IMG/VR virus record: IMGVR_UViG_3300005512_000040
Coordinates: 1-57,231 of that record
Direction: 5' to 3' (one strand)
Length of the DNA stretch: 57,231 bases
Source: a virus
Lineage: Duplodnaviria > Caudoviricetes
The notes under the pieces: generated by a model
Told to the model about the DNA's origin: nothing
Database searches by the model: none
The model's input: the letters and a program-made list of their open reading frames with translations, nothing else
Made by a program: the position numbers and the translations under genes
In this document: piece by piece, positions 1 to 57,231 of the stretch
Layout: the number at the start of each line of letters is the position of its first letter
How positions within the stretch are numbered: position 1 is the first letter of the stretch

Positions 1-111
1 CGAACCCGACGAGGACGAACGGTGCGACCAGTGCGGGCAGACAAGCGGCTGCCTGCTGAACGGGCTGTGCCCGATGTGCTACGAGACTGGCGGAGGCGTT
101 TTGCATCGTCG

Positions 112-248
112 GTCCAACGTGAAAGGTGACGGTCGATGAAAAGATGGATGTGCAACGAGTGCAACTCAATCAATGACGGACAGACAATGTGTTGGCGGTG
201 CGGGGCAAAGTCGCCCTTTTCATCGTACCGTCCACCGCCTTGTTCTGC
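112..248 (-). repeat. Long attC-like site (137 bp) containing the start of the next gene
   Basis: GTCCAAC-GTGAAA-GGTGACGGT-CGATGAAAAG...CTTTTCATCG-T-ACCGTCCACC-GCCTT-GTTCTGC; extra base in the right arm. Confidence 0.85.
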
Positions 249-456
249 CTGGGAGGTCGATTACGACATGTTCGAGCGTGACGACTACACCAAGAAGGAC
301 AAGATCGCGCAACGCCTGAACGACGGCTGGCTCGAAATGGGGATGCTGCCCTGGGTCGTAGAGGGCAAACACGCCGGGTTCCATGTATGGTGGAAGAGGC
401 AGAACGATCAAGCTCACGCTTCCCGCGTGAGCGGCGGCGAACGGGGGATAGCGTGA
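136..456 (+). CDS. Cassette protein with N-terminal Zn-ribbon (CxxC...CxxC)
   Basis: ORF starts inside the attC at 112 and ends inside the attC at 399. Confidence 0.7.
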   Translation: MKRWMCNECNSINDGQTMCWRCGAKSPFSSYRPPPCSAWEVDYDMFERDDYTKKDKIAQRLNDGWLEMGMLPWVVEGKHAGFHVWWKRQNDQAHASRVSGGERGIA

Positions 457-471
457 AGCGCCTGGTTCGAT
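399..471 (-). repeat. attC-like site (73 bp)
   Basis: GCAGAAC-GATCAA-GCTCACGCT...AGCGTGAAGC-GCCTG-GTTCGAT. Confidence 0.85.
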
Positions 472-763
472 GGCTGGCAGCACCGATCCCGTTTGTGGGC
501 GAGTACGGCCAGAACGAACGTGCGCCACGGTGGACGTTGCTGCTGGACGTGCATCTCGCCGGACACGCATGGAGGTACAAGGCATGAGTAAGGCCGAGTT
601 CACCGCGTTGCTGGTCGAGTTCACGGCAACGCATCACTGCTCCCGCAACTGGCTTGAAACGGTTGTGGAGTGGATTCGTACATCGAACAAATAGCTCACG
701 AGTTCACGGGCGCGCACGCGTCCATATAGGCGACAACAACGCAACAACACAGCAGGAGGGAAC

Positions 764-1078
764 ATGAGCGAAGACAAACAGTTCATCGGAAAGGTTGAGC
801 AGAGGGACACCAAGTTCGGACCCATCATCAAGGTCGGGTTAGGGCCGCGTGACTTCGCGCAACTCGACGCACTGAGGGAGGCCAGCAAGAGCGGATGGGT
901 CAACCTGGAGTTCAAGTCCGGCAAGAGCGGCAAGTGGTACGGCGAGGTAGACACTTGGGAGCCGAACAGCGTCGGACATCAGGCACAGCAACCGGCACCG
1001 CAGCAGCCGGACCCGCACGGGCAGGGCGGCGACGTGGGCGGTGGTCCAGTAACAGACGACGATAATCTGCCGCTCTGA
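764..1078 (+). CDS. Small protein with acidic C-terminal tail, possible phage SSB
   Basis: AGGAGG RBS; Gln/Gly linker ending DDDNLPL, like an SSB tail. Confidence 0.55.
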   Translation: MSEDKQFIGKVEQRDTKFGPIIKVGLGPRDFAQLDALREASKSGWVNLEFKSGKSGKWYGEVDTWEPNSVGHQAQQPAPQQPDPHGQGGDVGGGPVTDDDNLPL

Positions 1079-1094
1079 CACAACCGGCAGCAAC

Positions 1095-1129
1095 CCGCCC
1101 GTTGCGCGGTATAACGGCGCAACGGGCGG
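1095..1129. terminator. Perfect 13-bp stem hairpin
   Basis: CCGCCCGTTGCGC-ggtataacg-GCGCAACGGGCGG; intergenic, no U-tract. Confidence 0.45.
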
Positions 1130-1141
1130 ACGGAGGGTGGT

Positions 1142-1471
1142 ATGAATACCAACGCACTACACCAGCACTTCGACGCCTTCTACGAGGCTGACGGACAGCA
1201 GGACAAGGGCAGGCGGCATGACATGCTACAGGCATTCACGGCAGGCGCGGCGGCACAGGCTACAGACGCGCCCCTCGTGGACTTTGAAGCAATCGACAGA
1301 GACGAGATTGACCGGACGTGCTGCGGCAAGGCAATCGACCAGCACTACGAAGAGAACGTGACGCACGAGCCGTTCATTGCACTCGGCACGACGGTCGAGT
1401 GTGGCCGGTGCTTCTCTGAGTGGACGCTGGTGAGTTTGAGGGGCAGCGCGCAGTGGAGGCGGACGGGATAG
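1142..1471 (+). CDS. Hypothetical protein (Cys motifs)
   Basis: ORF with GGAGG RBS. Confidence 0.6.
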   Translation: MNTNALHQHFDAFYEADGQQDKGRRHDMLQAFTAGAAAQATDAPLVDFEAIDRDEIDRTCCGKAIDQHYEENVTHEPFIALGTTVECGRCFSEWTLVSLRGSAQWRRTG

Positions 1472-1475
1472 ACGC

Positions 1476-1504
1476 TTGACTTGCCAGCGGGATGGTGGTA
1501 GGGT
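1476..1504 (+). promoter_or_regulatory. Sigma70-like promoter of the replication operon
   Basis: TTGACT-N17-TAGGGT in the intergenic gap. Confidence 0.45.
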
Positions 1505-1683
1505 AGGTGCAGAATGAAGTTGGACCATGACAATGCAGTATTCAAACGCAACTAAAATCTGGCCCCAGTGCGCCCACGTCCGATCGACTGCTTGTCGTCT
1601 GACTTCATTCTATGGGTTGCACTGGGGCCGCTTTATATCGTCTGCGTTTGGAGGGGCGCGGGCGGACGAAAGGAAGGCCCAAC

Positions 1684-2232
1684 ATGGGTAGTCGAAAAGC
1701 AATCAGCAAACGGCTGCGGTTCGAGATATTCGACCGCGACAACTTCACTTGTCAGTATTGCGGCAAGCAACCGCCAGAGGTCAAGCTGCACGTTGACCAC
1801 ATTGTTCCCGTTTCAAAGGACGGGACAGATGACCCCGAAAACCTGAGAACGTCATGCGCCGAATGCAACATGGGAAAGTCTGCCAGGTCGCTAGGAAAGC
1901 GAGGAAACGACAGGGACGAGGCAAGGCGAGCACAGGAAGCACTAGAGGCCGTTGATGCAGCAAAGGACTTTGCAAAGGCAGCCAAAGCAAGGGACAAGCT
2001 GCGCGACATGGCATGCAACCAGATTTGCTCAATAACTGGAGACAAGTCGTGCAGCAAAGCCTCCATAACCGGAGTATGTCGTGCGGTGATAGAGTTCGAT
2101 GCAGAGCGAGTGCTTGCATGGTTGGACCAAGCCGGACACAAGGTTGGTCAGGGGTATCCCCCAAACGAGTACGACATGATGCGCTACTTCTACGGCATTC
2201 TGCGTCACGTTCGCGAGGACGGCAATGAATAA
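1684..2232 (+). CDS. HNH endonuclease
   Basis: LRFEIFDRDNFTCQYCG...LHVDHIVP...GTDDPENLRTSCAECNMGK. Confidence 0.9.
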   Translation: MGSRKAISKRLRFEIFDRDNFTCQYCGKQPPEVKLHVDHIVPVSKDGTDDPENLRTSCAECNMGKSARSLGKRGNDRDEARRAQEALEAVDAAKDFAKAAKARDKLRDMACNQICSITGDKSCSKASITGVCRAVIEFDAERVLAWLDQAGHKVGQGYPPNEYDMMRYFYGILRHVREDGNE

Positions 2233-3079
2233 CGCACCAGCATACCAGATGTACGCCGGAGACTGGATAAAGCACCGCAGCGTTAGGCTGATGGAAGACT
2301 ATCAGCGCGGGTGGTATATCCAACTGCTAAACGAGGCGTGGGACGGCTCCCCTCAGTGCATGCTGCCCAACAACGACGCCATGCTTCAAAAGCTGGCTTG
2401 CGTTTCTGAATTGGCTCGCAGTCAACGGGACTTCAACGACCGTTGGAAAGCCGTTAGAAGCATGTTCAACGTGGACGGAGAATACGTCTACAACGAGCGT
2501 CAACTTGAAGAACTTGCGGGCCAAAAGCAACGAAGGCAAGCAGCCATAAAAGCAGGTAACGCAAGTGCAAAAGCGCGCGAGAAGAAGAGGAAGGAGTTGC
2601 AACTGCTTAAGCGCAAACACCTTAACGACGGCAACGGTCGTTCAACGGACGCTCAACGAGAAGGCAACGAGAAGCCAACACTTCAGTCTTCTACTGCACC
2701 TTCTTCTTCTGGCTACACTTCTCCCCCCATACCCCCCAAGGGGGGCCAGCAGAAGAAACGCAAGAAGCGCCTCACGGTAGCAGAGAAGAAGCGTATGAAG
2801 GTCGAGGTCAATAGCGACACCATGCGGCGGATAGGTCGCTGGTTTGGTCGCAATCCTGATACGCTATGGTCAAGATATGAAGCCGAGGCACTTGACCAGC
2901 TATCGCCAATCGACCCGTCAGAGCTTGACCTGTTGGAGTCGTACTACATGCCAGCAGACGGCAACAAGGAGTACCGGCGCAAGGACGTGGGCACTCTTCT
3001 CAACAACTGGACAGGAGAACTTGACCGCGCTAGCGCATGGACGCCAGCAAGGTCGATGAACCACGAGGACAGGCTATGA
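2225..3079 (+). CDS. DUF1376/YdaU-like replication protein
   Basis: PAYQMYAGDW...RGWYIQLLNEAW N-terminus; directly upstream of primase-helicase. Confidence 0.7.
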   Translation: MNNAPAYQMYAGDWIKHRSVRLMEDYQRGWYIQLLNEAWDGSPQCMLPNNDAMLQKLACVSELARSQRDFNDRWKAVRSMFNVDGEYVYNERQLEELAGQKQRRQAAIKAGNASAKAREKKRKELQLLKRKHLNDGNGRSTDAQREGNEKPTLQSSTAPSSSGYTSPPIPPKGGQQKKRKKRLTVAEKKRMKVEVNSDTMRRIGRWFGRNPDTLWSRYEAEALDQLSPIDPSELDLLESYYMPADGNKEYRRKDVGTLLNNWTGELDRASAWTPARSMNHEDRL

Positions 3080-4689
3080 CCCGCGACGAGATTCTACAGG
3101 CCAACCCAATCCTGCCGTTCGTTGAAGCGCGCGGCGTCAAACTCAAGCGCACCGGCTCGTCACTCATGGCGTTGTGTCCGTTCCATGCCGACAAGAACCC
3201 CAGCATGTCAATCCAAGAGGACAAGGGACGCTGGAAGTGCTTTGCTTGCGGCAAGGGCGGCACCGTGATTGACTGGCTCATGCATGAGAAGGGGCTATCG
3301 GTCAAGGACGCCATGACGGAGCTTGGCGGCACGGAACCGGAGGCGGAAACGTACCGACTGACCGACACGTACCACTATCAGGACGCATACGGTCGGGCGC
3401 TATACCACGTTGACCGCAAGGACTCCAACTGGAACCGCAAGAAGTTCGGACAGTGGCGCGAGAACTCCAGCGGCAAGCGCGTCAACTCGCTTGACGGCGT
3501 GACTAGGGTGCTGTACCGCTTGCCGGAAGTGCTGGCGTCAGACGAGGTATGGCTGGTCGAGGGCGAGAAGTGCGTACACGCGGCAGAGGACGCGGGGTGG
3601 GTTGCAACGACGAACTGCGGAGGTTCCGGCGGGTGGCTGGACGGGTACGCCGAATCGTTGGAAGGCAAGCATGTTGTCGTGTGTCCAGACAACGACAAAC
3701 CAGGGCAGAAGTGGCGCGATGCCGTATTGAAGTCGCTAGAGGGCCGCGTGGCGTCCGTCAGGGCACTAAGTGCGCCCGAGCCATACAACGACATAGCCGA
3801 CATACCAGAGGCGCGCAGAGCACCGCTGATGCTTGAGGCGTACAACGCGGCTGCGAGAGTTGACCGTGGCGTATCGTTGGCAATATACAGCGCGTCCGAA
3901 ATCATGGAACAGTACCAGTCGCAAGTGAAGCTCATGCGTACTCGCGGCCTCAATCTGCGCAACTGGTTGCCGTCGATTGAGTCGCGTCCGCTGGTTCCTG
4001 GCGACCTCGTGACGATTCTTGCAGATACAGGCGTGGGAAAGTCAGCAGCGTTGCAGAACATAGCCGTGTGTACGCCGGATCTGCCTACTCTGTTCTTCGA
4101 GATTGAGTTACCTGGTGCGCAGATGGGCGAGCGATTCAGCGCCATGACATTGCGGCGTGATGCTTGGGACGTCGAAAAGGCTGTAGAGCGCGGCGAGAAA
4201 ATTGACACTAGCGGCTGGGAGCACGTCTATATCTGTCCGAAAAGCAAGATGAGCGTTGAGGACATATCGCACTACATCGAGCGCGCTGAGTTGAAGATGG
4301 GCGAACGTCCTGCCGTCGTGATGATTGACTACATCGGGCTTGTGAAGTCCAGCGGTAGCAGGTACGAACGGTTGAGCAATGTAGCGGAAGGGTTGAAAGA
4401 CCTTGCCAAGAGTGCCAACGTGGTGCTATTGGTTGCGTCACAGGTACACAGGAAGGAAGGCGGCGACAACAAGGTACACTTACACGACGCCAAAGACAGC
4501 GGCAGCATCGAGAATAGCAGCCAGCTTGTCTTGGGAATGTGGAAGGAATCACCGGAAGAGTTGTACGTGAGAGTACTCAAGGACACGAAGGGGCGCGGGG
4601 GAAGTCCAATCAAGTGCATGTATCGCGGCTCGCAACTTTTCATACGAGAGCAAGTGCCCGACTACGGCGCGGACGCGGACGGGCTGTAG
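3076..4689 (+). CDS. Primase-helicase (CHC2 Zn finger + TOPRIM + SF4 helicase)
   Basis: CPFH..KNPS...CFAC; LVEGEK; PDNDKPG; Walker A ADTGVGKS; VMIDYIG; KDSGSIE. Confidence 0.92.
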   Translation: MTRDEILQANPILPFVEARGVKLKRTGSSLMALCPFHADKNPSMSIQEDKGRWKCFACGKGGTVIDWLMHEKGLSVKDAMTELGGTEPEAETYRLTDTYHYQDAYGRALYHVDRKDSNWNRKKFGQWRENSSGKRVNSLDGVTRVLYRLPEVLASDEVWLVEGEKCVHAAEDAGWVATTNCGGSGGWLDGYAESLEGKHVVVCPDNDKPGQKWRDAVLKSLEGRVASVRALSAPEPYNDIADIPEARRAPLMLEAYNAAARVDRGVSLAIYSASEIMEQYQSQVKLMRTRGLNLRNWLPSIESRPLVPGDLVTILADTGVGKSAALQNIAVCTPDLPTLFFEIELPGAQMGERFSAMTLRRDAWDVEKAVERGEKIDTSGWEHVYICPKSKMSVEDISHYIERAELKMGERPAVVMIDYIGLVKSSGSRYERLSNVAEGLKDLAKSANVVLLVASQVHRKEGGDNKVHLHDAKDSGSIENSSQLVLGMWKESPEELYVRVLKDTKGRGGSPIKCMYRGSQLFIREQVPDYGADADGL

Positions 4690-4716
4690 CGGCGGCGAAC
4701 GAGCGGAGGGCGGAGA

Positions 4717-4974
4717 ATGAGCAAGCGCAAACCAAAACCAGGCGACGTGGTGCGCGTCGAGTTCCGCGACCACGCGCAGGAGATGGACGGCACGATTGAG
4801 TGCGTGGCGTGGGGTCGTATGGTCGAGCCTGTCAATGCTGGCGACGTTCGTGTGCGCGTGTGGGAGTCGCGCTGCAATCCGCCGAAGCACGACGACGCGA
4901 ACCACACGCACTTTGACCTTGCATCCGGCGCGATAAAGAGTATAACGGCGATAGAACAGGAGGGCGGGAGATGA
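4717..4974 (+). CDS. Hypothetical protein
   Basis: ORF with RBS, in operon. Confidence 0.6.
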   Translation: MSKRKPKPGDVVRVEFRDHAQEMDGTIECVAWGRMVEPVNAGDVRVRVWESRCNPPKHDDANHTHFDLASGAIKSITAIEQEGGR

Positions 4975-5087
4975 GCAAATCGAAGGACAGCGGAGTATTG
5001 GCGTGGCACTTCACGGGACGATTGCGAAGGGTACTTCTGCTGGGAGCACCTTGTAATGACCGAGGTGGGTCAGCGGTGCCAGAGTTG

Positions 5088-5148
5088 CGCCAACGCCGGG
5101 GGTGTGCCTCGGCGCGGTAGCGACGTAGGCACCAGCCCTTTGTTGGGC
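5088..5148 (-). repeat. attC-like site (61 bp)
   Basis: CGCCAAC-GCCGGG-GGTGTGCCT...AGGCACCAGC-CCTTT-GTTGGGC; loop homologous to the site at 43847. Confidence 0.85.
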
Positions 5149-5199
5149 TTTTCTGGATCGGAAACAACGCCGGACAATCCGGCAGAAAGGTAGGACAAG

Positions 5200-6018
5200 A
5201 TGAAGGTTACAGAACTGGCGAGTGGAATTGCGCACGACGGGCGCACAAAGGTAGAGCGTTACGAGTGGGATGCGCTGAAGGCGCGATCCAAGCACATGCG
5301 AATCAAGATCGCAGACCTCAACGTCGATGATTACCAGAGGGGGGAGGCGAAGCGCGGATCAACAATCCAAAAGGCAAAACACTGGGACCATGCCGCCGCC
5401 GGTGCTGTTGTCGTCGGCCAGCGTTCCGACGGATCGTTTTGGGTGGTTGACGGATTGCAGCGCACGCTGGCAGAAGCATTGCGGGGCGACATTGATGCCG
5501 TTGACTGCATGGTGTTCCAGTCAGAAGGAACAGAACATGAGGCCAGAGTTTTCCAACTCTGCAACCTCGGAAGAATCCCGGTTGACGCAATACACAAGTT
5601 CCGCGTTGCCGTGAAGGCCGGAGACACTGTTGAATGCGCCGTTCAGAATTGGGTTGTGGCGAACGGTTTGCGGATTGCGGGGGATAAGGGCAAGAATGAG
5701 ATCGGCTTTCCGTCGTACGTCGTTCAGTTCTGGAAGGCAAACACGGATGCGGTCAAGCGCGCGCTGTTGTTTTCCATGCGCGTCGGTGACGGGGAAATGT
5801 GCTCCGAAGTATTCAAGGGCGCATACCTGCTTATCACACGGGGCGTTGATGTTGAAAAATATGAAACCAGCATCATCAAGCGAGGTGGGCACAAGCGATT
5901 ACTGCGCGACATCAACGCCACGGCTATCGAGGCGGGCGTCAGCAAGAACCTTAACGTATGCGCACGCGGCATACTGTCGAGCATCAACTATCGCCGCAAG
6001 TTACGGGTGGAGATTTGA
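5200..6018 (+). CDS. ParB/Srx-like N-terminal domain protein (DUF6551-like), cassette-borne
   Basis: LNVDDYQR...VVVGQRSDGSFWVVDGLQR motif. Confidence 0.7.
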   Translation: MKVTELASGIAHDGRTKVERYEWDALKARSKHMRIKIADLNVDDYQRGEAKRGSTIQKAKHWDHAAAGAVVVGQRSDGSFWVVDGLQRTLAEALRGDIDAVDCMVFQSEGTEHEARVFQLCNLGRIPVDAIHKFRVAVKAGDTVECAVQNWVVANGLRIAGDKGKNEIGFPSYVVQFWKANTDAVKRALLFSMRVGDGEMCSEVFKGAYLLITRGVDVEKYETSIIKRGGHKRLLRDINATAIEAGVSKNLNVCARGILSSINYRRKLRVEI

Positions 6019-6019
6019 A

Positions 6020-6075
6020 GCCCAACGTGCCCGTGAGCGGACCCGAAGGGGTACGCTCCACGGGGCTTGTTGGCA
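6020..6075 (-). repeat. attC-like site (56 bp)
   Basis: GCCCAAC...CGTGAGCG...CGCTCCACG...GTTGGCA. Confidence 0.85.
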
Positions 6076-6093
6076 ATTCTGGAGGCAACAGCA

Positions 6094-6366
6094 ATGGATA
6101 GGCTATACAGCGTAACGATCGAATATCTTGGGATCAAGAAGCAGGACAAGTTCCCGGCGTCCACTATCTGCCTCGGCAAAGACGGTGCATTCCTTGTGAT
6201 GGACGGGCAAGGCGAATCTGTCCGATTCGTTGCCAAGGATTGCAAGGTCGAACAGATCGCCGCGCATGTGATTATTCTGCACGGGTACACCGACAAGCCG
6301 CGACACATCACGGCGTACTGCGTATATGCCAACGCCGAGGGTCAGTTTTCGGCGGAACGACGATAA
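6094..6366 (+). CDS. Cassette hypothetical protein
   Basis: GGAGG RBS; ends inside the attC at 6327. Confidence 0.7.
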   Translation: MDRLYSVTIEYLGIKKQDKFPASTICLGKDGAFLVMDGQGESVRFVAKDCKVEQIAAHVIILHGYTDKPRHITAYCVYANAEGQFSAERR

Positions 6367-6386
6367 ACTGCACCCTTTTGTTGGGT
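6327..6386 (-). repeat. attC-like site (60 bp)
   Basis: TGCCAAC-GCCGAG-GGTCAGTTT...AAACTGCACC-CTTTT-GTTGGGT. Confidence 0.88.
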
Positions 6387-6404
6387 GCGAGATTGGAGGA
6401 CAAC

Positions 6405-6680
6405 ATGAGACTGGATGAAGTTGATAGAGCATGGATGATACGAGGCGCACACCACTTGGCAGCACGGCACCGCAAGCGGCATATCCCGCTGTGGTCATTC
6501 GTTGGGGCAGTGTGCTCCGTGGGCAGCACGTCGGCAACGATGATATGCCGCGAACTCGGATGGGACCCAAACGCGCCTGCGGACAGGGAACTTCCGTCAC
6601 CCAACGCTCCGGGTGAGGGTCGCGGTATTCCGCGTACCCTCGACCCGATTGTTGGCAGTTCTTCGGAGGGCACGGAATGA
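6405..6680 (+). CDS. Cassette hypothetical protein
   Basis: GGAGG RBS; reads through the attC at 6599 and overlaps the MTase start (ATGA). Confidence 0.7.
   Translation: MRLDEVDRAWMIRGAHHLAARHRKRHIPLWSFVGAVCSVGSTSATMICRELGWDPNAPADRELPSPNAPGEGRGIPRTLDPIVGSSSEGTE
6599..6657 (-). repeat. attC-like site (59 bp)
   Basis: ACCCAAC-GCTCCG-GGTGAGGGT...ACCCTCGACC-CGATT-GTTGGCA. Confidence 0.88.
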
Positions 6681-7375
6681 AACCATACTATCAAGATGAC
6701 GCGGTAACGATATACAACGGGGATTGCAGGGAGATTCTTCCGGCTATGACAGGGAATGTTGACATGGTTCTGTCTGACCCTCCCTACTTCGTCCCAGCAA
6801 ACTCCTACACTGGGAAGCGTGGCGAAGGCTATCACCGCAAGATGCTCGGCGACACTTCCATAATGGGTATGGCATTCGAGCTTGTGTTTGCGCACTACGT
6901 TGACCGTCTCGTATCTGACACCGGAACCTACTACGTCTTTTGTGACCCGCAATCATATCCGCATGTTTGGGCGTCTCTCTATCCGCTCTGCCATTCGACC
7001 AGGATGCTGGTATGGGACAAGATGACATCGTTCAACGGGTACACATGGCGCAGACAGTTCGAGTTGATAGCGTGGGCGAGTAAGCCGAACGCGCCGCGAA
7101 TCCCTACCGGGGACGGCGATGTGTTGCGGTGCCGGGCTGTGAAGGTTGGCGACAGGGAACACCCAGCAGAGAAGCCGCACGAACTCTTGCGGCAGTTGAT
7201 CGGCAAGCACGCTCCGACGTTGGTTCTTGACCCGTTCTGCGGGTCTGGCGCGGCGGTGGTTGCGGCCAAGACGTGCGGTGTACGAGCCGTGGGCATAGAG
7301 ATTGAGGAGCGTTACTGCGAACTGGCAGCGCGGCGATGCTCGCAGGAGATGGACTTTCATACTGCCAACACTTGA
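6677..7375 (+). CDS. N4/N6 DNA methyltransferase (beta class), cassette-borne
   Basis: DPPY...HPAEKP...LDPFCGSG. Confidence 0.92.
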   Translation: MKPYYQDDAVTIYNGDCREILPAMTGNVDMVLSDPPYFVPANSYTGKRGEGYHRKMLGDTSIMGMAFELVFAHYVDRLVSDTGTYYVFCDPQSYPHVWASLYPLCHSTRMLVWDKMTSFNGYTWRRQFELIAWASKPNAPRIPTGDGDVLRCRAVKVGDREHPAEKPHELLRQLIGKHAPTLVLDPFCGSGAAVVAAKTCGVRAVGIEIEERYCELAARRCSQEMDFHTANT

Positions 7376-7411
7376 ACTGTGCGGCTCGTCCGCACGAGTG
7401 CTTGGTTGGAA
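7363..7411 (-). repeat. Minimal attC-like site (49 bp)
   Basis: TGCCAAC-ACTTGA-ACTGTGCGG-CTCGT-CCGCACGAGT-GCTTG-GTTGGAA. Confidence 0.85.
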
Positions 7412-7424
7412 ACTGGAGGACAAA

Positions 7425-7610
7425 ATGGACATTGGAGAGATCAGAAACCGAGTGATGCAGATGGAATCCGAGGACGTGCGGAACGAGTTGGCCGCACTGT
7501 GCGACGAATGCGCGAAGACCCGCGTTACGCTCGCCATGCTGATCGGATGGCTACAGCGGGAGTTGGGCGAGCATAACGTCAAGACCCTGTTTGACCAGCT
7601 CGGACAGTGA
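7425..7610 (+). CDS. Cassette hypothetical protein
   Basis: GGAGG RBS; lies between cores at 7405 and 7615. Confidence 0.7.
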   Translation: MDIGEIRNRVMQMESEDVRNELAALCDECAKTRVTLAMLIGWLQRELGEHNVKTLFDQLGQ

Positions 7611-7686
7611 GTGTTTCCAACCCCAAGCACGGCGGCGCTTGCGTCCATTGATGCGGGAGTTGGCGGAGGCAAGAAGTGGACAATTT

Positions 7687-7821
7687 GCACTGGATGGCGT
7701 AAGTGGGAATGAATACCACAAAGGGCAAGCAAGTACAGCGAAACCGAGTCGACCAACGGTGCCTTGTGCAACGCCCCCGCATTGTAGCGGGGAGATGCGG
7801 GTTCAAATCCCGCTCCAGTGC
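7687..7821 (+). ncRNA. tRNA-like element with ~60-nt D-loop insertion and aberrant anticodon loop
   Basis: Acceptor GCACTGGA/TCCAGTGC, D stem GCGT/ACGC, anticodon arm CCCGC-ATTGTA-GCGGG, T arm GCGGG-TTCAAAT-CCCGC. Confidence 0.65.
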
Positions 7822-7836
7822 GCTTTTTGACACACA

Positions 7837-7867
7837 GAAAGGCCCAACCGCAATGGCTGGGCCTTTC
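7837..7867. terminator. Hairpin between convergent units
   Basis: GAAAGGCCCA...TGGGCCTTTC. Confidence 0.6.
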
Positions 7868-8042
7868 GCTTGCCGTACTGCCGCTCCCCAAACCTACTCC
7901 ACGGAACGGTCGTAATTTGCCAGCACCGCCCGCGCCATTTCGACCAGTTCCAGGTCGTCGTCGAATACCAGCGCGTCTGAATCGTCGCACACTCGCACCA
8001 CATCCCGCAATGCCTCTGCCAGTTCGCTCGTTGTTGGTGCCT

Positions 8043-9113
8043 TCATTCTGCCGCTCCTTTCGTCCATTCCGGCAATGCTGAGATTGCCCGTTCTGTCGCC
8101 TCTACCCCTATCCGCGTGTAATGGTCCATGATTGCCTTGCTGCCATGCCCGACGATCCCAGCCACAACGCTATCCGGCACGCCAGACTCGCGCATTTTCG
8201 TGACAAACGTGTACCGGAAGCTGTGCGACCCCACCATGCCATCCGTCGTGCTGCTTATGTGTAGCGTACGAAACAACCGCGAAAACGACCGATACACATT
8301 GCCATTGCGCGCCATGTAATCACTCGCCAGACCTGGAATCGCGTATTCTCGACCCATTCCGCACGAAACAAGCCGATCCCACAGCGCACGGTGCATACCC
8401 AACTCCACGCGCCTCCCCGTTTTCGCCTGTATGCGCCACATTCTGCGCCGGTCTAGGTCGATTTGCTTGCTGGGCCATGTCAGCGAATCGCCTACCCGCT
8501 GCCCCGTGTATGCCAAGACCATGCAGCACGTCAACAGTTCGCCGTCCGCCGCTCCCAGAATCCGCGCCAATTCCTCGTCCGTGAATGGCCGGTGTCCTCG
8601 CGCTGCCTTCGTGCTGAGTGTCGCGCACCCGTCAAATGGTGTCTTTACCGTGCGATTCCCGCTGCCCGTGCGTAATGCCGCCCTCAACACCTGGCGGCAC
8701 GCAGTTACGGCCAAATTGTGATAGCTGGCAGACTTGTCTAGGCTATCTAGCCACGCATCCGCGTCTGCCTCGCCTATTTCGTTGCAATTCGTGATTCCCG
8801 CCCGCTGGCACCACTCCGCAAATGCCGCCCACGCGCTGCCGTACGATCTGATAGTGTTTTCCGACGTGTTAGAACGCTTTAAACCGTCCTTAAAGGCGAT
8901 CCAAGCACTTGCGACGGGTATGAGTGCGGGTGCGGCGTCCGGCGGCTTTAAGGTGCATTTAATCGCCTCTAGCTGGTGCCACAGGTCGGCGCGCATGGAT
9001 TCGGCGCGCTCTGGGTCGTCGGTGTCAAGCGGGACGGAGAAGCGATACTCTACAGCATACCGCCCGTCCGTCCGCTTGTGTAGCCTGCCGCTGCCTTTGC
9101 GTGTGGTTGTCAT
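8043..9113 (-). CDS. int: Tyrosine recombinase / phage integrase
   Basis: YTGQR, QAKTG, HSFR, VGH, HY catalytic motifs; SAM-like domain (SENTIRSY); N-terminal arm-like segment. Confidence 0.92.
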   Translation of the reverse strand: MTTTRKGSGRLHKRTDGRYAVEYRFSVPLDTDDPERAESMRADLWHQLEAIKCTLKPPDAAPALIPVASAWIAFKDGLKRSNTSENTIRSYGSAWAAFAEWCQRAGITNCNEIGEADADAWLDSLDKSASYHNLAVTACRQVLRAALRTGSGNRTVKTPFDGCATLSTKAARGHRPFTDEELARILGAADGELLTCCMVLAYTGQRVGDSLTWPSKQIDLDRRRMWRIQAKTGRRVELGMHRALWDRLVSCGMGREYAIPGLASDYMARNGNVYRSFSRLFRTLHISSTTDGMVGSHSFRYTFVTKMRESGVPDSVVAGIVGHGSKAIMDHYTRIGVEATERAISALPEWTKGAAE

Positions 9114-9120
9114 TGGTTTT

Positions 9121-9318
9121 CTACTCGCTCGGCCACTCGTCACCGTCAACTTCTATGCCACACTTGCCCGCCATGTCAAGCGCACGGCATACCGCAAACA
9201 TGATGCTACCGCTGCTCGCCACAAGCCGCAGCCCGCCGTCCACATACACGCGCGACTGCCACTCGCCGGTAGCCAGGCGGGTAAGCGTGCCCGTGCCTTT
9301 CTGTATTGTCGTTGTCAC
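9121..9318 (-). CDS. Small protein resembling the integrase N-terminus
   Basis: GTG start after AAGGAG; TTTIQKGTGTLTR vs integrase TTTRKGSGRLHK. Confidence 0.55.
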   Translation of the reverse strand: MTTTIQKGTGTLTRLATGEWQSRVYVDGGLRLVASSGSIMFAVCRALDMAGKCGIEVDGDEWPSE

Positions 9319-9325
9319 TGGTTTC

Positions 9326-9648
9326 CGCTCCTTTCGTTCGCCGTCCGCACCGCCTCCGCAATCGTGGCAACCCAGAACAGCAGACCCGCCGTCAGGTTGC
9401 CCGCCACGATGCACAGAAGCCCGTAATATACTGCCGTCGTCATGGCTAAATCCTCACCCCGCACGAACGCGCCCAGTTATAGAGGCCTTCGTCATTAAGA
9501 ACCCAGTCGCGCCGGTCGTCATCGTTAAGGCTTCCGATATTTGGAACCGCTCCCATAATGCACTCCGTCAGTTCGTCCCTGTTCTCTCTTATGAACTCTC
9601 TCATTGTCATTTCTCAATCCCTCCTCCGCTCCTTTCGTTCGCCGTCCG
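9326..9648 (-). repeat. 23-bp direct repeat containing an RBS (two copies, at 9326 and 9626)
   Basis: CCGCTCCTTTCGTTCGCCGTCCG occurs twice, 300 bp apart. Confidence 0.8.
9446..9610 (-). CDS. 54-aa phage protein (not in the ORF track)
   Basis: MTMREFIRENRDEL...DWVLNDEGLYNWARSCGVRI, with a strong RBS. Confidence 0.65.
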   Translation of the reverse strand: MTMREFIRENRDELTECIMGAVPNIGSLNDDDRRDWVLNDEGLYNWARSCGVRI

Positions 9649-9702
9649 ACCATCGGACCCCGTTGCATCGGGCTGGACCCTCTTGCGAGGGTCCGCGCAC
9701 GC

Positions 9703-10137
9703 TCACGAGAAGTCGACCAGTCCGTCCTCCCGCATGCTGCAAAACTCATCACCAGCAGTGATAACAACATGGTCCAACACCTTGATGTCGATTATCTTGC
9801 CAGCTTCGACAAGTTGCTTGGTTATGCGTATGTCTTCGGAGGATGGCACGGCGCTTCCGCTTGGGTGGTTATGAACCAATACAATGGCCGTAGAATTGCG
9901 CGCTATCGCCACGCGGAATACTTCGCGAGGGTGAATCAATGAAGCGTCTACAATCCCGGTTGTGACAACCTCGGAGGCTATCATGCCGTTTTTGGTGTTC
10001 AGGCAGAGGACGCCGAAAGACTCTTGCGATCCTCCGGCCATTCCGACGCATGCGCCACGAACGTCTGCAGGCGTCCGTATGGGTCGCTCACTTGCCGTCC
10101 TGTAATCCGTTCCTGCTTCTTCCATCACTATTCTCAT
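9703..10137 (-). CDS. radC: RadC-like JAB domain protein
   Basis: QESFGVLCLN...IHPREVF...HNHPSG...PSSED...LDHVVI. Confidence 0.92.
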   Translation of the reverse strand: MRIVMEEAGTDYRTASERPIRTPADVRGACVGMAGGSQESFGVLCLNTKNGMIASEVVTTGIVDASLIHPREVFRVAIARNSTAIVLVHNHPSGSAVPSSEDIRITKQLVEAGKIIDIKVLDHVVITAGDEFCSMREDGLVDFS

Positions 10138-10172
10138 CTCTCTCGCTCCTTCGCCCGCTCGGGCTGTTTGGG

Positions 10173-10406
10173 TTATTCGCTCGTGTTGCTGTTGCTGGCG
10201 GTATCTTCAAACGTGTTCCACCGCCTCACGATCTCGCGGCATACGTCGTCCGCTTCATCTGGCGCGAAATAGTCCGGCGCGATCTTGCCCACAACCTGAT
10301 TGCCCATGACAATGCTGCCGTCAGATTCCAACGCCAGCTTGCCAAGCCGCTTGTGTCCCCACGGTCTTTGTCTCGGCGGCTGTCCTGCTCCTCTTGTCCT
10401 TTTCAT
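10173..10406 (-). CDS. Hypothetical protein
   Basis: ORF with AAGGA RBS. Confidence 0.55.
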   Translation of the reverse strand: MKRTRGAGQPPRQRPWGHKRLGKLALESDGSIVMGNQVVGKIAPDYFAPDEADDVCREIVRRWNTFEDTASNSNTSE

Positions 10407-10433
10407 GTCGTTCCTTTCCCCGCTGGCCGACGG

Positions 10434-10628
10434 CTAAAGCCGCCCGCTGATGTTGTCGTTGGGCGCATTTACCAGACGTATCCAAGCCCTTTTGCCCAAC
10501 CTTTCGATGGCGAGCAACGATTCACGTGCGTTCTGCAATGCAGCATGATGCGTTTCGTCACGCGGAATCGGGACGCGGTTGTATACATGCCCAAACACTC
10601 CATATACCTCGAACGCATAACCTTCCAT
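10434..10628 (-). CDS. Hypothetical protein in a relic cassette
   Basis: AGGAG RBS; flanked by GTTGGGC(10458)/GCCCAAC(10654); ends ...PNDNISGRL. Confidence 0.55.
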   Translation of the reverse strand: MEGYAFEVYGVFGHVYNRVPIPRDETHHAALQNARESLLAIERLGKRAWIRLVNAPNDNISGRL

Positions 10629-10758
10629 CGTCTTTCTCCTAGTTTTGCGGAACGCCCAACGAGGCGCTCCAGGGGCAGTCAGATATTCCGCGCCGCCATC
10701 CGTCTTGTGGTAGTATAGTCGCTTGTGCATCGTGGCCTCCTGTTGTTGGTTGTTCCTT

Positions 10759-11010
10759 TCACTGGATGACGTGCCCCGCCTTGAGCACCTTGTCGCAGCC
10801 GACCTGGTGGTCAAGCCACTCGATGTTGGTCGCGTGCTCGCACACGTCGTAACCTTCCGGGTCGGCATCGTAGTCGATCCCGTGCTTGGCGAGCGTCTCG
10901 CGCTTGTACAGCTCTTCGCGCCCGCTGACGCCGCCTTGCTCCAGCATCCCGTGCGCCGTGTTGGTGATCTCGTGCACCCAGCCTGCCTTGGTCTTGCGTA
11001 CTGTCGTCAT
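10759..11010 (-). CDS. Hypothetical protein
   Basis: AGGAGG RBS; MTTVRKTKAGW start. Confidence 0.65.
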   Translation of the reverse strand: MTTVRKTKAGWVHEITNTAHGMLEQGGVSGREELYKRETLAKHGIDYDADPEGYDVCEHATNIEWLDHQVGCDKVLKAGHVIQ

Positions 11011-11039
11011 CGTCCGTCCTCCTTGTTGTTCGTTGCGCT

Positions 11040-11965
11040 CATGCCGCAACACAATGCACCTCCCGTGCCAAACCACCACAAAACCCAATAATCGCAAAAA
11101 CAAGCGCAAAACCCCTCCGAAAGTGTCGCCTCAACACGTCATTACACAAAACCTCTCGCACAATCGACAAACAAAAGCAAGAATGAGAACGCCACTTTTG
11201 CGACAATGAGAAGAAAAACCCCGTCATCATTGGCCAATCCGACACGCCGGAAAACGCACCACCACACGCACCACTGATAACAGGGTGTAAACTCACCTCA
11301 TAACCCGCACAAACCCAACGCCTTAACCCCAACACGCGAAAAAATACGCTTGACAGACCAACAACAAGACCTGAATATGCGTGGCAAGCTGAGGCGGATA
11401 GCGACCTTAGGAGCGTTAAAGCCGCCGAAGGCACCCAACGGGCTTGCCATAACACAGCAGGATTACACTGGGCATGCACACAACCAATGCACACTATCCA
11501 GGCAACGACACGCAACCACGCACAGCACAGCACAGCACACGGCATGACACACTCGCAGCACAAGACGTCACACGACCAACGCAAGCCACGCACCGCAGCC
11601 AACGCACCACGCCACGCTGCCACAACGCAACGCCACGCTGCCAGAACGCAGCCCGCGCGTTACCAGGCAGGCGCACAGCATACGGGCAGAGAGTTGGTGA
11701 GGTCTGGTTTCACAAGCCCAACGTACCAGCGCAAAACGTCACGGGGGAGCACGATTCGTCACGTCGTTAGTGGATAGCCCGAGCAATAGACGTTGAGCAC
11801 ACGACTTAACAGGACGCGCACACACGCAACACACGCAGTACCAGTGACTTACAGAGGATGTAGTGATTAACATAGTATTAAACACGCACCATGCCGCCAG
11901 GGTAGGGCTTTCCCCGTGCCGGTGCGTATGGTATAGGAGTCCCATCCCGCTCACACACCAACCGT
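11040..11965. other. Largely non-coding C/A-rich region with short repeats; skew switch near 11965
   Basis: CACAGCACAGCACAG and CAACGC.CC.CGCTGCCA repeats, then an abrupt change to G/T-rich sequence. Confidence 0.65.
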
Positions 11966-12065
11966 TTCGTGCGTGGGGTTGTTGATTGCGTTTGAGATTG
12001 TTGCAGAAAAGTTTTGCGAATAGCTGCTGATATGGTATGTTGAGAGTAGTTGGAAGGAGGCCGGT

Positions 12066-12392
12066 ATGAGTTCATTGTTGATATATGTTGTTTGGCTCGT
12101 GTGTACACTGGTGGCTCTTGCATTGTCGTTGGTCAGTGCGATATGGTGTTGGGATATTGACTTGGACGCCATTGGTGTTTGGCGTTGGTGTACTGGCGTT
12201 GTGTTAGTTGTGTTGTTTTGTCGCTTGTCGTGGTGGTTCTGCGAGTTGGAGTGTGTCGTATGGGAGAGTTGGAGCGAGTCTCGGCGTAAGCGCCCAAAGC
12301 GTGATGGAGTGGATCTTTTGGCGCATTACGAAGTCCAGAGGGTTGTGAAGAGTTCTGATTGCGGTGGTCATGAGGAAACCGACGATGCCTAA
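12066..12392 (+). CDS. Small membrane protein
   Basis: Two hydrophobic segments; AGGAGG RBS. Confidence 0.6.
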   Translation: MSSLLIYVVWLVCTLVALALSLVSAIWCWDIDLDAIGVWRWCTGVVLVVLFCRLSWWFCELECVVWESWSESRRKRPKRDGVDLLAHYEVQRVVKSSDCGGHEETDDA

Positions 12393-12527
12393 CCGTCGAT
12401 TGGTACGTGAGCATAGTGGAGGAAAGGGCGACCGTTTGCGTCGAGTAGACCGCGAGAAGTGGGAACGTGGTTGGCGGTTGTTGGAGCGAAGTAAGCGTCT
12501 AAGAGAGGCGCGGAAGGATGGTGAGGG

Positions 12528-13013
12528 ATGAGTGAAGTGAAGACGAAGCGGGTTGTGGCTGCGAGTTTCCGCTACGAGGCTGATGCTTGGAATTACGCCA
12601 GTTCAAAGTGGAAGGACGCAGAAATGACTGCTGTGATTACGATGGATCGTAACGGTGACTGGTGGGACGTTATGTTCAGTGTTCAGGCGAAAGAGACGCC
12701 AAAGCAAGCCCCTACCCCCGTCCGCAAGTGCTCGACGTGCAGGTGGCGCAAGGCTGGGTGGACGGAGAAACGGCGTCAGTACTCTCCGGTGATTTTCGGT
12801 GAGTTTCGTGAGGTTGAGACAACGAGAGAGCACAAGCCCGAGTGCCACCTACGCGCGCCAGTGAGCGGCGAAAGGTGGCCGTACATATCTGACGACGACT
12901 GGTGCGGCGATTGGGAAGCGGCACCGAGCGATGGTGGCGCACGGTTGAATCGCGACGAAGACCCGTGGCCAGATTGCACTCCCGGCTGTCCGCCACCCGA
13001 GGACGCCGCTTAA
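12528..13013 (+). CDS. Hypothetical protein with Cys motifs
   Basis: CSTCRW...CHLRAP...DDWCGDW. Confidence 0.65.
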   Translation: MSEVKTKRVVAASFRYEADAWNYASSKWKDAEMTAVITMDRNGDWWDVMFSVQAKETPKQAPTPVRKCSTCRWRKAGWTEKRRQYSPVIFGEFREVETTREHKPECHLRAPVSGERWPYISDDDWCGDWEAAPSDGGARLNRDEDPWPDCTPGCPPPEDAA

Positions 13014-13498
13014 TGGGCGGCGACTTCCAGGACTTCCATTGCGTCGGGCTGGTGTACGACGAGCCTGTGCTGCGGTGGGTGCAGGCGAACGGACGAGAGG
13101 CGCCTCTGTTGAAGTTTCCGCTGTGCGTATTCAGCACGACGTTTGCTGGCGGGGAGCGTAAGCGCGGCCGGAAGCGGTTAAAGAAGACGCATGCCGCGTT
13201 TTTCAATGTGGTGGCGTGGGATTGGGTTGCGGAGGATGGGGCGGATCGGTTGAGTAAGGGCGACCGTGCGGTTGTAAAGGGGCGCTTTGACGGGCATTCG
13301 TGGACGGATGTGCGTGGGCAGCGTCGGTATTCGCTGGAGTTGCGTGCATTTGTGTTGCAGCGTGTAGAGCAGAGGAAGCTGCGGAAGGTAGGCGATCCGC
13401 GCGACGAGGTGATGAAGATGCCGAAGTTGCCGAAGGACGAGGGGCGGAAAGACGAGAGTATGCTGTACGAGGAGGAGGATGAGGAGCGCGATGACTGA
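13013..13498 (+). CDS. ssb: Single-stranded DNA-binding protein (OB fold)
   Basis: FFNVVAW...LSKGDRAVVKGR...WTD..GQRR; acidic tail. Confidence 0.8.
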   Translation: MGGDFQDFHCVGLVYDEPVLRWVQANGREAPLLKFPLCVFSTTFAGGERKRGRKRLKKTHAAFFNVVAWDWVAEDGADRLSKGDRAVVKGRFDGHSWTDVRGQRRYSLELRAFVLQRVEQRKLRKVGDPRDEVMKMPKLPKDEGRKDESMLYEEEDEERDD

Positions 13499-13501
13499 TT
13501 G

Positions 13502-13539
13502 CGTTGTAGTATTCAAGATGATTACGTTGTAGTATTCAA
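13502..13539 (+). repeat. 15-bp direct repeat upstream of the packaging genes
   Basis: CGTTGTAGTATTCAA at 13502 and 13525. Confidence 0.75.
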
Positions 13540-13595
13540 TAACGGACACAAGATGAAGTTTGTCGCCATTCACTCAGCAAACAAGGACGCAAGCA

Positions 13596-14171
13596 ATGAC
13601 TGACGAGCAAGCCAACGACCAACCGCCCGAATCCGAGACGACCGAGCCGATTGCACTGGACCTCACGCCGTCGATTGCGGCGAAACTGGACAAGTTGCCC
13701 GTGTACCCGCTGTCGGTGCGATCCAGCATTGGCGATGCGCTGGTGAGCGTTGGTCTTGGCGAGAGCATACCGGCTGCCGCGAAGCTGCACGGCGTTGCTA
13801 TTGGCGAATTGCGAAAGGCGTGCAAACAGTACCCCGAGACGATTGCGCGTCTGGGGAAACTGCGGTGGGCGGTACAGGACCACTACTGCGACCAGATATT
13901 GATGGATGCCATGCTCTTATTCAAGCGCACGGTACGCAAGATGGTTGACGATGGCGGTGCGTTGAATCCGCAGCAGGTGTCGCAGTTCTTGGGGTTGTTC
14001 CAGTCGATGTTGAAGTACAAGGACGGACAGCGGCCAATCATGCCTAGAGTGCCGTTGGACAAGCCTCCAGAGGACGACGTAGCGGCTAACGCCAAGCCCG
14101 TTAAGCCGGACGGGGTTGACGCGGTTAAGCCCGAGGTTTTGGGGCGCACGGATGATGGAGACGCCGTGTGA
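13596..14171 (+). CDS. Putative terminase small subunit
   Basis: HTH-like segment; overlaps the TerL start. Confidence 0.55.
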   Translation: MTDEQANDQPPESETTEPIALDLTPSIAAKLDKLPVYPLSVRSSIGDALVSVGLGESIPAAAKLHGVAIGELRKACKQYPETIARLGKLRWAVQDHYCDQILMDAMLLFKRTVRKMVDDGGALNPQQVSQFLGLFQSMLKYKDGQRPIMPRVPLDKPPEDDVAANAKPVKPDGVDAVKPEVLGRTDDGDAV

Positions 14172-16045
14172 TCTACAAGCTACCAGTCAACGGCGAGTGG
14201 GCGACATTCGACGACGCATGGTTGAACGAGCAGACGGTTGGCGTGCGGGAATACTATCGCGGCCTGATAGAGCAGTGGCGCGACAACAAGTTGAGCATGT
14301 TCCTGCCTCATGGCGTGCCGTGGCACAAGGGAATCAAGTCGTACGCTGGTGGTCTGGTGAAGCTGCCTCCGAGCAAGTACCCGAAGGAATGGGGCAACGA
14401 TGGCGTGGCGTTTCACAACGATTGGACGAACCAGTATTTGATGATGCTGGCCGCGAGACGCACGGGCAAGACGACTGACGGAGCGATTAAGTCGTTCTTG
14501 TACGGGTGTCAACTTGATCCAGAGTGGGCGGTGTTTGCGGATAACGGCATTGACTACTCGCTGATACCAGAGTGGAATGGACCCAAGCAGATATTGGTGT
14601 CGTCGTTTTCGTGGGAGAATGTGGCGAACGTGTGGAAGGTGTACCGCGAGTTCCTTCCGCGCCACGAGCTTGGTCCATACGCGCCGGATTGGGGGCGCGA
14701 CAAGAGCGAGACTGGCCAACCGAAGAACCTGTCATTTAGCAGCTACCGTGCGCAACGGTTGATACTGCAAGATAGCAAGACCGAGTTCCACTTCAAGTGC
14801 TACACGCAGCCGCAGCACGCATGGGAGAATAGCGAGTACCACCTGTGGCACGCCGACGAGCAGCCACAGATGCGCAATTTGACGGCGATTGCTGACGGTA
14901 TGCGGACGATGGGCGACTACACTCCTACCGTGTTCACGTTGAGCGGGTTCAAGATTGACGAGCGACCAAACGATACAGGGGCGGCTGGTGTGGTGAAGCG
15001 GCTGTTCTGGGACGGGCGCATTGAAAAGGGCGGTCGCAAGGTCACAATCGGCAAGTACAACAAGGACATACCATCGACGCCAGACGCCCTGATAAGCAAG
15101 GGCAAGAAGCGCGAGGCATACGATCTGTACGCCAATCCGAAGATTGACCGCGACGAAAAGATGAAATGGCGCGGATTGGCCGTGTACTATCCTGGGTGGG
15201 AGCCTGGTGGCGGACTGTGCTTCACGCCGGACGTGTGGGACAGGTCGATCCATATCATTCGGCGGTTTTGGGATGACGGAAAAACGCCGTCGTGGATGAC
15301 GAAGTACCGTTCGATTGACTACGCCGACAAAGGAAACACGTCGGTCGTATGGGCGGCATTCGGTCCGTTGTGGAGGATTGCGTCACATTGTGGGATTGAG
15401 TTGAACAAGGGCGCGGATGGCAGGCGAATCGTCGGCATTGTGTACCGCACCATGTTTGAGAAGGGTCTGACCGTGGCGACTGCGGCCAAGCAGATAATCG
15501 CTCTGAGCCACAACCGGCGCGAGAAGATTGACGAGGAAGAGGACGAGGATTCCGGTACGGCGTACCTGTGGGAAGAACAGTTTGACCGCGAGGAGTTCTA
15601 CGAGACGGTGCTGGACCGGCGCATTGGCAAGATTGCTGGCGGCGTAGGTCGGTCGGTAAGCGAGTTGTTCGAGCAGCACGGCATAGACGTGGACGACGCC
15701 TGTGCGCGGCATAACAAAGACCAGATACCGGCGCTAAAGGACATGCTGCGGATTGACGCATCGAAGGTACATCCGTTCAACCGCGACTCGGAGGGCAATC
15801 CGCTCAAGGGTTCACCGGCGCTATTCTTCTTTGTGGGCGTTGGCGAGGAGATAATGGACGAGTTTGAGACGATTGCCGAGGATGAGCGGCACGTATTCGA
15901 CCAGAGAGCGGTGCATGACGGCATCGACAGCATGAAATATCTGGCTGGTGCAGAGCCGACTTTCCTTGGGCGCGACGAGGAAGAGGAAGAAATCGTGCGC
16001 GAGGCGAGCAAATTGAGGACAAGAACCCCGTTCACCGGCTACTAA
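14168..16045 (+). CDS. terL: Terminase large subunit
   Basis: Walker A AARRTGKT, Walker B WHADE, nuclease SIDYA and DGIDSMKY. Confidence 0.88.
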   Translation: MIYKLPVNGEWATFDDAWLNEQTVGVREYYRGLIEQWRDNKLSMFLPHGVPWHKGIKSYAGGLVKLPPSKYPKEWGNDGVAFHNDWTNQYLMMLAARRTGKTTDGAIKSFLYGCQLDPEWAVFADNGIDYSLIPEWNGPKQILVSSFSWENVANVWKVYREFLPRHELGPYAPDWGRDKSETGQPKNLSFSSYRAQRLILQDSKTEFHFKCYTQPQHAWENSEYHLWHADEQPQMRNLTAIADGMRTMGDYTPTVFTLSGFKIDERPNDTGAAGVVKRLFWDGRIEKGGRKVTIGKYNKDIPSTPDALISKGKKREAYDLYANPKIDRDEKMKWRGLAVYYPGWEPGGGLCFTPDVWDRSIHIIRRFWDDGKTPSWMTKYRSIDYADKGNTSVVWAAFGPLWRIASHCGIELNKGADGRRIVGIVYRTMFEKGLTVATAAKQIIALSHNRREKIDEEEDEDSGTAYLWEEQFDREEFYETVLDRRIGKIAGGVGRSVSELFEQHGIDVDDACARHNKDQIPALKDMLRIDASKVHPFNRDSEGNPLKGSPALFFFVGVGEEIMDEFETIAEDERHVFDQRAVHDGIDSMKYLAGAEPTFLGRDEEEEEIVREASKLRTRTPFTGY

Positions 16046-16118
16046 TCAGCGGCGTGCGTGCAATTTGTGCTTGAAAAGTCCACATAAAGGAACTATCGTT
16101 CAGTTGCAAGGAGGGATA

Positions 16119-16613
16119 ATGGACGAATACGAAGGGATTGTTGATTACGGAGAAGGCGCGTCGTTCGTTCCAACGGCATTCGGTGGACACTGTTTGTACG
16201 TTCGCAGGTGCGTGACGGGAGACGCAGACGACCAACCGCACGAGCACATGGCGCTGAATGGGGCGCGGATGATTGGCGGCGTGATGATTCACGGAGTACG
16301 CGCCGACAACTCGTGTACGATGGAAGTGCTGGGCTGGGGGCGAAAGCTGGACGAGCGATGCAGCATTGGTCACGCAAGGAAGTACAGGCAACCTGAGATT
16401 GAGAAGTTCATTGCCGGTGGGTCCACGGAGCAGCGAGCCGAACAGATTGCACGAGGCGTGTACGTCAACACGCACGACATTGAGATTGGGACATTGCTGC
16501 TGTTGCCGTTGCCGTGGCCGTGCGTGGACGAGCGAGTGATACGTAGCCCGATAGTTGACACCGAGGCGTTCATAGAGAGCAGCCTGCCGATTTACGTGTG
16601 GGAAGATGATTAA
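16119..16613 (+). CDS. Hypothetical protein, possibly GroES-like
   Basis: Weak resemblance (…IGGVMIH…EVLGWG); located between TerL and portal. Confidence 0.4.
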   Translation: MDEYEGIVDYGEGASFVPTAFGGHCLYVRRCVTGDADDQPHEHMALNGARMIGGVMIHGVRADNSCTMEVLGWGRKLDERCSIGHARKYRQPEIEKFIAGGSTEQRAEQIARGVYVNTHDIEIGTLLLLPLPWPCVDERVIRSPIVDTEAFIESSLPIYVWEDD

Positions 16614-16860
16614 CGCAAGCATGAGGGTTTCGGAATGAAGGAGCGAAGCGACGGAATGGAGAATACCTCTCCATGCACTTGTTCGGCATGTAGTCAAAAG
16701 GCGGCATGGCGAGGGCGCCGCAGATCAACGATTGGTTCAAAGTGAAAACCATTGCAGAACATGCCATAGCACTCAACAACGATTTAGCGAGCCGTCCAGC
16801 GACCCTCCCAACCGCTCCGCTCACCACCCCTGCTGGGCGGCTCGCACCTTTTACAGACAA

Positions 16861-16934
16861 TGCGGGATAGTGTAGCGGCAGCACGCTGGGTTCATATCCC
16901 AGAGTCGGTAGTTCAAATCTACCTCCCGCAACCA
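16861..16934 (+). tRNA. tRNA-Met(CAT), initiator-like
   Basis: Full cloverleaf; anticodon arm CTGGG-TTCATAT-CCCAG with three G-C pairs; T arm GTTCAAAT; CCA end. Confidence 0.92.
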
Positions 16935-16965
16935 TTTGAGGACTCGATGACAAGGAAGCGATAGC

Positions 16966-19266
16966 ATGGCAAGCGACAGAAGCGAGAAATTAACCACGCC
17001 AAACACAAGCCCGAACGGAATGGTCGCAGGCAATGCCGTTATCGCCATTCCAGACAAGAAGAACCTGCCGGAACAGAAGGCGCACGAAGACGACCCGCTG
17101 GCAGAACAGAACAATCTCGCAGGTGACGAGGAGTTGTGCGACTCGGCGTGGAACTGGTGGCACATGCAGTACCAGCGGTACAAGTCGCAGTCTCAGCGCG
17201 TGGCGTGGGTTGACGGCGAGGGCAGCAACACCGCCAATCTCGACTTTGCTGATAGGGCTTGGCGCATTGCAGAACGGCGTGACAACGGCAACTCTCAGTA
17301 CCAGGATACCCTCTCGAACGTAGCCAATGGCGTGTACTACGACGTCGTTCGCACCAATTCTGCCGCCCTTAGTGCCATTTTCTTCGGGACCACCGAGGAG
17401 CTTCCCGCGGCGTTTGAGCCGGAAGTCGATACCGAGGAGTATTCCCCAGAGATCGGCAAGGAGATTGCGGCAAAGCAGAACGCGCTGGAGTTGTTTACGT
17501 GGGACGAGGACAAGCGGCGATCCAAGGTCAAGGAAGTCATCCTGTACAACGAGAAGAACGCCAACGAAATGGTGAGCATGGGATGGGCTCAGGAGTGGGA
17601 TGAAAGATGGGAGCGCGTTCCCGATGGGCTGGACGACGACGGAAGACCCAAGAAGTTCAAGCGCGAGAAGAAGCAACGACTCGTCAAGGCGGTGCCGACA
17701 TTTCAACGCCACGACTTGAAGGACTGCTTCTTCGACGCCATGATTGACGACATGGACTTGCAACAGGCGATCGGCATTCGCGAACAGTGGACGTACGACA
17801 AGCTCTCGCGTGAGTACGCGGCTGGTCGAATCAAGAACCTCGATCAAGTCAACGCAAGCCACCTGTACTTCGAGAAGACGCAAATCATGGACGACCGGCA
17901 GACCAATGCTGGAGAGAGTCCGACGCAGGGAGAAAACGGGCTGTTCGAGATTTGGCAAGTCAAGGGCTGGATGCCGATTAAGGAGAAGCAGCGCAAGGAC
18001 AAGAAAAGCGGTAAAGGAACGTGGAAAGAGGGTAATAAGCTGGGTTATTACTGGGCTACGTTCGCCGGAGAACCAGGCAAGAAGGCCGTATGTCTGCGCC
18101 TGATACTCGACCCGTTCTGGCTCATCATGGGCCGCAGCAACTTCCGCCTGTTGCACTCCGAGAAAGACGACAAGGGCGCGTGGCATGACGGCAATCCGAC
18201 GCGATTGACGAGCATCTACTGGCAACTTGTCACCAACGACAATCAGGGATGCGACAGCATTACCAAGCAGGTCAACGCTCCGCACTGGACGAATGGGCGC
18301 GTCAAGAAACGCAACCTCGTGTATCGGCAGAACGATCTGGTCAAGGTGAGTCCCGGTGCGGCGTACGGCATTCTGCCAGTGCCGGACGTGACGCAGGCGG
18401 TTGCCGCCAATCGTGGGTACTTCCTTGGCGAAGCGAAGAAAATCGGCGGGACAGACAAGCCGCTGTCTGCCGAGGCGCTTGGCAGTCGTACGTCGGCGCG
18501 CGAGGCACAGAACGTGTTTGATGCGTCGATGCTGCCGCTGGACGAGAAGGCTGCGTACTTCGGTGAAGACCAGCTATTCGGCTGGATGTACGAGTGGGAC
18601 GCACAGATTTGGCGTACGTGGGCACCAGACAAGCTAAAGCGCACGGTTCTGCTGGACGGCGAAGAGGTCGAGATAAAGCCATCCGAGCTTTGGGGGCCGA
18701 TACGGACGCGAGTGACGGCGTTGACGCGATTCCACAACACAACCGTCAAGCGTCAGGAGATCAACTCCATGATTCAGGGTACATGGGGCATGGCAGAGAA
18801 GTCGAGTTCGCCGGATGGTGCGCGGTTCATGTGGCGTCAGTTGTACGGACTTGCCGGATTTGAGCAGCCAGAGCGCATATTCCCCGAGGGCAGCGATGCC
18901 GATGCCGAGGAAAACGCCTTCCGCGCCGTCGATGAAATCATTGCAGGTGGCTGGGTTGAGCCGCGTCCGCACCACAACCACCGCGTATGGTCGCGAGTAT
19001 TCGAGGAAGCGATTGCCGAATACGCAAATCTCGCACCGAACGAGCAGGACCAGATGACCGCTCGTGCGCTTCGCCAAATCAAGCAACTGCATGACGAGTT
19101 CATACAGCGCGAAGAGGCGCGCGTAGGAGCACCAGGAGAGGCACAGGCGGCTGCGGCCCTTGGCGGAGGGCTACCGGGAGGCGAGGTGCCTGTAGGCGGT
19201 CCAGCTGGCGATCTGGCGGGCGACCAGGCAGTAGCACAGCAAGGGGAGGCGTTGAATGTCGGATAA
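16966..19266 (+). CDS. Portal protein
   Basis: 766 aa, after TerL and before scaffold; ...ALGSRTSAREAQ motif typical of podoviral portals. Confidence 0.8.
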   Translation: MASDRSEKLTTPNTSPNGMVAGNAVIAIPDKKNLPEQKAHEDDPLAEQNNLAGDEELCDSAWNWWHMQYQRYKSQSQRVAWVDGEGSNTANLDFADRAWRIAERRDNGNSQYQDTLSNVANGVYYDVVRTNSAALSAIFFGTTEELPAAFEPEVDTEEYSPEIGKEIAAKQNALELFTWDEDKRRSKVKEVILYNEKNANEMVSMGWAQEWDERWERVPDGLDDDGRPKKFKREKKQRLVKAVPTFQRHDLKDCFFDAMIDDMDLQQAIGIREQWTYDKLSREYAAGRIKNLDQVNASHLYFEKTQIMDDRQTNAGESPTQGENGLFEIWQVKGWMPIKEKQRKDKKSGKGTWKEGNKLGYYWATFAGEPGKKAVCLRLILDPFWLIMGRSNFRLLHSEKDDKGAWHDGNPTRLTSIYWQLVTNDNQGCDSITKQVNAPHWTNGRVKKRNLVYRQNDLVKVSPGAAYGILPVPDVTQAVAANRGYFLGEAKKIGGTDKPLSAEALGSRTSAREAQNVFDASMLPLDEKAAYFGEDQLFGWMYEWDAQIWRTWAPDKLKRTVLLDGEEVEIKPSELWGPIRTRVTALTRFHNTTVKRQEINSMIQGTWGMAEKSSSPDGARFMWRQLYGLAGFEQPERIFPEGSDADAEENAFRAVDEIIAGGWVEPRPHHNHRVWSRVFEEAIAEYANLAPNEQDQMTARALRQIKQLHDEFIQREEARVGAPGEAQAAAALGGGLPGGEVPVGGPAGDLAGDQAVAQQGEALNVG

Positions 19267-19540
19267 GCAGGACAATGTAGAGATTGACGGGGCAGAGGAG
19301 GAAGTGCCCCGCGAGAAGGCGGAAGGAATGCTTGCCATACTGCAAGAGCAGGGATGGAAGGATGTTTACGACACGTTCATTGGTCCGGCGCTGGAATCCG
19401 CCCACGAAGGTCTGGATGCCGGTGAGTTTGGCGATATGCCGATTGAACTGATACGCCACAATTCCGGCATGTGCTCGCTGGCCTCACGCATCCGCGACTT
19501 GCCAGAGACGATTGCCATTGCGCTGAACGTGCAGCAATAA
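19256..19540 (+). CDS. Small protein following the portal
   Basis: Overlaps the portal stop; GW..V motif. Confidence 0.65.
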   Translation: MSDKQDNVEIDGAEEEVPREKAEGMLAILQEQGWKDVYDTFIGPALESAHEGLDAGEFGDMPIELIRHNSGMCSLASRIRDLPETIAIALNVQQ

Positions 19541-19674
19541 CCACGTATTTGAAGTTTTCTCTTGCGAAGCATACAGAAATGCAATAGTGTGTTCTTGAAG
19601 TTACAAATATGTAACGCTCGGCGGACAAGCCCACAATTCTGTGCGCCCTGCCGATCACAACACGGAGGCAGTAA

Positions 19675-20460
19675 ATGCCCGATAACACAGTAATCGGCGG
19701 ACAAGGCGAGGATGCCCCTGCTGATGACAAGACGGCCACGGTAAAAGGCGTCGCTCCCCAGGAGGCTGGACAAGAGCAACCGTACTTGCATACGTGGAAA
19801 TCACGAGAGGATGCGGAAAAAGGAATCGAAGACCTCCAGAAGCAGTTGAACGATGCTCGGTCTCGCGCAGACAAGGCGAGGCAGGAAGCGCAGGAAAAGT
19901 CACAACTGGCACAGGTATTGGAGAAACTCGGTTCCGTTCAAGCTCCACAAGGACCGACACCAGAGCAGCAACAGGCAGACCGCGCTGCGCTAATCGAGAA
20001 ACTCGACAGCAACCTCGACGGAGAGTTGATTGTTGGATTGCTTGAGGATGCGATGGCGCGAACCGAGGACGCAGCGACACAACGCTCGGCCAAGGAAATC
20101 GAAGACCTGAAACAAGCTCTTGGTCAGGTTACTGAAAGACTGAGCGAGTATGACCCAGAGTGGCAGAAGACAGCGCCGGTTATCGAAGAACTGGGACTCA
20201 AGGAAGTCCTTGGCGACGGCGTTGACCGAAACACGATGATTAAAGTCGCAAAGCTAATCAGTGACGCGAAAGGACCGTCGCAGCCGGATCAGGCAGTACC
20301 GCCTGGAAGTATCGGTGGACAGGCGGTGTCGGGACAGACAGCAGAAGTAGACGCGAAGACGGCAGAAACCGTCAGGGGTCTCGTTAAAGCGGTGACAGGT
20401 CGCGAACCTACAGATGCACAGCACGCAAGGGCTGAAAAGAAGTGGAGCAAGAAACAGTAA
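19675..20460 (+). CDS. Putative scaffolding protein
   Basis: Acidic, coiled-coil; KSREDAEKGIEDLQK motif; upstream of the capsid genes. Confidence 0.7.
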   Translation: MPDNTVIGGQGEDAPADDKTATVKGVAPQEAGQEQPYLHTWKSREDAEKGIEDLQKQLNDARSRADKARQEAQEKSQLAQVLEKLGSVQAPQGPTPEQQQADRAALIEKLDSNLDGELIVGLLEDAMARTEDAATQRSAKEIEDLKQALGQVTERLSEYDPEWQKTAPVIEELGLKEVLGDGVDRNTMIKVAKLISDAKGPSQPDQAVPPGSIGGQAVSGQTAEVDAKTAETVRGLVKAVTGREPTDAQHARAEKKWSKKQ

Positions 20461-20948
20461 TGAGTAACGAAACAACACAACTCACGAAGGCTACGCTGAC
20501 CGATTTGCGTAAAAGGGCAGAGCACCAGCAAGTGCTGCGCAAGAAAGCCCCGAACGTAGACATTGGCGTTTCCGTCCGTATCCCGTTCAAGATGCTGGAG
20601 AAGCGCGTCCTCGACCGTTACAAGTCGGAGAACGTGGACCCCAGCACCATTCACACTATCCCGATCCCGATGAAGCGTGCGACCGAGTTTGCGGAACGCG
20701 GCTACATCGTTGAACTGGATAGCGCAGGCCAGCCGTATGAGGACCAAGGGCACATCATGATGACGTGTCCGCAGGAACAGTTCCTTGAAGGCAGGAAGAA
20801 CGTCGCGGAACGCTCTCGCAGGAAGCAAGAGGCATTCGAGAAAGACGTGAAACTTGCCGCCGAGAAGAGTGGTTCCGACATGGAAATGAAGACTGGCCAC
20901 ATTGATACAAGCGGTGGCGGCGTGAATGCCGTTGCCGATGAAGACTAA
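20460..20948 (+). CDS. Hypothetical head-module protein
   Basis: ORF coupled to the scaffold gene. Confidence 0.65.
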   Translation: MSNETTQLTKATLTDLRKRAEHQQVLRKKAPNVDIGVSVRIPFKMLEKRVLDRYKSENVDPSTIHTIPIPMKRATEFAERGYIVELDSAGQPYEDQGHIMMTCPQEQFLEGRKNVAERSRRKQEAFEKDVKLAAEKSGSDMEMKTGHIDTSGGGVNAVADED

Positions 20949-21011
20949 CAACTCCGCGAGCAGCGCATAACGGGCGATTCCGCATGGCTGTCGTGGAAAG
21001 GAGAATGAACA

Positions 21012-21542
21012 ATGGCGATTACACGCAAGACTCAGATTGAGTTCTACGGTCGCGAAGACGGCAGCAATGCACCGCCCACGACTCGGACGGTGCCGATTGC
21101 GGCATCTCAGGGAATCATCTACGAAGGTTCCCCGATGTACCGTTCCAGCACGAGCGGCCAGTGGAAACTGGTTGCGACGTCTGCTGGCACAGATGCAATC
21201 CACGGATTCCTGATGACCGACATCGACGTCGAGCAGGACGCCGGTACGCAGATTCAGGTGGCTCTGGCCTCTGACGAAGTTCTGTACCGCATCTACGCAG
21301 AGAACAACGGTGCAGATGTTGCCGAGAGCGGCGTCACTAAGGGCGCTCAGTACGGCATGACCGTTGACACGGCGACCGGATTTCGCGGGTGGACCACCCT
21401 CGACATTAACAACGCCAACGACGTGTTCACCGTTGAGGAAGGCATGTCTGTGCGGGACGACATCAAGTTTGCGTCCACCGACAGCCCTGGCTGCGTAATC
21501 GTTAAGATTATCGGCAGCGTAATCGAACAGCAGAAGGCATAA
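21012..21542 (+). CDS. Putative capsid decoration/cement protein
   Basis: Beta-rich, 176 aa, directly upstream of the MCP. Confidence 0.6.
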   Translation: MAITRKTQIEFYGREDGSNAPPTTRTVPIAASQGIIYEGSPMYRSSTSGQWKLVATSAGTDAIHGFLMTDIDVEQDAGTQIQVALASDEVLYRIYAENNGADVAESGVTKGAQYGMTVDTATGFRGWTTLDINNANDVFTVEEGMSVRDDIKFASTDSPGCVIVKIIGSVIEQQKA

Positions 21543-21554
21543 GGAGATCCACCA

Positions 21555-22499
21555 ATGGCTATCCAAGGAAACGAATGGTTGAAAGCTCTTGGCAGCATGG
21601 ATCGCAATACGTGGCCCGCGCTGCTTGACAAGACGATTGATGAAATGTGGGAGATGAGGGACAGCGTTCCAGGCATGAACCTCGCGCAGTTCTTCGACGT
21701 CGAAAACATTAGCGGAATGAAGACGTTCTCGCTGAGCTACGTGACGAACGAGTTGCCTCTGCCTCGCCTCAACAGCGATGGCGATGCGATGCCGTATGTC
21801 ACCGCCGCTCCCGGTCGCAGTCAGTCCTTCACGGTGCAGTGGTATCGCCTTGCGGTACGCGCTCTCCGCGATGCGTTTGAGACCGACCGCTTCGACGAGA
21901 TCATGTTCTCGCTGTCTGGCCTGACCCAGTCGCCCATGCGCTTTGACGAGTACAAGCGTGCGGCGATCCTGGACAACGCATTCAGCGGCACGGCAGGCGA
22001 CGACGAGAAGCCTCTGTGTGCGAACGACCACCCGAACGAAGATACGGAAACCGGCACTTGGGACAACCTGAGTACTGGCGTCCTTTCTGGTCCGAACCTG
22101 CATTCATCGCGTTTACTGATGGAGCGCATGACCGGTGCCAAGGGCAATCCGTTCGACGTCATGGGACAGGTTGTTCTCATCACGCCCGAGAACGAGCAGA
22201 CCATCATCGAGTTGACCAAGACCGACCGCAAGCCAGACAACACGGTTTGGGACGTCAACGCGCTGCTGCCCGAGTTCGGGTACGTCAAGAACAAGTACAC
22301 GTCTGACACGGACGCCTACTTCGTCTTTGGCAATCTCAACGGTCGCCAGAAGGGTCTCCACGAGGTCCAGTTGGCCGATTGGGATTTGAGCGACAACAGC
22401 CCGCAGAACGTGGACATCCGCATCGACCGCCGCATCCGCGGCGCGAAGGTGTTTGGGTTCACGCACAGCAGGAACGTCGTCGGTTCGGCAGGTGCCTAA
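21555..22499 (+). CDS. Major capsid protein
   Basis: 314 aa; AAILDNAF...DDEKPLCANDHP and ...VGSAGA end, typical of a family of HK97-fold MCPs; position. Confidence 0.82.
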   Translation: MAIQGNEWLKALGSMDRNTWPALLDKTIDEMWEMRDSVPGMNLAQFFDVENISGMKTFSLSYVTNELPLPRLNSDGDAMPYVTAAPGRSQSFTVQWYRLAVRALRDAFETDRFDEIMFSLSGLTQSPMRFDEYKRAAILDNAFSGTAGDDEKPLCANDHPNEDTETGTWDNLSTGVLSGPNLHSSRLLMERMTGAKGNPFDVMGQVVLITPENEQTIIELTKTDRKPDNTVWDVNALLPEFGYVKNKYTSDTDAYFVFGNLNGRQKGLHEVQLADWDLSDNSPQNVDIRIDRRIRGAKVFGFTHSRNVVGSAGA

Positions 22500-22559
22500 G
22501 CAATCACGGGCGCGGCTGGTTCATTCCGGTCGCGCCCACAACCCTCAAAGGGGGTAGAA

Positions 22560-23132
22560 ATGAAGAAACTCTTACTGATTGCGATTCCGGTGCTTGCCCT
22601 CGTGGGGTTTGCGCTGGCCGAGTCTGTGACGGTTCCGCTGGGTTTTGGCTCGACGTATGGCACGGCGACTGTGGCTGGTGACAGCGACACGAAGTTGACG
22701 ACCATCACGGCTGATTCCCTTGTTGGCGACGTGACGGGCGACATCACTGGCAACATCACGGGCGACGTGACCGGCAATCTCACCGGCAACGTAACGGGCA
22801 ACATCACTGGTAACGCCACCGGAAACTTCACGGTTCCTACGAACCTGGTTGTTGGCGGCACGGCATCTGTTACCGGTGTTGCTACGTTTGCATCGACGCC
22901 CGTTTGTTCCGATGGCCTTACCGTTGCAACAAATGCGACGGTTGGTGGAACACTTGGAGTTACCGGCGTTGCTACGTTTACGGCCGCACCGAAACTCACT
23001 GCCGTAACCGCATCTGGAACGGCGACGGCACTGATGACGAACGCACCCGCCATTACGGAAGAGACTCCTGTTTGGATCAACGTCAGTGTTGGCACGAACA
23101 GCTACGTCATTCCCGCATGGCTCAAGGACTAA
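22560..23132 (+). CDS. Fibre-like protein with signal peptide and G(D/N)xT repeats
   Basis: MKKLLLIAIPVLALVGFALA; (GDVT/GNIT)n; LxVxGTxxVTGVATF twice. Confidence 0.75.
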   Translation: MKKLLLIAIPVLALVGFALAESVTVPLGFGSTYGTATVAGDSDTKLTTITADSLVGDVTGDITGNITGDVTGNLTGNVTGNITGNATGNFTVPTNLVVGGTASVTGVATFASTPVCSDGLTVATNATVGGTLGVTGVATFTAAPKLTAVTASGTATALMTNAPAITEETPVWINVSVGTNSYVIPAWLKD

Positions 23133-23143
23133 CACAATCCGGC

Positions 23144-23170
23144 GAGGGGGCGGGATTAGCCCCCGCCCTC
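23144..23170 (+). terminator. GC-rich hairpin
   Basis: GAGGGGGCGGG-ATTAG-CCCCCGCCCTC. Confidence 0.5.
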
Positions 23171-23190
23171 TCTCTGCTTAGGAGAGAGAC

Positions 23191-23637
23191 ATGAGACGCG
23201 AACTTATTGCGACACTCGCAGGATTGCTTGTTGCTGGTGCGGCCTTTGCGCAGCCGGTGACATACCAGTTTAGCTCGAAGGCGTGCGAGACGAACGCCGC
23301 CGCGCAGACCACCTACGCGCCAGACAGCGACATCGTTGTGCATGGCTTTGTTGACGCGGTGATCGTTGACCAGACCGGCACGGGAACGGGCACAGTTACG
23401 GTTGCGACACTTGCGGGGCCAACGGGAGCATCGCGTTCAATCCTGTCGATTGCAACTCAGAGCGCGGACGCGGTGTATCCGGCGCGTGACTTGGCGGCAA
23501 CACAGGCAGGCGTGGACATCACGGGCGAGCCAGTTAAAATTCCGTTGGTTGGCGACAAGCTGCGTGTGACTCTGTTCAACTGGGGCGCGACGAATAACAC
23601 CGCCAGCATTTACGTTGTTGTAACGCCAGAATCGTAA
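23191..23637 (+). CDS. Structural-module protein with signal peptide
   Basis: MRRELIATLAGLLVAGAAFA|Q. Confidence 0.7.
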   Translation: MRRELIATLAGLLVAGAAFAQPVTYQFSSKACETNAAAQTTYAPDSDIVVHGFVDAVIVDQTGTGTGTVTVATLAGPTGASRSILSIATQSADAVYPARDLAATQAGVDITGEPVKIPLVGDKLRVTLFNWGATNNTASIYVVVTPES

Positions 23638-23647
23638 GGAGGGCGGC

Positions 23648-24091
23648 ATGAAGAAGTTGCTAATTCTTGCGGCGTGCCTCTGTGCGCCTGCTTTCGTATT
23701 CGCGCAGGCCGACAACCAGCGCGAGGTTTGGCTTTCGAACACCGGCAACGTCACTGTGGTTAGCGGCGATGTGAGCTGCAGCGCCGTCAAGCAGTCCAAC
23801 CGCAACTCATCGAACACGTCTGTATTTCAGGGGTTCGCAACTGGTTCTGGCGTCAGCAACACGGTCACGGTTGGCGAGGAAAGCGTAGACTCCATCTATT
23901 CGGGCGGGACCGCCATCAGCATCAAGCGCGACTACTCTGCGCGCAACATTGCGGGCGGTCAGTCGAGGCGCAATGAGATCATATTGAAGACAGACGAGTA
24001 TTACGCATTCACGCTGTCAAACAACGAGACGTCCACGCAGGGCGGACAGATCCGGCTTGAGTGGTACGAGCATACGCCGAAGACGGATTAG
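23648..24091 (+). CDS. Structural-module protein with signal peptide
   Basis: MKKLLILAACLCAPAFVFA|Q. Confidence 0.7.
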   Translation: MKKLLILAACLCAPAFVFAQADNQREVWLSNTGNVTVVSGDVSCSAVKQSNRNSSNTSVFQGFATGSGVSNTVTVGEESVDSIYSGGTAISIKRDYSARNIAGGQSRRNEIILKTDEYYAFTLSNNETSTQGGQIRLEWYEHTPKTD

Positions 24092-24100
24092 GAGCACGCA

Positions 24101-24508
24101 ATGGCAAACATCTCTGTCAACAGACTGCTTAAGTCGATGCAGCGCAAGTTCAAACTGGCGAGCGTTGACAATTTCGATATCGACTTTCTCGACGCGCTTC
24201 GGCGGACCGTTGGCAGGATCAACGTCAATGCAGACCTAGAGACGCGCATCACCATGCCAGACAACACCCAGGGCACGTTGAACCTTGACGACGCCTACGA
24301 GTATGTCGTCACGAACTGCCTGATTGTCGAGTTGTGGAAGATGGGACTCGCCATTCGTGGCGACAAGGACAACGAGTTTGCGCTACGCATCGAACGAAGG
24401 GTAGACGACGATATCGACATGATTCGGCAGGACATTCTCAACCAGGCGCGTGATGACGACCCAGACGACGAGGACGACCTTGTTGCGCTGGGCGGACTTG
24501 GCGACTAG
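24101..24508 (+). CDS. Putative head-tail adaptor
   Basis: Helical, 135 aa; position. Confidence 0.5.
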   Translation: MANISVNRLLKSMQRKFKLASVDNFDIDFLDALRRTVGRINVNADLETRITMPDNTQGTLNLDDAYEYVVTNCLIVELWKMGLAIRGDKDNEFALRIERRVDDDIDMIRQDILNQARDDDPDDEDDLVALGGLGD

Positions 24509-24526
24509 CCCAAAGGGGTACGACAC

Positions 24527-25588
24527 ATGGCACTCATACTTGACGACTCGCCAGAACTCGTACTTCTGTCTGGTTCCACCGAGGACGTGACGCTACCGCC
24601 TCGCATCAACACCGAACTTCCGGCAACCGAACTCGGCACGGCAGACACGCCGGACGGATACGGCTTTGACCTCGACAACGACGGCGTGATTTCCAAGGGC
24701 ACACAGCCGTCAGGAACGAGCCGCGTGCAGAAGGCGGTAGTCATAGACGGCCTGACGTATTACTGGCACTACAGGCGACTGTGGCGCTTCTCCGGCACGT
24801 TCCTTGAAGTGGGCGCGATGGACTACGATGACATCTGGCGTCAAGAGGGTCCGCGCATGGAGTTTAACGAGGATGCGCAACCGATTCTCGCCATTGTTCC
24901 GTTTGGCGAGGACAATATGCTGGTCGTCAAGAGTACGGGCAGCTACGTGTTGCAGAACACCTTTGACACTCGCGGTCCCGGTTTCTTCAATCGCGGCCCA
25001 CTCGTGCAGGAGATGCGTGCAGCGGCGGCTAACCGAGTGGCCGAGTTGGACGGAGCGGTGTATGCGTCGAATGACGACGGCGTGTTCTCGTACAGTGCGG
25101 GGCGCGACGAGGCGGTAGAAGTCACGCGGTTGGCTCGCGGTCTGTCCAGTTCGATTTGGGGCGGTGCGCTGACGGTTGATTACGACAAGAAGCGCATCAT
25201 CGTAGGGTCGAGTGCGGCTATCGTCGGCAGCAATGTCTACCGGTACAGCGGCAACTCGTTCTGGTACACGACGCCGGAGCTGCGGCATGCTTCCTACAAT
25301 CCTATCTCGGTTGGTGCAATCGTGTTCGTCGTGCGGCATCCGTCGTCTTCGTTTGGCAACATCAAGTACCAGACGAGGACGGAAGGCGGAAACTGGAGCA
25401 GTGTACAGACCGTTGGCGTGCCATACCAGCGCGACGGGTTTACGATTGTTCGTGCCGACGTGCCAGACCCCGATGACGATGCGTGCCGCAGGTTCCAGTT
25501 GCGGATTACGGACATAGGCGGAAGCAAGCAGATTGAGCGCATATACGCTTATGCGCAAACCCACGAATTTGACATAGGTACGAGATGA
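24527..25588 (+). CDS. Putative tail nozzle/stabilisation protein
   Basis: Beta-propeller-like pattern; position after the adaptor. Confidence 0.5.
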   Translation: MALILDDSPELVLLSGSTEDVTLPPRINTELPATELGTADTPDGYGFDLDNDGVISKGTQPSGTSRVQKAVVIDGLTYYWHYRRLWRFSGTFLEVGAMDYDDIWRQEGPRMEFNEDAQPILAIVPFGEDNMLVVKSTGSYVLQNTFDTRGPGFFNRGPLVQEMRAAAANRVAELDGAVYASNDDGVFSYSAGRDEAVEVTRLARGLSSSIWGGALTVDYDKKRIIVGSSAAIVGSNVYRYSGNSFWYTTPELRHASYNPISVGAIVFVVRHPSSSFGNIKYQTRTEGGNWSSVQTVGVPYQRDGFTIVRADVPDPDDDACRRFQLRITDIGGSKQIERIYAYAQTHEFDIGTR

Positions 25589-28500
25589 CATCACCAATCC
25601 TAGCCACGGCACTGAGCAACAGCACCGCGCTACTGCGTTCGTACACCGTTGACCCGCAACTTGGCAAGGTCATCGAGCTTGTCAGGACGTGGGAGCATAT
25701 CGACTCGCGTTATGCCGAGTCGCTGGTGGATTCGATGAGCACGACGGGGCCGGTGATTAACCCCGTGGCGTCCAGCAGCGTGTATAGCGGAACGTGGTAT
25801 CGGGCGAACGATATTGGCGCAGAGCAGATGCCGATGCAGGACCACATCATCATCGTTGAGACGCTGGTGCCGGATACGCTTGGAAGCAAGACCTACAGCC
25901 ATGCCGTGAATTGCAGGGAGAGCCGCACGGTTGAGTTGTTCTACGATTTGACTGCGGGGCAGATAGACACAGTTCTGGCGGATTACGCCTCGTCCTCACG
26001 AGGACACTATTACAATGTCAACGTGTCCCGCAACAATAACGGTACGTGGGACGTGATCGTGGTTGACCGCGTTGGGCAAGCGTACACCGATGCAGAGTTC
26101 ACGAGTGCAGACAGCACGGACTCTATCGACCGGACGCAGCGCAAGTACAACCAGTCCAACACTACGCTGTCACGGTCGCCGTCTCAGGGCGTGACGGTGA
26201 CGGCAGACATGACGCTCAACGAGTTCTGCCTGTGGGACAAGACCGAGCGCGGAACAACCAGCAAAGAGCACGGCGTTGCGACACACATCAACCGCGCTGC
26301 ATCTGGCGTGATTGAGACTCGTACGGTTGACCTTAACGAGCGCAGCGTTCCGGTTGACGCCACGAGTTCCCAGGGTATCGTCAACACGCAGGAAGTCGCC
26401 AAGCAGCAAGACGGCACGTACGATATTGTGCAGAACAGCCAGACGAGTGTGCCGCTTGACGCCGATGGCAACAGGATCGCAGCTGGGTTCACGGAGGCCG
26501 TGTCTACCACCGAGAACAGTCGTAGCGAAATCACCGCATCTGATGGCGGGATCGGCGTTGTAACCTCCGCACAGAACGCGCCGAATGTTGACGGCACCTA
26601 CAACTCGCAGCTTACCAGCCGGACGTCATTGCAACTCGACGTAACGGCGAATGCGGCGGCTACAGGGTTCACGACCAGCACTACGCGGCAACGCAATGCA
26701 CGGGCGGTTCTGACGGCAGCAAGTCAGCAGGGCGTCACTCAGGAGTCCGACGCCAACAAGAATGACGATGGCACCATTGACACCAATCTCAGGAGCAGGA
26801 CGAGCGTACCACTGACGGCAGATGGCAACACCGATGCGGATGGATACACCGAAAGCGTGTCGGCCACCGATAACAGCCGCACCGAGATAGTGGCCACAGA
26901 CGGCGGGACCGGCGTCATCAACTCCGCACAGAACAACGCCAATGACGACGGCACATGGAACGCACGCCTCACCAGCCGCACCAGCATACCGCTGGAGTCT
27001 GACGGCAATGCCATTGCTGAGGGATACACCGAGGCCGTATCAACTACGGAGAATAGCCGTAGCGAGGTTGTTGCCACAGACGGCGGGACCGGCATAATCA
27101 ATACCGCACAGAACAACCCGAACGACGATGGCACGTTCAACGCACAACTGCGCTCGCGCACGTCGTTACCGCAGGCCGTCGCCGGGAATGAAAGTGCAAT
27201 AGGGTACGAGCGTTCGTCCACTCGTCTGCGCAACCAGACCGCAACTCCAGCAGCACCAGCCGCAAGCATCGGGATAATCAACGAGAACGACTGGAGCAAG
27301 AACGAGGACGGCACCAGCGACGGGACCATACGCAGTACAACCACGATTTCGCAGACAACCACAAGCGGCGAGACGGCGGTTGGCTACTCCGAAGACGGCA
27401 CCATTGTAGACCACGGTACAGTCGCGCTTGACGACTCAGGCAGTAGCGTCGGCGTTACGGTCCGAGCCAACAATCGCAACAATCCAGACGGAACGTTCAA
27501 CTCAGAGCGCACCGTACGCAGCGTCACCACTCAGGACGTATCCAGCGGCGAAGTGGCGATTGGCTATGATGAGAGCACCACGCGATTCAGAGACCAGCAG
27601 AGCGCCCCCGTACTCGCAGGTCCGTCTACAGGCATAATCAACACGACCGATACTTCCAAGAATACGGATGGCACGGTTGACGGCGTGGTCAGGTCGCGCA
27701 CGGCAAAGGCTCAGTTCGCAAACGGTGGCGAGAACGCCATTGGTTACGCGGAAGAGTCCCAGCGATTCAGGGACAAGAGCACCAGCACTCCGGTATCGAC
27801 TGCATCAATCGGCATCGTCTACTCAACCGAAGCGTCGCGGAACATTGACGGCACCGAGTCTGGCGTCGTGCGTTCGCGAACGGCCAATGCGCTGTTTGCC
27901 AACGGGAATGAGAACGCGGAAGGTTACGTATCATCCGCCACAAATCTCAGAAACCAGCACGCTCAGTCGGCGGCACCGGCATCGTCTGTTGGCGTCATCA
28001 ACGAGGCCAACTGGAGGCGCGGTGACGACGGGACGTATGACGGCACACTCAACAGCCGCACGAGCATCGAACAGCAGGCGGACGGCGAAGAGACGGCAAT
28101 AGGCGAATACACGTCAACCACGCGCCTTGACAACACCCAGCAGACGCTTGTGGCAACGTCGTCAATCGGCGTCACGGAAGTCGTTGACGCACGAAAGAAC
28201 GCAGATGGCACTGACAACGTGGTTAAGCGCAGTAGCACGCGCAACGAGCTTGAGGCACAGGGCACAGAATACGCCGACGCATACACGTCCAGCAGAACCA
28301 ACGTAAACGGTGCTCAGGCGCAGTTGACGGCTCCCGCCGCATCTACGGGCGTGATAACGTCTGCAGACAGCCAGAGAGAGCGTGACGGCACCTACAGGGG
28401 CGCTATCACAAGCCGTACGTCCATCTCGCAGACCACGACGGCACAGACGCTTGCCGAGGGGCAGATACGCAGCACGACCAAGCTGAGAAACGAGACCGCC

Positions 28501-29220
28501 GCATCCAGCCCTGCCGCGTCGAGCATCGGCATTATCAACGTGGCAGACAACAGCAAGAACGCTGACGGCACTGTTGATACTGAACTTACGTCCACCACGT
28601 CCGTCAACCTTAACGAGAGTTGGTTGGCTGGCGGGTACTTCCTTGAGGACGGAGTTTCCGTCAACCGCGCAGCCTCCGTGATCCCGGTCGTCGCTCCCGG
28701 CGGCATAGGCATTTCCAACTCGCTGCGCACGAGCATCAACGTCGATGGAACGGTTGACACTACGCTGGTTTCGTCTACTGCTCAGAGCCACACGTCAACC
28801 GCCTTCCCGTACTACACGCCGTCGTCCACGCGCATCACCGAGTTGTTTAGAGGAAGCTCGACAGTTCCCGCATATAGTGGTACAAATTATGGCGGAATCA
28901 CGGCGAGTTACAGTTCGGATGGCACGCTTACCGGAACGATTCAGAAGGTAACGCTTGACGACAACACGTATCCGGTTGGTCAGTCGTCAACGGCAAGCAA
29001 GACCGTCTACTTTTTGATGCACCATAGCGGCGAAACGAAACGCAGGGGGGTGGTAATACTACAGACAAAGCGCGTTCACTCAAACATTTCGGATGCAATG
29101 AGTGCGATTGACGGAACGGATGGAATACCAGGATACAAGCCCCGCGTGACACACATGAACGGCAAGGTCATTTCGACCCGCTATGATGTGGTTAGCTGGG
29201 GCAACGAGGTAGACATATAG
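25585..29220 (+). CDS. 1211-aa Ser/Thr-rich protein with ~60-aa tandem repeats
   Basis: Recurring N.DGT...(S)RTS and SSxGI/V motifs; nucleotide repeat GCCACAGACGGCGGGACCGGC at 26893 and 27073. Confidence 0.85.
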   Translation: MTSPILATALSNSTALLRSYTVDPQLGKVIELVRTWEHIDSRYAESLVDSMSTTGPVINPVASSSVYSGTWYRANDIGAEQMPMQDHIIIVETLVPDTLGSKTYSHAVNCRESRTVELFYDLTAGQIDTVLADYASSSRGHYYNVNVSRNNNGTWDVIVVDRVGQAYTDAEFTSADSTDSIDRTQRKYNQSNTTLSRSPSQGVTVTADMTLNEFCLWDKTERGTTSKEHGVATHINRAASGVIETRTVDLNERSVPVDATSSQGIVNTQEVAKQQDGTYDIVQNSQTSVPLDADGNRIAAGFTEAVSTTENSRSEITASDGGIGVVTSAQNAPNVDGTYNSQLTSRTSLQLDVTANAAATGFTTSTTRQRNARAVLTAASQQGVTQESDANKNDDGTIDTNLRSRTSVPLTADGNTDADGYTESVSATDNSRTEIVATDGGTGVINSAQNNANDDGTWNARLTSRTSIPLESDGNAIAEGYTEAVSTTENSRSEVVATDGGTGIINTAQNNPNDDGTFNAQLRSRTSLPQAVAGNESAIGYERSSTRLRNQTATPAAPAASIGIINENDWSKNEDGTSDGTIRSTTTISQTTTSGETAVGYSEDGTIVDHGTVALDDSGSSVGVTVRANNRNNPDGTFNSERTVRSVTTQDVSSGEVAIGYDESTTRFRDQQSAPVLAGPSTGIINTTDTSKNTDGTVDGVVRSRTAKAQFANGGENAIGYAEESQRFRDKSTSTPVSTASIGIVYSTEASRNIDGTESGVVRSRTANALFANGNENAEGYVSSATNLRNQHAQSAAPASSVGVINEANWRRGDDGTYDGTLNSRTSIEQQADGEETAIGEYTSTTRLDNTQQTLVATSSIGVTEVVDARKNADGTDNVVKRSSTRNELEAQGTEYADAYTSSRTNVNGAQAQLTAPAASTGVITSADSQRERDGTYRGAITSRTSISQTTTAQTLAEGQIRSTTKLRNETAASSPAASSIGIINVADNSKNADGTVDTELTSTTSVNLNESWLAGGYFLEDGVSVNRAASVIPVVAPGGIGISNSLRTSINVDGTVDTTLVSSTAQSHTSTAFPYYTPSSTRITELFRGSSTVPAYSGTNYGGITASYSSDGTLTGTIQKVTLDDNTYPVGQSSTASKTVYFLMHHSGETKRRGVVILQTKRVHSNISDAMSAIDGTDGIPGYKPRVTHMNGKVISTRYDVVSWGNEVDI

Positions 29221-29231
29221 GGGGATGACGG

Positions 29232-30392
29232 ATGAAAGTGTTTAGCACAGACTACTTGTTCAAGAAGGACGGAATGCCGTGGCTGCTTCCGTTCATGCAG
29301 TACGTAAGCGTGAACGAAGAGGGCGGACAGGTCGAGCAGTTGTGTCGTAGCGCCGCGCAGACAATCGACTTCCGCATGAGCGACTTTGCCAGCTACGAGC
29401 GGCGGTACGGCGGACAGGACGCCAACGGTAAGCGGATTGCAGTCGTGCGGATGTGCGGCATTGGCGACCAGTTGATTGTGTCTGCCGTTATCCACTACAT
29501 CAAGGCGCTGTACCCGCGCGCAATCATCCACGTCTACACCGTTCCGAGCTATGCGTCAACCGTATGGCAGAACCACCCAGACGTGAGCATCAGCGAGGCG
29601 TTGCCGCTTCCGACCACGCTACAGGTCATGCAGTCGTACGACTATCACATCTGCTATGACGGCATGCAGGAAATGAACGTCGAGCGCAACCAGAACAACT
29701 GCTATGACGATATGTTCGAGTTTGCTGGGCTTTACGACGTACCGGATTGCTTCAAGCGCCCGTTCATTGCCGCACTCCCGTCAGACGACGATTACGCCAA
29801 TAAGCTAGGGGCCGATTTGCGCAAGAAGCATTTTGTGTACGTGGCGCACACGTCCGCACCGCAGCGCAACTATCCGTGGGCCACGCACGGCAAGCGCGTT
29901 GTCGAGGGGTTGCTGGAACGCTATCCCGATGCCAATGTGTATATCAGCACAGAGTTGAAGATTGAGCCGCCCGTTGACGATCCGCGCTGCATTGTGCTTG
30001 GCGACATGCCGAACTGGAGAAGCATCATTCCGTTCTTGCGCACGGCGTCTGCCGTCATCACGCCCGATACTGGCATTGGTCACTTGGCGGCATGCTGGCC
30101 CGAGATACCGGTTGTTAGCCTTTGGGGGTCGTTTAGCTATGAGTGCCGCGCACTTTACTACCCGAACCACCACCCGCTGACGGCAGAGACGTGTCCGCAT
30201 GCTCCGTGCTACAAGCATGGCGTCCAGTTGCCGGTGCATCTGTGCAAGGACTGCACGACGTTCGACCCGCAAATCAATGCTTGTGGTGCGATAGTTGGAA
30301 TCACGCCAGAGCAGGTGTTGGAGAAGGTGTCGGAGTTGGTTCCGATTAAGCGCATGCCGCCAGTCGAGCCCCCGCCCCCGCTTGAGGAATAG
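29232..30392 (+). CDS. Glycosyltransferase family 9-like
   Basis: RMCGIGDQL; ITPDTGIGHLAA...VVSLWG; CPHAPC. Confidence 0.85.
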   Translation: MKVFSTDYLFKKDGMPWLLPFMQYVSVNEEGGQVEQLCRSAAQTIDFRMSDFASYERRYGGQDANGKRIAVVRMCGIGDQLIVSAVIHYIKALYPRAIIHVYTVPSYASTVWQNHPDVSISEALPLPTTLQVMQSYDYHICYDGMQEMNVERNQNNCYDDMFEFAGLYDVPDCFKRPFIAALPSDDDYANKLGADLRKKHFVYVAHTSAPQRNYPWATHGKRVVEGLLERYPDANVYISTELKIEPPVDDPRCIVLGDMPNWRSIIPFLRTASAVITPDTGIGHLAACWPEIPVVSLWGSFSYECRALYYPNHHPLTAETCPHAPCYKHGVQLPVHLCKDCTTFDPQINACGAIVGITPEQVLEKVSELVPIKRMPPVEPPPPLEE

Positions 30393-30394
30393 CA

Positions 30395-30991
30395 ATGATA
30401 CGCACCGACGTACTAGAAACAGAGTTGGCCGAGACGAGGCAGCAGATGGTTGAGGTTCTCAACCGTCTGCAATCTCTGGAGTTCAACGAGCAGACGCTTG
30501 AGGACATGGACCCCGACACGGCGAACATTGAGACGTACGACGCGCGGTTCTGTGCGGACTACTCGGCAACGGCAGCAACCGTAATAGGCACTGTTGGATA
30601 TTCGACCATTGATGTTGTTGGGATATTCGAAGATGACCCATACTCTGAGGCGGGAGGCGTTGTAACGATATCGAGCGACACGAACACCGACGGATCTCGC
30701 TTTGGGGTCGTTGGCTCCGTGACGTACAAACTGGAGTTGAGTGCCGCTACTCAGTCTGCCAATATAACCGTGTCGTCAAGGCTTACGGCTGGGGGGGCGC
30801 AGTCAAACCAGCAGGAATCAGCATATCTATCTACAACGTCCACGACGGTTGGGTACATAAACATAGCTCATACGAGGATTCAGGAAGGCAGCGGGAACGT
30901 AAGCCTAAGCGCTATCTTCACGTCCACGAATGCGGCCACGGTGGAAGCAATCAATGCAGACCTCTCCATCCACCAGATAGAGGAATCGTAG
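30395..30991 (+). CDS. Hypothetical virion protein
   Basis: N-terminal coiled coil followed by a beta-rich domain. Confidence 0.6.
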   Translation: MIRTDVLETELAETRQQMVEVLNRLQSLEFNEQTLEDMDPDTANIETYDARFCADYSATAATVIGTVGYSTIDVVGIFEDDPYSEAGGVVTISSDTNTDGSRFGVVGSVTYKLELSAATQSANITVSSRLTAGGAQSNQQESAYLSTTSTTVGYINIAHTRIQEGSGNVSLSAIFTSTNAATVEAINADLSIHQIEES

Positions 30992-30992
30992 G

Positions 30993-31901
30993 ATGAAAAC
31001 GGTTGTCTATAGCACAACGACGGCATGGAACGTCGGCGACGATTACATTCGCGCTGGCGTTGAGTTGCTTGTCGATGAGGCGCTGGGAGAAACGCCGTCC
31101 GTCATGCTGCACGACCGAAACCCTCGCATGAGCGGACAACACTTCACGGCACCCAACGCCACGGCAAACCGCATGTTTGACGGCATCGGTCTGCGCGGAG
31201 TCGATTTGATCGTGATTGCCGGTACGCCAGATTGGGGCAAGAGCAATGCCGAGTTGTATCGCAAGGCGGCCGAGTTGAACATCCCGATTTGGTTCATTGG
31301 CATAGGCGGCGTATCTGACGCGCACCTTGCCGAGCATGTCGTGGCGTGTCCAGAAGCGGTGCGAGCACTTGAGCGTGCAGAGGTTGTCATTGCGCGTGAC
31401 GACTTGGCGCGACTGTATGCACAGAGGTTTGCGAGCGTTGACGTGCGCGTGTTGCCATGTCCGGCCATGCTTGCCGGTTTGCGGTACGGGCTACTTGGCG
31501 GCAATAAGCGTGGCGAGGCAATCATCACAAGCGACGCACGAGCGGTTATGCATTGTGCCATGAACGACTACACGTCTGGTGCATGCAGCGCCGACTTGGT
31601 GTGTCACAGCACGTTTGAGCGCGACATCCTGGCAAACCGTGGATACAAGGTCTTCACGCACTACGATCCATCCGAGTTGCTTCGATTCGTGGCGCGTCAC
31701 AAGGTTGTTCGTTCGGGTCGTCTGCATGGGGCAATATCGGCGTTGGGTTGCGGGTGCGATGTAAGCATTTTGGACGGTTGCGATGAACGTATTGTGCGTG
31801 GGTTTGGGGTTGCCAGTGAGTATTCATGTGACATCGACGGACTCAAGAACGAATACATGGCGATAATCAACGAACGCCACACACAGAAAGCAGGTGATTG
31901 A
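30993..31901 (+). CDS. Polysaccharide pyruvyl transferase family protein
   Basis: NVGDDYI; IGIG; ARD; LPCPA; GRLHGAI. Confidence 0.82.
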   Translation: MKTVVYSTTTAWNVGDDYIRAGVELLVDEALGETPSVMLHDRNPRMSGQHFTAPNATANRMFDGIGLRGVDLIVIAGTPDWGKSNAELYRKAAELNIPIWFIGIGGVSDAHLAEHVVACPEAVRALERAEVVIARDDLARLYAQRFASVDVRVLPCPAMLAGLRYGLLGGNKRGEAIITSDARAVMHCAMNDYTSGACSADLVCHSTFERDILANRGYKVFTHYDPSELLRFVARHKVVRSGRLHGAISALGCGCDVSILDGCDERIVRGFGVASEYSCDIDGLKNEYMAIINERHTQKAGD

Positions 31902-31902
31902 A

Positions 31903-33114
31903 ATGGCATTCAGGTCAGCACTAGGCGGCATTAGGGGAAAGGTAAGCGCGGCGGGGTTGACTCCGAAGCGTGGAGATTTTGCGGCATTTGCGACGGACCC
32001 AGAGACGGGCGAGTTCGTGTCTGACGTTGTGACAGACACTCCGGCTGGCAGGCGGGTTGCTGGCGCTGCCGGAGTTGGGGCCAGAGCTCCAAGGAACACG
32101 CAGGTTGGTTCGTTGTCCGAGCGCATCAGGACGGCACAGGGTCTTGCCGCACAGATGGGGTCTGGCGGCTTTGGTCTTGCTCCGGCGATGCGGGAAGCGC
32201 CGACGGCTGATGGCATGTCACCGGCGGCACAACTGCGCGAGAGGCAGGTGCTTGGTGGTGCGGGAAGCGTTGCCGAGCAGCGTCGTGTGCGTGCTCGCAT
32301 GAACCAGATTCTATCCGAAAGGATGGCTACGAGGCAGGCGGCGAAGACGGCGGCAGAAGCGCAGGCAGACAGAGAAGCTGGAATTGCGAGGGCTACAGAA
32401 CCAGCCAGAATCAGAGCAGAGGCACAACTTGCCGAGGCCGGAATCCAGCAAGAGATTTCACGGGCAGAGATTGACGCCCGTGCAGCATCCGACGCGGTGA
32501 CCGCAGACATTGCTCGTGAACGCATCCAAGCAGACCGCGACATTGCCGAGCGCAATAGCATGAGCGCAGAAGACCGCGCACGAATCAAGAGTGAGGGTGA
32601 CATTGCCGTTGCCCGCATCAAAGAAGGCTCGCAAGATCCGACAGACTTTGCGGCGGCTGCGGATGGAATCGTTGAATCAATGTCAAAACTGGCGGTCGAG
32701 ATTGAGAAAGCAAATGCCGATGCCGCCACCGCAAAGGAAGCAAAAGACCCTACTCGCGAAACGGCAAGCAGAGAGCGTGCGGCGTCTCTACAGGTGGCGT
32801 TGGACGACATGAACGGCCTTCGTGGACTCATGGCGGAACGTGCGGCGGAAGGGCTTGTCGCGCGACCGGCATCGCCAGCAGACGATACTGCCGTGATTGA
32901 CGCCGAAGGTCTTGCTGGGTCTGGTGTGGCGTCAGAGGGCGCGTTTGACCGAGCGCGCCAAATGGACATCAACGGAGACGGCGAGACAAGCCCAGACGAG
33001 ATTGAGTTCAACACGATTGACGTCATAATGAAGCAGAATCCAGACATGCCAGCAACGAAGCGCGAGAGACTTCGCAAGCGTCAGTCTGAATTGAGAGAAG
33101 TTTTGGGGCTGTAA
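31903..33114 (+). CDS. Putative internal virion (ejection) protein
   Basis: Ala/Arg/Glu-rich helical protein upstream of the large virion protein. Confidence 0.6.
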   Translation: MAFRSALGGIRGKVSAAGLTPKRGDFAAFATDPETGEFVSDVVTDTPAGRRVAGAAGVGARAPRNTQVGSLSERIRTAQGLAAQMGSGGFGLAPAMREAPTADGMSPAAQLRERQVLGGAGSVAEQRRVRARMNQILSERMATRQAAKTAAEAQADREAGIARATEPARIRAEAQLAEAGIQQEISRAEIDARAASDAVTADIARERIQADRDIAERNSMSAEDRARIKSEGDIAVARIKEGSQDPTDFAAAADGIVESMSKLAVEIEKANADAATAKEAKDPTRETASRERAASLQVALDDMNGLRGLMAERAAEGLVARPASPADDTAVIDAEGLAGSGVASEGAFDRARQMDINGDGETSPDEIEFNTIDVIMKQNPDMPATKRERLRKRQSELREVLGL

Positions 33115-33117
33115 ACA

Positions 33118-36100
33118 ATGGCTACAGACGTAAGCGACTTGATTGAAGAGTTCTCTGGGAAACCACGGCAGAAGGAGCAGACGGACGTTTCTGACCTGAT
33201 ATCCGAGTTCTCTCCGCGCCCAGAGACTCCGCAAGTCGCAACGCCCAAGCCGCAAACCGATGTCTCTGACATAATCTCAGAGTTCGGACAGCGGCGCGCG
33301 TCACAACCGGCACGGACGCAACCGCCCACAGACGTAAGCGATCTGATTGCCGAGTTTGCGCCTCGTGCCACCGCCCCGTCACCCGCCCGTCGCGGCTTTC
33401 GCTTTGGCCCTCCCGCCGACACAGCGGCTTCATCCACCGCTGGTCCTGACGCCGAGCCGACTACCGGCGCAAGGGTTCCTCCTGTCGGCGGAGAGGGTGT
33501 TTCTCCTATCGTCCCAGAACAAGCAGCGGGTGCGCCCCTTGCCGGTCCAATTGGTCGAATAGCCGTTGGTTCGGCAAAGGCCGGAGCACAGTCCATACAG
33601 GCTCTTGGTGGTCTGTTCGAGTTCATCGAGAAGACCAACCCAATAGTAGCCCAAACTCGACTGGTTGAACGCGCATTGTCTCGCGGGAAGAAAGAGACGA
33701 TAACCACTCGTGTTGGGCGCATGATTTCTGGGTTCGGAAAGAGTAGACTCTCAGAACTAAGCAAGGCTTTCCCAATAGAACAGATACGACAGAACGGAGA
33801 GTGGAACCTTTCGGCAATGCGCAATCCGGCGTTCTGGACAGAGAACATCTCACAGGGCTTGACGAGCATGAGCACGGCGTTCGCTGCCGGTGGCGGTACG
33901 GCTGCTGGTGGGGCGGCAGCCGGTGCAATCATGGAGGCTTCTCCGTTCTACCAGTCGCTTAAGGCTGGCGGGGCGTCTGAACAAGAGGCTCAACTCAAGG
34001 CAATGGCTTTCGGAATGTCTGTCGCCGCGCTTGAGAAGATAGGTTTGGACAAGGTTCTGGCTGGTGGCGGAAAGCGAAAGCTGCTGCGCGTTCTTGTGGG
34101 CGGCATAACAGAGTCGTTGTCAGAGGGTGCAGAGGCACCGGTCGAGAAGGCGATTGAACTGATTGGCAAGGAAGGCGTGACTCTAAAAGAGGGCGCGGAA
34201 CAGGTGCTTGAAGCCGCGTTTGAGGGCGTCAACGCCATGCCTGGTGCTTTTGGTGCCGGAACCGCGATAAGCACCGTGTCGAATATCGTACAGCAACCAG
34301 ACGCCGTTGCGCCAGAAGGTACGGAATCAGTCGCACCGACAGAACAACAAATCACACAGGAGGCCCCAGATGCCGAAGAAGTTGGACCGTTGCGTACGGA
34401 AGGTGAAGTCGCGCAGCACGAAGGTGAACCCGTGGGCCGTGTGCCAGATGTCGTTGAAGAGGGGGCGGCGAGGGCGCAAGAGGCGGTAGGGGATGAGGGC
34501 ATTGTTCCTCCTAGAGTTGAGCCAGAAGCAACCGCCCCACCCGCAATCCCAGAAGCACCAGAAGTTGCCCCCGTCACCGCCAAATCACCGGCAGACATGA
34601 ACCTGTCAGAGTTGCGCGCAGAGGCACAGGCGCGGGGGCTGTCAAGCAAGGGCACCGTCAAGGGGCTGCGGGATAGGTTGGACCGCTCTGCCGTAGCGGA
34701 GGCCAACAGGAGAAACTTCATTGACGCAGAACCGCGAACAGCAGAACCAGGAGAGTCGGACTTCATTCGGCAGCAGCGCGAGAATGACGCCAACGTAGAT
34801 GCATGGCGAAAGAGGCATTCACGAGACGCCATCAGTGCTTTGCGCTCTGAAATCGTGGACCGCCAAGGAGACGTTAAGAGGGCGCTAGAGGATGTTGGTG
34901 GAGACGAAGCGGTACAGCGGCTTGTTCTCAGGCAGGGTGCCGGAGCAGAGTCGGCGCGTCAGTTCCGCGAAACAGAGGCAGAGATAAACGAAATCCTGCC
35001 ACGTCAAGACCGCGAGCTAATGAAGGACTTTATCGCCGCCAACCGCCTAGTAGAAGCCACAAACCTACAGGCTGGCAGGGGCGTTGAGTTGAAGTCGCCG
35101 GTTGAGGCGGAAGCGGCTCAGCGGTGGCTTGACACAGAGTACAGAAGTCTCCCACAGGAGCAGCGGCAAAGAATTGAGTTGGCGTCAGAGCGGTATTGGG
35201 GCGCTATGCGTGGTCAGTTGGACGCATTGCGCCAAGAAGGGCTAGTGAGCCAAGAGGCTTATGACGACTTGATTGCGAACCACCAGTTCTATTCGCCTCG
35301 CGTATTCGTTGACTTTGTTGACCCACAGAGTTCAAAGCCTTCTGGCGAGCGATCCCACGACAGCGGAATAAGAGCATTGGATAAGGGCAGCGAGTCCGCG
35401 CTGGTGCAAGACCCAATGTACCTGCTGGCGCACGTCATAACCAGAACGCAGAATCGCGTGTTCCGTAATAGAGCATCGAAGGCACTAATGGCAACCGCAG
35501 AGAACGCGCCAGACAATGCAGTTGTGAGGGTTCTCGAAGACGGACAGGATGCAGCGCGAGACGAAGGCGTTGTTACGGTGTTTGAAGACGGGCAAGAGAC
35601 TCGCATGGCGATGCCCAAGAAATTGGCAGAAGAATGGGACGGTCTGCCGCCCGCGCTTGGTAGCGATATGGCAACATTTCTACAGTGGGCATCCGGTACT
35701 CGCGTCCTCAAGACGCTGGCCACAGGCGCAAACCCAGAGTTCGCAATCAGCAACCTTCCTCGCGATGCCATGTACGCATGGTTTAGCAGCGGACAGTACA
35801 GCAGCGTGTTGCCAAAGGCGATGGGACAAATGCTTGGCGACTACGGCAGGGTCATGGGCGACACGATAAAGCGCACCGGAGCATACACCGACTACGTTAA
35901 GCAGGGTGGCGGCATGGACTTCCTTACAACGCAGGGTATGTCCAGAAAACCAGGAATAGAGGGTGGAAGCAAGGTTGCCAGAAAGATTGGAGATATACTG
36001 GCGTGGGCTGGAGAAACGTCTGAAATTGCGACAAGACTAGCCGTAAGGGAGAGGGCGATACGTAACGGACTGTCTCCAGAACAGGCAACATTTCAGGCTC

Positions 36101-37224
36101 GCAACATGCTGGACTTCGCGCAGGGAGGAACGTTCGCCAAGGCCGCAGACAACGTGATTCCGTACCTGAACGCAGCAATACAGGGTACTCGCGGAGGGTT
36201 TCGCGCCTTCAAGACCAACCCGAAAGTGGCGTCGTTCAAGGCGGCACAACTTGCGTCTATGGGTTACGCAATGGCGCAGGCTACAGCGGCATTGGCTCCG
36301 GCGTTGTGGAACTCACTCAGCGACCGCGAAAAGGCTACCAAGTGGATAATTCCGCTGCCTTCCACGCGCAAGGACAGGAACGGAAACGACCGGCACGCAT
36401 ATCTCGCTATCCCCAAGGATCAGTTCCAGCAAACGTTTGCGGCAATCGGACAGAGTTTCGCCGATGGAGCGAACGGAAACCCGTGGGGCAGGCAGATAAT
36501 CAACTCCATTTCGTCCATGATTCCGGTCGAGGCTTCTGGCACGTTGCCGCCAATCGCAAACGCTGCCCTTGCATACTTCGGCAACTACGACACGTGGACG
36601 CAAGAGAACGTCTGGCGCGGGTACAAAGACATAAGCGCAAGCAAGGAACAGTCTTGGCGCACACCAGAGGTTGCCGTTGATATAGCGGAAGCTGCGGCGA
36701 AGGCTGGCATACAGATAAGCCCAGAACGGTTGGCTACGGCAACTACAAAGGTTGTTCCGACATCGAATCCTATCGGCGTTCTGTTGTCGTCTGCGTATGG
36801 GACCGGAACACCAGACAAGCAACTTGGAAAGACGGTCGTTGAGAAGGTTCGAGCAGCGCCTGGTCTCAGGAGGATTCTTCGATTCTCGCCGCCTTCAAAC
36901 GTCCAGCCGAGAACAACAGAAGAAGCGGAACGCCTGGGTGTTGGAACGGAAGGCAAAACAGAACGGCAGGCTCGTGAAACTGTGCGTGAAGCCAAGGTTG
37001 AACAGGCAGACGTAAGACAACCGCTGAATGTTGGACTAGACACGTTCATGGCACAGCAGAAGCGTACGCAAGGCGAAGTGCGAGCGTGGATTATGCGAAA
37101 CGCATCTGATGACAAGGAACGTCAGAGACTTTGGAATCGCGCACGGTCACGTTCTCGCGGAACGATTAAGGGAACATTCTCTGGTTCAAGCACCCGCCGC
37201 AGAGAATCGCGCACAAGACGTTAG
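33118..37224 (+). CDS. Large internal virion / polyvalent-type protein with SAP motif and LPD38-like C-terminal region
   Basis: TDVSDxIxEF four times; LSELRAEAQARGLSSKGTVKGLRDRL; NPEFAISNLPRD; LDFAQGG...IPYLNAAIQG. Confidence 0.75.
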   Translation: MATDVSDLIEEFSGKPRQKEQTDVSDLISEFSPRPETPQVATPKPQTDVSDIISEFGQRRASQPARTQPPTDVSDLIAEFAPRATAPSPARRGFRFGPPADTAASSTAGPDAEPTTGARVPPVGGEGVSPIVPEQAAGAPLAGPIGRIAVGSAKAGAQSIQALGGLFEFIEKTNPIVAQTRLVERALSRGKKETITTRVGRMISGFGKSRLSELSKAFPIEQIRQNGEWNLSAMRNPAFWTENISQGLTSMSTAFAAGGGTAAGGAAAGAIMEASPFYQSLKAGGASEQEAQLKAMAFGMSVAALEKIGLDKVLAGGGKRKLLRVLVGGITESLSEGAEAPVEKAIELIGKEGVTLKEGAEQVLEAAFEGVNAMPGAFGAGTAISTVSNIVQQPDAVAPEGTESVAPTEQQITQEAPDAEEVGPLRTEGEVAQHEGEPVGRVPDVVEEGAARAQEAVGDEGIVPPRVEPEATAPPAIPEAPEVAPVTAKSPADMNLSELRAEAQARGLSSKGTVKGLRDRLDRSAVAEANRRNFIDAEPRTAEPGESDFIRQQRENDANVDAWRKRHSRDAISALRSEIVDRQGDVKRALEDVGGDEAVQRLVLRQGAGAESARQFRETEAEINEILPRQDRELMKDFIAANRLVEATNLQAGRGVELKSPVEAEAAQRWLDTEYRSLPQEQRQRIELASERYWGAMRGQLDALRQEGLVSQEAYDDLIANHQFYSPRVFVDFVDPQSSKPSGERSHDSGIRALDKGSESALVQDPMYLLAHVITRTQNRVFRNRASKALMATAENAPDNAVVRVLEDGQDAARDEGVVTVFEDGQETRMAMPKKLAEEWDGLPPALGSDMATFLQWASGTRVLKTLATGANPEFAISNLPRDAMYAWFSSGQYSSVLPKAMGQMLGDYGRVMGDTIKRTGAYTDYVKQGGGMDFLTTQGMSRKPGIEGGSKVARKIGDILAWAGETSEIATRLAVRERAIRNGLSPEQATFQARNMLDFAQGGTFAKAADNVIPYLNAAIQGTRGGFRAFKTNPKVASFKAAQLASMGYAMAQATAALAPALWNSLSDREKATKWIIPLPSTRKDRNGNDRHAYLAIPKDQFQQTFAAIGQSFADGANGNPWGRQIINSISSMIPVEASGTLPPIANAALAYFGNYDTWTQENVWRGYKDISASKEQSWRTPEVAVDIAEAAAKAGIQISPERLATATTKVVPTSNPIGVLLSSAYGTGTPDKQLGKTVVEKVRAAPGLRRILRFSPPSNVQPRTTEEAERLGVGTEGKTERQARETVREAKVEQADVRQPLNVGLDTFMAQQKRTQGEVRAWIMRNASDDKERQRLWNRARSRSRGTIKGTFSGSSTRRRESRTRR
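34370..34489 (+). CDS. Nested out-of-frame 39-aa basic protein
   Basis: AGGAGG-N6-ATG; MPKKLDRCVRKVKSRSTKVNPWAVCQMSLKRGRRGRKRR. Confidence 0.55.
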   Translation: MPKKLDRCVRKVKSRSTKVNPWAVCQMSLKRGRRGRKRR

Positions 37225-37285
37225 AATACTGGTACGAGAATACGCAATCATGTATAGTAATAGCATACAGAAAGGGCAACGACGC

Positions 37286-39049
37286 ATGAAACGCTTTATC
37301 ACATCACTTGTCGCGCTTGCTGTGGTTGGCGCAACGTGGTCTTTTGCCGCGTATCCCAAGGCCACAAAGACCGCAGACATCGACGCATCCGTAGAGGCGG
37401 AGGGGTACGACTCGTACAACTGGGACATCAACGGGTTCAACGACTACGACTTCACGTGGACGTTTGACAACACCGACAGCCTTGCGGGGTTCTACGCGAC
37501 GTTCAAGATGTCGAAGGACCAGGGTGGCGGCGTATCGAACTACGTGCTGAAAACCACGTCTGAATGCACCACAACCAGCAATTCCATATCGACGTCGCTC
37601 GTGCATACGAACATCCCTCCGAACGGCCAGTATGACGCAGAGATTGCACTTCTTGACACGTTGACGACGAACACCATCCGGTCGTGGACGGGCAAGGTCA
37701 ACGTGAAGAACAGCCTGTTTGACGACGATGACAGTACGTACGTCTACCCGAGCGTGAGTCTGCTGGACTACTTGACCAAGGTTGAGGCGGCAGCTACGTA
37801 CAGGCAGCTTGTGACGGCGCTGGCTGGCGACGTCACGGGTCACTACCTTACGAATGTCGTTGGTTCGGTGCAGGGAATACCGTACAGCACGACGGACCCC
37901 GCGATTGGCGAGGTCTTCGCGTGGGACGGCACGAATATGTCGCCGTCATCTGCGGGTGACGCAATCCTGTCGAACGACCAGACGTTCACGGGCATAAACA
38001 CGTTCACGAAGACTATACTCGGGACGACAACGAATGCACAGTCACTAGGCGGCGTGGCTGCATCCGGCTACACAACCGACGCTGAGTTGAACGGGCACAC
38101 AAACCTGACGCTTGCAAGCGGCGCACACGGCGGCGAAACCGACCCGGTATGGGGGGCGGTCAGTAATCTGTACCTGCCATTGACCGCTGGACCGTCAAAC
38201 GTGATCACTGGCGATTTGTATCTGGATGACGGCAACGCAGCGAGTCCTTCTGTATTCTTCATTGATGAAGATAATGATTCCGGCGGGCTGGCCTTTGTGG
38301 GTGGGTCTATGCGACTCCTGACCTATACGGAGGACAGCGGCATAGAGATAGCGCCGTGGACTGGTGGAAGCGTTCGTATTGGCGGGGGGCTTACTGTCGG
38401 AAGTTCTCAGGACACAGAGGACGGCTACCTTCGCGTAGACGAGGACATAGATTGCTTCGGGAGTATCTATGTGCGCAACGTCTCCGGTGGCGGGTCAACG
38501 ACGACGGTAGCATCTATCACCAGTACGGGCATAGACTTCGGAACGAACAGTATGGTCTACACCTACGCCACGGACACGCTGAGCGCAGGAGTCATCACTG
38601 GCACGACGGTCTACGCTACGCACCTTGCTGGCGCGGCGGGGTCTACTGTGGTGGCAAACGCGGCCAACGGGCAGACGGCCTACGGCTGGGGGGATCACGC
38701 GACGAACGGGTATCTGACCGCAACCACAACCACAAATGTCTTCACAATGCCGTTTTACTCGATCCCGACCACGAACGCCATGTGGCTATTCGCAATCAAT
38801 AACAGCAACGCGCTTTCGGGGATCACGGTGCAATGTCGTAATGGAGCGGCATCGTTCGATCTGGTTAAGCAGGTGTCAACAAGCTCCTGGGGTACGGCCA
38901 CGGTCCTGGCCAACTCCGTGACGTGTAGTTCGACGTATGCCACAAGCGCCGTGAGTGGTTTCGTGGACGCAGGTGACTGGCTCGGCATCCGATGGGAGAG
39001 CACGGCGGCTACCGGCGTCATGGTGGCGGTGACGGGGGTGGCGCAATGA
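37286..39049 (+). CDS. Tail fibre/spike-like protein with signal peptide
   Basis: MKRFITSLVALAVVGATWSFA; QTFTGINTF, NAQSLGG, ETDPVW, YLPL.G, AYGWGDHA fibre motifs. Confidence 0.75.
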   Translation: MKRFITSLVALAVVGATWSFAAYPKATKTADIDASVEAEGYDSYNWDINGFNDYDFTWTFDNTDSLAGFYATFKMSKDQGGGVSNYVLKTTSECTTTSNSISTSLVHTNIPPNGQYDAEIALLDTLTTNTIRSWTGKVNVKNSLFDDDDSTYVYPSVSLLDYLTKVEAAATYRQLVTALAGDVTGHYLTNVVGSVQGIPYSTTDPAIGEVFAWDGTNMSPSSAGDAILSNDQTFTGINTFTKTILGTTTNAQSLGGVAASGYTTDAELNGHTNLTLASGAHGGETDPVWGAVSNLYLPLTAGPSNVITGDLYLDDGNAASPSVFFIDEDNDSGGLAFVGGSMRLLTYTEDSGIEIAPWTGGSVRIGGGLTVGSSQDTEDGYLRVDEDIDCFGSIYVRNVSGGGSTTTVASITSTGIDFGTNSMVYTYATDTLSAGVITGTTVYATHLAGAAGSTVVANAANGQTAYGWGDHATNGYLTATTTTNVFTMPFYSIPTTNAMWLFAINNSNALSGITVQCRNGAASFDLVKQVSTSSWGTATVLANSVTCSSTYATSAVSGFVDAGDWLGIRWESTAATGVMVAVTGVAQ

Positions 39050-40506
39050 AGTGCTCCATTATCATGGCTTTGCTTTTGCTGTGGGGTGCGGCCGCGCCAG
39101 CGGCGATCCGTTACCATTGTATCCCGATTCAGGGCACGGAGATTGCTAGTGGAGGGGGCGCGCCGTCCTACGTCATACCGACCAATGACGCCGCCTACTA
39201 TTGCGACTTTGCCACGGACACCAATGCCAGCGGTAAGTTTGCGTCAATTACTGGGGGAGATTCACTTGTCCCAAGCGGGGATGCGCGGTGGGTTGACGCG
39301 GACAACGGAGTATTCTTCGACGGCGTAAATCCCGACGAGCTGAAGACAGACGCTCCCAGCGGGGTGAACTTCGACGCCACAAATGGGACGCTTATGGCGT
39401 GGGCCTACCCGATGAACCGTGTACACATTCGGTCCGTTATGTCTGACGGCTTCCAGGGCGATTCGCGGTTGTGGATTGTTGACGGGTACAGCGCAAAGCC
39501 ACCGACTTACCCCGTGCCTCTTAATGTTACGATCAACGGTGGCTCTATTCCGATTGCATACCATGACCATGACGTTTTCGGATTGGCGCTTGAACAGTGG
39601 CACCACGTTGCTATAACAAAATCCAACACTGTCGGATCGCTCTACATTGACGGCGAGCTTGCTACAAATATAACCGCAGTCGCTGGCTTATGGGATTCGC
39701 ATGGGGTATGGGGGGCAAAGAGTCCGTCGTCAGAAACTACATGGCATGGTTTTCTTGACGAGGTCGCGGCCTACGAACGGGCATGGACAGCGGCAGAGTT
39801 GCAGGAGTACGTCGCCGCCACAGATCACCTCGACCCAACGTGGTCCGGGGCAAGCGTGGCAGACGAGAACCCGGTCTTGCAATACAAATTCGCGACCTCG
39901 TTGCTGGACGAGTATGACAGGATTGTGAATTCTGGATCGCACCAAGTACACGGGGTCAAGGACTATGCGACAGACCTCCCGTCGTACCATGTCAGCGAGG
40001 AAGCGGCTGCTGTTACGAACCAACTTTTCTGCTCGCAATGGTGCGGCACGATCGAAACAAATCAGTCTTACCTCTTTGCGTTTTGGGTGAACGTGCCGGG
40101 ATATCTAACATCAAAGACGAGCTTCGGTTTCGTCGGATCGGACGCAAGCATCATCCGTGCTTGGTGGGCGGCAGGCGGTGTCTACTTGTACGCAGACACA
40201 CCACACGGACCGGGGGTCAACGGTACTACAATGTGGCCAGCATACGATACATGGACACATTGCGCTTGGTTGCGCCATGCGGGAGACGACAAGGTGTACG
40301 GGTACAAGGACGGGGTGCTAGTCGGCACGGTGACAGACACCACTGTTGGCGCGTTTGATTTCTCGTATAGTTCTTGTCAGGTGGGCGGCTACGGCGGCTA
40401 TCGTATGACTGGCCTGCTGGATGATTTTCGCTTCTATCTATCGGACGATCCAGAGGGGATATCAACCAACTTGGCGACCACTATCTACAACGAGACGAGA
40501 CAGTGA
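39046..40506 (+). CDS. Tandem LamG/concanavalin A-like domain protein with signal peptide
   Basis: QWHHVAIT...LYIDG...GFLDEVAAYERA; second copy WTHCA...YKDG...GLLDDFRFY. Confidence 0.85.
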   Translation: MKCSIIMALLLLWGAAAPAAIRYHCIPIQGTEIASGGGAPSYVIPTNDAAYYCDFATDTNASGKFASITGGDSLVPSGDARWVDADNGVFFDGVNPDELKTDAPSGVNFDATNGTLMAWAYPMNRVHIRSVMSDGFQGDSRLWIVDGYSAKPPTYPVPLNVTINGGSIPIAYHDHDVFGLALEQWHHVAITKSNTVGSLYIDGELATNITAVAGLWDSHGVWGAKSPSSETTWHGFLDEVAAYERAWTAAELQEYVAATDHLDPTWSGASVADENPVLQYKFATSLLDEYDRIVNSGSHQVHGVKDYATDLPSYHVSEEAAAVTNQLFCSQWCGTIETNQSYLFAFWVNVPGYLTSKTSFGFVGSDASIIRAWWAAGGVYLYADTPHGPGVNGTTMWPAYDTWTHCAWLRHAGDDKVYGYKDGVLVGTVTDTTVGAFDFSYSSCQVGGYGGYRMTGLLDDFRFYLSDDPEGISTNLATTIYNETRQ

Positions 40507-40519
40507 TGGAGGCCACGCA

Positions 40520-41296
40520 ATGAAGGACAGACCAGCAGTAATCGCCGTCGCAATGATTCTCGCAGCGTTCGCCATGTTCCTGTGTGGGTGTGAGGACTTT
40601 GACGACGACGGTGGTGGCGGGGGCTGGTCAACGCACTTCCTCGCCGGATGGGGTGGCCAGACTTGCCCCCTGGTGGCATTATCACACGAGATAACAGACG
40701 ACCAGTTTGATGCGTGTCTGTCGGCAATGTCTGGCTATGGCGTCATCACCCCGTACCTCTACAATGACGGCGATGCAGGCGGTTACAAGGTTGCAGCACA
40801 CGAGAACCTCGACCTTTGCCGCGCTCGTATCGGGCGCATGATTGACAAGGGGCTGAAAGTGTGGCCGATTGTCGTGGCAGACGACTCGCCAGGTATCACG
40901 GGGCGCGGTGCTGCGGGGATTCTGGCGCTATTCGACGCATGTGAGCCGCTTCATGGGTACTTCTCTGGCGTCATTGATGGCATCGAGCCAGAGGAAAGCA
41001 ACATCGACGTAAACGCGCTAGGAAGCGGCTTAAAGGCGCGAGGCTTCCGAGTGGGCCACCATACCCTACCGCTCAACGCCGGTGGCTCCTATGCGGCTTG
41101 TAGCGCGTCGTGGTGCGACTACGCGATGTTGCAGCTTGGCTACCCGTTTGCGCGTATGGACATCGAGGAAGCCAAGGCGATTGTTGACGAGGTACAGGGC
41201 GCGGTGTCTGCCAGGGTTATCGCGTTTGAATACGATGTTACGCTCGACGGCTCGAAACTAGGCGCAAGCGGCTACGGCTGTGGGCGGGGCGGATGA
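40520..41296 (+). CDS. Putative lipoprotein, glycoside-hydrolase-like
   Basis: Hydrophobic leader with LCG|C lipobox-like site; acidic EPEE and FEY motifs. Confidence 0.55.
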   Translation: MKDRPAVIAVAMILAAFAMFLCGCEDFDDDGGGGGWSTHFLAGWGGQTCPLVALSHEITDDQFDACLSAMSGYGVITPYLYNDGDAGGYKVAAHENLDLCRARIGRMIDKGLKVWPIVVADDSPGITGRGAAGILALFDACEPLHGYFSGVIDGIEPEESNIDVNALGSGLKARGFRVGHHTLPLNAGGSYAACSASWCDYAMLQLGYPFARMDIEEAKAIVDEVQGAVSARVIAFEYDVTLDGSKLGASGYGCGRGG

Positions 41297-41448
41297 CGGC
41301 ATGGGCGAGCGTGTGTCAATTCCGTTGCTGCGGTTCTGGTTTCGCAAGCGTTTGCGGCACGCATTTGACGGCATCAGGCGGGACGGCTTGCCGACGTTCC
41401 CTCTGATTGTGTTATTGAAGCGGCTTTTAGGGAAGTAGGGCAGGACAA

Positions 41449-41742
41449 ATGGCGAATGGTGAAGGAATGAATAAGGCACAAAAGATGGTTGTTGGCGCTG
41501 GTTTAGGTATTCCCGCTGCGGCGCTGCTGCTGATTGGATCATACAAGGCAAAGGTCGACAACAACTGTGCAGACCTTGGAGTGATTAAGCCCAAGGTGCA
41601 ACAGATGGAAGTCACCATGCAGACGCATATTGCCGAGGCGCGTCAGGTGTCTCTTGACATCAAGCAGGAGCAGGGCAGGCAGGCAGAGAGGTCATTGCGG
41701 ATTGAGACGAAACTTGACGCGCTATCCGACCGGATCAAGTAG
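41449..41742 (+). CDS. Single-TM coiled-coil protein (lysis-associated?)
   Basis: TM segment plus ...RIETKLD end. Confidence 0.6.
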   Translation: MANGEGMNKAQKMVVGAGLGIPAAALLLIGSYKAKVDNNCADLGVIKPKVQQMEVTMQTHIAEARQVSLDIKQEQGRQAERSLRIETKLDALSDRIK

Positions 41743-41743
41743 C

Positions 41744-42205
41744 ATGTACCACGATTGGCGTCAGATGGAGTGGGTCAACCCCAAGGGCTTTACGTCCATA
41801 ATCGACCCCGACGAGCGCAGACGGTGGGGCCTGTTCTGGTCGATTGCCGTGCGCGAGGTCACGCTTGACAAAGACGCGCCTCTCACGCTAAGGGTGAATG
41901 ACGGTTGCTACGTGCAGCCGGACCGCCATTTCACGTCAGACCTTGGCAGCATACCGCCGCCGCTAACCGCAATACCTGGACTTGAGCGCGACCGATTCCC
42001 GAAGTCCTACCTCCTGCACGATTCGGCGTGCGACAATCACGGCCTGTACTTCTCGTCAACGCTTACCGGTCCGTTCGTGTTCTGTGAAATGCCGAGTGAG
42101 TCTGTCCACAAGTTGCTGCGGTCGTCAGTCCGCGCAGAAGGCGGCAACGCGGTGAACGCTGCCGCCATCTATGCTGCTGTTAGGTCGTGCGGGCCTAGGT
42201 GGTGA
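41744..42205 (+). CDS. DUF1353-like protein
   Basis: FTSDLGSIP...YLLHD...IYAAVR..G. Confidence 0.75.
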   Translation: MYHDWRQMEWVNPKGFTSIIDPDERRRWGLFWSIAVREVTLDKDAPLTLRVNDGCYVQPDRHFTSDLGSIPPPLTAIPGLERDRFPKSYLLHDSACDNHGLYFSSTLTGPFVFCEMPSESVHKLLRSSVRAEGGNAVNAAAIYAAVRSCGPRW

Positions 42206-42254
42206 AACAACGACTCACCGACCAGACGTGCCGCTGGTCAGTTCGGTGTTGGCC
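42205..42254 (+). repeat. Unbulged 50-bp terminal site (attI position)
   Basis: AAACAAC-GACTC-ACCGACCAG-ACGTGCCG-CTGGTCAGT-TCGGT-GTTGGCC; homologous to the site at 44965. Confidence 0.7.
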
Positions 42255-42820
42255 TCTACCTCGTTGCCCCACACCGTCCAGCCGGGGCGGGCGCGGCGGG
42301 CGAACAGTTCAAGCCGTGGCCCGTCGCTCACCGTCTCGATCATGTCCTGAAAGAACTCCGGTTTCGTGCTGTGCGAGTTGTGCGGGCGTTTCACCTGCCA
42401 CCACGTCGAGTCCACGCGCCGCTTGCCTTGCGGCATCCGGCCCTTGCGCCCCAACAACAGGAACTCGCTCGTCGGGCAGAACAGCCCGCCTTGCCCCAGC
42501 CCTCGCGGTCGCTTGCACCAGGTCAACGCCTGGCAATACCGGAAGCCCCACGCCTGCATGACGCTGAAGGCTTCCGGCAGGTACTTCTGCGTTGTCCACA
42601 GGTACAGGTCGCAGTCATCAGCGGCGCATCCGGCAACCGGAAGCGCGGCAATCTCGGAAACCGGCATGGTCGGATAGGGCATGTCGTATTCGTGTCCGTT
42701 CGGTCTGCTTGCCGGAGTTGCGCGGCCCCACTTTCCGTATTGCCACGGCGGGTCTGCCACAATCGTCCGGAACCGACCGGAAGGCCAACCAAGAGGTGCA
42801 GCCGATTCGCTATCGCTCAC
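42215..42820 (-). CDS. MT-A70 family adenine methyltransferase, cassette-borne
   Basis: IVADPPW; YPTM; LYLWTT; WGFRY; HSTKP; RLELFAR...WGNE. Confidence 0.92.
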   Translation of the reverse strand: MSDSESAAPLGWPSGRFRTIVADPPWQYGKWGRATPASRPNGHEYDMPYPTMPVSEIAALPVAGCAADDCDLYLWTTQKYLPEAFSVMQAWGFRYCQALTWCKRPRGLGQGGLFCPTSEFLLLGRKGRMPQGKRRVDSTWWQVKRPHNSHSTKPEFFQDMIETVSDGPRLELFARRARPGWTVWGNEVEANTELTSGTSGR

Positions 42821-42841
42821 GGCTGACCTCCATCGTTCGGC
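42783..42841 (+). repeat. attC-like site (59 bp)
   Basis: GGCCAAC-CAAGA-GGTGCAGCCG...CGGCTGACC-TCCATC-GTTCGGC. Confidence 0.88.
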
Positions 42842-43095
42842 AACTCGTGAATACGCAGTGCCCACATACCATCGTCTCGCTCGTGCCACCTGCCAATGTT
42901 GATGCTCTGTCCGCCGTCGGTCTCGACCTCGACGAATCGGCCCGCTTCCGGCCCCGGAGGTCCATCGAAGACGATGTTGATTGCCGAGCAAGCGGATGGA
43001 GAACTACACGATGAAGGACGCAATCTGCATCCTCCCGGTCTCCCACATTCCGAACCCGTCCACTCCGTGCAATCGTTGTCGATGTCACACTTCAT
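42817..43095 (-). CDS. Cassette hypothetical protein
   Basis: Starts inside the attC at 42983; ...FDGPPGPEAGRFVEVE... Confidence 0.7.
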   Translation of the reverse strand: MKCDIDNDCTEWTGSECGRPGGCRLRPSSCSSPSACSAINIVFDGPPGPEAGRFVEVETDGGQSINIGRWHERDDGMWALRIHELPNDGGQP

Positions 43096-43121
43096 CGTGA
43101 GTCTCATCCTTTCCGTTAGCT
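42983..43121 (+). repeat. Long attC-like site (139 bp) with mutated R'' (AGC)
   Basis: GCCGAGC-AAGCG-GATGGAGAACT-ACACGATGAAG...CTTCATCGTG-AGTCTCATC-CTTTCC-GTTAGCT. Confidence 0.8.
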
Positions 43122-43375
43122 GCATACAAATGTTTCTCAAGTGATTCCCACTTGCAGGTACACGGCCCCTCTGCATCGTACCACTCATTGCACGGCTTAC
43201 AGTGATCACCGTAGAAAAGCAGCATTCGCACTAAGAGACGATTCTCTGCTTTGAGTTCGTCGATACTGCTAGCAGCCAACAACGGCTCGGACGGTACAGG
43301 AGAAACCGCGCTCAGGCAGTCCTCACAGAATCCGTCTTGCAAAGGTTTATTGTGAATCTTACACATCATCGTCAT
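43085..43375 (-). CDS. Cassette protein, Cys-rich
   Basis: RBS and start lie inside the attC at 43274. Confidence 0.7.
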   Translation of the reverse strand: MTMMCKIHNKPLQDGFCEDCLSAVSPVPSEPLLAASSIDELKAENRLLVRMLLFYGDHCKPCNEWYDAEGPCTCKWESLEKHLYAANGKDETHDEV

Positions 43376-43411
43376 GTCTGTTTCTCCTGCCCGTCAAGCC
43401 GAGCGTTCGGC
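43274..43411 (+). repeat. Long attC-like site (138 bp)
   Basis: AGCCAAC...GACGGTACAGGAGAAAC...GTTTCTCCTGCCCGTC...GTTCGGC. Confidence 0.8.
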
Positions 43412-43569
43412 ACTTCCGTCGATGTCGGATAGACGATTTCTGCCCCGCACTCTCTATCAGCGCACACCAAACGGTCATTATCCCAACCGCCGCCGTACAT
43501 CGAATGCATAATCTCACCGCAAATGTCACACGTCACCGGCGATTGCTTTGCCTTTTCAAACTGCGTCAT
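43372..43569 (-). CDS. Cassette Zn-ribbon protein
   Basis: CDIC...CADREC. Confidence 0.7.
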   Translation of the reverse strand: MTQFEKAKQSPVTCDICGEIMHSMYGGGWDNDRLVCADRECGAEIVYPTSTEVPNARLDGQEKQT

Positions 43570-43826
43570 GCGTCACCACCTGCCGAACAATCAGATTCGG
43601 CGGACGGAGTACCGCCGCTGATCTGCGCGTTGGCAACATCGGCCTTGCGGTCGAGCACCACAATGCACTCGTACTGCTGGACGTGGTATATGTCGCCATC
43701 GTCATGCCATACAACCCAAGCGTCACCCGTTGCACACGGGACGTGCTTGACTGTGCCTTCCAGCGTTTCGCCACCCGCCCAACACACCCGTACTCTGTCG
43801 CCCACTCTTGCGCCTGTATCAGCCAT
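43566..43826 (-). CDS. Cassette hypothetical protein
   Basis: GGAGG RBS; C-terminus encoded by the attC at 43582. Confidence 0.7.
   Translation of the reverse strand: MADTGARVGDRVRVCWAGGETLEGTVKHVPCATGDAWVVWHDDGDIYHVQQYECIVVLDRKADVANAQISGGTPSAESDCSAGGDA
43582..43635 (+). repeat. attC-like site (54 bp), near-identical to 46297
   Basis: GCCGAAC-AATCA-GATTCGGCGG-ACGGAGTACCG-CCGCTGATC-TGCGC-GTTGGCA. Confidence 0.88.
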
Positions 43827-43846
43827 TTTCGTATCCTCCATTCAGT

Positions 43847-43907
43847 TGCCAACAAAAGGCTTCAGCTTACGTCGCTATCGCGCCGAAGCTGAGCCTCGGC
43901 GTTCACA
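43847..43907 (+). repeat. attC-like site (61 bp)
   Basis: TGCCAAC-AAAAG-GCTTCAGCTT...AAGCTGAGC-CTCGGC-GTTCACA. Confidence 0.9.
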
Positions 43908-44125
43908 TTCAAGCCGCGTTGCAACCCCATATAGCGCGCCTTGTTTGTCACCGCTGACAGCCTCCTGCCTAGGTACTTCGCAAGCTCTTTAGCGGAAACC
44001 TTGCCGTAGTATTGCCGCATTACGGACTCGTCATTCTCCGTCCACGGCACGCTGCGAGGCTTCGTGGTCCTTATCAGTTCGTCAAGCTCTGGAACGCTCA
44101 CAACGCCGGATTGACAGCTTTTCAT
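43862..44125 (-). CDS. Small HTH/Myb-like protein
   Basis: WTENDE...ELAKYLGR..SAV..KARYMGL. Confidence 0.7.
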   Translation of the reverse strand: MKSCQSGVVSVPELDELIRTTKPRSVPWTENDESVMRQYYGKVSAKELAKYLGRRLSAVTNKARYMGLQRGLNVNAEAQLRRDSDVS

Positions 44126-44931
44126 AGCACCACCGCCTTTGCTTTCTGCGACTCAATCTTGACAGTTTCGGCATGCCAGTCGAACGCGCCATCGTCGGCA
44201 ACGTCAAACACCGTCACGCCCCAATCCACGAGGCCGGTGCATTGCCGCGCACCGTACTTCGTGCCCATCCCCTGCAATGCTGGCAGCGTCATTGCGACCC
44301 AACCAGGGCCACCGCAGAACGCGTGATAGTGGACGTGTCCGCGCAAAAACACGTTGGCGTCAGGCTGTAGCGCGTCCTCGTGGTTCCACAGGATGTTCCA
44401 CATGCGCTCCTTGGCGGTTGCTGTGTGGCGTCCGTGCGGGATCGTGCTGCTTCCGATCTTGTGTTTGAGGTCGAATACGCAGCCGTTTACGTCAACCCAC
44501 TCGTGAGCGCCAATCTTCTTGAATCCCGCACGCTCGGCAATGCGGTTCTCCCAATCCTCATCGTTGCCGGTATGGTATCCGGTGCCGTATACTCCGACCC
44601 ACTCAAAGCCGCGACGTGCATTGAGAAGCACGGCGTTAAGGCACTCAATCGCCATGTCTGACTGTTCCTCGCGGTCGGTCGTGATTAGCTCTGTGCCACC
44701 GCTCTTGCGTCCGGTGCCGTCGATTCCGTCGCCGACGTACAGCCCGAAGTGGAACGGACCAAGCTCGTCAATCATGCGCTTGTAATGGTCCCACAGCTGC
44801 CGTTGAAGACGCGCCCACTTGTTGTGTTTGGTTGTCGTGCCATTGACCTCTTTTGTCTGCCATGCGGGAGGCGTCAACCCGCAGGCGTGTCCACAGTGTA
44901 GGTCGCTTACTACAATTCCTCGTTTCTTCAT
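44122..44931 (-). CDS. Metallophosphoesterase
   Basis: SDLHCG, GDGIDG, GTGYH, KH, GHVH. Confidence 0.85.
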   Translation of the reverse strand: MKKRGIVVSDLHCGHACGLTPPAWQTKEVNGTTTKHNKWARLQRQLWDHYKRMIDELGPFHFGLYVGDGIDGTGRKSGGTELITTDREEQSDMAIECLNAVLLNARRGFEWVGVYGTGYHTGNDEDWENRIAERAGFKKIGAHEWVDVNGCVFDLKHKIGSSTIPHGRHTATAKERMWNILWNHEDALQPDANVFLRGHVHYHAFCGGPGWVAMTLPALQGMGTKYGARQCTGLVDWGVTVFDVADDGAFDWHAETVKIESQKAKAVVL

Positions 44932-44964
44932 ACTTGCGCCCCTTTCTCCGTTCGCTTTTCCTTC

Positions 44965-45014
44965 CGCCAACGATTCATTGACGGGACGTGCCGCCCGTCA
45001 ACTCGGTGTTGTGC
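44965..45014 (+). repeat. Unbulged 50-bp terminal site (attI position)
   Basis: CGCCAAC-GATTC-ATTGACGGG-ACGTGCCG-CCCGTCAAC-TCGGT-GTTGTGC. Confidence 0.7.
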
Positions 45015-45199
45015 CGCTTGTTGGGTTTACAAGACTCTCTGGCTTCAATGTCGAACTCAACGTCGAAGCGCACGGACTCACGCTTCTCCCATTCTTCGCG
45101 GTCAACCGACATATCACGGTATGCCTTCAGTAACCGTTGCAGGATCTTCAGGCTGTCCGTCGACAGTTCATCCACATCAACAATGATCTCGTTTTCCAT
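44975..45199 (-). CDS. Cassette hypothetical protein
   Basis: AAGGA RBS; MENEIIVD start. Confidence 0.65.
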   Translation of the reverse strand: MENEIIVDVDELSTDSLKILQRLLKAYRDMSVDREEWEKRESVRFDVEFDIEARESCKPNKRHNTELTGGTSRQ

Positions 45200-45226
45200 C
45201 TGGTTCCTTTCCTGCCTTGCCGGGAA

Positions 45227-45286
45227 ACCCAACAAGACAATTCACGCTATCGGCGTTCCGCCGAATCGTGATTGTTAGCGTTGTGC
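45227..45286 (+). repeat. attC-like site (60 bp)
   Basis: ACCCAAC-AAGAC-AATTCACG...CGTGATT-GTTAGC-GTTGTGC; loop homologous to the site at 6327. Confidence 0.85.
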
Positions 45287-46284
45287 GTCAAAGGCAACAG
45301 CCCCTGCCGCAGTTCGTTTTCCAGCCGCGCCCGCGCAGATTCAAACTCGCGCTCGTCCTTTTCCACGCCGACAAACCGCCGCCCGGTCTTGATGCACGCC
45401 AGCCCGGTCGTGCCCGACCCCATGAAGCAATCCAACACCGTATCGCCCGGATTGGTCGTTGTCTCGACGATTCTTTGCATGAGTTCCAATGGCTTCGGCG
45501 TGGCGTGCCCGTTGGCTTTCGCGGGCGGGTATTGCCATACGCTCGACACTTTGCCGGGGTTGTTGAACGTCGGGCGGAGATGTTCGTACTCGCGGCGCAG
45601 GTCGTCGTACTCGCGGCGCAGGTCGTCGTAAGTTCTCTTTAATGGTAGGATTTTCCCCAATTCCGAATAGAGTTGCTTGTCGCATAAATCCCACCGCCGC
45701 CCCTTATTCCACCCGATTTTATACGACGCATGAACACGGACGCTCTCTTCGGTGGTATAGCGCCCGTCTCGCCTAAACACAGCATGCACGTCCTCTTTTG
45801 TTCTTCCGCTCAAATCAAAGGCAGCAAGAAAATACTCTCGCAACGGGCGACAAATGGCGTTCTGATCTGTCCACTGCCCGTCGTCAGCGTGGTAGACGAT
45901 GTACTCGGCCAGCTTCGCGAATGAACGCAGTAGTGGGCTATCTCGCGCGGCATACAACTGCGAATGTGCTTGCTCTGGTGCGTATTTATCCCACGTCACC
46001 CAGTTTTGCATCGGTCGCCCGTGCCGCTCGATGATTCGCGCAATGTCGGCCAGCACCAGCGGCTCAGAGTGGAAACACCAGAACGCACCTTGCCGCTTGC
46101 ACCCCCTTGACGCCGCCGCAATCCACGACTCGCACCATTCGAGGTAGTTGGGTATCTTGTCCCATGCCGCCTTGCCAATGTTGTACGGCGGGTCAGTCAC
46201 AACGGCGTCGCACTCCACTGGTAGCACGTCTAGGCAGTCGCCACGGATGATGGTCACATCGTCAGATAGTTTTACCGCTTTCAT
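45247..46284 (-). CDS. N4/N6 DNA methyltransferase, cassette-borne
   Basis: TDPPY; HATPKP; LDCFMGSGTT; YDDLRRE heptad repeats. Confidence 0.92.
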   Translation of the reverse strand: MKAVKLSDDVTIIRGDCLDVLPVECDAVVTDPPYNIGKAAWDKIPNYLEWCESWIAAASRGCKRQGAFWCFHSEPLVLADIARIIERHGRPMQNWVTWDKYAPEQAHSQLYAARDSPLLRSFAKLAEYIVYHADDGQWTDQNAICRPLREYFLAAFDLSGRTKEDVHAVFRRDGRYTTEESVRVHASYKIGWNKGRRWDLCDKQLYSELGKILPLKRTYDDLRREYDDLRREYEHLRPTFNNPGKVSSVWQYPPAKANGHATPKPLELMQRIVETTTNPGDTVLDCFMGSGTTGLACIKTGRRFVGVEKDEREFESARARLENELRQGLLPLTHNANNHDSAERR

Positions 46285-46286
46285 GA

Positions 46287-46778
46287 TCAATCCCTCGCAC
46301 AACAATCAGATTCAGCGGACGGAGTACCGCCGCTGATCTGGGCGTTCGCAACATCGCACGGCTTCCCGCACTCGGTACACTCGTGCCAGCGCGTTACGTT
46401 GCCGCGCACGACAACAGGCGCGTGACAGCAGGTGGAGGACTTGCCATCAATGCAGATTGCCGCACTTGCGTCCCAACCCTTGCGCGCCGTAACGTCGTTC
46501 AGCCACGCAACAAGCTCGTCTACGCTCTTGATTACCACAGCCTGACCGCGCCACGCCTCGTGCCACTCAACCTGCAACTCGTTCAGTTTCGACTTGCTCG
46601 GGCACTTGCTGCCGTCCTTTACTTCAACCAGGTAGTTGCGCCCGCTGTGCCCGACCAGCAAGTCGGGCACACCAGCACCGACAGCCTTAAGGTCGCACAC
46701 CGTCGCACCAACCTTGCGCAGTACGTCCACAATCTGCTTGTGATTGGCGTCTGGTTTGCCGTACTTCCTTGCGTTCAC
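46287..46778 (-). CDS. VRR-NUC-like nuclease with Cys-rich C-terminal extension
   Basis: DANHKQIV..LR..G...GVPDLLVG...LVEVKDG. Confidence 0.85.
   Translation of the reverse strand: MNARKYGKPDANHKQIVDVLRKVGATVCDLKAVGAGVPDLLVGHSGRNYLVEVKDGSKCPSKSKLNELQVEWHEAWRGQAVVIKSVDELVAWLNDVTARKGWDASAAICIDGKSSTCCHAPVVVRGNVTRWHECTECGKPCDVANAQISGGTPSAESDCCARD
46297..46350 (+). repeat. attC-like site (54 bp)
   Basis: GCACAAC-AATCA-GATTCAGCGG-ACGGAGTACCG-CCGCTGATC-TGGGC-GTTCGCA. Confidence 0.88.
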
Positions 46779-46978
46779 AGCACCCCTCCCAGCACCAGCG
46801 CGAGCATGATTGCCGCAAGTAGCGCCGCCAACTCAACGCGGCGTATGCGGTTGTCTTCGCGCTCCTTGGTCGTGTTTGACCACGTATCGGCTGGGCAGTT
46901 CGCGCACCGCAGCCGTCCGGTCGGGTCTGCCATGTGCCAATCGTGCAGTCCTATGCGGCACTTGAGCGGCGTTTTCAT
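46775..46978 (-). CDS. Small protein with C-terminal TM
   Basis: CRIGLHDW...CANC; hydrophobic end. Confidence 0.6.
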   Translation of the reverse strand: MKTPLKCRIGLHDWHMADPTGRLRCANCPADTWSNTTKEREDNRIRRVELAALLAAIMLALVLGGVL

Positions 46979-47391
46979 GCGGCGTCCTCCACATCGTCAA
47001 GCGGCTGTACGGTGTAGTCTGCGCGCTTGCTTCGTGTCGTTGTCAGTTTCAGGCTCAGCGGTTCGTCAATGCCGCTTACGTGCGATATGCGGATGCCGCC
47101 TACCTCGACGCCGCCGAACTTCACGGTCGGATCGCCGTACAACGTCATGCGTTGCCCTACCCAATCCTTGCCCTTGTCGCCCCATGCCGCAATCAGGACG
47201 CGGCGCATAGACTTGCACGGTCTGAATACGCGGTCCATTTCTGCCAGCACCACGTCAACGGGCTGCTCTGCCGCGCCTTGTCTGAGCGTGCTGACCGTCA
47301 CTGTCAACGGCGCTTTTGCCACGTCGTCAAAGTTCAACTGATCCGACTTGGGCCGAATCGTGTCTCTCAGGCTCATTGCTTTCTCGGTCAT
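46975..47391 (-). CDS. Conserved phage recombination-module protein (KSDQLN..DD type)
   Basis: PKSDQLNFDD...PCKSMRRVL...WG...GGIRISH; adjacent to the exonuclease. Confidence 0.7.
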   Translation of the reverse strand: MTEKAMSLRDTIRPKSDQLNFDDVAKAPLTVTVSTLRQGAAEQPVDVVLAEMDRVFRPCKSMRRVLIAAWGDKGKDWVGQRMTLYGDPTVKFGGVEVGGIRISHVSGIDEPLSLKLTTTRSKRADYTVQPLDDVEDAA

Positions 47392-48200
47392 GTCAACCCC
47401 TCCATGTTCACTGTTGCATCCTCCCCGCCGCAAGCCCACGACGGCAGCGCGTAGTCCTCTATCATTTCGGTCACGCCGGGAAACGAACCGGCAGCCTCGC
47501 AAGCCCTGTAACGCGCCGCAATCTCTATTGCCTCGTCACGCCCCTGCTCAAGTATTGGGAACGGCACGCGGTACACAGAGCAGTCATACGGTGGGTCTTG
47601 CTCAATGGCAATGACGTGGAACGGCAGCGATCCGTCACCCGTTGCGAGTCGTGCGCCCGTCCAGTACCATCCGAACTGCAAATGGTATCCCATGTTGTAG
47701 CACGTCCGCTCAAACGCGCTAGGCGCAATCTGCTTGGTGGTCTTCACGTCGAACAGGCCAACGCGCTTGTCGAACCCGTCAAAGCGCGCCTTGCCTTTGC
47801 CGTACCGCTTGCCCTCCCAATAGCAACTTACCTCGTGCTCGCTGTTGGCTATCAGGTGGTGTGCGTCGTGGTTTGCGTGTACCGCAGCCGAAATCTCAAA
47901 CAGAGCGGCGTGCGTGTCGCTTGTGACAATCCACTCTGGATCGTGCGACACCGCTGCGTCCTTGTACTGCTTTGAGTTGCGCGGCGCGTCGAGCACAAGC
48001 AACTGACCGGACAGCAATTTCGGCTCAAGTATCGCCGCGTGTATCAGCGTTCCGAGTTTCATTGCTGGTGACTGCGGTTTGCGTGGGCCAACAATGGCGT
48101 GGCGCATGTGCTTCATTGACTTGACGCCAGCCTTGATTGCCGTCGCGCTCATACCTGGCGCGCGTATGTACTCGTCAAACGGTATTCCTGCCTGCATCAT
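47388..48200 (-). CDS. RecE/ExoVIII-like PD-(D/E)xK exonuclease (DUF3799-like)
   Basis: LGTLIHAAILEP...KARFD...DVKTT...YHLQFGWY. Confidence 0.85.
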   Translation of the reverse strand: MMQAGIPFDEYIRAPGMSATAIKAGVKSMKHMRHAIVGPRKPQSPAMKLGTLIHAAILEPKLLSGQLLVLDAPRNSKQYKDAAVSHDPEWIVTSDTHAALFEISAAVHANHDAHHLIANSEHEVSCYWEGKRYGKGKARFDGFDKRVGLFDVKTTKQIAPSAFERTCYNMGYHLQFGWYWTGARLATGDGSLPFHVIAIEQDPPYDCSVYRVPFPILEQGRDEAIEIAARYRACEAAGSFPGVTEMIEDYALPSWACGGEDATVNMEGLT

Positions 48201-48223
48201 GCTTCCGCGCCTCCCTCCGCGCC

Positions 48224-48493
48224 TCACTCCGTGCTTTCAATCCTATCGTCGCCGCTCTCGTGCCTATCCCACATTACGTCCTCGCTGTCAAGCTCGCGCC
48301 AGTTCGTGCGCCTGTGCGCACCAGTACCGATTGACGACCAGCCAGACTCCGGCGTGGCTTCTACACGCGCTCCCCAACGCTTGTTGTTGCGAGCCTCGGT
48401 CACTCTGCACGCCTTGCGGTTGCAGTATCGCGCGAATGTCTCCGTGATAAACCGCCGTCCGCAGTGCTGGCATGTGACGTGTCGCATTATCAT
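48224..48493 (-). CDS. Zn-finger hypothetical protein
   Basis: CQHCG..F.....YCNRKAC. Confidence 0.65.
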   Translation of the reverse strand: MIMRHVTCQHCGRRFITETFARYCNRKACRVTEARNNKRWGARVEATPESGWSSIGTGAHRRTNWRELDSEDVMWDRHESGDDRIESTE

Positions 48494-48497
48494 AGCC

Positions 48498-48689
48498 CTA
48501 CCGCCTCCCGCTCTTGGTTGGGTCTTCCGCGCCCCATGTCTGTATTGTCGTCAGCGGCGCGTGATCGCCCATGTGCTCAATGGCCGACTCCGCGATGTCG
48601 GCAATCTGCTCGCACCTGTCGTCTGCGTCTGTGTCGTGGTCGCATGCGAGCGAGTAAATGTCAACGATGCACTGGTCTAGGTTTGCCAT
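48498..48689 (-). CDS. Hypothetical protein
   Basis: AAGGA RBS, downstream of the attC at 48718. Confidence 0.6.
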   Translation of the reverse strand: MANLDQCIVDIYSLACDHDTDADDRCEQIADIAESAIEHMGDHAPLTTIQTWGAEDPTKSGRR

Positions 48690-48717
48690 TGTGTTCCTTT
48701 CCTCTTAGCGGACAGTT

Positions 48718-48788
48718 GCCGAACCAGCGGATGGACAACTACCTTCATTCGCTGCGCTCATTTCGGAGTGTCATCCTTTCCGTTCCAC
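48718..48788 (+). repeat. Solitary attC-like site (71 bp)
   Basis: GCCGAAC-CAGCG-GATGGACAACT...AGTGTCATC-CTTTCC-GTTCCAC; arms homologous to the site at 42983. Confidence 0.8.
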
Positions 48789-49021
48789 CCGTGCAGCACC
48801 TTTGCCGCGACGGTCTGCACGTCGAACCGCAGCTTGGCCACGCGGTCGGTTTCGTCGATGGTGCATGGCGCGGCGATGGCACGCACGTCAATCATTACGT
48901 CGCCAACGTCGAGCGGTATGCAACACGCAACGCCCTTGCTGCCGTCAAACCTCTTGAACTCGAATGGCTTTCCTCGGTGCAGCCTGTTGCCAGCCTCGAC
49001 CATTTTGTTTGCGTCAGTCAT
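48758..49021 (-). CDS. Hypothetical protein
   Basis: AGGAGG RBS; ends inside the attC (WNGKDDTPK). Confidence 0.6.
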   Translation of the reverse strand: MTDANKMVEAGNRLHRGKPFEFKRFDGSKGVACCIPLDVGDVMIDVRAIAAPCTIDETDRVAKLRFDVQTVAAKVLHGWNGKDDTPK

Positions 49022-49126
49022 TTGGTTGTCCCTCCTGTCAACATGCGCAAACCATAGCACAACTGGCCGCCCGTGCAAGCGAAAAGTTTGCCGAAAATCA
49101 CGACGAAAAAAAATGCAGAAAGGGGG

Positions 49127-49156
49127 TTGACAACATGCAGCGGCGTGGGCTATTGT
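49127..49156 (+). promoter_or_regulatory. Sigma70-like promoter in the divergent control region
   Basis: A-tract, then TTGACA-N18-TATTGT. Confidence 0.55.
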
Positions 49157-49567
49157 TCGCGTGTCGACTGGGAGAAGCAGCAAGGAGGAGGCACCATGAG
49201 CACGACCGCAGAAAACAAGCAACAGCATCCTCCCGAGTGGGTGGAGCGCGCCATATTCGTTCTTGCGTTTGTCGGCGCGGTCTGGTGGGTTTGCGAAGTG
49301 GCGGCGCGTATGTTCGTGCCGTGGAACTGACGAGGGAGGATTGGTGTGGCAAACACTAGGAGGACCGACCATGCGACGGCTAATCCGAAAAGCAATACAG
49401 TGGTTCGAGATGGCGAGGGGCCTATGGTATCTCGCAAACCTGCCAACAGGCGAGTGGGAGTGCGCGGACGGCAGCACGCCAGAGGGCGCGTACAGGGGAA
49501 AGCAGTGCGGGGATGTGTGAGAACGCTGGCATTGAGCGGACAATGAAGCCGCAGAAGGAGGACTGAC

Positions 49568-49825
49568 GTGGACAACAACGATGGCGCGGCTTCATTGGTA
49601 CGCTCGGATGCTTTGTTGGGCTCCCTGTTCGACGGAGCGGCATACGTCGGCATTCACAAGAACGCAGCAGGGCGCATCACGCTTGTCGTCAATCACGGCG
49701 ACGGCTCCATGCGGACCTCGTGCAGCAAGAAGGGCCTCAGCTACGCGGACAAGCTGATTGAGTGCCGCAACCGTTTGTCCGAGACGCCCAACGCCGGGAG
49801 TCACCGGCAGGAGGAAGCGCGATGA
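49568..49825 (+). CDS. Cassette hypothetical protein
   Basis: AGGAGG and GTG inside the attC at 49518. Confidence 0.65.
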   Translation: MDNNDGAASLVRSDALLGSLFDGAAYVGIHKNAAGRITLVVNHGDGSMRTSCSKKGLSYADKLIECRNRLSETPNAGSHRQEEAR

Positions 49826-50103
49826 GGGAATGGGTTTGCAAACGATGTGGAACGTTCAACAGAGGAGTCCCGCGTTGCGAGAGATGTTGCGCGCTTCCTC
49901 CTGTACGGTCGGACTCCTTGTTCGATGTCCTGGTGGCTATTGTCAACACGGCGCAGACATGCCCCGACCGCTGCATGGCTGACGTGTGCAACGACAACTT
50001 CGCCGTGCATGGCGTGAACCTTCGGGCCGAGATGACCGACAACGAGGACGCGCCGGTCAGGATCGAGAGGACATCGAACGACAGCAATGAGCGGCAGCTT
50101 TAG
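49822..50103 (+). CDS. Cassette protein with N-terminal Zn-ribbon
   Basis: WVCKRCG...CERC encoded in the attC loop. Confidence 0.7.
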   Translation: MREWVCKRCGTFNRGVPRCERCCALPPVRSDSLFDVLVAIVNTAQTCPDRCMADVCNDNFAVHGVNLRAEMTDNEDAPVRIERTSNDSNERQL

Positions 50104-50157
50104 CTGTACGCTCCATTGGCCTTGTTGGGCAATCCCAGCGAGGCCGGAAAGGACAAG

Positions 50158-50451
50158 ATGAGACTGAGACGACAGATTAGACGGATGATGAGCCCGGTTG
50201 ATATTCTCCAATTCAGCCAGTTTACGATCGACTGGTTACAAGAGTTAGACGAGGCTGACGCGCACGGCGATACGACCGGCGACGAGCAGACTGACAACCT
50301 CGCCCTTGCCTACGAAATCGACACGATCCGCGAAGTCTTGCGCTACGGCAGCGACAAGGCGCTGTTCGATATGATGGCGGCATACGCACGGATCTGTATG
50401 CCCAACGATGATCCTCACGTTTCCGACGTGAGCACAGCGAACAAAGGATAA
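50158..50451 (+). CDS. Cassette hypothetical protein
   Basis: Ends PNDDPHVSDVSTANKG inside the attC. Confidence 0.65.
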   Translation: MRLRRQIRRMMSPVDILQFSQFTIDWLQELDEADAHGDTTGDEQTDNLALAYEIDTIREVLRYGSDKALFDMMAAYARICMPNDDPHVSDVSTANKG

Positions 50452-50606
50452 CGTGGAGGATTTTGTTGTGTGTCCGCGATGCGAAGAATGGAGCTTGCCA
50501 ATGTGCCTGATACGGACAACAGATGACGCATTGGTTGGCATGGGAATATCCGTAGCCCATGCATCGGGTGTGACTCCCGGCGCGGACTCCTTTTGTATAC
50601 ACAACG
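50400..50606. repeat. Duplicated cassette, copy 1
   Basis: 207 bp identical to 51502-51708 except one base seen (50408/51510). Confidence 0.95.
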
Positions 50607-50644
50607 TCCGGCCTGACGCGCCGGGCGAGAAAGGTGCGACATGA
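50453..50644 (+). CDS. Cassette peptide, copy 1
   Basis: GTG start inside the attC; CPRC motif. Confidence 0.6.
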   Translation: MEDFVVCPRCEEWSLPMCLIRTTDDALVGMGISVAHASGVTPGADSFCIHNVRPDAPGEKGAT

Positions 50645-50982
50645 CCAAGGCGGCTATACCCGGTCGCGTCGAGGCCGTTGTTCTCCACCTGGTTCTGACG
50701 CACCATTGGTTCGACGAGATGATCGCCGGCCGCAAGTGGACCGAGTACCGCAAGGTTACGCCACACTGGACGCGGCTGATATGGGACCGCCGCGACAAGA
50801 TCACGCACGCCCGGTTCAGCCGGGGCTACACGGCGCAGCGGATCATCCGCCGCGTGGAGCAGATCACGATAGGCCCGTGCCCCTACGACGGGTGGCCGGG
50901 GCAATACTACCGCATAGACCTCGGGGAGGTCCGTGTGGAGAACGACCGTCTTCACGGTCGAGGAAAGAGCGATAGCGAATGA
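50641..50982 (+). CDS. ASCH/PUA-like domain protein, paralogue 1
   Basis: LHLVL..HWFDEMIAGRKWTEYR...FSRGY. Confidence 0.8.
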   Translation: MTKAAIPGRVEAVVLHLVLTHHWFDEMIAGRKWTEYRKVTPHWTRLIWDRRDKITHARFSRGYTAQRIIRRVEQITIGPCPYDGWPGQYYRIDLGEVRVENDRLHGRGKSDSE

Positions 50983-51188
50983 CGAGTACCGTGCAAGACT
51001 TGGTTGTGCCCCTGTGGCCGTCCCGTTGCTTCTGGGGCTTCTGCCGGCACGAGATTCGCAAAGGTCTTATGTTTCGCTACTGGATCACGCTTCCGGCGAT
51101 CTGGCAGCGCGAACTGCAATTCCGCCGCGAGCTGACAGAGTGTTTGAATGGGCACAACGATTTGAATGAGGGGCGCAATGAAGGATAA
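50979..51188 (+). CDS. Cassette hypothetical protein
   Basis: ATGA-coupled inside the attC at 50937. Confidence 0.6.
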   Translation: MTSTVQDLVVPLWPSRCFWGFCRHEIRKGLMFRYWITLPAIWQRELQFRRELTECLNGHNDLNEGRNEG

Positions 51189-51313
51189 ATGTTCCGCCAA
51201 TGCTGATGAACAAGCCATGGGCTTGAGGCAGGACGGTCGGTCAGTTGACCAGCCTTCATTGCGTACCCTCCATTCTCTTGTTGGGCATCCAAATCAATGA
51301 AAGGAACACGACC

Positions 51314-51553
51314 ATGCTGATTACGATTCCACTGAGACGAACGTATCTTGTACTGAGCACCTGCAACCGATTCCTGCACGTCTACCTGTCGCGTAACGCT
51401 ACGCCGTGGCATCACTCCCGCGTCAGCCTGTGGGGGCGGCGCAAATACAACCGCTACGCAGCGCACGTCGGGGACGACGGTTGCTGCTGCGAATCCTGTA
51501 AGCCCAACGCTGATCCTCACGTTTCCGACGTGAGCACAGCGAACAAAGGATAA
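51314..51553 (+). CDS. Cassette hypothetical protein
   Basis: AAGGA RBS; ends PNADPHVSDVSTANKG. Confidence 0.6.
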   Translation: MLITIPLRRTYLVLSTCNRFLHVYLSRNATPWHHSRVSLWGRRKYNRYAAHVGDDGCCCESCKPNADPHVSDVSTANKG

Positions 51554-51708
51554 CGTGGAGGATTTTGTTGTGTGTCCGCGATGCGAAGAATGGAGCTTGC
51601 CAATGTGCCTGATACGGACAACAGATGACGCATTGGTTGGCATGGGAATATCCGTAGCCCATGCATCGGGTGTGACTCCCGGCGCGGACTCCTTTTGTAT
51701 ACACAACG
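51502..51708. repeat. Duplicated cassette, copy 2 (ORF 51555-51728)
   Basis: See copy 1. Confidence 0.95.
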
Positions 51709-51724
51709 CGGAGGTGACTGGACG

Positions 51725-52045
51725 ATGAGAGCGACAGCGAACAGCGGTACAGTCCACCGTCTTGTTCTCCACCTTGTCCTCACGGGAAGGTGGTTTGACA
51801 TGATGATGGGCGGTGTCAAAGACGTTGAGTATCGGGCAATCACGGAGCACTGGACGCGGTTGATTTGGAATCGCCGCGACAGGATCACACACGCCCGCTT
51901 TGCACGCGGGTACACGAAGGAAACCATCTTGCGTCCAGTGCGTCGCATCGACATTGGATCGTGTCCGTATGACGGATGGGATGGCGATTACTACAGGATT
52001 CACATGCCACCGATACAGGTGGAGAACGATGGGCGTCAGCCTTGA
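51725..52045 (+). CDS. ASCH/PUA-like domain protein, paralogue 2
   Basis: LHLVLTGRWFDMMMGGVKDVEYR...FARGY. Confidence 0.8.
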   Translation: MRATANSGTVHRLVLHLVLTGRWFDMMMGGVKDVEYRAITEHWTRLIWNRRDRITHARFARGYTKETILRPVRRIDIGSCPYDGWDGDYYRIHMPPIQVENDGRQP

Positions 52046-52104
52046 GCGAATAGCGAATAGGCTGGACGCCTTTGTTGGGCGGCCGGTCAGAAAGGGAAAC
52101 AACG

Positions 52105-52350
52105 ATGAAACTGTGCAAAGACTGCAAATGGCGTGACGGACACAGGTGCGTTGCGCCGCAAAACTCTTCCGGAGTTGACCCGGTTGACGGCGGCAAGGCG
52201 TCTGGATGGATTATGACGTGCCAGGCGCAACGCACTGGAACGTTTACGGGGTGGTTTTGGTGCCGCGTAACAAGGCTGTGCGGGAAAGAGGCTAGATGGT
52301 TCACGCCCAACGTAGCGCTCACGAGCGCCGACGAAGGAGGCGTATCGTGA
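52105..52350 (+). CDS. Cassette Cys-rich protein
   Basis: MKLCKDCKW...C...CGKEARWF. Confidence 0.7.
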   Translation: MKLCKDCKWRDGHRCVAPQNSSGVDPVDGGKASGWIMTCQAQRTGTFTGWFWCRVTRLCGKEARWFTPNVALTSADEGGVS

Positions 52351-52544
52351 AGCGCATGGTTGTGCGTCTGCTTTGCCGCCACGACTGGCGCGAACATACC
52401 GTTCTCGGAGTTGGGGATCACGAGTTTTCCGATCTACGCTCTTGCACCAAATGCACGGCCAGCAAGCTCTTGTTTTCTGGCACGCGGAAACAGTGGAGAC
52501 AACATCACGGCTACGATACGCACAACATTGCAATATCGAGTTAG
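52347..52544 (+). CDS. Cassette small Zn-binding protein
   Basis: AGGAGG and GTG inside the attC at 52305; LCRHDW...CTKC. Confidence 0.65.
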   Translation: MKRMVVRLLCRHDWREHTVLGVGDHEFSDLRSCTKCTASKLLFSGTRKQWRQHHGYDTHNIAISS

Positions 52545-52607
52545 GTTTCTTGCTGAACATGCGCAACCATCTACACGGCAACAGGCTACATAGAATGAGA
52601 GGGCAAC

Positions 52608-53501
52608 ATGGGAGATAAGGCACACGTGACGAATGGCGGCGGGAGGCCCTGGCGCATCCTTCTGGACGTGGACGGGGTACTGGCTGACTTCTACGGCGGG
52701 GCGTGCAGGGTGCACGGGGTTTCCAGGGAATCGCTCCCGGTGGGCCAGTGGGAGATGAGGCACGGTATGGGCATAAGTGAAGCTGCCTTCTGGGAGCCGC
52801 TGGACAACTACGACTTCTGGGTGGGGCTGCAAAAATACCCGTGGGCCGATAGTCTTGTGGCCTGCATGAAAACGGTTGCGGACGTGACGTTCTGCACCAC
52901 GCCATCCGTATCGTCGGACTGCCACAAGGCTAAGATGGACTGGATTCGTAAGCACTTCGGGGATGACGCCAAGGTGATGCTTGGCTCGCAGAAGTATCTC
53001 ATGGCCGCTCCGCGCCACATCCTGATTGATGACTACCACGCCAACGTGGACAAGTTCATTGCCGAGGGCGGCAAGGCCATCCTGTTTCCGGCCAGATGGA
53101 ACAAGTTACATGCAGTCCAAAAAGACAATGTTGATCACACCATCGACATCCTGAGTGCCATCATACAGGAATCCACGACCCCGCCCCCAATTTTCCCCGA
53201 GGGGGCGAGCGAGCGGCATGAATACCCTGTGTTCACGGGCCTGCTGGCTTATTTCCCGAGGGCCTGCGCGGCGGTGGCGAACGTGAGTTTCATTGGAAAT
53301 GAGCAGCATCAGCCGGGAGAGCCCATGCACTGGGCCAAGGAAAAGAGCATCGGCACAGGGGACCAGGTGGTCAGGCATACCATGCAAGGGGTGCTGGAGG
53401 GGTCCGCGTATCATTTGGCGCAGGCCGCTTGGCGGGCACTGGAACTGCTGGAGCGCAAGCTGTGCGGGATGCCGCCGTTCGGGGATCAACGTAGTGTTTG
53501 A
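52608..53501 (+). CDS. HAD 5'(3')-deoxyribonucleotidase-like domain fused to a DUF5664-like (dATP/dGTP diphosphohydrolase-like) domain
   Basis: LDVDGVLADF...CTTP...K..W...LIDD; then FPRA..AVA.VS..GN.QH.PG...W...RH...HLAQAAWRAL. Confidence 0.78.
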   Translation: MGDKAHVTNGGGRPWRILLDVDGVLADFYGGACRVHGVSRESLPVGQWEMRHGMGISEAAFWEPLDNYDFWVGLQKYPWADSLVACMKTVADVTFCTTPSVSSDCHKAKMDWIRKHFGDDAKVMLGSQKYLMAAPRHILIDDYHANVDKFIAEGGKAILFPARWNKLHAVQKDNVDHTIDILSAIIQESTTPPPIFPEGASERHEYPVFTGLLAYFPRACAAVANVSFIGNEQHQPGEPMHWAKEKSIGTGDQVVRHTMQGVLEGSAYHLAQAAWRALELLERKLCGMPPFGDQRSV

Positions 53502-53526
53502 CACTTGTTATACACTTGTGTACGGT
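53498..53526 (+). promoter_or_regulatory. Promoter with tandem ACACTTGT operator-like repeat
   Basis: TTGACA-N17-TACGGT; ACACTTGT twice within it. Confidence 0.6.
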
Positions 53527-53534
53527 GATTAGTC

Positions 53535-53717
53535 ATGGCGCAAAGAGAACTACTGACTGTCCGCGTGGACCCGCTGGTCCGCGCCCTGATTGAGAAGCAG
53601 GCCAAAAAGCTTGAGGGCAGTATGGGGTACATCGTCGAGTGCATGGCAATGCGCATGTTCGAGGCAGAACTACCCCCAGGCTACAGGCCGGGAAGGAGGT
53701 TGATAGACAATGACTAA
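53535..53717 (+). CDS. Ribbon-helix-helix-like regulator
   Basis: LTVRVDP....IEKQAK....SMGYIVE. Confidence 0.6.
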   Translation: MAQRELLTVRVDPLVRALIEKQAKKLEGSMGYIVECMAMRMFEAELPPGYRPGRRLIDND

Positions 53718-53912
53718 CCCCGCCACCCGACACGAGGGCTACCCCCTCCCCCGCCCCCCCGTCACGCTATACGGTGAGCACCAGCACCAGATTGAGTCGG
53801 TGCTGATTGGGCTTCTGGACAGGCACCCGGATGAGGGGGAAGCGGTGGACAGGATAAGGCGGGTAATGATCGAGCAAGTTCCTATGGACTTTAACCCCAC
53901 AAAGGAGGTATA

Positions 53913-54359
53913 ATGAGCAGCAAGTTCACAGAGTCCGAACTACGAGCGGCCCTAGCCGAGACCGGGGGAAACATGTCGGCAGCAGCCCGAATACTCGGGT
54001 GCGCCAAGAGTACGGTGCAGAAGGCCGTGGGGCGACACCCGGATTCCAAAGCGGAAAGGAGGGCGCACGTTGTACAAGAGCCAAGTGGTCCAGACATCAA
54101 GGTGGCGGCGGCTACGGGTGGCTTCAATCTCAAGGGGAAGACCCTGATGGCGAAAAAACCAACCGATGTGTGGGGGCCACGATTTAACGCACTGCGGACG
54201 GAAACTGGATACCCGCCTGATGTTCTTGCGAAGCAGTGGGGCGCATCCCTAGAGACTGTCAGAAAAAAGGCACGGGATGCCGGGGCGGTTAGATACACGG
54301 AACAGGATGGGCAGTACATCGAGGTGATTGTCCATCCCAAAACGAGAGGTGGAAAATGA
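53913..54359 (+). CDS. HTH (Fis-like) protein
   Basis: ALAETGGNMSAAARILGCAKSTV. Confidence 0.75.
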   Translation: MSSKFTESELRAALAETGGNMSAAARILGCAKSTVQKAVGRHPDSKAERRAHVVQEPSGPDIKVAAATGGFNLKGKTLMAKKPTDVWGPRFNALRTETGYPPDVLAKQWGASLETVRKKARDAGAVRYTEQDGQYIEVIVHPKTRGGK

Positions 54360-55375
54360 GTACGGACAGAAACGGAGACGGGACAGTAGACCTAAGCGGA
54401 CAGCACGTCACAGACGACGTGGCTATGGAGAAGGTTATTGCGGCTCAGGCCAAGGTGAACGCGCTCAAGCGGGAGGTGTCGGCGCTACGGAAGGACCGGG
54501 AGCTGTTGCTCGCTGAGTACACGGACATTCAGAACGCGCGTTCCGTCCCGAAGAATCCGGAATCGGCCCGCACCAAAGCCACAGCAGACAAGGTGCGCGT
54601 ATCGTTCGGCGATATGCACGGCATGCGGATGGACCGTGCCGCTATGGACGCGCTCGTGCGCGACCTGAAAGTACTGGACCCAGACGAGATTGTGCTGGGC
54701 GGCGACATGGCGGAATGCGGCGGCTGGCTGGCAAAGCACCAGCCCATCGGTTTCATCGCCCTGTTGGACTACTCGTATCAGGAAGACGTGGCGGCGACAA
54801 ACTGGGCCTTGGACGCTATCCAGAAGGCCGCGCCAAATGCAACCATAGACTATGCTGAGGGACAGCACGAAGATAGGGTGGAACGGTGGATCGTGGATCA
54901 GGTCACGGCCAACGCCCGCGACGCCGAGTTCCTGCGGTCCCTGTGCTCGCTACAAACGCTGTTGCGGCTGGAGGATCGCGGGATCAAGTATTATCGCCGG
55001 ACGGAAGTGTATGGCGAAGGGTTGCCGCGCGGATGGTTCAAGAAGGACAACATGCACTTTGTGCATGAGCTTGGCACCAGCAAGAACGCTGCACGTGCCG
55101 CCGTATCCGATGCGGCCGGGAATGTGACGTACTTCCATACTCATCGCCGCGACACATCAGTGCGTGTGTTCCCCGGCGTCGGGATGTGCGAGGCCAGCAA
55201 CCCCGGCTGCCTGTGTGTGATGCAGCCTGTGTGGCAGAACAGCAACGTCACCGACTGGTCGCAGGGCTACCAGATTGAGTTCATCAGCAAGGGCGGTAAC
55301 TATCTCGTAGTCCATGTCCCGATCTGGAAGGGAAAATCCCTCGCCGGGGCGATGGTCGAGCGGTTCAAGTCGTAA
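54356..55375 (+). CDS. Metallophosphoesterase with N-terminal coiled coil
   Basis: GDMHG, GGDMAE, EGQHE, FVH, FHTHR, NPGCLC. Confidence 0.85.
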   Translation: MSTDRNGDGTVDLSGQHVTDDVAMEKVIAAQAKVNALKREVSALRKDRELLLAEYTDIQNARSVPKNPESARTKATADKVRVSFGDMHGMRMDRAAMDALVRDLKVLDPDEIVLGGDMAECGGWLAKHQPIGFIALLDYSYQEDVAATNWALDAIQKAAPNATIDYAEGQHEDRVERWIVDQVTANARDAEFLRSLCSLQTLLRLEDRGIKYYRRTEVYGEGLPRGWFKKDNMHFVHELGTSKNAARAAVSDAAGNVTYFHTHRRDTSVRVFPGVGMCEASNPGCLCVMQPVWQNSNVTDWSQGYQIEFISKGGNYLVVHVPIWKGKSLAGAMVERFKS

Positions 55376-55676
55376 TCGCGCCACCCGCTACGAGGACTCT
55401 AGACGCCCCTCACAGGCCCTACAAGGCCCTAGAGGGGCACAGCAAGGGGGAAGACATGGGAACGGACTTCAACGACCTCTGGCGGAGCTTCTGCGAGAAG
55501 AACCCGAAGATCCTCACCGGCGACCCCGTGGCCATCCGGCCCGAGCGGCTGTGTGCCTTCGGGAGGATGTTCTATAACCGTGGGCTACGGCAGGGGCGCA
55601 GGGAGGGGGTACGCCCCCCGGCAGGACAGGGGGACACGGTGGACTGGTTGAGGGGGGCTATGGGGATGGGGGGGGT

Positions 55677-56048
55677 ATGACCGATAAACAGGAAGAAGTT
55701 GCCCACTTCATTCGTCTGATCCGGGGCATCTCCCCGCAGTACCTGCGCTACGCCTGTACGCACGGCGGGTGCTATCGTTTCTGGCTGATCCTGAAGGACC
55801 GCTTCCCGTCGGCGCGCCTATACTTCACCCGCTACGACGGCGGTGGGCATTGCGTTGCGAAGATCGCGGGGATGTTCTGGGACATTTGGGGGGAACACGA
55901 CCCCAAGACGGATGGCGCGGTGCGGCTGCCGAAGGGGAAGCGGGAGGTGGAGAGGATGTCGTCGTGCGTCTTCGACGAGGGGTTTGTGCTGGTGAACCCG
56001 CACGTGATTCGAGAGAACGAAATCAGGAAGCCGCAGGAGGCACAATGA
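55677..56048 (+). CDS. Hypothetical protein
   Basis: GGCYRF..ILK..FP......HCV......WDIWG motif. Confidence 0.65.
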   Translation: MTDKQEEVAHFIRLIRGISPQYLRYACTHGGCYRFWLILKDRFPSARLYFTRYDGGGHCVAKIAGMFWDIWGEHDPKTDGAVRLPKGKREVERMSSCVFDEGFVLVNPHVIRENEIRKPQEAQ

Positions 56049-56250
56049 TAACCTACTGGATAGCGGCCAAGCGTCCCATGTGCAGCAAGACCTGGACCCT
56101 GCACCCCGAAGTGGTGATCTCGCGCACCCGACACACGGCCAGTGACAAACTCTCCCACCTCGTCTCCCCCCCCGGCATAATCTGGGCTCTGGCCGTCTGT
56201 CACGTGCCCGAGAACGGGGAGGACGAGGCCCTGCTGGAGAGGGGGGCGGA

Positions 56251-56466
56251 ATGAAACCACTGCGCGTGACATACGCCTCCGGCATGGTGAACATCGGCAG
56301 CGACGACATCTCCTTCGGCTACATCCCCGGCATGTACACCGGAGGCCGTGCGGGGATGGGGCTACAGATAGACCGACACATAGACCGTGCGGCCTGTGAA
56401 CGGATGTGTGTACGGATCGCGGAGGCTGTGGTGGAGTTTGCGTCAAAGAAGAAGGGGGCAGAATGA
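56251..56466 (+). CDS. Hypothetical protein
   Basis: Translationally coupled ORF. Confidence 0.5.
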   Translation: MKPLRVTYASGMVNIGSDDISFGYIPGMYTGGRAGMGLQIDRHIDRAACERMCVRIAEAVVEFASKKKGAE

Positions 56467-56928
56467 TTTCGGCGGGAAGGCAGCGAGGGCACCACGTCAC
56501 TAAGGCGTACGTGCCGGGTCCGGCGTATTTAGCGCGGCGTAGCGGGGCTCATGCTCCCGTCCGTGCGAGTCGGCGCGGGGGTAGCCCCGTGGAGCATCCG
56601 AGGCTGGGAATACCCGGCTGAGTAGAAGGCAAGAGCATGGCATAAGGTGAGCGACCTGGCCCTTCCCGCCCCTTTTCGAGCAACGCGACATGAGGACAAG
56701 GAGGCAAGGCATGAGGACGAGGATATGTGTACATAGGGCAGCGCGAGTGGACGATACGGACGAGGACATTGAGCACTACCTGACGTGCGGTCAGATCCCG
56801 CGTTTCGGCTTCTGCTGGTGGTTCTGGATACCGTATATCAAGGCAGCCCGTATGGGCGGGGACGGGTTCGACGTGACGGTGTTCTGGCTGTGTTGGTTCG
56901 TGTCCGTCTACAGGGAGGGAAGCGGGCG

Positions 56929-57177
56929 ATGAGAAACGCACTCTCATGGGCGGCCATCTGGCTGGTGGTACTGGTTCTCGGCTTCGGGATGTGGAAGTTC
57001 CAGCGGTGGGCGCACTGGCGGTTCTTCTACAGCGGCAAGGTGGAGGGCAGGATCGAGGCCCTTGAGGCCCGCGTGGGGGCACTGGAGGCCGCGCCACCCG
57101 TCACTAGGCAATATCCCCCCCCTACAAGCCCCCTCACACCCCCTACAGGCCCCTATCCCCACGCAGGGTATAGGTAG
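56929..57177 (+). CDS. Small TM + coiled-coil protein
   Basis: Hydrophobic N-terminus; RIEALEARVGALE. Confidence 0.5.
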   Translation: MRNALSWAAIWLVVLVLGFGMWKFQRWAHWRFFYSGKVEGRIEALEARVGALEAAPPVTRQYPPPTSPLTPPTGPYPHAGYR

Positions 57178-57231
57178 GGGTGGGTAGAGGCCGGGGAAGG
57201 CCCTGGGGGGGGCGACCGGGGGACGCGGCCC

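Follow-up and report, generated by a model that had tools for sequence, protein, structure and literature searches.

Probable inverted attC-type cassettes in five arrays of a Caudoviricetes virus contig

Clusters of attC sites without an integron integrase (CALINs), including ones with methyltransferase cargo, have already been published for phages (Qi et al., 2023; PMC9892861), so that the novelty of the locus described here is smaller than the initial annotation of this DNA had assumed. IntI1 recombines phage attCs, according to the available portion of the same report (PMC9892861). Excerpts of two further sources describe the insertion of cassettes by IntI at GWT attG sites (10.1101/2022.09.11.507474) and a raised excision when the bottom strand lies on the lagging-strand template (PMC13108822). 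The window, i.e., the whole stretch of DNA analyzed here, is the 57,231-nt Caudoviricetes virus contig IMGVR_UViG_3300005512_000040 (about 70% complete), a phage in which about 25 small accessory genes appear to be held as integron-type cassettes.

Form, number and strand of the sites

Each site consists of NNNNAAC, a spacer of 3-4 nt, an arm L, a loop, a second arm L with at least one extra base, a 3 nt spacer and GTTNNNN, and occupies the same strand as the genes around it. Form, layout and positions agree with the initial annotation, which had counted 26 palindromes in five clusters plus one solitary site. The five arrays were recovered, and the count was corrected to 29 full attC-like hairpins, two of them solitary, plus three terminal half-sites (Table 1), the curated set of 27 sites (five arrays and one solitary) having been extended by those at 44965-45014 and 16608-16687. 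A partner core for the latter was sought and not found. Across seven sites, compensatory changes occur in 10 of the 11 L-stem pairs and 98% of cells are paired, which was equalled in none of 500 shuffles.

Two covariance models were used, R1 from seven phage sites and R2 from 30 bacterial attC sites (taken from bacterial attC arrays only); both the pattern and the model that located the bacterial sites came from the phage sites, and R2 is therefore not fully independent. R1 detected 18 sites in the window at E<0.02 and R2 detected 27 at E<0.05, in both cases exclusively on the gene-sense strand; the antisense strand scored at most 11 bits with R1, and R2 gave one further, probably false match at 31151. 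The strand-recording attC model search proposed at the outset was thus supportive. R1 also matched attC_aadA1 of R100, whose sense strand has its extra base on the 5' arm; the score was 27.5 bits (E=4e-7) on the aadA1-antisense strand and -0.6 bits on the other. Two published attCs of phage TJE1 were matched by R1 on the strand antisense to orf1-3. These matches bear out the earlier claim that attC lies opposite to its gene and argue that the window cassettes are inverted, an architecture we consider very probable. By its sequence, the gene-sense strand is shaped like the canonical recombinogenic bottom strand: its AAC box is 5', and its 3' arm bears the extra base(s). Three Pfam-supported methyltransferases, all encoded on the same strand as the sites, establish how genes and sites are oriented to each other. 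A crude GC3 call of ORF strand against model strand gave same/opposite counts of 17/6 in the window, 23/11 in other viral and 8/28 in bacterial intervals, the curated genes disagreeing with the "opposite" call in 6 of the 23 window intervals.

Table 1. Coordinates of attC-like sites, half-sites, cargo genes and the phage integrase in the window
Feature	Position	Strand	Details
A1 site 1, GTCCAAC..GTTCTGC	112..248	+	R2 24.0 bits; 137-nt long loop, holds start of ORF 136-456
A1 site 2, GCAGAAC..GTTCGAT	399..471	+	curated; R2 match
A1 terminal half-site ATCGAAC	682..688	+	no hairpin after it
A2 site 1, CGCCAAC..GTTGGGC	5088..5148	+	curated; R2 match; 97% identity to an attC in viral locus L151/L162, 83% to one in L220
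A2 site 2, GCCCAAC..GTTGGCA	6020..6075	+	curated; R2 match
A2 site 3, TGCCAAC..GTTGGGT	6327..6386	+	loop holds stop codon of ORF 6094-6366
A2 site 4, ACCCAAC..GTTGGCA	6599..6657	+	attC common to L107/L155 (93%) and L095/L158
A2 cargo, N6_N4 DNA methyltransferase	6677..7375	+	PF01555, E=2.5e-20
A2 site 5, TGCCAAC..GTTGGAA	7363..7411	+	curated; R2 match
A2 terminal half-site TTCCAAC	7615..7621	+	adjoins non-coding region upstream of phage integrase
Phage tyrosine integrase, not integron integrase	8043..9113	-	PF00589, E=3.5e-14
Solitary attC-like site, GATTAAC..GTTCGGC	16608..16687	+	R2 19.1 bits, E=0.008; upstream of tRNA-Met
A4 last site, short subtype, GGCCAAC..GTTGTTT	42205..42254	-	curated; no R2 match; R1 only 7.4 bits, on + strand; gene-sense - strand without match
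A4 cargo, MT-A70 family methyltransferase	42215..42820	-	PF05063, E=1.3e-22; start codon within site
A4 site 5, GCCGAAC..GTTGGCC	42783..42841	-	curated; R2 match
A4 site 4, degenerate, R'' AGCTAAC, R' GCTCGGC (GTT mutated)	42983..43121	-	R2 16.5 bits
A4 site 3, GCCGAAC..GTTGGCT	43274..43411	-	R2 match; long loop holding ORF start at 43375
A4 site 2, TGCCAAC..GTTCGGC	43582..43635	-	R2 match; near-identical to site 46297-46350
A4 site 1, TGTGAAC..GTTGGCA	43847..43907	-	curated; R2 match
Short-subtype site, GCACAAC..GTTGGCG	44965..45014	-	R2 18.6 bits; homologous to 42205-42254
Core ACCCAAC closing second A3 cassette	45020..45026	-	5 nt upstream of next site's own R'' core
A3 site 2, GCACAAC..GTTGGGT	45227..45286	-	curated; R2 match
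A3 cargo, N6_N4 DNA methyltransferase	45247..46284	-	PF01555, E=7.7e-41
A3 site 1, TGCGAAC..GTTGTGC	46297..46350	-	curated; R2 match
Solitary site, GTGGAAC..GTTCGGC	48718..48788	-	R1 8.2 bits; no R2 match
A5 site 1, TGAGAAC..GTTGGGC	49518..49621	+	R2 match; loop holds ORF start at 49568
A5 site 2, GCCCAAC..GTTCGAT	49786..49926	+	R2 match; loop holds start of CxxC-rich ORF
A5 site 3, ATCGAAC..GTTGGGC	50073..50130	+	curated; R2 match
A5 site 4, GCCCAAC..GTTGTGT	50400..50471	+	R2 match; opens duplicated cassette copy A
Run of 198 nt identical to 51511-51708	50409..50606	+	duplicated unit = attC + ORF; ends at ACACAAC-G
A5 site 5, ACACAAC..GTTCTCC	50599..50686	+	R2 34.1 bits
A5 cassette ORF, phrog_625 match	50641..50982	+	start in attC loop, stop in next attC; paralog of 51725-52045 (60% identity)
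A5 site 6, GGAGAAC..GTTGTGC	50937..51009	+	curated; R2 match
A5 site 7, GCACAAC..GTTGGGC	51152..51286	+	long loop; R2 33.4 bits
A5 site 8, GCCCAAC..GTTGTGT	51502..51573	+	R2 match; opens duplicated cassette copy B
A5 site 9, ACACAAC..GTTCTCC	51701..51770	+	curated; R2 match
A5 site 10, GGAGAAC..GTTGGGC	52021..52080	+	attC + downstream 5'UTR common to L107/L155; R2 match
A5 site 11, GCCCAAC..GTTGTGC	52305..52365	+	curated; R2 match
A5 terminal half-site GCACAAC	52520..52526	+	no hairpin after it

Core complementarity and unit boundaries

An interval begins with a 7-nt GTT core and ends with an AAC core; the two are exact reverse complements in 23 of the 25 intervals, and the other two intervals carry one mismatch each (GTTGGCT against AGCTAAC; GCTCGGC against GCCGAAC), which reproduces exactly the numbers given in the initial annotation. 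The four variable bases agree in 24 of 25 intervals, with 12 different 4-nt cores in use by our own tally of the interval list; when partners were permuted, the mean was 2.63 and the maximum 12, and 24 was reached in none of 100,000 permutations. Cores within one site are never complementary (1-4 mismatches in 27 of 27). One junction, taken earlier as a cluster boundary, does not fit, as GTTGGCG at 44965 faces TGTGAAC at 43907 and the R' core of the site at 44965..45014 is left without a partner there. The same core test gave 12 of 13 and 3 of 3 in two bacterial arrays (L237 and L193, respectively). Between consecutive model hits on other viral contigs, the cores match in only 13 of 31 cases, some long-loop sites having possibly been missed.

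A reading of the hairpins as RNA or transcription elements (intercistronic stem-loops, terminators, processing sites) or as REP/MITE-like repeats, unrelated to site-specific recombination, is very improbable. They do occupy intercistronic positions on the sense strand and bear start and stop codons as well as ribosome-binding sites, and therefore certainly act in translation too, but such a role leaves unexplained both the pairing of cores between successive sites rather than within a site and the cross-matches to attC_aadA1, the TJE1 attCs and bacterial arrays of IntI-bearing genomes. Moreover, the stems are followed by GTTGGNN instead of a T run, and a search of Rfam matched no family to the hairpins.

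Unit boundaries at AA^C, as originally proposed, are borne out at two places: the 198-nt duplicated cassette breaks at AAC, and in a cassette common to two other phages (L050 and L118) the homology begins exactly at AAC while the N4 bases differ. On these sequence comparisons it is very probable that the units are cassettes of attC type and arose by recombination at AA^C. Such sites are borne by at least 24 other viral loci. Different phages have in common an attC together with its downstream 5'UTR, and attCs are 93-97% identical among phages without other common DNA. In some cases the common attC has both flanks different, for which AA^C exchange alone does not account. A search for a near-identical relative with different cassette content found none, the only other copy (L004) being identical.

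Fusion of cassette reading frames to attC

As read from the sequence, a cassette has the order C-attC-GTTNNNN-(RBS)-ORF-NNNNAA, with attC upstream of its own gene. The predicted cassette ORF usually lacks a stop of its own, reads AAC as Asn and ends at a stop within the attC of the next cassette, so that its last few residues would be set by the neighbor. AAC is an in-frame codon of the upstream ORF, with the stop inside the next site, in 23 of 25 cassettes; one and the same ORF occurs with two different tails beyond the Asn, and one attC gives a common tail to two different ORFs that precede it. Frame 0 is the longest open frame upstream of the site at 21 of 27 sites in the window, 51 of 67 in other viral loci and 22 of 59 in bacteria, and the site itself contains a stop in frame 0 at 22 of 27, 48 of 67 and 16 of 59, respectively. 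Site 1 of A4 (43847..43907) has stop codons in all three frames across loop and 3' arm.

Among the cargo named in the initial annotation, the methyltransferases are upheld by Pfam in three cases. The supposed ASCH proteins are not, as two paralogs searched in Pfam gave no family at E<=5; both match phrog_625, a family of unknown function. For the Zn ribbons, CxxC pairs are visible in the translations and Pfam hits are weak. CxxC pairs are also seen in the N-terminus of ORF 136-456.

These frame and stop features are phage-specific and show adaptation within phages, not passive import of bacterial cassettes, and they speak against the arrays being inert relics, in which cassettes, once taken from integrons of bacteria or assembled by an ancestral system, persist as ordinary phage genes with fossil attCs that have ceased to recombine. 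We consider this quite unlikely. IntI was not found in cis in the window or in 10 of 10 other array-bearing viral contigs, all fragments; one site has a degenerate GTT, one junction is mismatched and no population variation was seen, all as expected of relics; against this, 23 of 25 cores are still perfectly complementary, the stems keep pairing via compensatory changes, the 198-nt duplicate is 100% identical, and near-identical attCs occur in otherwise unrelated phage DNA.

The acting enzyme and comparison with known systems

The statement that this stretch holds no IntI was upheld, a six-frame search of the window contig (about 70% complete) having found none. The phage's own tyrosine integrase was considered as an IntI and rejected, with 29 bits against the TIGR02249 cut-off of 265 (18.6 bits in the six-frame search). 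It has the SAM-like and catalytic domains of the Xer/integron-integrase super-group. The 10 other viral contigs with arrays likewise gave no match to the IntI model at E<=0.001, although this cut-off was sensitive enough to show the window's own integrase. All the contigs searched are incomplete (14-70%), and absence from phages is therefore not proven. Among bacterial genomes with such arrays, IntI scored above the cut-off in 4 of 5, compared with 0 of 14 control genomes.

The same architecture might be served by a phage-encoded enzyme, either this integrase or an unrecognized recombinase in the missing ~30% of the genome, which we regard as unlikely. The integrase domains and the incompleteness of the contig would suit it, as would the position of the gene near the end of A2, where integrase, non-coding region and array stand in line and the terminal half-site is ~420 nt from the integrase operon. 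Against it are the low IntI score, the distance of four of the five arrays from the integrase and the unmatched IntI model in the other contigs; in addition, the array-bearing viral contigs have almost no proteins in common with the window, and therefore no conserved phage recombinase accompanies the arrays.

The best explanation as a whole, which we judge likely, is that the hairpins are integron-type attC sites, the genes between them cassettes that were once circular, and that a host IntI acts in trans; the host enzyme as the acting one is, taken by itself, reasonably likely. A host-supplied integron integrase would fold the sense strand and cut at AA^C, and cassettes would then be excised, inserted and reshuffled by it. 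Arrays may have started at double-stranded genomic sites of the ordinary GWT type (attG), which the terminal half-sites would mark. Having the coding strand as the recombinogenic one may help it to fold, either while it is transcribed or when it is the lagging-strand template, and could lead to high turnover. This suggests that phages swap accessory genes with gene-capture machinery known from bacteria.

Compared with the phage CALINs in the available portion of Qi et al. (2023), the cassette system of the window is very large, multi-array and inverted, with ORFs fused to attC. In relation to bacterial integron cassettes the order is reversed: there attC follows the gene, whereas in the phage cassettes it precedes it.

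Sites, arrays and their attC-type identity

By scanning for AAC...GTT pairs around a bulged stem, folding the candidates and curating them by reading the sequence, we obtained 27 full sites and three terminal half-sites (a terminal NNNNAAC with no hairpin after it), or 29 full sites when those at 44965-45014 and 16608-16687 are included. The sites have the form NNNNAAC, G plus 2-3 nt, 5' arm, loop, 3' arm with at least one extra base, N-T-T/G and GTTNNNN. The AAC and GTT triplets of the inverted R boxes are present in 28 of the 29 (one site has GCT instead of GTT), and with a central loop of variable length the sites measure 49 to 141 nt. The hairpins sit on the sense strand of small-gene operons and are grouped in five arrays of 2 to 11 sites each, which are spread over the early and accessory operons of this 57-kb phage. 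No partner core was found near the solitary site between the packaging genes. CGCCAAC at 44353-44359 was considered as a hidden site and rejected on account of its poor fold and its position inside a coding region (269-aa ORF).

Positions of attC-type arrays, solitary sites and selected genes in the window
Feature	Position	Strand	Remark
Array A1	112-688	plus	
Array A2	5088-7621	plus	
Array A3	46350-45020	minus	
Array A4	43907-42205	minus	
Array A5	49518-52526	plus	
Solitary site	48718-48788	minus	
Solitary attC-like site	16608-16687		just upstream of a small ORF and tRNA-Met, between packaging genes
Primase/DnaB-type helicase	3037-4689		
Tyrosine integrase	8043-9113	minus	
tRNA-Met	16861-16934		sole tRNA gene of the window

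In an alignment of seven sites, for which the structure was supplied by hand, compensatory changes are seen at 10 of the 11 L-stem pairs, and 98% of the cells are paired, with a single bulge column located on the 3' arm. None of 500 shuffles reached the observed covariation, and slid registers were at most 48% paired. RNAalifold returned no structure for an 18-site MAFFT alignment because the hairpin arms were misaligned in it. A covariance model built from seven phage sites (R1) detects 18 window sites at E<0.02, all of them on the sense strand, the antisense of the same sites scoring at most 11 bits. The aadA1-qacEdelta1 junction of plasmid R100, in which the extra base of the L box is on the 5' arm of the aadA1 sense strand, served as the classical control: R1 matches attC_aadA1 end to end on the strand antisense to aadA1 (27.5 bits, E=4e-7) and scores -0.6 bits on the sense strand. 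In phage TJE1, R1 matches 244-293 and 1462-1519 on the minus strand, orf1-3 being encoded on the plus strand.

For a reciprocal test, GTDB genomes were scanned with a pattern derived from the sites and subsequently with R1, which revealed arrays in many bacterial MAGs (e.g., 14 sites within 8 kb of a Gemmatimonadaceae contig). An integron integrase (IntI) above the curated cut-off was encoded in 4/5 array-bearing bacterial genomes vs. 0/14 control genomes. For a second covariance model (R2) we used 30 sites of four bacterial loci, which had themselves been found with the phage-derived pattern and model; R2 recovers 27 window sites at E<0.05, at the curated coordinates and all on the gene-sense strand. 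R2 misses the sites at 42205-42254 and 48718-48788 and gives one probable false match, at 31151 in a tail-region gene (E=0.06). The initial annotation had interpreted the hairpins as attC sites of defined strand, and both surrogate models sustain this, R2 with its 27 window sites and R1 with attC_aadA1, the two TJE1 sites and the bacterial arrays.

Core complementarity, unit boundaries and translation through the crossover

The initial annotation had also described 25 intervals running from a GTT core (R') to the next AAC core (R''), 23 with exact 7-mer complementarity between the opening and the closing core and two with one mismatch, figures that we reproduced. The four variable bases agree in 24/25 intervals, as compared with a mean of 2.63 and a maximum of 12 for permuted partners (0 of 100,000 permutations reached 24). 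Within one and the same site the cores are never complementary (27/27 with 1-4 mismatches). A first scan of the window for R''/R' complementarity within sites yielded noise only, and was the wrong test, because the cores pair across cassettes and not inside sites. The units are cassettes with the circle signature; the core rule fails at the junction 44965 to 43907. The hairpins do not fit the class of intrinsic terminators or REP-like intergenic hairpins, in which a GC-rich stem precedes a T run and neighboring copies are unrelated: complementary cores link neighboring copies, and the stems are followed by NTT-GTTSGNN instead of a T run.

When bacterial arrays were subjected to the same core-chain test, the rule was obeyed at 12/13 junctions of one locus (L237), 3/3 of another (L193) and 18/27 in five loci together. 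In other viral contigs it was obeyed by 13/31 pairs of consecutive R1 matches among the matches listed, with differences between loci (L084 4/7, L070 4/5 and L095 0/5 among these matches); some of the failures may be due to missed long-loop sites. Tandem R''-type cores, ACCCAAC and GCACAAC separated by 5 nt, were noted at 45008-45026 on the minus strand. Of these, ACCCAAC closes the cassette upstream and GCACAAC is part of the next site; the tandem may have been left behind by the loss of a cassette or by a secondary-site event.

Over 198 nt (50409-50606 = 51511-51708) two cassette copies (A and B) are perfectly identical, from a point shortly within the attC to the first base beyond ACACAAC. 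Unrelated attCs come next in the two copies, so that the same ORF has two different C-terminal tails after Asn. One tail is common to two unrelated ORFs that precede the attC of the duplicated cassette, and the ORFs ahead of the near-identical attCs at 46297-46350 and 43582-43635 share a tail as well. Between two other viral contigs (L050 and L118) a homologous cassette starts exactly at AAC, the preceding four bases being different, and the attC moves together with the downstream ORF; between the window and the loci L107 and L155 the attC, the downstream 5'UTR and the ribosome-binding site are kept and the ORFs are different. The duplicate, the shared tails and both comparisons define the unit as C-attC-GTTNNNN-ORF-NNNNAA, cut at AA^C on the sense strand. 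AA^C is the known cleavage position on the canonical bottom strand. Cleavage at this point agrees with the G|TT junctions quoted in the accessible text of Qi et al. (2023, PMC9892861).

The usual arrangement of an integron cassette, with the ORF on the attC top strand and the attC downstream, is not the one seen in the window. All model matches in the window are gene-sense, the aadA1 and TJE1 controls are matched antisense, and the AA^C boundaries lie on the sense strand, and the inversion relative to the genes proposed at the outset therefore stands. A crude GC3 call of the ORF strand relative to the model strand gave 17 same and 6 opposite in the window, 23 same and 11 opposite in other viral contigs (among the matches listed) and 8 same and 28 opposite in bacteria. 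The methyltransferases supported by Pfam are encoded on the site strand (6677-7375, plus; 45247-46284 and 42215-42820, minus), and methyltransferase matches in three further loci (L155, L158 and L162) are on the same strand as their sites, among the matches listed.

In 23 of the 25 cassettes the main ORF reads through the closing AAC in frame and stops 6-63 nt later within the next site, i.e., it is closed by the attC of its neighbor; in the two exceptional cassettes the stop lies 8 and 11 nt before the AAC. The predicted start is inside the ORF's own attC loop in 12/25. Frame 0 is the longest upstream open frame for 21/27 sites of the window, 51/67 in other viral contigs (among the matches listed) and 22/59 in bacterial loci, and a frame-0 stop lies inside the site in 22/27, 48/67 (likewise among the matches listed) and 16/59, respectively. 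The combination of an in-frame AAC and a stop in the site is specific to the viral sites.

In a profile of 93 sites from the window and viral loci, for which AAC and GTT were used as a filter among the matches listed, the R'' core mostly has C or G at position 4 (T in 17/93), whereas bacterial arrays have mostly TAAC/GTTA among the matches listed. C or G at this position may avoid TAA and TAG codons in the translated cores. Four long-loop sites (112-248, 49786-49926, 43274-43411 and 42983-43121) enclose an ORF start in their loop, and the ORFs starting there have two CxxC pairs in their first ~25 residues, so that a zinc-ribbon-like N-terminal module lies within the attC.

Integrase, cargo and relatives of the phage

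The absence of an IntI, claimed from the sequence at first reading, was confirmed in this ~70% complete contig: the sole tyrosine recombinase scores 29 bits by the IntI profile TIGR02249 (cut-off 265), a six-frame search reached 18.6 bits, and no intI lies beside an array as it would in a complete integron. The five arrays are CALINs, i.e., at least two clustered attCs and no integron integrase, and the terminal half-sites are followed by unrelated sequences. The IntI model had no match in any of 10 other array-bearing viral contigs among the matches listed, all of them fragments. The cargo consists mostly of ORFans and includes three methyltransferases, two phrog_625 paralogs and several CxxC-rich small proteins; the three orphan methyltransferases plausibly serve in anti-restriction.

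A pattern scan of IMG/VR returned at least 118 loci, and R1 finds at least one site in at least 24 and at least two sites in at least 18 of them. Among the matches listed, other viral loci have up to 9 R1 sites, and apart from the attCs, which are 86-97% identical, the site-bearing contigs have hardly any DNA or proteins in common with the window. A 3.2-kb contig (L220) binned in a Planctomycetaceae MAG was found to carry four sites of the phage-type geometry, all frame 0 and with ORFs on the site strand. One of its attCs shows 83-88% identity to attCs of the window (83%) and the viral locus L151, and it also has a methyltransferase fragment. It is probably a piece of a phage or prophage and represents the only host lead.

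The window is one whole IMG/VR viral contig, linear, 57,231 bp long, ~70% complete and with a G+C content of ~58%. Besides the genes listed in the table, it encodes an HNH nuclease, RadC, SSB and a PDDEXK protein. Large ORFs follow one another on the plus strand from 14168 to 39049 and are taken to be the packaging and structural module, with a 625-aa protein (14168-16045) taken to be the large terminase (TerL). No relatives with the primase-helicase or with the putative TerL were found in IMG/VR viral contigs, a search of viral contigs with the alignment of the two phrog_625 paralogs revealed no relative, and blastn of 25585-33114 against a phage collection gave zero matches. A metagenome scan with the flanking protein 52608-53501 returned 31 loci, of which only one has sites, a 2,427-bp fragment (L004) identical to the window. 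The putative TerL was not found in the genomes G006-G010.

Several non-coding stretches of the contig were noted. The region 7700-7870, between array A2 and the integrase operon, may be an attP; it holds a hairpin resembling a tRNA T-arm (~7795-7811) followed by a strong GC hairpin (7837-7867). Neither ARAGORN nor Rfam made a call for the T-arm-like stretch, and a 30-mer from the region was absent, at up to 2 mismatches, from 401 genomes of the phylum of G010. Between the genes 764-1078 and 1142-1471, a near-perfect 16-bp hairpin (1095-1129) has the reversed core order GTTGCGC...GCGCAAC; it is not of the attC type and may be a terminator or operator. The gap at 13500-13560, upstream of gene 13596-14171 and ahead of the terminase region, contains two direct copies of a ~20-nt ACGTTGTAGTATTCAA-like motif, which may constitute a packaging or regulatory site. 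A ribosome-binding-site context resembling GGCGAACGAAAGGAGCGGA precedes three genes of the integrase operon on the minus strand (9330-9350, 9630-9650 and 8050-8070). Finally, a divergent intergenic region (49021-49196) separates the leftward operon with A3 and A4 from the rightward operon with A5, and contains a TTGACA...TATTGT-like pair upstream of A5.

Proposed mechanism and comparison with known systems

An integron integrase, most likely that of the host, would act in trans on these sites; we infer this because IntI1 recombines phage attCs (PMC9892861) and because IntI co-occurs with such sites in bacteria. Loot et al. (10.1101/2022.09.11.507474) describe, in the accessible part of their paper, the insertion of cassettes by IntI outside integrons at loosely defined GWT sites (attG), and seeding of the arrays at GWT-type sites would account for the five separate arrays and the terminal half-sites. 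This route fits the half-sites at the ends of A1, A2 and A5, where NNNNAAC is followed by non-attC DNA; in that part of the paper it is demonstrated with IntI1 in E. coli chromosomes and not in phage DNA, and its extension to the window would be ours. For the chromosomal integron of Vibrio cholerae, Richard et al. (2024, Sci Adv, PMC13108822; accessible part) report that the strand carrying the attC bottom strand governs folding and excision, with an excision rate of <7e-5 in the native orientation vs. 3e-2 when inverted. In the window, the inverted geometry may put the recombinogenic strand where it becomes single-stranded. In their case, however, the array was turned around as a whole with respect to replication, with the gene-attC orientation kept, whereas in the window each attC is inverted with respect to the gene it belongs to.

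It appears possible to us, if somewhat short of probable, that phages of integron-bearing bacteria keep a distinct, phage-adapted class of cassettes, in which the attC precedes the gene on the coding strand and provides, in its loop, both ribosome-binding site and start codon, and in which the ORF stays open until the stop in whichever attC comes next. Otherwise unrelated phages would exchange this gene pool by means of a hijacked host integron integrase, and the geometry would place the recombinogenic strand where folding is easiest, resulting in an accessory and anti-defence genome that is shuffled quickly and mirrors the hosts' banks of defence cassettes. If a host IntI drives the system, one enzyme would shuffle both phage accessory genes and bacterial defence cassettes, and the turnover of phage accessory regions would be directly testable by standard integron assays.

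Integrons are regarded as a bacterial device, and to our knowledge the attC clusters described so far in phages are few, short and in the usual orientation. Here, the ~25 cassettes that one phage carries in its five arrays bear an unmistakable circle signature, and sites of this type are also present in at least 24 further loci of uncultivated viruses, which otherwise have almost nothing in common with the window. Small accessory genes in plastic regions of T4-type phages, flanked by repeated stem-loops and thought to shuffle via circles, were reportedly described by Arbiol et al. in 2010 as 'mobile regulatory cassettes' (PeSL); these repeats are said to combine a promoter with a stem-loop and are thought to act by homology. 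Unlike the window sites, PeSL are not known to have AAC/GTT cores, an extra-helical base or core complementarity.

Bacterial integron arrays and CALINs have in common with the window the AAC/GTT R boxes, the imperfect L-box hairpin with extra-helical base(s), the variable loop, the co-orientation within arrays and a first cassette core complementary to that of the closing site, and the covariance models cross-detect both ways. In the bacterial loci examined, however, the ORF is opposite to the bottom-strand model in 28/36 intervals and AAC is without a preferred frame (22/59), whereas in the window the attC lies 5' of the ORF on the sense strand, the ORFs cross the crossover in frame, the stop is in the next attC, and no IntI was found in the ~70% of the genome that the contig covers. 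We found no bacterial counterpart of the consistent inversion or of the fixed-frame fusion of each ORF to the neighboring attC in the literature searched. Together, these two properties indicate a cassette design adapted to phage operons.

Our search of the literature on attC sites in phages returned only the study of Qi et al. (2023, Front Microbiol, PMC9892861), which in its accessible part reports 17 CALINs with a minimum of two attCs each in 10,705 phages, TJE1 having 3 attCs and 4 ORFs, and TJE1 and PH101 being in the 'typical' orientation; IntI1 recombined 5/6 of the phage attCs tested, two of them from TJE1. Neither this text nor the other literature found mentions cassettes that are systematically inverted, ORFs that are read in frame into the following attC, or phage arrays as large as these, and the supplements of PMC9892861 may bear on orientation. 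Like the window, these CALINs are attC clusters without IntI and include DNA methyltransferases in their cargo (PMC9892861, accessible part). The TJE1 sites matched by R1 are antisense to their genes and the window sites are all sense, a comparison to which the supplementary tables of PMC9892861 may add other orientations. Phage CALINs were thus already known from the accessible text of that study; the window adds a single contig with 29 sites, 25 cassettes and a demonstrated circle signature, and what appears to be new here is that phage cassettes are inverted, have ORFs fused to the attC and are distributed over multiple arrays of large size.

Follow-up and report, generated by a model that had tools for sequence, protein, structure and literature searches.

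A family of integron attC-like hairpins at small-gene junctions of an environmental phage contig

Can the same stretch of phage DNA be a recombination site, the coding sequence of a protein module and a switch in the mRNA? An attC site usually counts as a recombination signal that follows a gene and does not itself code for protein; among the long sites of sedentary chromosomal integrons, the Vibrio cholerae repeats have about 120-130 nt. A sequence-only reading of an IMG/VR phage contig (IMGVR_UViG_3300005512_000040; its 57,231 nt, all of which were analyzed, are called the window) had proposed that four long attC loops contain a gene start, encode a zinc ribbon with four cysteines (Cys4) and sequester the translation start until an upstream ribosome opens it. 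This proposal is partly supported: it stands for the architecture of the sites, for the homology breakpoints and for the translated loops, but not for Cys4 as a rule or for a canonical attC arrangement. We consider it fairly probable that the four sites are long-loop members of a family of integron attC-like hairpins, which bound accessory-gene cassettes of the phage without an integron integrase.

Sequence inspection and an inverted-repeat search confirmed that all four sites are imperfect hairpins across gene junctions, and that a gene starts in each of them with the stop of the upstream open reading frame (ORF) overlapping or nearby (Table 1). The upper stem contains the start codon of the downstream gene or its Shine-Dalgarno (SD) sequence, with the first 23-27 codons in the loop; the apical part of the long members measures 64-73 nt. 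In the gapped inverted-repeat search (30-130 nt spacer), E2 arms 49797-49821/49890-49917 had a score of 15, the best of 116 matches, and include 14-nt stretches (49808-49821/49890-49903) that are 100% complementary and 68 nt apart. The arms of E1 (128-143/216-232), S2 (42994-43016/43090-43109) and S3 (43297-43306/43380-43389) scored 13, 11 and 10, respectively, and the spacers between the arms were 68-73 nt for the four sites.

Table 1. Hairpins, genes and other features of the window. Further members are given from AAC to GTT.
Feature	Coordinates	Strand	Remarks
Hairpin E1	112-248	+	ATG 136 in upper stem; loop encodes W-x-C-x2-C...C-x2-C N-terminus (CNEC..CWRC)
Hairpin E2	49786-49926	+	14-bp perfect upper stem holds SD GGAGGA; ATG 49822 overlaps upstream TGA; CKRC..CERC
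Hairpin S3	43274-43411	-	SD-like AGGAG in upper stem; ATG 43375 overlaps upstream TGA; loop encodes CKIH..CEDC
Hairpin S2	42983-43121	-	ATG 43095 in upper stem; 3' end GCT; four Cys irregularly spaced (C-x5-C-x7-C-x5-C)
Hairpin E6	51152-51286	+	ATG 51178 in upper stem; 40-44 aa ORF in loop, single Cys
Further members	49522-49617, 50077-50126, 50404-50467, 50603-50682, 50941-51005, 51506-51569, 51705-51766, 52025-52076, 52309-52361	+	Array 49522-52361
Further members	403-467, 5092-5144, 6024-6071, 6331-6382, 6603-6653	+	Region 403-6653
Further members	42787-42837, 43586-43631, 43851-43903, 44969-45010, 45231-45282, 46301-46346	-	Region 42787-46346
P0001	136-456	+	Variable N-terminus (residues 1-36); conserved core ends KRQN; tail from next element
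P0002	49822-50103	+	Relative L003 keeps arms and C-terminal part, has different Cys4 loop
P0003	43085-43375	-	Starts in S3, ends in S2
P0004	42817-43095	-	Starts in S2, ends in element 42787-42837; C-terminal part matches phrog_28893
DNA methyltransferase genes	45247-46284, 6677-7375		Among the cassettes
Phage tyrosine integrase	8043-9149	-	29 bits against cut-off of 265 for TIGR02249
Sigma-70-like promoter match	49127-49156	+	Only one upstream of + array; consensus match only

RNA folding of the whole segments, which had been proposed as a check, gave a divided answer. E2 (-62.0 kcal/mol, z -3.64) and S3 (-52.6 kcal/mol, z -3.62) were equalled by 0 of 200 shuffles each, but E1 (-44.6 kcal/mol, z -1.24) and S2 (-46.9 kcal/mol, z -1.41) were equalled by 22 and 19 of 200 and do not beat the shuffles by energy alone. 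The hairpins E1 and S2 are supported because of the covariation in the family, not because of their fold energy. In the covariation set of 13 long elements, 88.3% of the cells are paired, compared with 41-47% after sliding of the partners; both sides vary in 14 of 21 pairs, and the observed covariation score was reached by none of 500 shuffles. The structure of the long elements is under selection.

The family extends well beyond the four sites. At least 25 attC-like hairpin copies are placed at small-gene junctions of the contig, with about 20 short members besides the five long hairpins; two of these copies, 43586-43631 and 46301-46346, are near-identical. Their hallmarks are AAC at the 5' end, GTT at the 3' end and unpaired bases on the 3' arm at 15-17 and 22-23. 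Read on the coding strand, an element consists of AAC, a short spacer, a stem of 4-7 bp, a bulge of one or two bases in the 3' arm alone, a second stem of 4-7 bp, T or TA left unpaired, an upper stem and loop that vary, and GTT. From AAC to GTT the elements measure 42-134 nt (50-142 nt with the heptamers), and the size distribution is bimodal, with short elements of 42-80 nt and long ones of 127-134 nt. The fifth long site, E6, was absent from the list of the sequence-only reading, and so were the short members. S2 is the weakest of the long members, as it has GCT for GTT and an atypical Cys spacing.

The strict descriptor of this architecture, with the bulge on the 3' arm, found 17 matches on the plus and 4 on the minus strand, compared with 0-3 per strand in 10 shuffles. 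The orientation follows transcription: all of these matches lie on the strand of the local genes but for one in a region of minus-strand genes (10651-10754), probably a false match. AAC/GTT ranks first among the 64 triplet pairs (19 matches, median 3), and both triplets are invariant in 13 of 13 aligned long elements, save for the one GCT. The descriptor has no match in 23.9 kb of unrelated phage loci, its matches in relatives are confined to the gene strand, and the 5' arm finds its best partner in the element's own 3' arm in 23 of 36 elements. A relaxed version that allows G-T pairs and mismatches has a high background (2-7 matches per shuffled strand), and significance therefore rests on the strict descriptor. 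Simple motif counts (GTACCGTCC with one mismatch, RYCSAACG, YTTGTTS) gave absent or weak enrichment, and loose duplex-energy and constrained-MFE scans were too noisy for defining the family. MAFFT/RNAalifold did not recover the structure from the four sites alone, MAFFT misaligned the arms of short members, and Rfam at gathering thresholds reported only a tRNA-Met, with no family for the elements.

DNA searches of the phage collection did not find close relatives, and neither the P0001 protein-seeded scan of viral_contigs nor the A4 cargo profile search of genome_contigs gave a match. A scan seeded with the neighbouring 297-aa protein led to distant loci only, all without elements, and the exact 36-nt arm of element 49522-49621 was unmatched in both viral_contigs and genome_contigs. 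A degenerate 3'-arm pattern led to six loci; in the two inspected (L026 and L027), three of four descriptor matches resemble family members.

The claim that the sites are attC sites fits the AAC/GTT ends and the geometry of the bulges; it does not fit the absence of an integron integrase or the genes, which lie on the bottom-strand-like strand. In published attC sites, the crossover occurs in the 5' AAC, the first extrahelical base is at position 16, a bottom-strand T follows at 23/24 after a stem of about 6 bp, and the length varies between 57 and 141 bp with variable terminal structure (PMC5027507). Of our 36 parsed elements, 32 have their first unpaired base at 15-17, counted from the 3' end; in this parse the base is mostly C or A, not G. 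The second stem ends at 22-23 in 32 of the 36, with a T or TA adjoining in 30. The predicted geometry of the elements thus matches the bottom strand of integron attC sites. Applied to phage TJE1, the descriptor locates three sites behind orf1-orf3 (as judged by position relative to orf1-orf4 and the terminator), and their stems and bulges have the same lengths as ours; this phage has a published cluster of three attC sites, two of which were recombined by IntI1 (Qi et al. 2023, PMC9892861). The agreement does not extend to the longer consensus: RYYYAAC is present in 9 and GTTRRRY in 10 of 39 elements, and many of the remaining boxes are one or two positions off (e.g. CACAAC, GTTCTGC). The spacers between box and first stem, mostly 3-6 nt on the 5' side and 0-5 nt on the 3' side (3 and 3 for the TJE1 sites in the same parse), are shorter than the unpaired central spacer of published attC sites, which has 5-6 nt per arm.

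An integron integrase was not found in the window or in the relatives G001 and G002 (all three records are fragments), with best scores of 18.6-29 bits against a cut-off of 265. The tyrosine integrase of the phage was rejected as an integron integrase on its score (Table 1). Clusters of attC sites without an integrase (CALINs) have been reported in phages (Qi et al. 2023, PMC9892861), and the present elements would be a variant of such clusters. The two share the imperfect hairpin with AAC/GTT ends, a terminal loop that varies, unpaired bases near 16 and 23 on a single arm, and a size of 50-142 nt; both also form arrays of single small ORFs that lack promoters of their own and include DNA methyltransferase cassettes. 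They differ in several respects. TJE1 has the canonical arrangement, whereas the genes of the window are on the opposite strand, the one bearing the bottom-strand features, and the site therefore precedes its gene rather than following it. The upstream gene reads the AAC as an in-frame codon, the next gene starts within the site or directly behind it, RYYYAAC/GTTRRRY is mostly lacking and the spacer is shorter. Finally, there are about 25 sites in one contig, while PMC9892861 gives only a minimum of two per cluster. The long members also resemble the long attC sites of sedentary chromosomal integrons, for which large, branched and variable terminal structures are described (PMC5027507), in their 135-142 nt, their large apical part and the motifs common within an array. 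Here, however, the apical part codes for a start and 23-27 codons, and is replaced between close relatives.

The sites mark homology breakpoints between relatives. The cargo family of P0001 is conserved up to KRQN, where the AAC occupies 403-405, and 6 of 6 distinct loci diverge directly after the AAC. The P0002 cassette matches locus L002 from CCCAACG to the next GAAC, and CAACG motifs stand at both ends of a repeat of about 210 bp. Among the environmental matches listed (24 of 170), the AAC and GTT boxes are where loose contig ends accumulate. About 30-32 of 39 elements have the AAC in the frame of the longest open frame upstream, compared with 13 expected. The loops are translated, in agreement with the original claim, since unrelated loop sequences of relatives keep an in-frame ATG and often four cysteines. 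Loci L019 and L021 agree fully in arms and cargo, yet their loops are unrelated, and the comparison of L003 with the window repeats this pattern. Among the same 24 of 170 matches, joints at 49825-49890 in three metagenome runs have 28-35 other letters between their sides, the sides themselves being short (18-30 nt, 85% likeness). Inversion of the loop appears unlikely as the source of such differences, as neither loop is by eye the reverse complement of the other.

What the loops encode is less uniform than had been thought. Cys4 is common in long loops (4 of 5 in the window, 8 of 13 with relatives), but it is not obligatory, as E6 does without it. Likewise, a survey of homologous cargo proteins found Cys-rich N-termini in 6 of 10, but not in the other 4. 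The E1 and E2 sites contain the pattern of two Cys-x2-Cys knuckles; their Pfam zinc-ribbon matches are sub-threshold (E 0.03-0.06; Zn_ribbon_RanBP 13.2 bits and Zn_ribbon_3 13.3 bits, cut-off 27 for both), and the S2 and S3 sites have no Pfam zinc-ribbon match. In the AF2 models, the P0001 N-terminus has short strands in residues 1-30 (pLDDT 73-79), the P0002 N-terminus has a pLDDT of 42-49, and the means are 58 and 62, so the models are too weak for a fold search.

The sequence-only reading had also claimed that the start region is paired with the other arm and that the start is coupled to upstream translation. The first part agrees with prediction: the SD/start regions have a mean unpaired probability of 0.065-0.246, compared with a median of 0.43 for 47 other genes (minimum 0.123). 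The stop of the upstream gene overlaps or abuts the start, with an exact ATGA overlap in 7 of 13 long elements. Stop and start are offset by -5 nt in G1a and by 8 nt in both L17a and L18d; in E6 and S2 the stop is 20 nt from an earlier ATG and about 8 nt from the ATG in the stem, and for G1d the count picked another frame. The frame-0 stop is not strongly specific, since internal stops are frequent whichever frame is read (34, 23 and 27 of 39 elements). Start sequestration and coupling by termination-reinitiation are predicted features of the sites. There is a precedent in integron mRNA, where attC hairpins form a ribosome barrier, which a short ORF within attC and termination-reinitiation can lift (Jacquier et al. 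2009, summarised in PMC8876359). Both situations involve a hairpin in polycistronic mRNA, an ORF within the site and a stop adjoining the next start, and the ORF in E6 is exactly of the attC-internal kind described in PMC8876359. In the long phage sites, however, the ORF is the N-terminus of the cassette protein itself, and the phage mRNA carries the bottom-strand sequence.

These features raise the question of whether the hairpins act in RNA only, as translational operators, RNase processing sites or binding sites for phage proteins, with the mosaicism due to homologous recombination at short repeats and no site-specific recombinase at work. Such recombination is documented for the PeSL repeats of phages (PMC2839356), and PeSL cassettes of T4-type phages carry an early promoter and a terminator (Arbiol et al. 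2010, PMC2839356; Comeau et al. 2014, PMC4122927). As in our contig, repeated stem-loops flank small accessory ORFs in plastic regions and mark points of modular shuffling. An RNA-only role would suit the orientation with transcription (barring the one probably false match), the greater fold stability of the coding strand compared with its complement (33 of 39 elements), the paired SD/start with its tightly coupled stop, and the lack of an integron integrase. The AAC in the upstream reading frame would be a regularity at the level of translation, and breakpoints are seen at both the GTT end and the AAC end. It would not account for unpaired bases at the positions of the attC bottom strand, recovered by a descriptor that also finds the three expected TJE1 sites, and it leaves the conserved AAC/GTT pair without a reason. 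Most short members lie upstream of the SD and leave it unmasked. Unlike PeSLs, the elements have no promoter each (one found in 48900-52700, 1.5 expected from shuffles), and they have AAC/GTT termini, attC-like bulges and overlap with coding sequence. We regard an RNA-only role as unlikely, though as an alternative to be taken seriously.

It is improbable that the hairpins are non-autonomous mobile elements (MITEs or the palindrome-associated type of IS200/IS605) inserted at gene junctions, with a transposase encoded outside the fragment. The two near-identical copies and the breakpoints at both hairpin ends would be in line with insertion, and among the matches listed (24 of 170) element 49522-49621 alone is covered in all four metagenome runs, with unlike flanks. 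However, most copies differ in sequence and keep the architecture alone, no transposase was found among the ORFs scanned, and the frame of the upstream gene stays intact. Since the element also contains the next gene's start codon, it is not a simple insertion.

Intrinsic terminators or attenuators between early genes are a very improbable explanation. A terminator of this type would have a GC-rich stem, a loop of 3-8 nt and then a T run. A GC-rich stem is followed by a short T-rich stretch (TTTGTT or CTTGTT), and a terminator scan flagged sub-hairpins of three elements; yet the scan gave 6 sites where 3.3 were expected, none of them a whole element, the T run is short and interrupted, the long members enclose about 70 nt of coding sequence, and about 11 successive elements in 2.9 kb of one operon would abolish its expression. 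Inverted repeats that arose by chance, or as a by-product of symmetric Cys-x2-Cys coding, are hardly credible. In their favour, two of the four whole segments fold no better than their shuffles. However, the Cys motifs do not include the arms, Cys4 is missing from 5 of 13 long elements, the 3' arm is read in three different frames, covariation is strong, the descriptor is strongly enriched over shuffles and AAC/GTT comes first among the triplet pairs.

If the hairpins are attC-like sites that bound cassettes, they would act at two levels. In DNA, cassettes would be exchanged at the AAC. The upstream gene would read this AAC as Asn and would take its last few codons and its stop from the next element. 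The apical part is hypervariable, is swapped between otherwise near-identical loci and in many but not all cases encodes a Cys4 zinc-ribbon-like leader. In RNA, the same hairpin would sit in the polycistronic mRNA, where an upstream ribosome would read into the 5' arm and terminate at the next start or no more than about 20 nt away from it. Termination there would melt the stem that hides the SD/start and permit reinitiation.

More tentatively, and as something possible rather than probable, we suggest that this environmental phage lineage has an inverted, translated integron cassette system, with genes on the bottom-strand side, in-frame Asn junctions, borrowed tails and stops, starts inside the sites, and an apical loop that forms a nested unit for the exchange of N-terminal modules, often zinc ribbons. 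Phage attC clusters appear to have been described only in 2023 (Qi et al. 2023, PMC9892861). If the suggestion is right, a single DNA stretch would combine recombination, translational coupling and module shuffling, and a structured recombination site could be wholly embedded in coding sequence. The site would set a common reading-frame standard, and any two cassettes would therefore join productively. Small phage proteins would have a route to gain and swap N-terminal modules, and the contig would be a natural test case for attC hairpins that govern translational coupling in mRNA. With about 25 sites in 57 kb, it would also be a dense example that may help to ask where integron cassettes originate.

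Four long hairpins are confirmed at the positions where the sequence-only reading had placed them. A gapped inverted-repeat search recovered all four. Their spacers measure 68-73 nt, and they score 15, 13, 11 and 10, the highest being the best of 116 matches; the site at 49786-49926 contains a perfect 14-nt inverted repeat with arms 68 nt apart. Each site spans a gene junction, where the downstream ATG overlaps the upstream stop or lies next to it, and the loops encode the Cys/His-rich motifs that had been described. The expectation of stable RNA folding held for half of the sites: against dinucleotide shuffles of the whole segment, 49786-49926 and 43274-43411(-) reach z values of -3.6, with 0/200 shuffles as stable, whereas 112-248 (z -1.2) and 42983-43121(-) (z -1.4) do no better than their shuffles.

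Features of the window and of related loci
Feature	Position	Strand	Details
Long hairpin	112-248	+	ATG 136 (gene P0001); CNEC..CWRC
Long hairpin	49786-49926	+	ATG 49822 (gene P0002); CKRC..CERC
Long hairpin	43274-43411	-	ATG 43375; CKIH..CEDC
Long hairpin	42983-43121	-	ATG 43095; irregular C-x5-C-x7-C-x5-C
Fifth long element	51152-51286	+	loop encodes a 40-44 aa ORF with one Cys
Mid-length element	49522-49621		SD and GTG start in loop; first after the sole promoter-like site
Similar mid-length element, IMG/VR contig L026	1735-1823	-	
Similar mid-length element, IMG/VR contig L027	5000-5097	-	
Direct repeat, ~210 bp	50397-50606, 51499-51708		one short hairpin element and a 57-aa CPRC-containing ORF
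Fusion protein P0014, locus L020	~1180-1340		126 aa; natural variant with no hairpin
Tyrosine integrase	8043-9149	-	PHROG match
RecE-like exonuclease	window		PHROG match
Replication/DNA genes	window		HNH endonuclease, primase/helicase, ParB-like protein, several DNA methyltransferases (PHROG matches)
Long block of large ORFs	~13.5-42 kb	+	sparse head/tail PHROG matches: head decoration, tail assembly chaperone, virion structural protein
tRNA-Met	16861-16934		one copy in window
DNA methyltransferase genes directly adjoining elements	45247-46284	-	
	6677-7375	+	
	42215-42820	-	

The long sites belong to a larger family. Neighbouring junctions carry many shorter hairpins with the same ends, (GCC)CAACG at the 5' side and (C/T)TTGTT(GGGC) at the 3' side of the coding strand, and an additional base in the 3' arm is common to all of them. 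A strict descriptor requires, in this order, AAC, 1-8 nt, a first stem (4 bp or more), a bulge of 1-2 nt in the 3' arm, a second stem (4 bp or more), an open interior, 0-6 nt and GTT, with Watson-Crick pairs only. It matches 17 times on the + strand and 4 times on the - strand of the window, against 0-3 per strand in ten shuffles, and 0 times in 23.9 kb of unrelated phage loci. AAC/GTT ranks first among the 64 complementary triplet pairs (19 matches, median 3). A mirrored descriptor, bulged on the 5' arm instead, finds only the known elements read from the opposite strand. The bulge lies in the 3' arm of the local gene strand for all strict matches except 10651-10754, a probably false match in a region of minus-strand genes, and matches in relatives are confined to the gene strand. 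Our curated set, descriptor matches plus additions by eye, comprises 25 window elements and 14 from relatives. Their AAC-to-GTT lengths are bimodal, 42-80 nt or 127-134 nt, with a few intermediates (96 and 112 nt). Contigs from all four metagenome runs cover the mid-length element of the window, the only element so covered, with unlike flanks and with summed word depths that reach 66 and 176 in two runs. Two near-identical copies of one 46-nt element, 43586-43631(-) and 46301-46346(-), lie 2.7 kb apart.

The hairpin structure is under selection. In a MAFFT alignment of 13 long elements, with the structure derived from site 112-248, 88.3% of cells pair, compared to 41-47% once partners are shifted by 1-3 columns; both sides vary in 14 of 21 pairs, and 0/500 shuffles reach the observed covariation score. 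The own 3' arm is the best partner of the own 5' arm in 23 of 36 non-redundant elements, and the coding strand is more stable than its complement in 33/39 elements with RNA parameters and 32/39 with DNA parameters. Among elements the 3' arm is translated in three different frames, and conservation is therefore at the nucleotide and not at the protein level.

We compared this architecture with that of integron attC sites. The recombinogenic bottom strand of attC is described as 5'-RYYYAAC, with crossover between A and C, and 3' GTTRRRY; extrahelical bases near L'' are usually G at 16 and T at 23/24 with a 6-bp stem between, the unpaired spacer has 5-6 nt, the terminal structure varies, and total length is 57-141 bp (Nivina et al., 2016, PMC5027507). 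Of 36 parsed phage elements, 32 have their first unpaired base at position 15-17, 32 have a second stem that ends at position 22-23, and 30 have T or TA after it, as the proposed attC-like architecture would have it. Unlike in canonical attC, the extended heptamer consensus is present in only 9-10 of 39 elements. We calibrated the descriptor on Tetrasphaera phage TJE1 (NC_019930), where three sites match it: 248-289, 1020-1071 and 1466-1515. They closely follow orf1, orf2 and orf3, respectively, and all lie on the downstream side of the annotated terminator. For that place a cluster with three attC sites and four ORFs is reported, and two TJE1 sites were recombined by IntI1 (Qi et al., 2023, PMC9892861); our sites were equated with the reported ones by genomic place. 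They parse with the same numbers as window elements (spacers 3/3, stem 5, bulge 1, stem 6), but the bulged strand is non-coding in TJE1 and coding in the window. Neither the window nor either of two related fragments encodes an integron integrase.

Homology between relatives breaks at the sites. The comparison for P0001 drew on nine homologues and seven metagenome loci: the core from ...SAWEV to ...WWKRQN is almost invariant and all residues past the Asn differ. At the DNA level, 6/6 distinct loci diverge directly past CAGAAC into six different family elements, and the upstream edge of the conserved part is the hairpin's TTGTTC. Likewise, a related locus (L002) is 97% identical to the P0002 cassette from CCCAACG to the next GAAC and unrelated beyond. 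By eye, the near-exact ~210-bp direct repeat begins and ends at CAACG motifs, and different phrog_625 paralogues come after the two copies. Of 39 elements, 30 as computed have their AAC in the frame of the longest open frame upstream; a one-base coordinate correction in two elements raises this to 32, where 13 are expected. Logan contigs from four metagenome runs of four studies, compared with 49400-52700, have loose ends at AAC boxes (49784-49792, 50077/50080, 50944, 51705) and at GTT boxes (49621, 49924, 50677, 51005/51006) among the 24 of 170 rows listed; given this sample, the 85% likeness and the short contigs, these are supporting evidence only.

In these comparisons the loop is a second variable unit. 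Two related loci, L019 and L021, have upstream genes 85-100% identical, and both arms and at least 130 nt of cargo 100% identical, while their ~68-nt loops are at the level of random identity. Another locus (L003) keeps the arms and cargo of 49786-49926 with a different Cys4 leader. Contigs in 3 of 4 metagenome runs join 49825/6 to 49890 via 28-35 other letters, arms in common and loop different, although the short sides call for caution. The Cys4 module had been presented as a property of long loops; it is frequent but not defining, since 4 of 10 P0001-family N-termini lack it, the other 6 having at least 4 Cys in four arrangements, and since the first 30 residues include at least 4 Cys/His for only 8 of 13 long loops (0-2 for the other 5). 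Homologous cargo with and without the module thus occurs. One Cys-less family member is a fusion to the upstream gene without hairpin; in the JGI metagenome locus L020 the upstream gene is fused in frame to P0001-type cargo and the element is absent. As for the proposed zinc ribbon, Pfam zinc-ribbon matches are sub-threshold and confined to the CNEC..CWRC and CKRC..CERC loops. The AF2 model of P0001 has its highest confidence at residues 1-30 (pLDDT 73-79, short strands); the N-terminus of P0002 is poorly modelled. Cys-x2-Cys pairs also occur in small array ORFs outside hairpin loops (43372-43569(-), 51555-51728(+), 52347-52544(+), 2-139(+)), so Cys-rich small proteins are a general feature of array regions.

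Stop (AAC frame) and start overlap as an exact ATGA in 7 of 13 long elements, and L019 and L021 retain this despite their different loops. Offsets are -5, 8 and 8 nt in three other elements (G1a, L17a, L18d); at 51152-51286 and 42983-43121(-) they are 20 nt from an earlier ATG and ~8 nt from the stem ATG, and for G1d the script took another frame. In-element stops are frequent whichever frame is read (34, 23 and 27 of 39), and a frame-0 stop is therefore not strong evidence. In line with the suggested sequestration, start regions are predicted to be paired: for the window's five starts in long elements, mean unpaired probability over positions -15 to +3 is 0.065-0.246, against a median of 0.43 (quartiles 0.31/0.57, minimum 0.123) in 47 other genes of at least 100 aa. 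Most short elements come after the upstream stop and before the next SD, which they leave unmasked, so masking is specific to long and some mid-length elements. A sigma-70-like scan of the + strand array found one site upstream of it, 49127-49156, and no promoter per element, which fits a polycistronic array.

The window covers an entire IMG/VR virus record, which is linear, 57,231 bp long, ~70% complete by estimate and 56-61% GC, and PHROG matches across it indicate a tailed phage. Elements on both flanks give the methyltransferase gene 45247-46284(-) a cassette-like look; methyltransferases among phage cassettes are noted by Qi et al. (2023, PMC9892861). The HNH region of the endonuclease 1612-2229(+) also matches the NCBIfam IscB model, probably through the shared HNH domain only, as 60 bits are far under the cut-off of 175. 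A JGI contig (L015) is 100% identical across the P0001 gene, and its end lies no more than 1 nt from the first base of the window. The genome may truly end there, or assembly may have broken at a repeat.

Together, our data show a family of conserved hairpins that co-vary, have attC-like geometry and keep an orientation tied to that of the genes. Homology breaks occur at the AAC end, the GTT end and the loop base, and the long members contain start codons. We suggest that the elements are integron-type recombination sites or a close functional analogue. Recombination would act on the folded strand, here also the sense strand, and crossover at AAC would yield an in-frame Asn junction, so that any cassette could follow any other. 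The same hairpin in mRNA would enforce termination-reinitiation coupling; attC hairpins and short ORFs inside them are reported to affect translation (Jacquier et al., 2009, as summarised in PMC8876359). We consider this combination of recombination and coupling the probable reading, with considerable room for doubt. The main rival, a role in RNA alone with the mosaicism stemming from homologous recombination between repeats, as proposed for the promoter/stem-loop cassettes (PeSLs) of T4-type phages (PMC2839356), seems rather improbable to us. Hairpin transposons, terminators and chance are less likely.

Clusters of attC in phages have already been published (PMC9892861). Full-text term searches of the literature returned no description of attC arrays whose genes lie on the bottom-strand side, of junctions set by an in-frame codon, or of terminal loops that encode protein and can be swapped.

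Follow-up and report, generated by a model that had tools for sequence, protein, structure and literature searches.

Two homologous hairpins, A1 and A2, each lie at one end of a run of small genes in a phage genome. They raise the question of whether they are dedicated double-stranded entry sites equivalent to the attI of integrons, as the preliminary description had proposed, or belong to the same class of folded sites as the hairpins between the genes. The window (the whole stretch of DNA analysed, 57,231 nt) is a temperate phage contig, ~70% complete, in which ~20 small genes are interspersed with hairpins of 41–64 nt (AAC to GTT) framed by xxxxAAC…GTTxxxx. About 25 such sites occur in the 57 kb, in four runs of 3–10 sites each, on both strands. 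AAC and GTT are invariant across these sites, while the four outer bases follow the purine/pyrimidine pattern only approximately. In the IntegronFinder definition, a CALIN comprises at least two attC sites in succession with intI not nearby, and the window, with four runs of sites that are attC-type by sequence features and no intI, corresponds to it. Roughly a quarter of the small genes of this phage are cassettes, among them three DNA methyltransferases, which probably counter host restriction. To our knowledge, reports of integron components in phages are recent and few. The window encodes a single tyrosine recombinase (8043–9149), 33 kb from the A sites, with XerA and XerD as its sole PDB relatives (E-values of 1e-4 and 3e-3); as a candidate integron integrase this phage enzyme was rejected, its TIGR02249 score being 29 bits where the cut-off is 265. 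A scan against Rfam at the gathering threshold gave a tRNA as its sole match.

A1 (42205–42254, minus strand; hairpin 42208–42251) has the form GGCCAAC…GTTGTTT and scores 72.1 bits to model R1. Followed along the genes, the GGCCAAC core gives way to a spacer of 6 nt, then to a stem of 8+2 bp closed by a small apical loop, and then to a second 6-nt spacer before GTTGTTT. No site of the minus-strand operon comes after A1, which lies where this operon meets the converging late operon (stop at 42205), and the MT-A70 ORF upstream runs into A1, ending at a TGA at 42215–42217. Its paralogue A2 (44965–45014, minus strand; hairpin 44968–45011; 72.8 bits) has the inner core GCACAAC…GTTGGCG and is found between a 74-aa ORF, which starts at an ATG at 45199 and has its stop codon (44975–44977) within A2, and a 269-aa gene (44122–44931). 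A2 is further provided with an outer core at 45020–45026 (minus strand), which is ACCCAAC when read with the genes (plus-strand sequence GTTGGGT). As 44-nt direct repeats the two hairpins are 80% identical and make up family D8, which has two copies, and both contain the loop ACGTGCCG, so that they are indeed homologous sites with a common loop, as first described. Over the 50 nt, 36/50 columns are identical, and the flanks beyond are unrelated.

The structure scored for A1 and A2 consists of four outer pairs (CAAC/GTTG) and a 10-pair stem. All 28 of 28 cells pair, three pairs are changed on both sides and one more is altered on one side only, from the wobble U-G to U-A; the compensating arm changes reported earlier are thus borne out and slightly extended. 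When the 3′ partners are shifted by 1–3 columns, only 18–57% of cells pair, with 0–1 two-sided changes. A shuffle control on the stem gave 54/500, a value that is uninformative with two sequences. Maintenance of the stem by compensatory changes argues for a folded form of A1 and A2, and, judged from these paired substitutions, the hairpin appears to be under selection. The sites had also been called symmetric and free of an extra-helical base. The symmetry is approximate, each arm having an internal loop of ~5–6 nt; the folding energies of the two strands (DNA parameters) are −7.5 versus −6.0 kcal/mol for A1 and −8.2 versus −8.6 kcal/mol for A2. Likewise, the pair of bulges typical of the other sites is absent, but one base is predicted to bulge out if the 8-nt loop closes two internal C-G pairs: T when the minus strand folds, A when the plus strand does, next to the apical loop and on the arm that is bulged in the other sites. 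By comparison, S and B sites have two bulges on the 3′ arm, often 5–6 bp apart, and most window sites are without an appreciable unpaired central spacer (2 versus 1 nt).

How the sites are joined into arrays is revealed by their cores. The GTTxxxx of one hairpin perfectly complements the xxxxAAC of the next in 9/13 neighbour pairs, all of which had been fixed before the rule was noticed; permutation gave a mean of 1.68, and 0/200,000 permutations reached nine. With the sites found afterwards included, the rule holds for 17/19 pairs, whereas the two 7-mers of one and the same site are perfectly complementary in 0/21 sites. A1 (GGCCAAC versus GTTGGCC of S12) and the outer core of A2 both conform. 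Indeed, the second GTT pointed out at A2 lies 12 nt past the first (45008), and its 7-mer, GTTGGGT, is the exact complement of ACCCAAC at 45227–45233, the core of the next site S11, whereas the 7-mer of the first GTT agrees at only 5/7 positions. The outer left 7-mers of A1 and A2 in attC polarity (AAACAAC and CGCCAAC) have no convincing partner.

Array 1 (5088–7665, plus strand) comprises S1, S2, S3, S4, S13 (7363–7411, A-like) and S14; five out of five neighbour pairs are complementary at 7/7 positions, and the outermost half-sites, CGCCAAC and GTTGGCG, are complementary too. Array 2 (49615–52365, plus strand) consists of S18, S19, S9, S5, S15, S16, S6, S17, S7 and S8 and contains, in its middle, the only recent cassette copy, a duplicate of 99% identity (50394–50606 and 51496–51708). 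On the minus strand, array 3 includes the B-type hairpin B1 (43582–43635, TGCCAAC…GTTCGGC; repeat family D4) in mid-array and S10 (43847–43907, TGTGAAC…GTTGGCA) as its last site in attC polarity; the left 7-mer of S10 has no partner at A2. Between S10 and A2 lies a minus-strand two-gene segment (43908–44964) with the 269-aa gene, which received no assignment from PHROGs, Pfam or NCBIfam, and an 87-aa ORF, the PHROG matches of which are to a transcription regulator. The 7-mers flanking this segment are complementary at 4/7 positions only, and we read it as phage backbone separating arrays 3 and 4. Beyond A2 follow S11 (45227–45286, minus strand, GCACAAC…GTTGGGT), located between an N6_N4 methyltransferase and the 74-aa ORF, and a second B-type hairpin, B2 (46297–46350, minus strand, TGCGAAC…GTTGTGC; family D4), just upstream of the N6_N4 methyltransferase gene (45247–46305).

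The polarity of the sites can be deduced from their bulges, their stability and one mobile cassette. In our own count over 17 singly-folded sites, the sense strand carries 27 single-base bulges on the 3′ arm and 1 on the 5′ arm; bulges opposite 5′-AAC-3′ are described as the mark of the bottom strand (Nivina et al. 2016, PMC5027507). The sense strand is also the more stable fold in 14/17 sites. The MT-A70 methyltransferase cassette (42249–42835, minus strand; PF05063, 79.9 bits) runs from the S12 hairpin (42783–42841) through GTTGGCC and the ORF to GGCCAA↓C, and the same unit is present in four other phage loci with differing neighbours. The gene lies between GTTGGCC and GGCCAAC in 5/10 loci checked (the window, L028, L030, L032 and L038). 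In these five loci the hairpin upstream of the gene, which belongs to one of two families, is retained, while what comes directly after GGCCAAC is different in each: A1, a B hairpin, two other hairpins and none. Taken together, the bulges, the strand stability and the methyltransferase cassette of five phages indicate that the hairpin travels with its downstream gene. The polarity initially assigned is therefore right: arrays 3 and 4 begin at A1 and A2 in attC polarity, which is opposed to the genes, and both hairpins are backbone-attached first sites at the promoter-distal end, where an integron has its attI. The backbone segments adjoining them are without complementary 7-mers. Breakpoints occur on both sides of the hairpins, B1 and B2 diverging right after GTT and A1 and A2 on either side, so that a one-sided exchange model is incomplete.

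In their interiors, A1 and A2 are related to sites within the arrays. Their best matches among 16 other sites are S13 (z of 4.06 and 2.80) and B2 (z of 2.88 and 3.88), and this likeness holds in the same orientation only, the reverse complement of A1 giving z ≤ 1.24. The apex GCGG..CGTC is common to the A sites, S13 and the B hairpins. Consistently, B hairpins are the best foreign matches of the A model (16.7–17.3 bits), and searches with this model found no A-type copies outside the window. One public sequencing run yielded short diverged contigs, 0 of which covered A2, and no exchange at the A sites in the reads.

The explanation that we consider probable is that A1 and A2 are paralogous short attC-type sites, used in folded, single-stranded form, which anchor arrays in an integrase-less phage CALIN. 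The cassette unit is a hairpin followed by its gene, and the exchange point would be AA↓C on the 5′ side of the hairpin, with the gene-sense strand behaving as the canonical bottom strand. A1 and A2 then belong to the backbone rather than to the upstream cassette, and at the promoter-distal ends of arrays 3 and 4 they would serve as anchors against which cassettes are stacked. They would be a cut-down version of the B and S13 hairpins, differing from the other sites in a broad unpaired spacer and in having no more than one bulged base; given so few extra-helical bases, weak strand choice is expected at these sites. Recombination would be catalysed in trans by an integron integrase of the host. 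At the gene ends, the A hairpins in addition provide the in-frame stop codon of the upstream ORF, and may weakly terminate or stabilise the transcript. In-frame read-through by the upstream ORF is found at most sites regardless of their sequence (19/23 rows).

Sites of the attC type are usually quoted as 57–141 bp in length, and the window sites are shorter, with no integrase in cis. Known attC sites have inverted RYYYAAC/GTTRRRY cores framing an imperfect palindrome and 2–3 extra-helical bases opposite AAC, the first and last of them 6 bp apart (PMC5027507). The window sites share with attC the imperfect hairpin between xxxxAAC and GTTxxxx, the AAC-opposed bulges, the more stable bottom-like strand and the complementarity of the cassette-start 7-mer to the cassette-end 7-mer instead of the core of its own hairpin. 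Moreover, A1 and A2 resemble attC in keeping structure while varying in sequence, and in the unpaired central spacer. They differ in having at most one predicted bulge, and the cassettes differ in that the ORFs are on the bottom-strand-like strand, so that the hairpin precedes the gene. This reversed polarity of genes and sites, together with the in-frame exchange point, is unpredicted by the integron model. The closest parallel is with phage CALINs carrying methyltransferase cassettes, the attC sites of which were reported to be active with IntI1 (Qi et al. 2023, PMC9892861): these likewise show runs of attC-type sites, no intI and DNA methyltransferase cargo, but, relative to the examples presented in that paper, the window has far more sites, and all its genes are inverted with respect to attC polarity. 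Cassettes can also enter DNA outside attI and attC, at the secondary insertion sites called attG (Loot et al., bioRxiv 2022.09.11.507474), and a phage array thus needs no attI. As these sites are portrayed in the preprint, they are double-stranded, with a GWT consensus only and no hairpin, whereas A1 and A2 place at the junction a complete hairpin with kin among the other window sites. A1 and A2 mark the junction of array and backbone, and are therefore a place to see the founding of an array without attI or an integrase of its own. A different resemblance is to the promoter-stem-loop (PeSL) cassettes of T4-type phages, in which repeated intergenic stem-loops go with gene shuffling and promoter-bearing repeats are exchanged by homology. 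Short repeated intergenic stem-loops accompany gene shuffling in this phage too, yet here the boundaries are exact AAC/GTT cores that follow an integron-type complementarity rule.

Two other readings of A1 and A2 seem to us unlikely, and to the same degree. One is an integrase-less cassette platform of this phage lineage, with genes reversed against attC polarity, in which the A hairpins would be resident docking sites where a host integron integrase stacks cassettes with relaxed strand choice; they would be a folded, attC-derived functional counterpart of attI. In such a platform each cassette has its hairpin ahead of the gene, while the ORF ends in frame at AA↓C and receives its stop from the hairpin of the neighbour. 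This possibility is suggested by the wide spacer of the A type, its few bulges and the equal foldability of both strands. The other assigns A1 and A2 mainly to the RNA level, as hairpins at gene ends where the minus-strand transcript is terminated or stabilised, with A1 a two-way stop for convergent operons, and with no present-day role in recombination. Both sites are at ORF 3′ ends, A1 lies exactly between converging operons, a U-G pair of its sense strand would be C-A on the opposite strand, and attC sites are reported to terminate transcription weakly (Qi et al. 2023, PMC9892861, section 3.4). However, no T-run or U-tract follows the A stem on either strand, and we rejected A1 and A2 as intrinsic (rho-independent) terminators, which are recognised by a G+C-rich stem-loop with an immediate T-run. 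A terminator consensus scan of 41500–53000 returned 9 sites versus 10.6 expected, 0 of them at A1 or A2. A role at the RNA level also leaves the AAC/GTT frame and the 7-mer rule unexplained.

That A1 and A2 correspond to attI, acting in double-stranded form as the dedicated points at which new cassettes enter arrays 3 and 4 promoter-distally, is in our view very improbable. Sites of the attI type are double-stranded, adjoin their intI and are, as characterised in the cited texts, recognised only by their own integrase (PMC2095811; bioRxiv 2022.09.11.507474). Like attI, the A sites come first in the array, are attached to the backbone rather than to a cassette and have a GTT at the junction with the first cassette. 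They are also homologous to each other, their strands fold about equally well without the two-bulge pattern, which is compatible with double-stranded use, and their partnerless outer 7-mers fit a non-cassette site as well; furthermore, the far ends of arrays 3 and 4 have similar half-sites, GTTCACA and GTTCGCA. Nevertheless, a purely double-stranded site needs no compensatory changes to preserve a hairpin, and A1 and A2 are directionally similar to the arrays' own mid-array sites, S13 and the B hairpins. No intI is located beside them, and no integron integrase was detected in the window or in five other phages with B hairpins. Moreover, there are two A copies, one of them in mid-operon, while arrays 1 and 2 start without an A-type site. 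We therefore do not uphold the attI equivalence. Nothing shows a preferential landing of new cassettes at the promoter-distal end either, the newest, 99% identical copy being in the middle of array 2, and when the A model was compared with the MAG of a candidate host, it matched nothing in the sequence preceding an intI-like gene. The notion that A1 and A2 are alike owing to a common C-terminal peptide (NTELTSGTSGR versus NTELTGGTSRQ) and not to nucleic-acid structure can practically be dismissed: although the upstream ORFs read both sites in the same frame and end at the same TGA, the methyltransferase Pfam match stops at residue 244 of 258, short of A1, the remainder of the two proteins shows no relationship, substitutions at the nucleotide level are paired across the stem, and such in-frame reading is not special to the A sites.

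The B hairpin is nearly unchanged in otherwise unrelated phages and in contigs of Verrucomicrobiota and Victivallales genome bins, which points to a common cassette pool in which phages of such hosts would trade anti-defence genes. The 26-nt core of B2 has an identical copy in five other viral contigs.

The window, an entire IMG/VR virus record, is linear, 57,231 bp long and about 70% complete. Replication genes form a plus-strand block to about 7.4 kb, structural genes lie on the plus strand up to 42205, an early block occupies the minus strand (42215–49543) and a further plus-strand block starts at 49568. Three DNA methyltransferase genes are present: one at 6677–7375, an MT-A70 gene on the minus strand (42215–42991) and another, also on the minus strand, at 45247–46305. 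A tRNA gene (16861–16931, 64.7 bits) stands between terminase-region genes and a 766-aa structural gene, and a 27-nt direct repeat of 89% identity (42981–43007 and 48716–48742), which is not a hairpin site, occupies unrelated contexts in the minus-strand block.

Most small genes are followed by a hairpin of 41–64 nt, framed by xxxxAAC and GTTxxxx and always oriented as the gene is. Sixteen hairpins were listed from structure alone, and their 7-mers were compared only afterwards: GTTxxxx is perfectly complementary to xxxxAAC of the next site in nine of 13 neighbour pairs, a count reached in none of 200,000 partner shuffles (mean 1.68 perfect pairs). Within a single site, the two 7-mers are perfectly complementary in none of 21 cases. 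Genes lying between inverted cores, where every hairpin combines parts of two neighbouring units, are the known signature of integron cassettes. The non-matching pairs were S5–S6, S6–S7, S11–A2 (inner core) and A2–S10, where S numbers denote hairpin sites of the window other than the paralogous hairpins A1 and A2 and the B-type hairpins B1 and B2. Three of these four are resolved by intermediate or outer cores (S15, S16, S17 and the outer core of A2), and with such post-hoc sites included 17 of 19 neighbour pairs are perfect; one of the two remaining non-matches, B1–S20, stems from a mis-set coordinate. The segment from S10 to A2 (43908–44964), carrying two genes, falls outside the rule, its 7-mers being complementary at only four of seven positions, and is read as phage backbone. 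In 19 of 23 rows, one third being expected, the longest ORF upstream reads the left-core AAC in frame as an Asn codon (for example, 42248–42250, 45280–45282, 6331–6333 and 50404–50406), and the stop codon of the upstream ORF usually lies inside the hairpin. If exchange takes place at AA/C, cassette ORFs would thus have no stop of their own and would borrow that of a neighbour. In array 1 (5088–7665, plus strand), the outermost half-sites, CGCCAAC (5088–5094) and GTTGGCG (7659–7665), are complementary at all seven positions, which is suggestive of growth of the entire array within a single ancestral site. A tRNA-3'-like fragment (7765–7828), which is a probable attP, lies about 100 nt from S14, the last site of this array, and the end of the integrase gene is 380 nt from S14.

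Four lines of evidence agree on the polarity of the sites. In 17 singly-folded sites (two multi-branch rows were left out), the gene-sense strand has 27 single-base bulges in its 3' arm and one in its 5' arm. In Nivina et al. 2016 (PMC5027507), the bottom strand, which is the one recombined, has its extra-helical bases opposite 5'-AAC-3'; by this measure the gene-sense strand here is bottom-strand-like. The sense strand also folds more stably in 14 of 17 sites, a skew toward the bottom strand likewise reported there. For the MT-A70 gene, 80 loci with relatives were fetched, the gene end was inspected in the 28 most similar, three near-duplicates being omitted, and both ends were checked in 10. 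In five of the 10 (the window, L028, L030, L032 and L038, the L numbers being loci outside the window), GTTGGCC stands before the gene and GGCCAAC after it; the other five have a TAA stop and neither core. The hairpin before the framed gene is kept as two families, one in the window and L030 and the other in L028, L032 and L038. The 7-mer ahead of this hairpin is different in all five, and what stands immediately past GGCCAAC also differs throughout: A1, a B hairpin, two other hairpins and no hairpin. In another two pairs (B2/L016 and L012/L015), the B hairpin and the gene downstream of it move together, and a 213-nt duplicate of 99% identity (50394–50606 and 51496–51708) comprises one hairpin and the small downstream ORF up to the next AACG; it sits within an older duplication of ~1.1 kb, about 70% identical. 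Thus, the cassette consists of a hairpin and the gene behind it, exchanged at the sense-strand AA/C, which bears out the claim in the preliminary description that attC polarity runs against the genes. Exceptions are B1 and B2, which are alike for about 10 nt upstream and diverge right after GTT, and A1 and A2, which diverge on both sides, implying that exchange on the other side has also occurred.

A1 (42208–42251) and A2 (44968–45011), both read on the minus strand, are homologous as had been claimed, forming a 44-nt two-copy repeat of 80% identity; including the flanking 7-mers, 36 of 50 columns are identical, and the flanks beyond are unrelated. On the minus strand each comprises CAAC, a 6-nt spacer, an 8-bp stem, two more C-G pairs round a 3-nt apex and a return arm with one unpaired T, followed by a 6-nt spacer and GTTG. 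The common loop and the compensating arm changes hold as well: all 28 cells are paired, with three pairs altered on both sides and one on one side, the previously named hexamers covering two of the three double changes. When partner columns were slid, pairing dropped to 18–57% and double changes to 0–1. The supposed lack of an extra-helical base has to be softened, as, with the apical C-G pairs formed, the predicted structure has one bulge. Both strands fold about equally stably. The second GTT of A2 does match the cassette core, GTTGGGT (45020–45026) being the exact complement of ACCCAAC (45227–45233). The right 7-mer of A2, GTTGGCG, is identical to one of the two outermost half-sites of array 1. 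As a partner for the outer left 7-mer of A2 in attC polarity, CGCCAAC, a GTTGGCG at 44353, 612 nt before, was considered and rejected: with 17 occurrences of this 7-mer on the strand, the match is likely due to chance. Near A1, no GTTGTTT copy was found for its own outer 7-mer. A GANTC motif, GAGTC or GAATC when read along the genes, occupies an aligned 3'-arm position in A1 (42212–42216), A2 (44972–44976), B1 (43591–43600 region) and B2 (46306–46315 region), its middle base being the predicted second bulge in the B hairpins; the window encodes two N6_N4-type methyltransferases.

We moderately favour the view that A1 and A2 are attC-type anchor hairpins. The polarity assigns A1 to what follows it, the late operon end, and not to the MT-A70 cassette; A2 is likewise part of the two-gene backbone segment. 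Among 16 other sites, the interiors closest to those of A1 and A2 are the ones of S13 (z 4.06 and 2.80, scores reached by 1 and 16 of 2000 shuffles, respectively) and B2 (z 2.88 and 3.88), whereas A1 in reverse complement matched none of the 16 (z 1.24 or less). The apex GCGG..CGTC is common to all five sequences in the alignment of A1, A2, S13 and the B hairpins. S13 is a mid-array site, since it lies between S4 and S14 and both neighbour pairs are perfect, and B1 is likewise mid-array. A chiefly RNA-level role for A1 and A2 is unlikely, neither hairpin having been flagged by the terminator scan. Still less probable is that they are true double-stranded attI equivalents. They do occupy the attI place, since in attC polarity arrays 3 and 4 (minus strand) begin with them, but the proposed action as attI-type double-stranded sites is unsupported: their stem is under selection, a constraint unnecessary for a site used only as double-stranded DNA, they are akin to S13 and B2, and arrays 1 and 2 (the latter at 49615–52365, plus strand) have no A-type site at their start. 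A shared peptide as the source of the A1/A2 likeness is hardly credible and was rejected. A parS or other protein-binding palindrome, prompted by a ParB-like gene, was also dropped, as the A apex forms no such palindrome when set against the consensus.

An array needs no attI, as cassettes can also enter at non-att, double-stranded sites according to Loot et al. (bioRxiv 2022.09.11.507474). Integron parts and CALINs (clusters of attC sites lacking an integron integrase) in phages, their activity with IntI1 and methyltransferase cassettes are described in Qi et al. 2023 (PMC9892861). The window differs from known integron systems in site density, in the inversion of genes in every cassette, in its short sites with almost no central spacer and in the A type, which has a spacer and few bulges. 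Fewer extra-helical bases weaken strand choice, according to Nivina et al. 2016 (PMC5027507); such weak choice would be in keeping with the A sites having breakpoints on both sides.

Further A-type copies were not found: two degenerate patterns, for the left and right halves, matched 0 viral contigs, and a search of the window, 91 loci and another 20 loci with R1, the covariance model of A1/A2, gave none; outside the window (111 loci), R1 hit B hairpins only, at 16.7–17.3 bits. Relatives of the 269-aa gene beside A2 are only 46–49% identical and without such hairpins, apart from a single metagenome contig of 2.6 kb that is identical to the window; this gene had no match in genome_contigs, nor did the exonuclease gene retrieve close phage relatives. 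GenBank phages share short methyltransferase matches only with the window. In a single DNA run, kept as contigs and matching a small fraction of words, the pieces that cover the methyltransferase genes were short and mostly diverged; no contig of it spans A2, and its joints, short-sided at 80% likeness, are unusable.

The B hairpin is more widespread. Besides B1 (43582–43635) and B2 (46297–46350), it occurs in L012 (5927–5980), L013 (3075–3132), L015 (about 7650–7710), L016 (14161–14209), L107 (731–784), where an ORF apparently continues through it, and L108 (about 1950–2010). Its 26-nt core is identical in five other viral contigs (G+C 0.50–0.65) otherwise unrelated to the window, and methyltransferase genes are frequent neighbours. 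The gene behind it on the minus strand (L012 about 5860–5925, L015 about 7600–7660) begins MNELALFAGAGGG, which we take to resemble motif I of cytosine-5 DNA methyltransferase. The integrase of the window (8043–9149), adjoining the tRNA-like fragment, is a generic tyrosine recombinase, scoring 29 bits on the integron-integrase model TIGR02249 (cut-off 265), with XerA and XerD, both weak, as its only PDB relatives. In the five other phage records with a B hairpin, no integron integrase exceeded this cut-off, the best score being 82 bits in a complete genome. A 23-nt B core is found in two genome-bin contigs, titled Verrucomicrobiota and Victivallales, standing in the former ahead of an MT-A70 homologue. 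The same Verrucomicrobiota bin has an intI-like gene, on L109, with a TIGR02249 score of 144 bits for its N-terminal half (220–1095). Behind this half come a GIY-YIG-like ORF, beginning at about 1117, and an apparent integrase C-terminal end (1413–1480); the gene may be an interrupted intI. It is thus plausible, we infer, that the recombinase is an integrase supplied in trans by the host. AACGTTGTAT stands about 100 nt ahead of the intI-like start on L109, with GTTGGCC nearby.

Follow-up and report, generated by a model that had tools for sequence, protein, structure and literature searches.

Genes that have no stop codon of their own, and nevertheless seem to be exchanged between neighbours, raise the question of how such genes can be placed in any order and still be translated into properly terminated proteins. 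This question is posed by the genome of a temperate phage, analysed here as a single stretch of 57,231 nt (the window), in which positions 49518-52526 contain 11 hairpin sites of the integron attC type and one lone core box. The attC-type clusters of this genome form at least three arrays. The explanation that we favour, with a probability of about 0.6, is that of an integrase-less attC cluster composed of inverted cassettes, which share one exit frame and obtain their stop codons from the neighbouring cassette.

The attC-type sites and their surroundings

The sites were searched with a covariance model that was built on seven window sites and then rebuilt from 32 sites. All 11 full sites of 49518-52526 were recovered, with E values from 7e-14 to 0.018, and in the whole window 26 model sites were found, each of them on the strand that encodes the genes around it (Table 1). 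In the 32-site alignment, which was fitted to the model, the AAC and the GTT of the core boxes are invariant in all 32 sites, 90% of the cells are paired compared with 39-46% when the partners are slid, and 10 of the 11 inner pairs show compensatory changes. When seven sites of similar length were aligned with MAFFT alone, a consensus fold with both-side changes in nine of 16 pairs was obtained; 15 sites differing in length yielded none. Three properties by which attC sites are recognised are present, i.e. inverted core boxes of 7 bases, one with AAC at its end and the other with GTT at its beginning, inner arms conserved in pairing rather than in sequence, and bulged bases on one arm which mark the recombining bottom strand; in the modelled strand, it is the 3' arm that bears these extrahelical bases. 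The assignment of the sites to the attC type by the first-pass annotation is thus borne out by model matches, core boxes and arm pairing. The four variable bases of the boxes are sometimes outside the RYYY consensus (e.g. GGAG), and because of such departures a strict RYYYAAC...GTTRRRY scan did not recover the sites. The 3' box of a cassette is complementary to the box at the end of that cassette, which also holds for the lone box at the end of the array and the 3' box 52359-52365.

Table 1 Sites, boxes and associated features of the window, with the genes at each junction
Feature	Position	Strand	Basis	Genes and context
Sigma-70-like promoter site, putative	49127..49156	+	10/12 hexamer matches, consensus match only	
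attC-type site S0	49518..49621	+	104 nt; 30.5 bits	Loop holds start of gene 49568-49825; upstream gene 49371-49520 terminates at TGA made by box bases 1-3
attC-type site S1	49786..49926	+	141 nt; 18.6 bits, E 0.018	AAC crossed in frame by gene 49568-49825, whose ATGA stop overlaps start of 49822-50103
attC-type site S2	50073..50130	+	Model match	AAC crossed in frame by gene 49822-50103; gene 50158-50451 begins beyond 3' box
attC-type site S3	50400..50471	+	Model match	5' end of duplicated cassette bearing gene 50453-50644
attC-type site S4	50599..50686	+	Model match	Crossed by gene 50453-50644; ATGA overlaps start of 50641-50982 (113-aa family)
attC-type site S5	50937..51009	+	Model match	Crossed by gene 50641-50982; ATGA overlaps start of 50979-51188
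attC-type site S6	51152..51286	+	135 nt; 35.9 bits	Crossed by gene 50979-51188; then gene 51314-51553
attC-type site S7 (second copy of S3)	51502..51573	+	Model match	Crossed by gene 51314-51553; then gene 51555-51728
attC-type site S8	51701..51770	+	Model match	Crossed by gene 51555-51728; ATGA overlaps start of 51725-52045, a paralogue of 50641-50982
attC-type site S9	52021..52080	+	66.3 bits	Crossed by gene 51725-52045; then gene 52105-52350
attC-type site S10	52305..52365	+	Model match	Crossed by gene 52105-52350; GTGA overlaps start of 52347-52544
Lone 5'-type core box closing the array, without hairpin	52520..52526	+	Not a model match	Crossed in frame by gene 52347-52544, stop 6 codons on
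Further sites (112..7618)	112-248, 399-471, 5088-5148, 6020-6075, 6327-6386, 6599-6657, 7363-7411	+		Cargo: ParB-like DUF6551 gene (5200-6018), DNA methylase (6677-7375)
Lone box	7612-7618	+		Right end of 112..7618 group
Sites of leftward operon (42783..48788)	48718-48788, 46297-46350, 45227-45286, 43847-43907, 43582-43635, 43274-43411, 42783-42841	-		Cargo: DNA methylases at 45247-46305 and 42215-42809
Isolated site, weak	16608..16687	+	E 0.027	Preceding gene 16065-16613 ends on box-made TAA
Phage tyrosine recombinase, Xer-like	8043..9149	-		Only tyrosine recombinase of the window

In the first-pass annotation, the cassettes were proposed to be expressed from the operon promoter of the phage. 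The putative promoter listed in Table 1 is the only promoter-like site in 48600-52800; it is located upstream of the rightward operon to which the array belongs, and no such site is present inside the array, where terminator-like sites are no commoner than in shuffled sequences. No RNA run was listed that contains 49100-52600. A repeat search did not recover the repeat suspected on both sides of the array (near 49040 and 52556). A tRNA-like stretch at 7700-7850 matched just 21-27 bases in three of 401 genomes, and no host is therefore named.

The reading frame at the junctions

As claimed in the first-pass annotation, the open reading frames of the target array run into the attC site of the neighbouring cassette: all 11 box-crossing genes read the core AAC as an Asn codon and stop 6-15 codons past it, inside the next site. 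The C-terminal tails beginning with Asn which had been quoted for this and other arrays were all located at junctions. For a larger set, 63 model matches were used, 26 from the window and 37 from metagenome loci, loci L006, L011, L024, L025 and L041 having been dropped beforehand as duplicates of the window or of each other; the frame calls were curated by codon log-likelihood and by reading of the three frames. At 40 of these sites, two of them weak, the upstream gene reads through with AAC as a codon, while one possible read-through occurs in another frame (L022 3813) and one more at a box mutated to GAC (L014 660). At the remaining sites, seven genes end on a TAA made by the box, five have another stop of their own, seven were left unclassified and two more boxes are degenerate. 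The AAC frame is hence used by 40 of the 41 read-through genes with an intact AAC (binomial test against the expectation of 1/3, p = 2.3e-18), or by 38 of 39 after clustering by upstream sequence, so that the proposed fixed frame holds for the array as well as for the window and related contigs taken together. A cruder rule, by which the longest open frame is chosen, places 33 genes in the AAC frame and five and one in the other two; five of these six off-frame calls are contradicted by the codon score (weakly in the case of 51152), and the sixth concerns the unclassified site 5088. At the 3' box, which served as control, genes starting inside the site read GTT in all three phases (4:2:2).

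A stop follows in the AAC frame, as had been claimed: 56 of 58 sites close this frame in 25 codons or fewer, compared with 44 and 34 for the other two frames, and at 51 of the 58 the stop is located inside the site. The stop is also present, at 2-25 codons, in each of the 12 cases in which the upstream gene makes no use of it. A site without a stop (L018 293) leads to an extension of 61 codons. Stop/start overlaps are found at five of the 11 junctions of the target array, namely at all five positions listed in the first-pass annotation (49822, 50641, 50979, 51725 and 52347), and at nine junctions of the window (eight by automatic start assignment, plus 52347). According to the automatic assignment, the next start lies beyond the 3' box at 15 of the 26 window sites, 12 of which have an RBS-like motif, and melting of the hairpin is therefore not needed there; two assignments corrected by reading cancel each other (52305 inside the site, 51152 after the box). 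RBS-like motifs precede most starts.

A neutral origin of this pattern is unlikely in our view, yet deserves serious consideration. The attC of the pool may by descent contain a stop in one frame, and genes which happen to enter in this frame would lose their own stop harmlessly, whereas genes in the other frames could not, with read-through accumulating in one frame as a by-product. The attC sites of the pool are indeed mutually related, so some of the stops are inherited rather than independently kept, and the other common phase ends on the box-made TAA at the seven sites mentioned above. In addition, for canonical integron cassettes, in which the tail is part of the cassette of the gene itself, a crude count of 73 sites gave 23 junction-crossing genes among 68 classifiable ones, with 13, 4 and 6 in the three frames, the 13 being in the same frame as here; in the phage set, the junction is crossed by 41 of 53 classifiable genes, i.e. 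about three quarters. In the canonical control the genes were assigned by the longest-frame rule, by which at least one annotated gene, orf1 of TJE1, is placed wrongly; a GC3-GC1 criterion failed to separate coding from antisense frames in host cassettes of low bias. Since canonical cassettes need no frame rule and yet lean the same way, part of the bias may have another cause. On the other hand, the in-frame stops of the window sites are found 2 to 33 codons out and are formed by differing stop codons, which argues against one inherited stop, and the more frequent closure of the AAC frame and the recurrence of stop/start overlaps at nine window junctions also speak against a neutral origin.

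The cassette unit and the means of exchange

The unit of exchange can be deduced from homology breakpoints. A 213-nt segment is duplicated in the array (50394-50606 and 51496-51708, 99% identity) and spans one box to the next. Two paralogous genes share homology as far as the Asn and differ beyond, and in six homologues the sequence is the same until the Asn is reached, each having an unrelated tail of its own. In 12 pairs the homology is lost at AAC(G), one of the two flanks not being shared. Site S2 is 93% identical to a site of locus L008 with a different upstream gene, and locus L007 contains the same upstream gene as S5 with another site behind it. Among 17 cassettes of the 113-aa family, attC identity tracks the downstream gene (rho 0.57, 136 pairs); for the upstream 60 nt, rho is -0.10 (the 91 pairs with upstream sequence). 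Judged from these comparisons, the cassette unit appears to run from AAC to AAC, and the shuffling at the core AAC that had been assumed for this locus is supported by the breakpoints, the box-to-box duplicate and the tracking of the downstream gene. In other metagenomes (four DNA runs), pieces with ends clustering at both boxes were seen, most of which are short and 90-99% alike; they serve as no more than a hint. One long skipping joint was observed in metagenome contigs, with just 22 bases on one side.

An integron integrase was found neither in the window nor in any related locus, tblastn searches included; the one other tblastn match, in L052, reaches a mere 49 bits, with 30% identity across 178 residues. 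The Xer-like recombinase of the window was considered as a candidate and rejected, as it reaches 29 bits against a cut-off of 265 and shows gaps opposite the extra domain of IntI1. The locus therefore lacks what distinguishes a complete integron, an integrase gene with the extra domain next to the array, and no attI site was recognised. Both the array at 49518-52526 and the group at 112..7618 end in a lone box, as would be expected of an insertion point. With 11 sites within 3 kb and two further arrays, the locus corresponds to a CALIN (at least two close attC sites, no integrase nearby), the definition being applied as in the main text of PMC9892861. No phage record was matched by 44000-57231 in a megablast search, single-protein searches for related loci yielded three loci without sites or nothing, and the homologues of the A5 family at four MAG loci are without attC sites.

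It is quite improbable that the hairpins are not integrase cassettes at all, but conserved boundary or terminator-like elements at which genes are reshuffled by homologous recombination, the element including the gene ends and thereby fixing the frame. In T4-type phages, promoter-stem-loop elements have reportedly been proposed as such sites of gene reshuffling, and the absence of an integron integrase from the window and the related loci as well as the metagenome pieces with ends at both boxes would be compatible with it. However, box, spacer, bulge and stem geometry are common to these sites and canonical attC sites, the phage-built model recovers 68 integrase-side sites as well as the R46 and TJE1 sites, each on the strand expected, and the breaks at AAC(G) without a shared flank on one side also speak against this reading.

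Inverted cassettes and their relation to known systems

When applied to canonical attC sites, the phage-built models give matches exclusively on the strand that does not encode the genes. For plasmid R46, 25.3 and 21.4 bits were obtained on the bottom strand compared with 5.9 on the gene strand; in phage TJE1, three of three sites were matched opposite the genes; and beside chromosomal integron integrase genes, all 68 matches are on the expected bottom strand, with real-looking genes on the other. In the phage arrays, on the contrary, all 26 window sites and all 37 related matches are on the gene strand, which also encodes the Pfam methylases and a protein family of 67 members. The coding strand of the phage thus corresponds to the bottom strand of canonical attC, and each attC consequently forms the 5' end of the cassette to which it belongs; the canonical organisation, with the gene on the top strand and attC behind it, was not found. 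On this sequence evidence the cassettes have the reverse orientation of canonical integron cassettes, an inversion which the first-pass annotation had overlooked and which is what makes a frame rule necessary. That the true genes are instead on the other strand in canonical orientation, the read-through frames being antisense frames in G+C-rich DNA, is hardly credible, because even though canonical host arrays do have long spurious open frames on the bottom strand, three DNA methylases, the DUF6551 gene and the 67 homologues of one family are encoded on the strand of the model, codon scores are positive, and RBS-like motifs are present before most starts.

According to the favoured explanation, that of inverted cassettes with a common exit frame, a cassette would consist of a C, the attC hairpin, the 3' box, the gene and the six leading bases of the following 5' box. 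Crossover would occur at AA|C within the Asn codon at the 3' end of the gene. The majority of the genes lack a stop; AA and the C of the neighbour are read as Asn, and the frame ends at the in-frame stop of the neighbour's attC, often at or beside the neighbour's start codon. Because there is one exit frame and nearly every attC closes it, any order of cassettes would yield properly terminated proteins, and where stop and start overlap, translation through the hairpin would also be coupled, the ribosomes of the upstream gene presumably opening the hairpin for the next one. The cassettes would be moved by an integron integrase, probably that of the host, and the frame rule would be maintained by selection for compatibility. 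Tentatively, and at somewhat less than even odds, we propose that phages of this kind draw on a cassette pool of their own, with attC-first genes devoid of stops and a single frame convention. Shuffling by an integrase would then always give a terminated and coupled polycistron, amounting to an inherent grammar by which operons are put together from exchangeable modules, and would serve the swapping of anti-restriction methylases and other early genes.

The standard example of modular gene exchange is provided by integron cassettes, and their position-independent expression is usually credited to one promoter and self-contained genes. The genes described here are not self-contained, as the stop is borrowed and often the next start handed over inside the recombination site of the neighbour, and this borrowing works only because nearly all cassettes exit in one frame. 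If the frame rule is selected, it would represent a coding convention common to a mobile gene pool and would suggest that phages actively use integron-type recombination with a layout of their own, beyond carrying bacterial cassettes. Canonical cassettes, both of class 1 (R46) and chromosomal, share with those of the phage the core boxes of 7 bases in which AAC and GTT are invariant, the paired arms with one-arm bulges, the variable loop (49-141 nt) and probably the exchange at the core box, but differ in the orientation of the gene, which here follows attC, and in that no integrase or attI was identified here.

The closest relatives are the phage CALIN of Qi et al. (2023; PMC9892861), which, like the present arrays, are integrase-less attC arrays in phages with DNA methyltransferases as cargo, and whose attC sites were recombined by IntI1 according to the main text of that study. 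In TJE1, the example analysed here, the attC bottom strand is opposite the genes, whereas all sites of the present arrays have it on the same strand as the genes, and reading frame, stop-less genes and starts inside the sites go undiscussed in that main text. No publication describing a frame rule or phage cassettes of the inverted type turned up in a literature search that covered the main text of PMC9892861. The inverted, frame-locked phage attC clusters are a new variant of the known ones. Partial precedents for the frame are described in sections of PMC8876359. In class 1 integrons, the frame of ORF-11/ORF-18 at attI1 spans the crossover point, the cassette that is inserted contributes an in-phase stop through its core site or its leader, and translational coupling drives translation of this cassette; this is one short leader peptide at attI, whereas here the cassette proteins themselves are concerned, at nearly every junction. 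Furthermore, short ORFs inside attC relieve the block of translation by the hairpin (Jacquier et al. 2009, as cited in PMC8876359). In these cassettes translation is held to open the hairpin for the next cassette, as it may also do in the present arrays, but the ORFs of Jacquier et al. are separate small ORFs in cassettes of canonical orientation, as far as described there, and in the phage arrays the same part would be played by the extended end of the upstream gene.

Inverted attC-type sites and their arrays

The record of 57,231 bases is linear and has an estimated completeness of about 70%. In the target array, small plus-strand genes lie in a row with hairpin sites between them, each of which has a 5' core box (four variable bases, then AAC) at one end and a 3' box (GTT, then four variable bases) at the other. 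A first covariance model, built from a plain alignment of seven sites, contained 16 pairs, nine of them with compensatory changes. A second model was rebuilt from 32 hits; in the alignment of these 32 sites, which was fitted to the model, standard pairs occupied 90% of the pair cells (39-46% when the partners were slid), 10 of 11 inner pairs were changed on both sides, and AAC and GTT were invariant throughout. With the filters off, the second model detected 24 window sites at E < 0.001 and two weaker matches, all of which share the strand of the genes around them, with no match on the opposite strand. The minus-strand array and the target array are divergent and share an intergenic region, in which the only promoter-like site found within 48600-52800 is located. 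Neither model matched a box near 43100 at which a further minus-strand gene ends with Asn and a tail; the count of sites with long loops or divergent sequence is therefore too low. In contigs from three other metagenome runs, 64 bases within the long loop of site S1 are swapped for 28-29 others, and this loop is thus variable between relatives. A tRNA-Met gene is located near the weak isolated site.

Positions of arrays, sites and genes in the window
Feature	Position	Strand	Remark
attC-type array	112-7618	+	second-model matches
attC-type array	48788-42783	-	second-model matches
Target attC-type array	49518-52526	+	second-model matches
Site S1	49786-49926		weaker match, E 0.018
Replaced stretch within long loop of S1	49826-49889		
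Isolated site	16608-16687		weaker match, E 0.027
tRNA-Met gene	16861-16934		among structural genes
Promoter-like site	49127-49156		
Gene ending at box near 43100	43085-43375	-	
DNA methyltransferase, cassette cargo	6677-7375		Pfam
DNA methyltransferase, cassette cargo	45247-46305		Pfam
DNA methyltransferase, cassette cargo	42215-42809		Pfam
Duplicate, first copy	50394-50606		
Duplicate, second copy	51496-51708		
113-aa gene	50641-50982		
Paralogue of 113-aa gene	51725-52045		
Tyrosine recombinase gene	8043-9149		Xer-like
tRNA-like 3' fragment	7700-7850		

On plasmid R46, the first model matched the aadA1 site (25.3 bits) and the orfD site (21.4 bits) on the strand opposite the cassette genes, with 5.9 bits on the gene strand, and the three second-model matches in TJE1, a phage with a published attC cluster, were likewise opposite to the genes. 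In 16 chromosomal regions beside integron integrase genes, 68 of 68 matches of the phage-built model were on the expected bottom strand, and one such region, inspected in detail, carries real-looking genes on the strand opposite the matches. In contrast, in the window and for 37 matches from related metagenome contigs, model and genes are on one and the same strand; the cargo on it includes three DNA methylases (two N6_N4_Mtase and one MT-A70), a DUF6551 gene and a protein family that has 67 homologues, and most other cassette genes had no match in Pfam. The phage coding strand therefore corresponds to the canonical bottom strand. Judged from these model matches, we regard the sites as attC type, inverted relative to canonical cassettes. 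In PMC9892861, the crossover is written between G and TT on the top strand, and it therefore falls between AA and C of the 5' box on the bottom strand; each phage gene would then have the crossover at its 3' end, and each attC would go with the gene downstream of it.

The exit frame at the 5' box

Each of the 11 target-array genes that extend to a box reads through it with AAC as an in-frame codon (Asn) and stops 6-15 codons further on; the gene before the first site has its terminal TGA within the box. A larger set comprised 26 window matches and 37 in metagenome loci fetched with the homologues of the 113-aa gene, from which L006, L011, L024, L025 and L041 had been left out before the count as duplicates of the window or of one another. 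Frames were called by a codon log-likelihood, for which the long genes of the window served as training set, and, in doubtful cases, by reading the three frames. By these curated calls, 40 junctions (two of them weak) are read-through with AAC as a codon, one (L022 3813) is a possible read-through in another phase, and one (L014 660) is a read-through in another phase with the box mutated to GAC; seven genes end on a TAA formed by the box itself and five on another stop of their own, at seven sites the contig ends or there is no clear gene, and two are further degenerate boxes. The AAC frame thus occurs in 40 of 41 curated read-through cases against one third expected (p = 2.3e-18), and in 38 of 39 when counted by clusters of upstream sequence. 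The cruder longest-open-frame rule gave 33, 5 and 1 by phase; the codon score speaks against five of its six dissenters, although only weakly for site 51152-51286, and the sixth, site 5088-5148, was not placed by the curated calls. One dissenter is the gene of the 113-aa family itself. Upstream of site 5088-5148, in 4971-5193, the frame with a good start and RBS is 4971-5120, but the Cys-rich, zinc-ribbon-like stretch and the in-frame passage through AAC belong to another frame; this conflict may stem from an assembly error or from a frameshift. The 3' GTT is read in all three phases (4:2:2) by genes starting inside the site, so that the lock belongs to the 5' box and does not follow from box sequence as such.

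The longest-frame rule, which is error-prone here (one mis-call is known), was also applied to 73 canonical sites (68 chromosomal, three of TJE1, two of R46) as a control: 37 genes had their own stop before the box, eight ended on the box TAA, 13, 4 and 6 read through in the three phases, and five sites had no gene. Genes crossing the box are rarer among canonical cassettes (23 of 68 classifiable) than among the phage cassettes (41 of 53; Fisher p = 3e-6). The canonical phase is less uniform, yet leans to the same phase, and in view of this lean and of the error-prone rule the whole bias cannot be credited to a need for compatibility. The observation made in the first-pass annotation is confirmed, and its interpretation, that a fixed frame allows any cassette to follow any other and still be expressed from the phage operon promoter, is supported in part.

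Of 58 sites, 56 close the AAC frame within 25 codons, and in 51 the stop lies inside the site; the two other frames are closed within 25 codons at 44 and 34. At all 12 sites whose upstream genes have their own stop, an unused in-frame stop is still present at 2-25 codons. Stop and next start overlap (ATGA or GTGA) at nine window junctions, among them 52347 and the other four overlaps named in the first-pass annotation. A further four junctions, which include the two of the duplicate pair, have the stop 1-2 bases ahead of the start. For about 10 of the 26 window sites, the next gene starts within the site itself; for the others, it starts past the 3' box. The site at 293-345 of the related contig L018 offers no stop in the AAC frame, and the gene of the 113-aa family there continues into the next cassette for 61 codons; it is a natural example of the fusions that the frame rule would otherwise prevent.

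Homology breakpoints and the probable cassette unit

Several observations favour a cassette made up of an attC and the gene after it. The duplicate of 213 bases (99% identical) spans one AAC box to the next, and the two paralogues share 60% identity as far as the Asn and are then unrelated. Many of the 67 homologues have the Asn followed by unrelated tails, six of them with the same sequence through the Asn and six different tails afterwards. Homology begins or ends at AAC(G) in twelve site pairs; in two of these the upstream gene is the same and the sites are unrelated, and in ten the sites are alike and the upstream sequence is unrelated. For 17 cassettes of the 113-aa family, attC identity correlates with downstream gene identity (rho 0.57; 136 non-independent pairs) versus rho -0.10 with the preceding 60 bases (91 non-independent pairs with upstream sequence).

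Phage attC clusters, methylase cargo and recombination by IntI1 have already been published (PMC9892861). According to PMC8876359, ORF-11 of attI1 has a frame that runs across the crossover and ends on a stop supplied by the inserted cassette, to which it is coupled, and the hairpin is considered to be relieved by short ORFs within attC sites. In the literature covered, to which the supplements of PMC9892861 did not belong, nothing was found on inverted phage cassettes or a frame rule. This finding is best classed as a variant of the phage attC cluster in which the cassettes are inverted, for the most part lack a stop of their own, and have one common exit frame.

Recombinase and host

The sole tyrosine recombinase in the window reaches 29 bits against an integron-integrase cut-off of 265 and has no stretch aligning to the extra domain of IntI1. 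In our reading, it lies beside the tRNA-like fragment, located just downstream of its gene, as a lysogeny integrase would, and the placement of this fragment fits an attP site used for integration into a tRNA gene. A tblastn search of the related loci yielded no integron integrase, the only other match, in L052, being weak. The genomes sampled were G001 and 400 others of its phylum, to which one MAG with a homologue of the 113-aa gene belongs; the tRNA-like fragment gave matches of only 21-27 bases, in three of these 401. Integron integrases over the curated cut-off are present in 116 of the 401 genomes, often several per genome, and it is therefore plausible that an integron integrase of the phage's host moves the cassettes. 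In the 20 kb beside these integrase genes, the phage-built attC model detected up to 15 sites.
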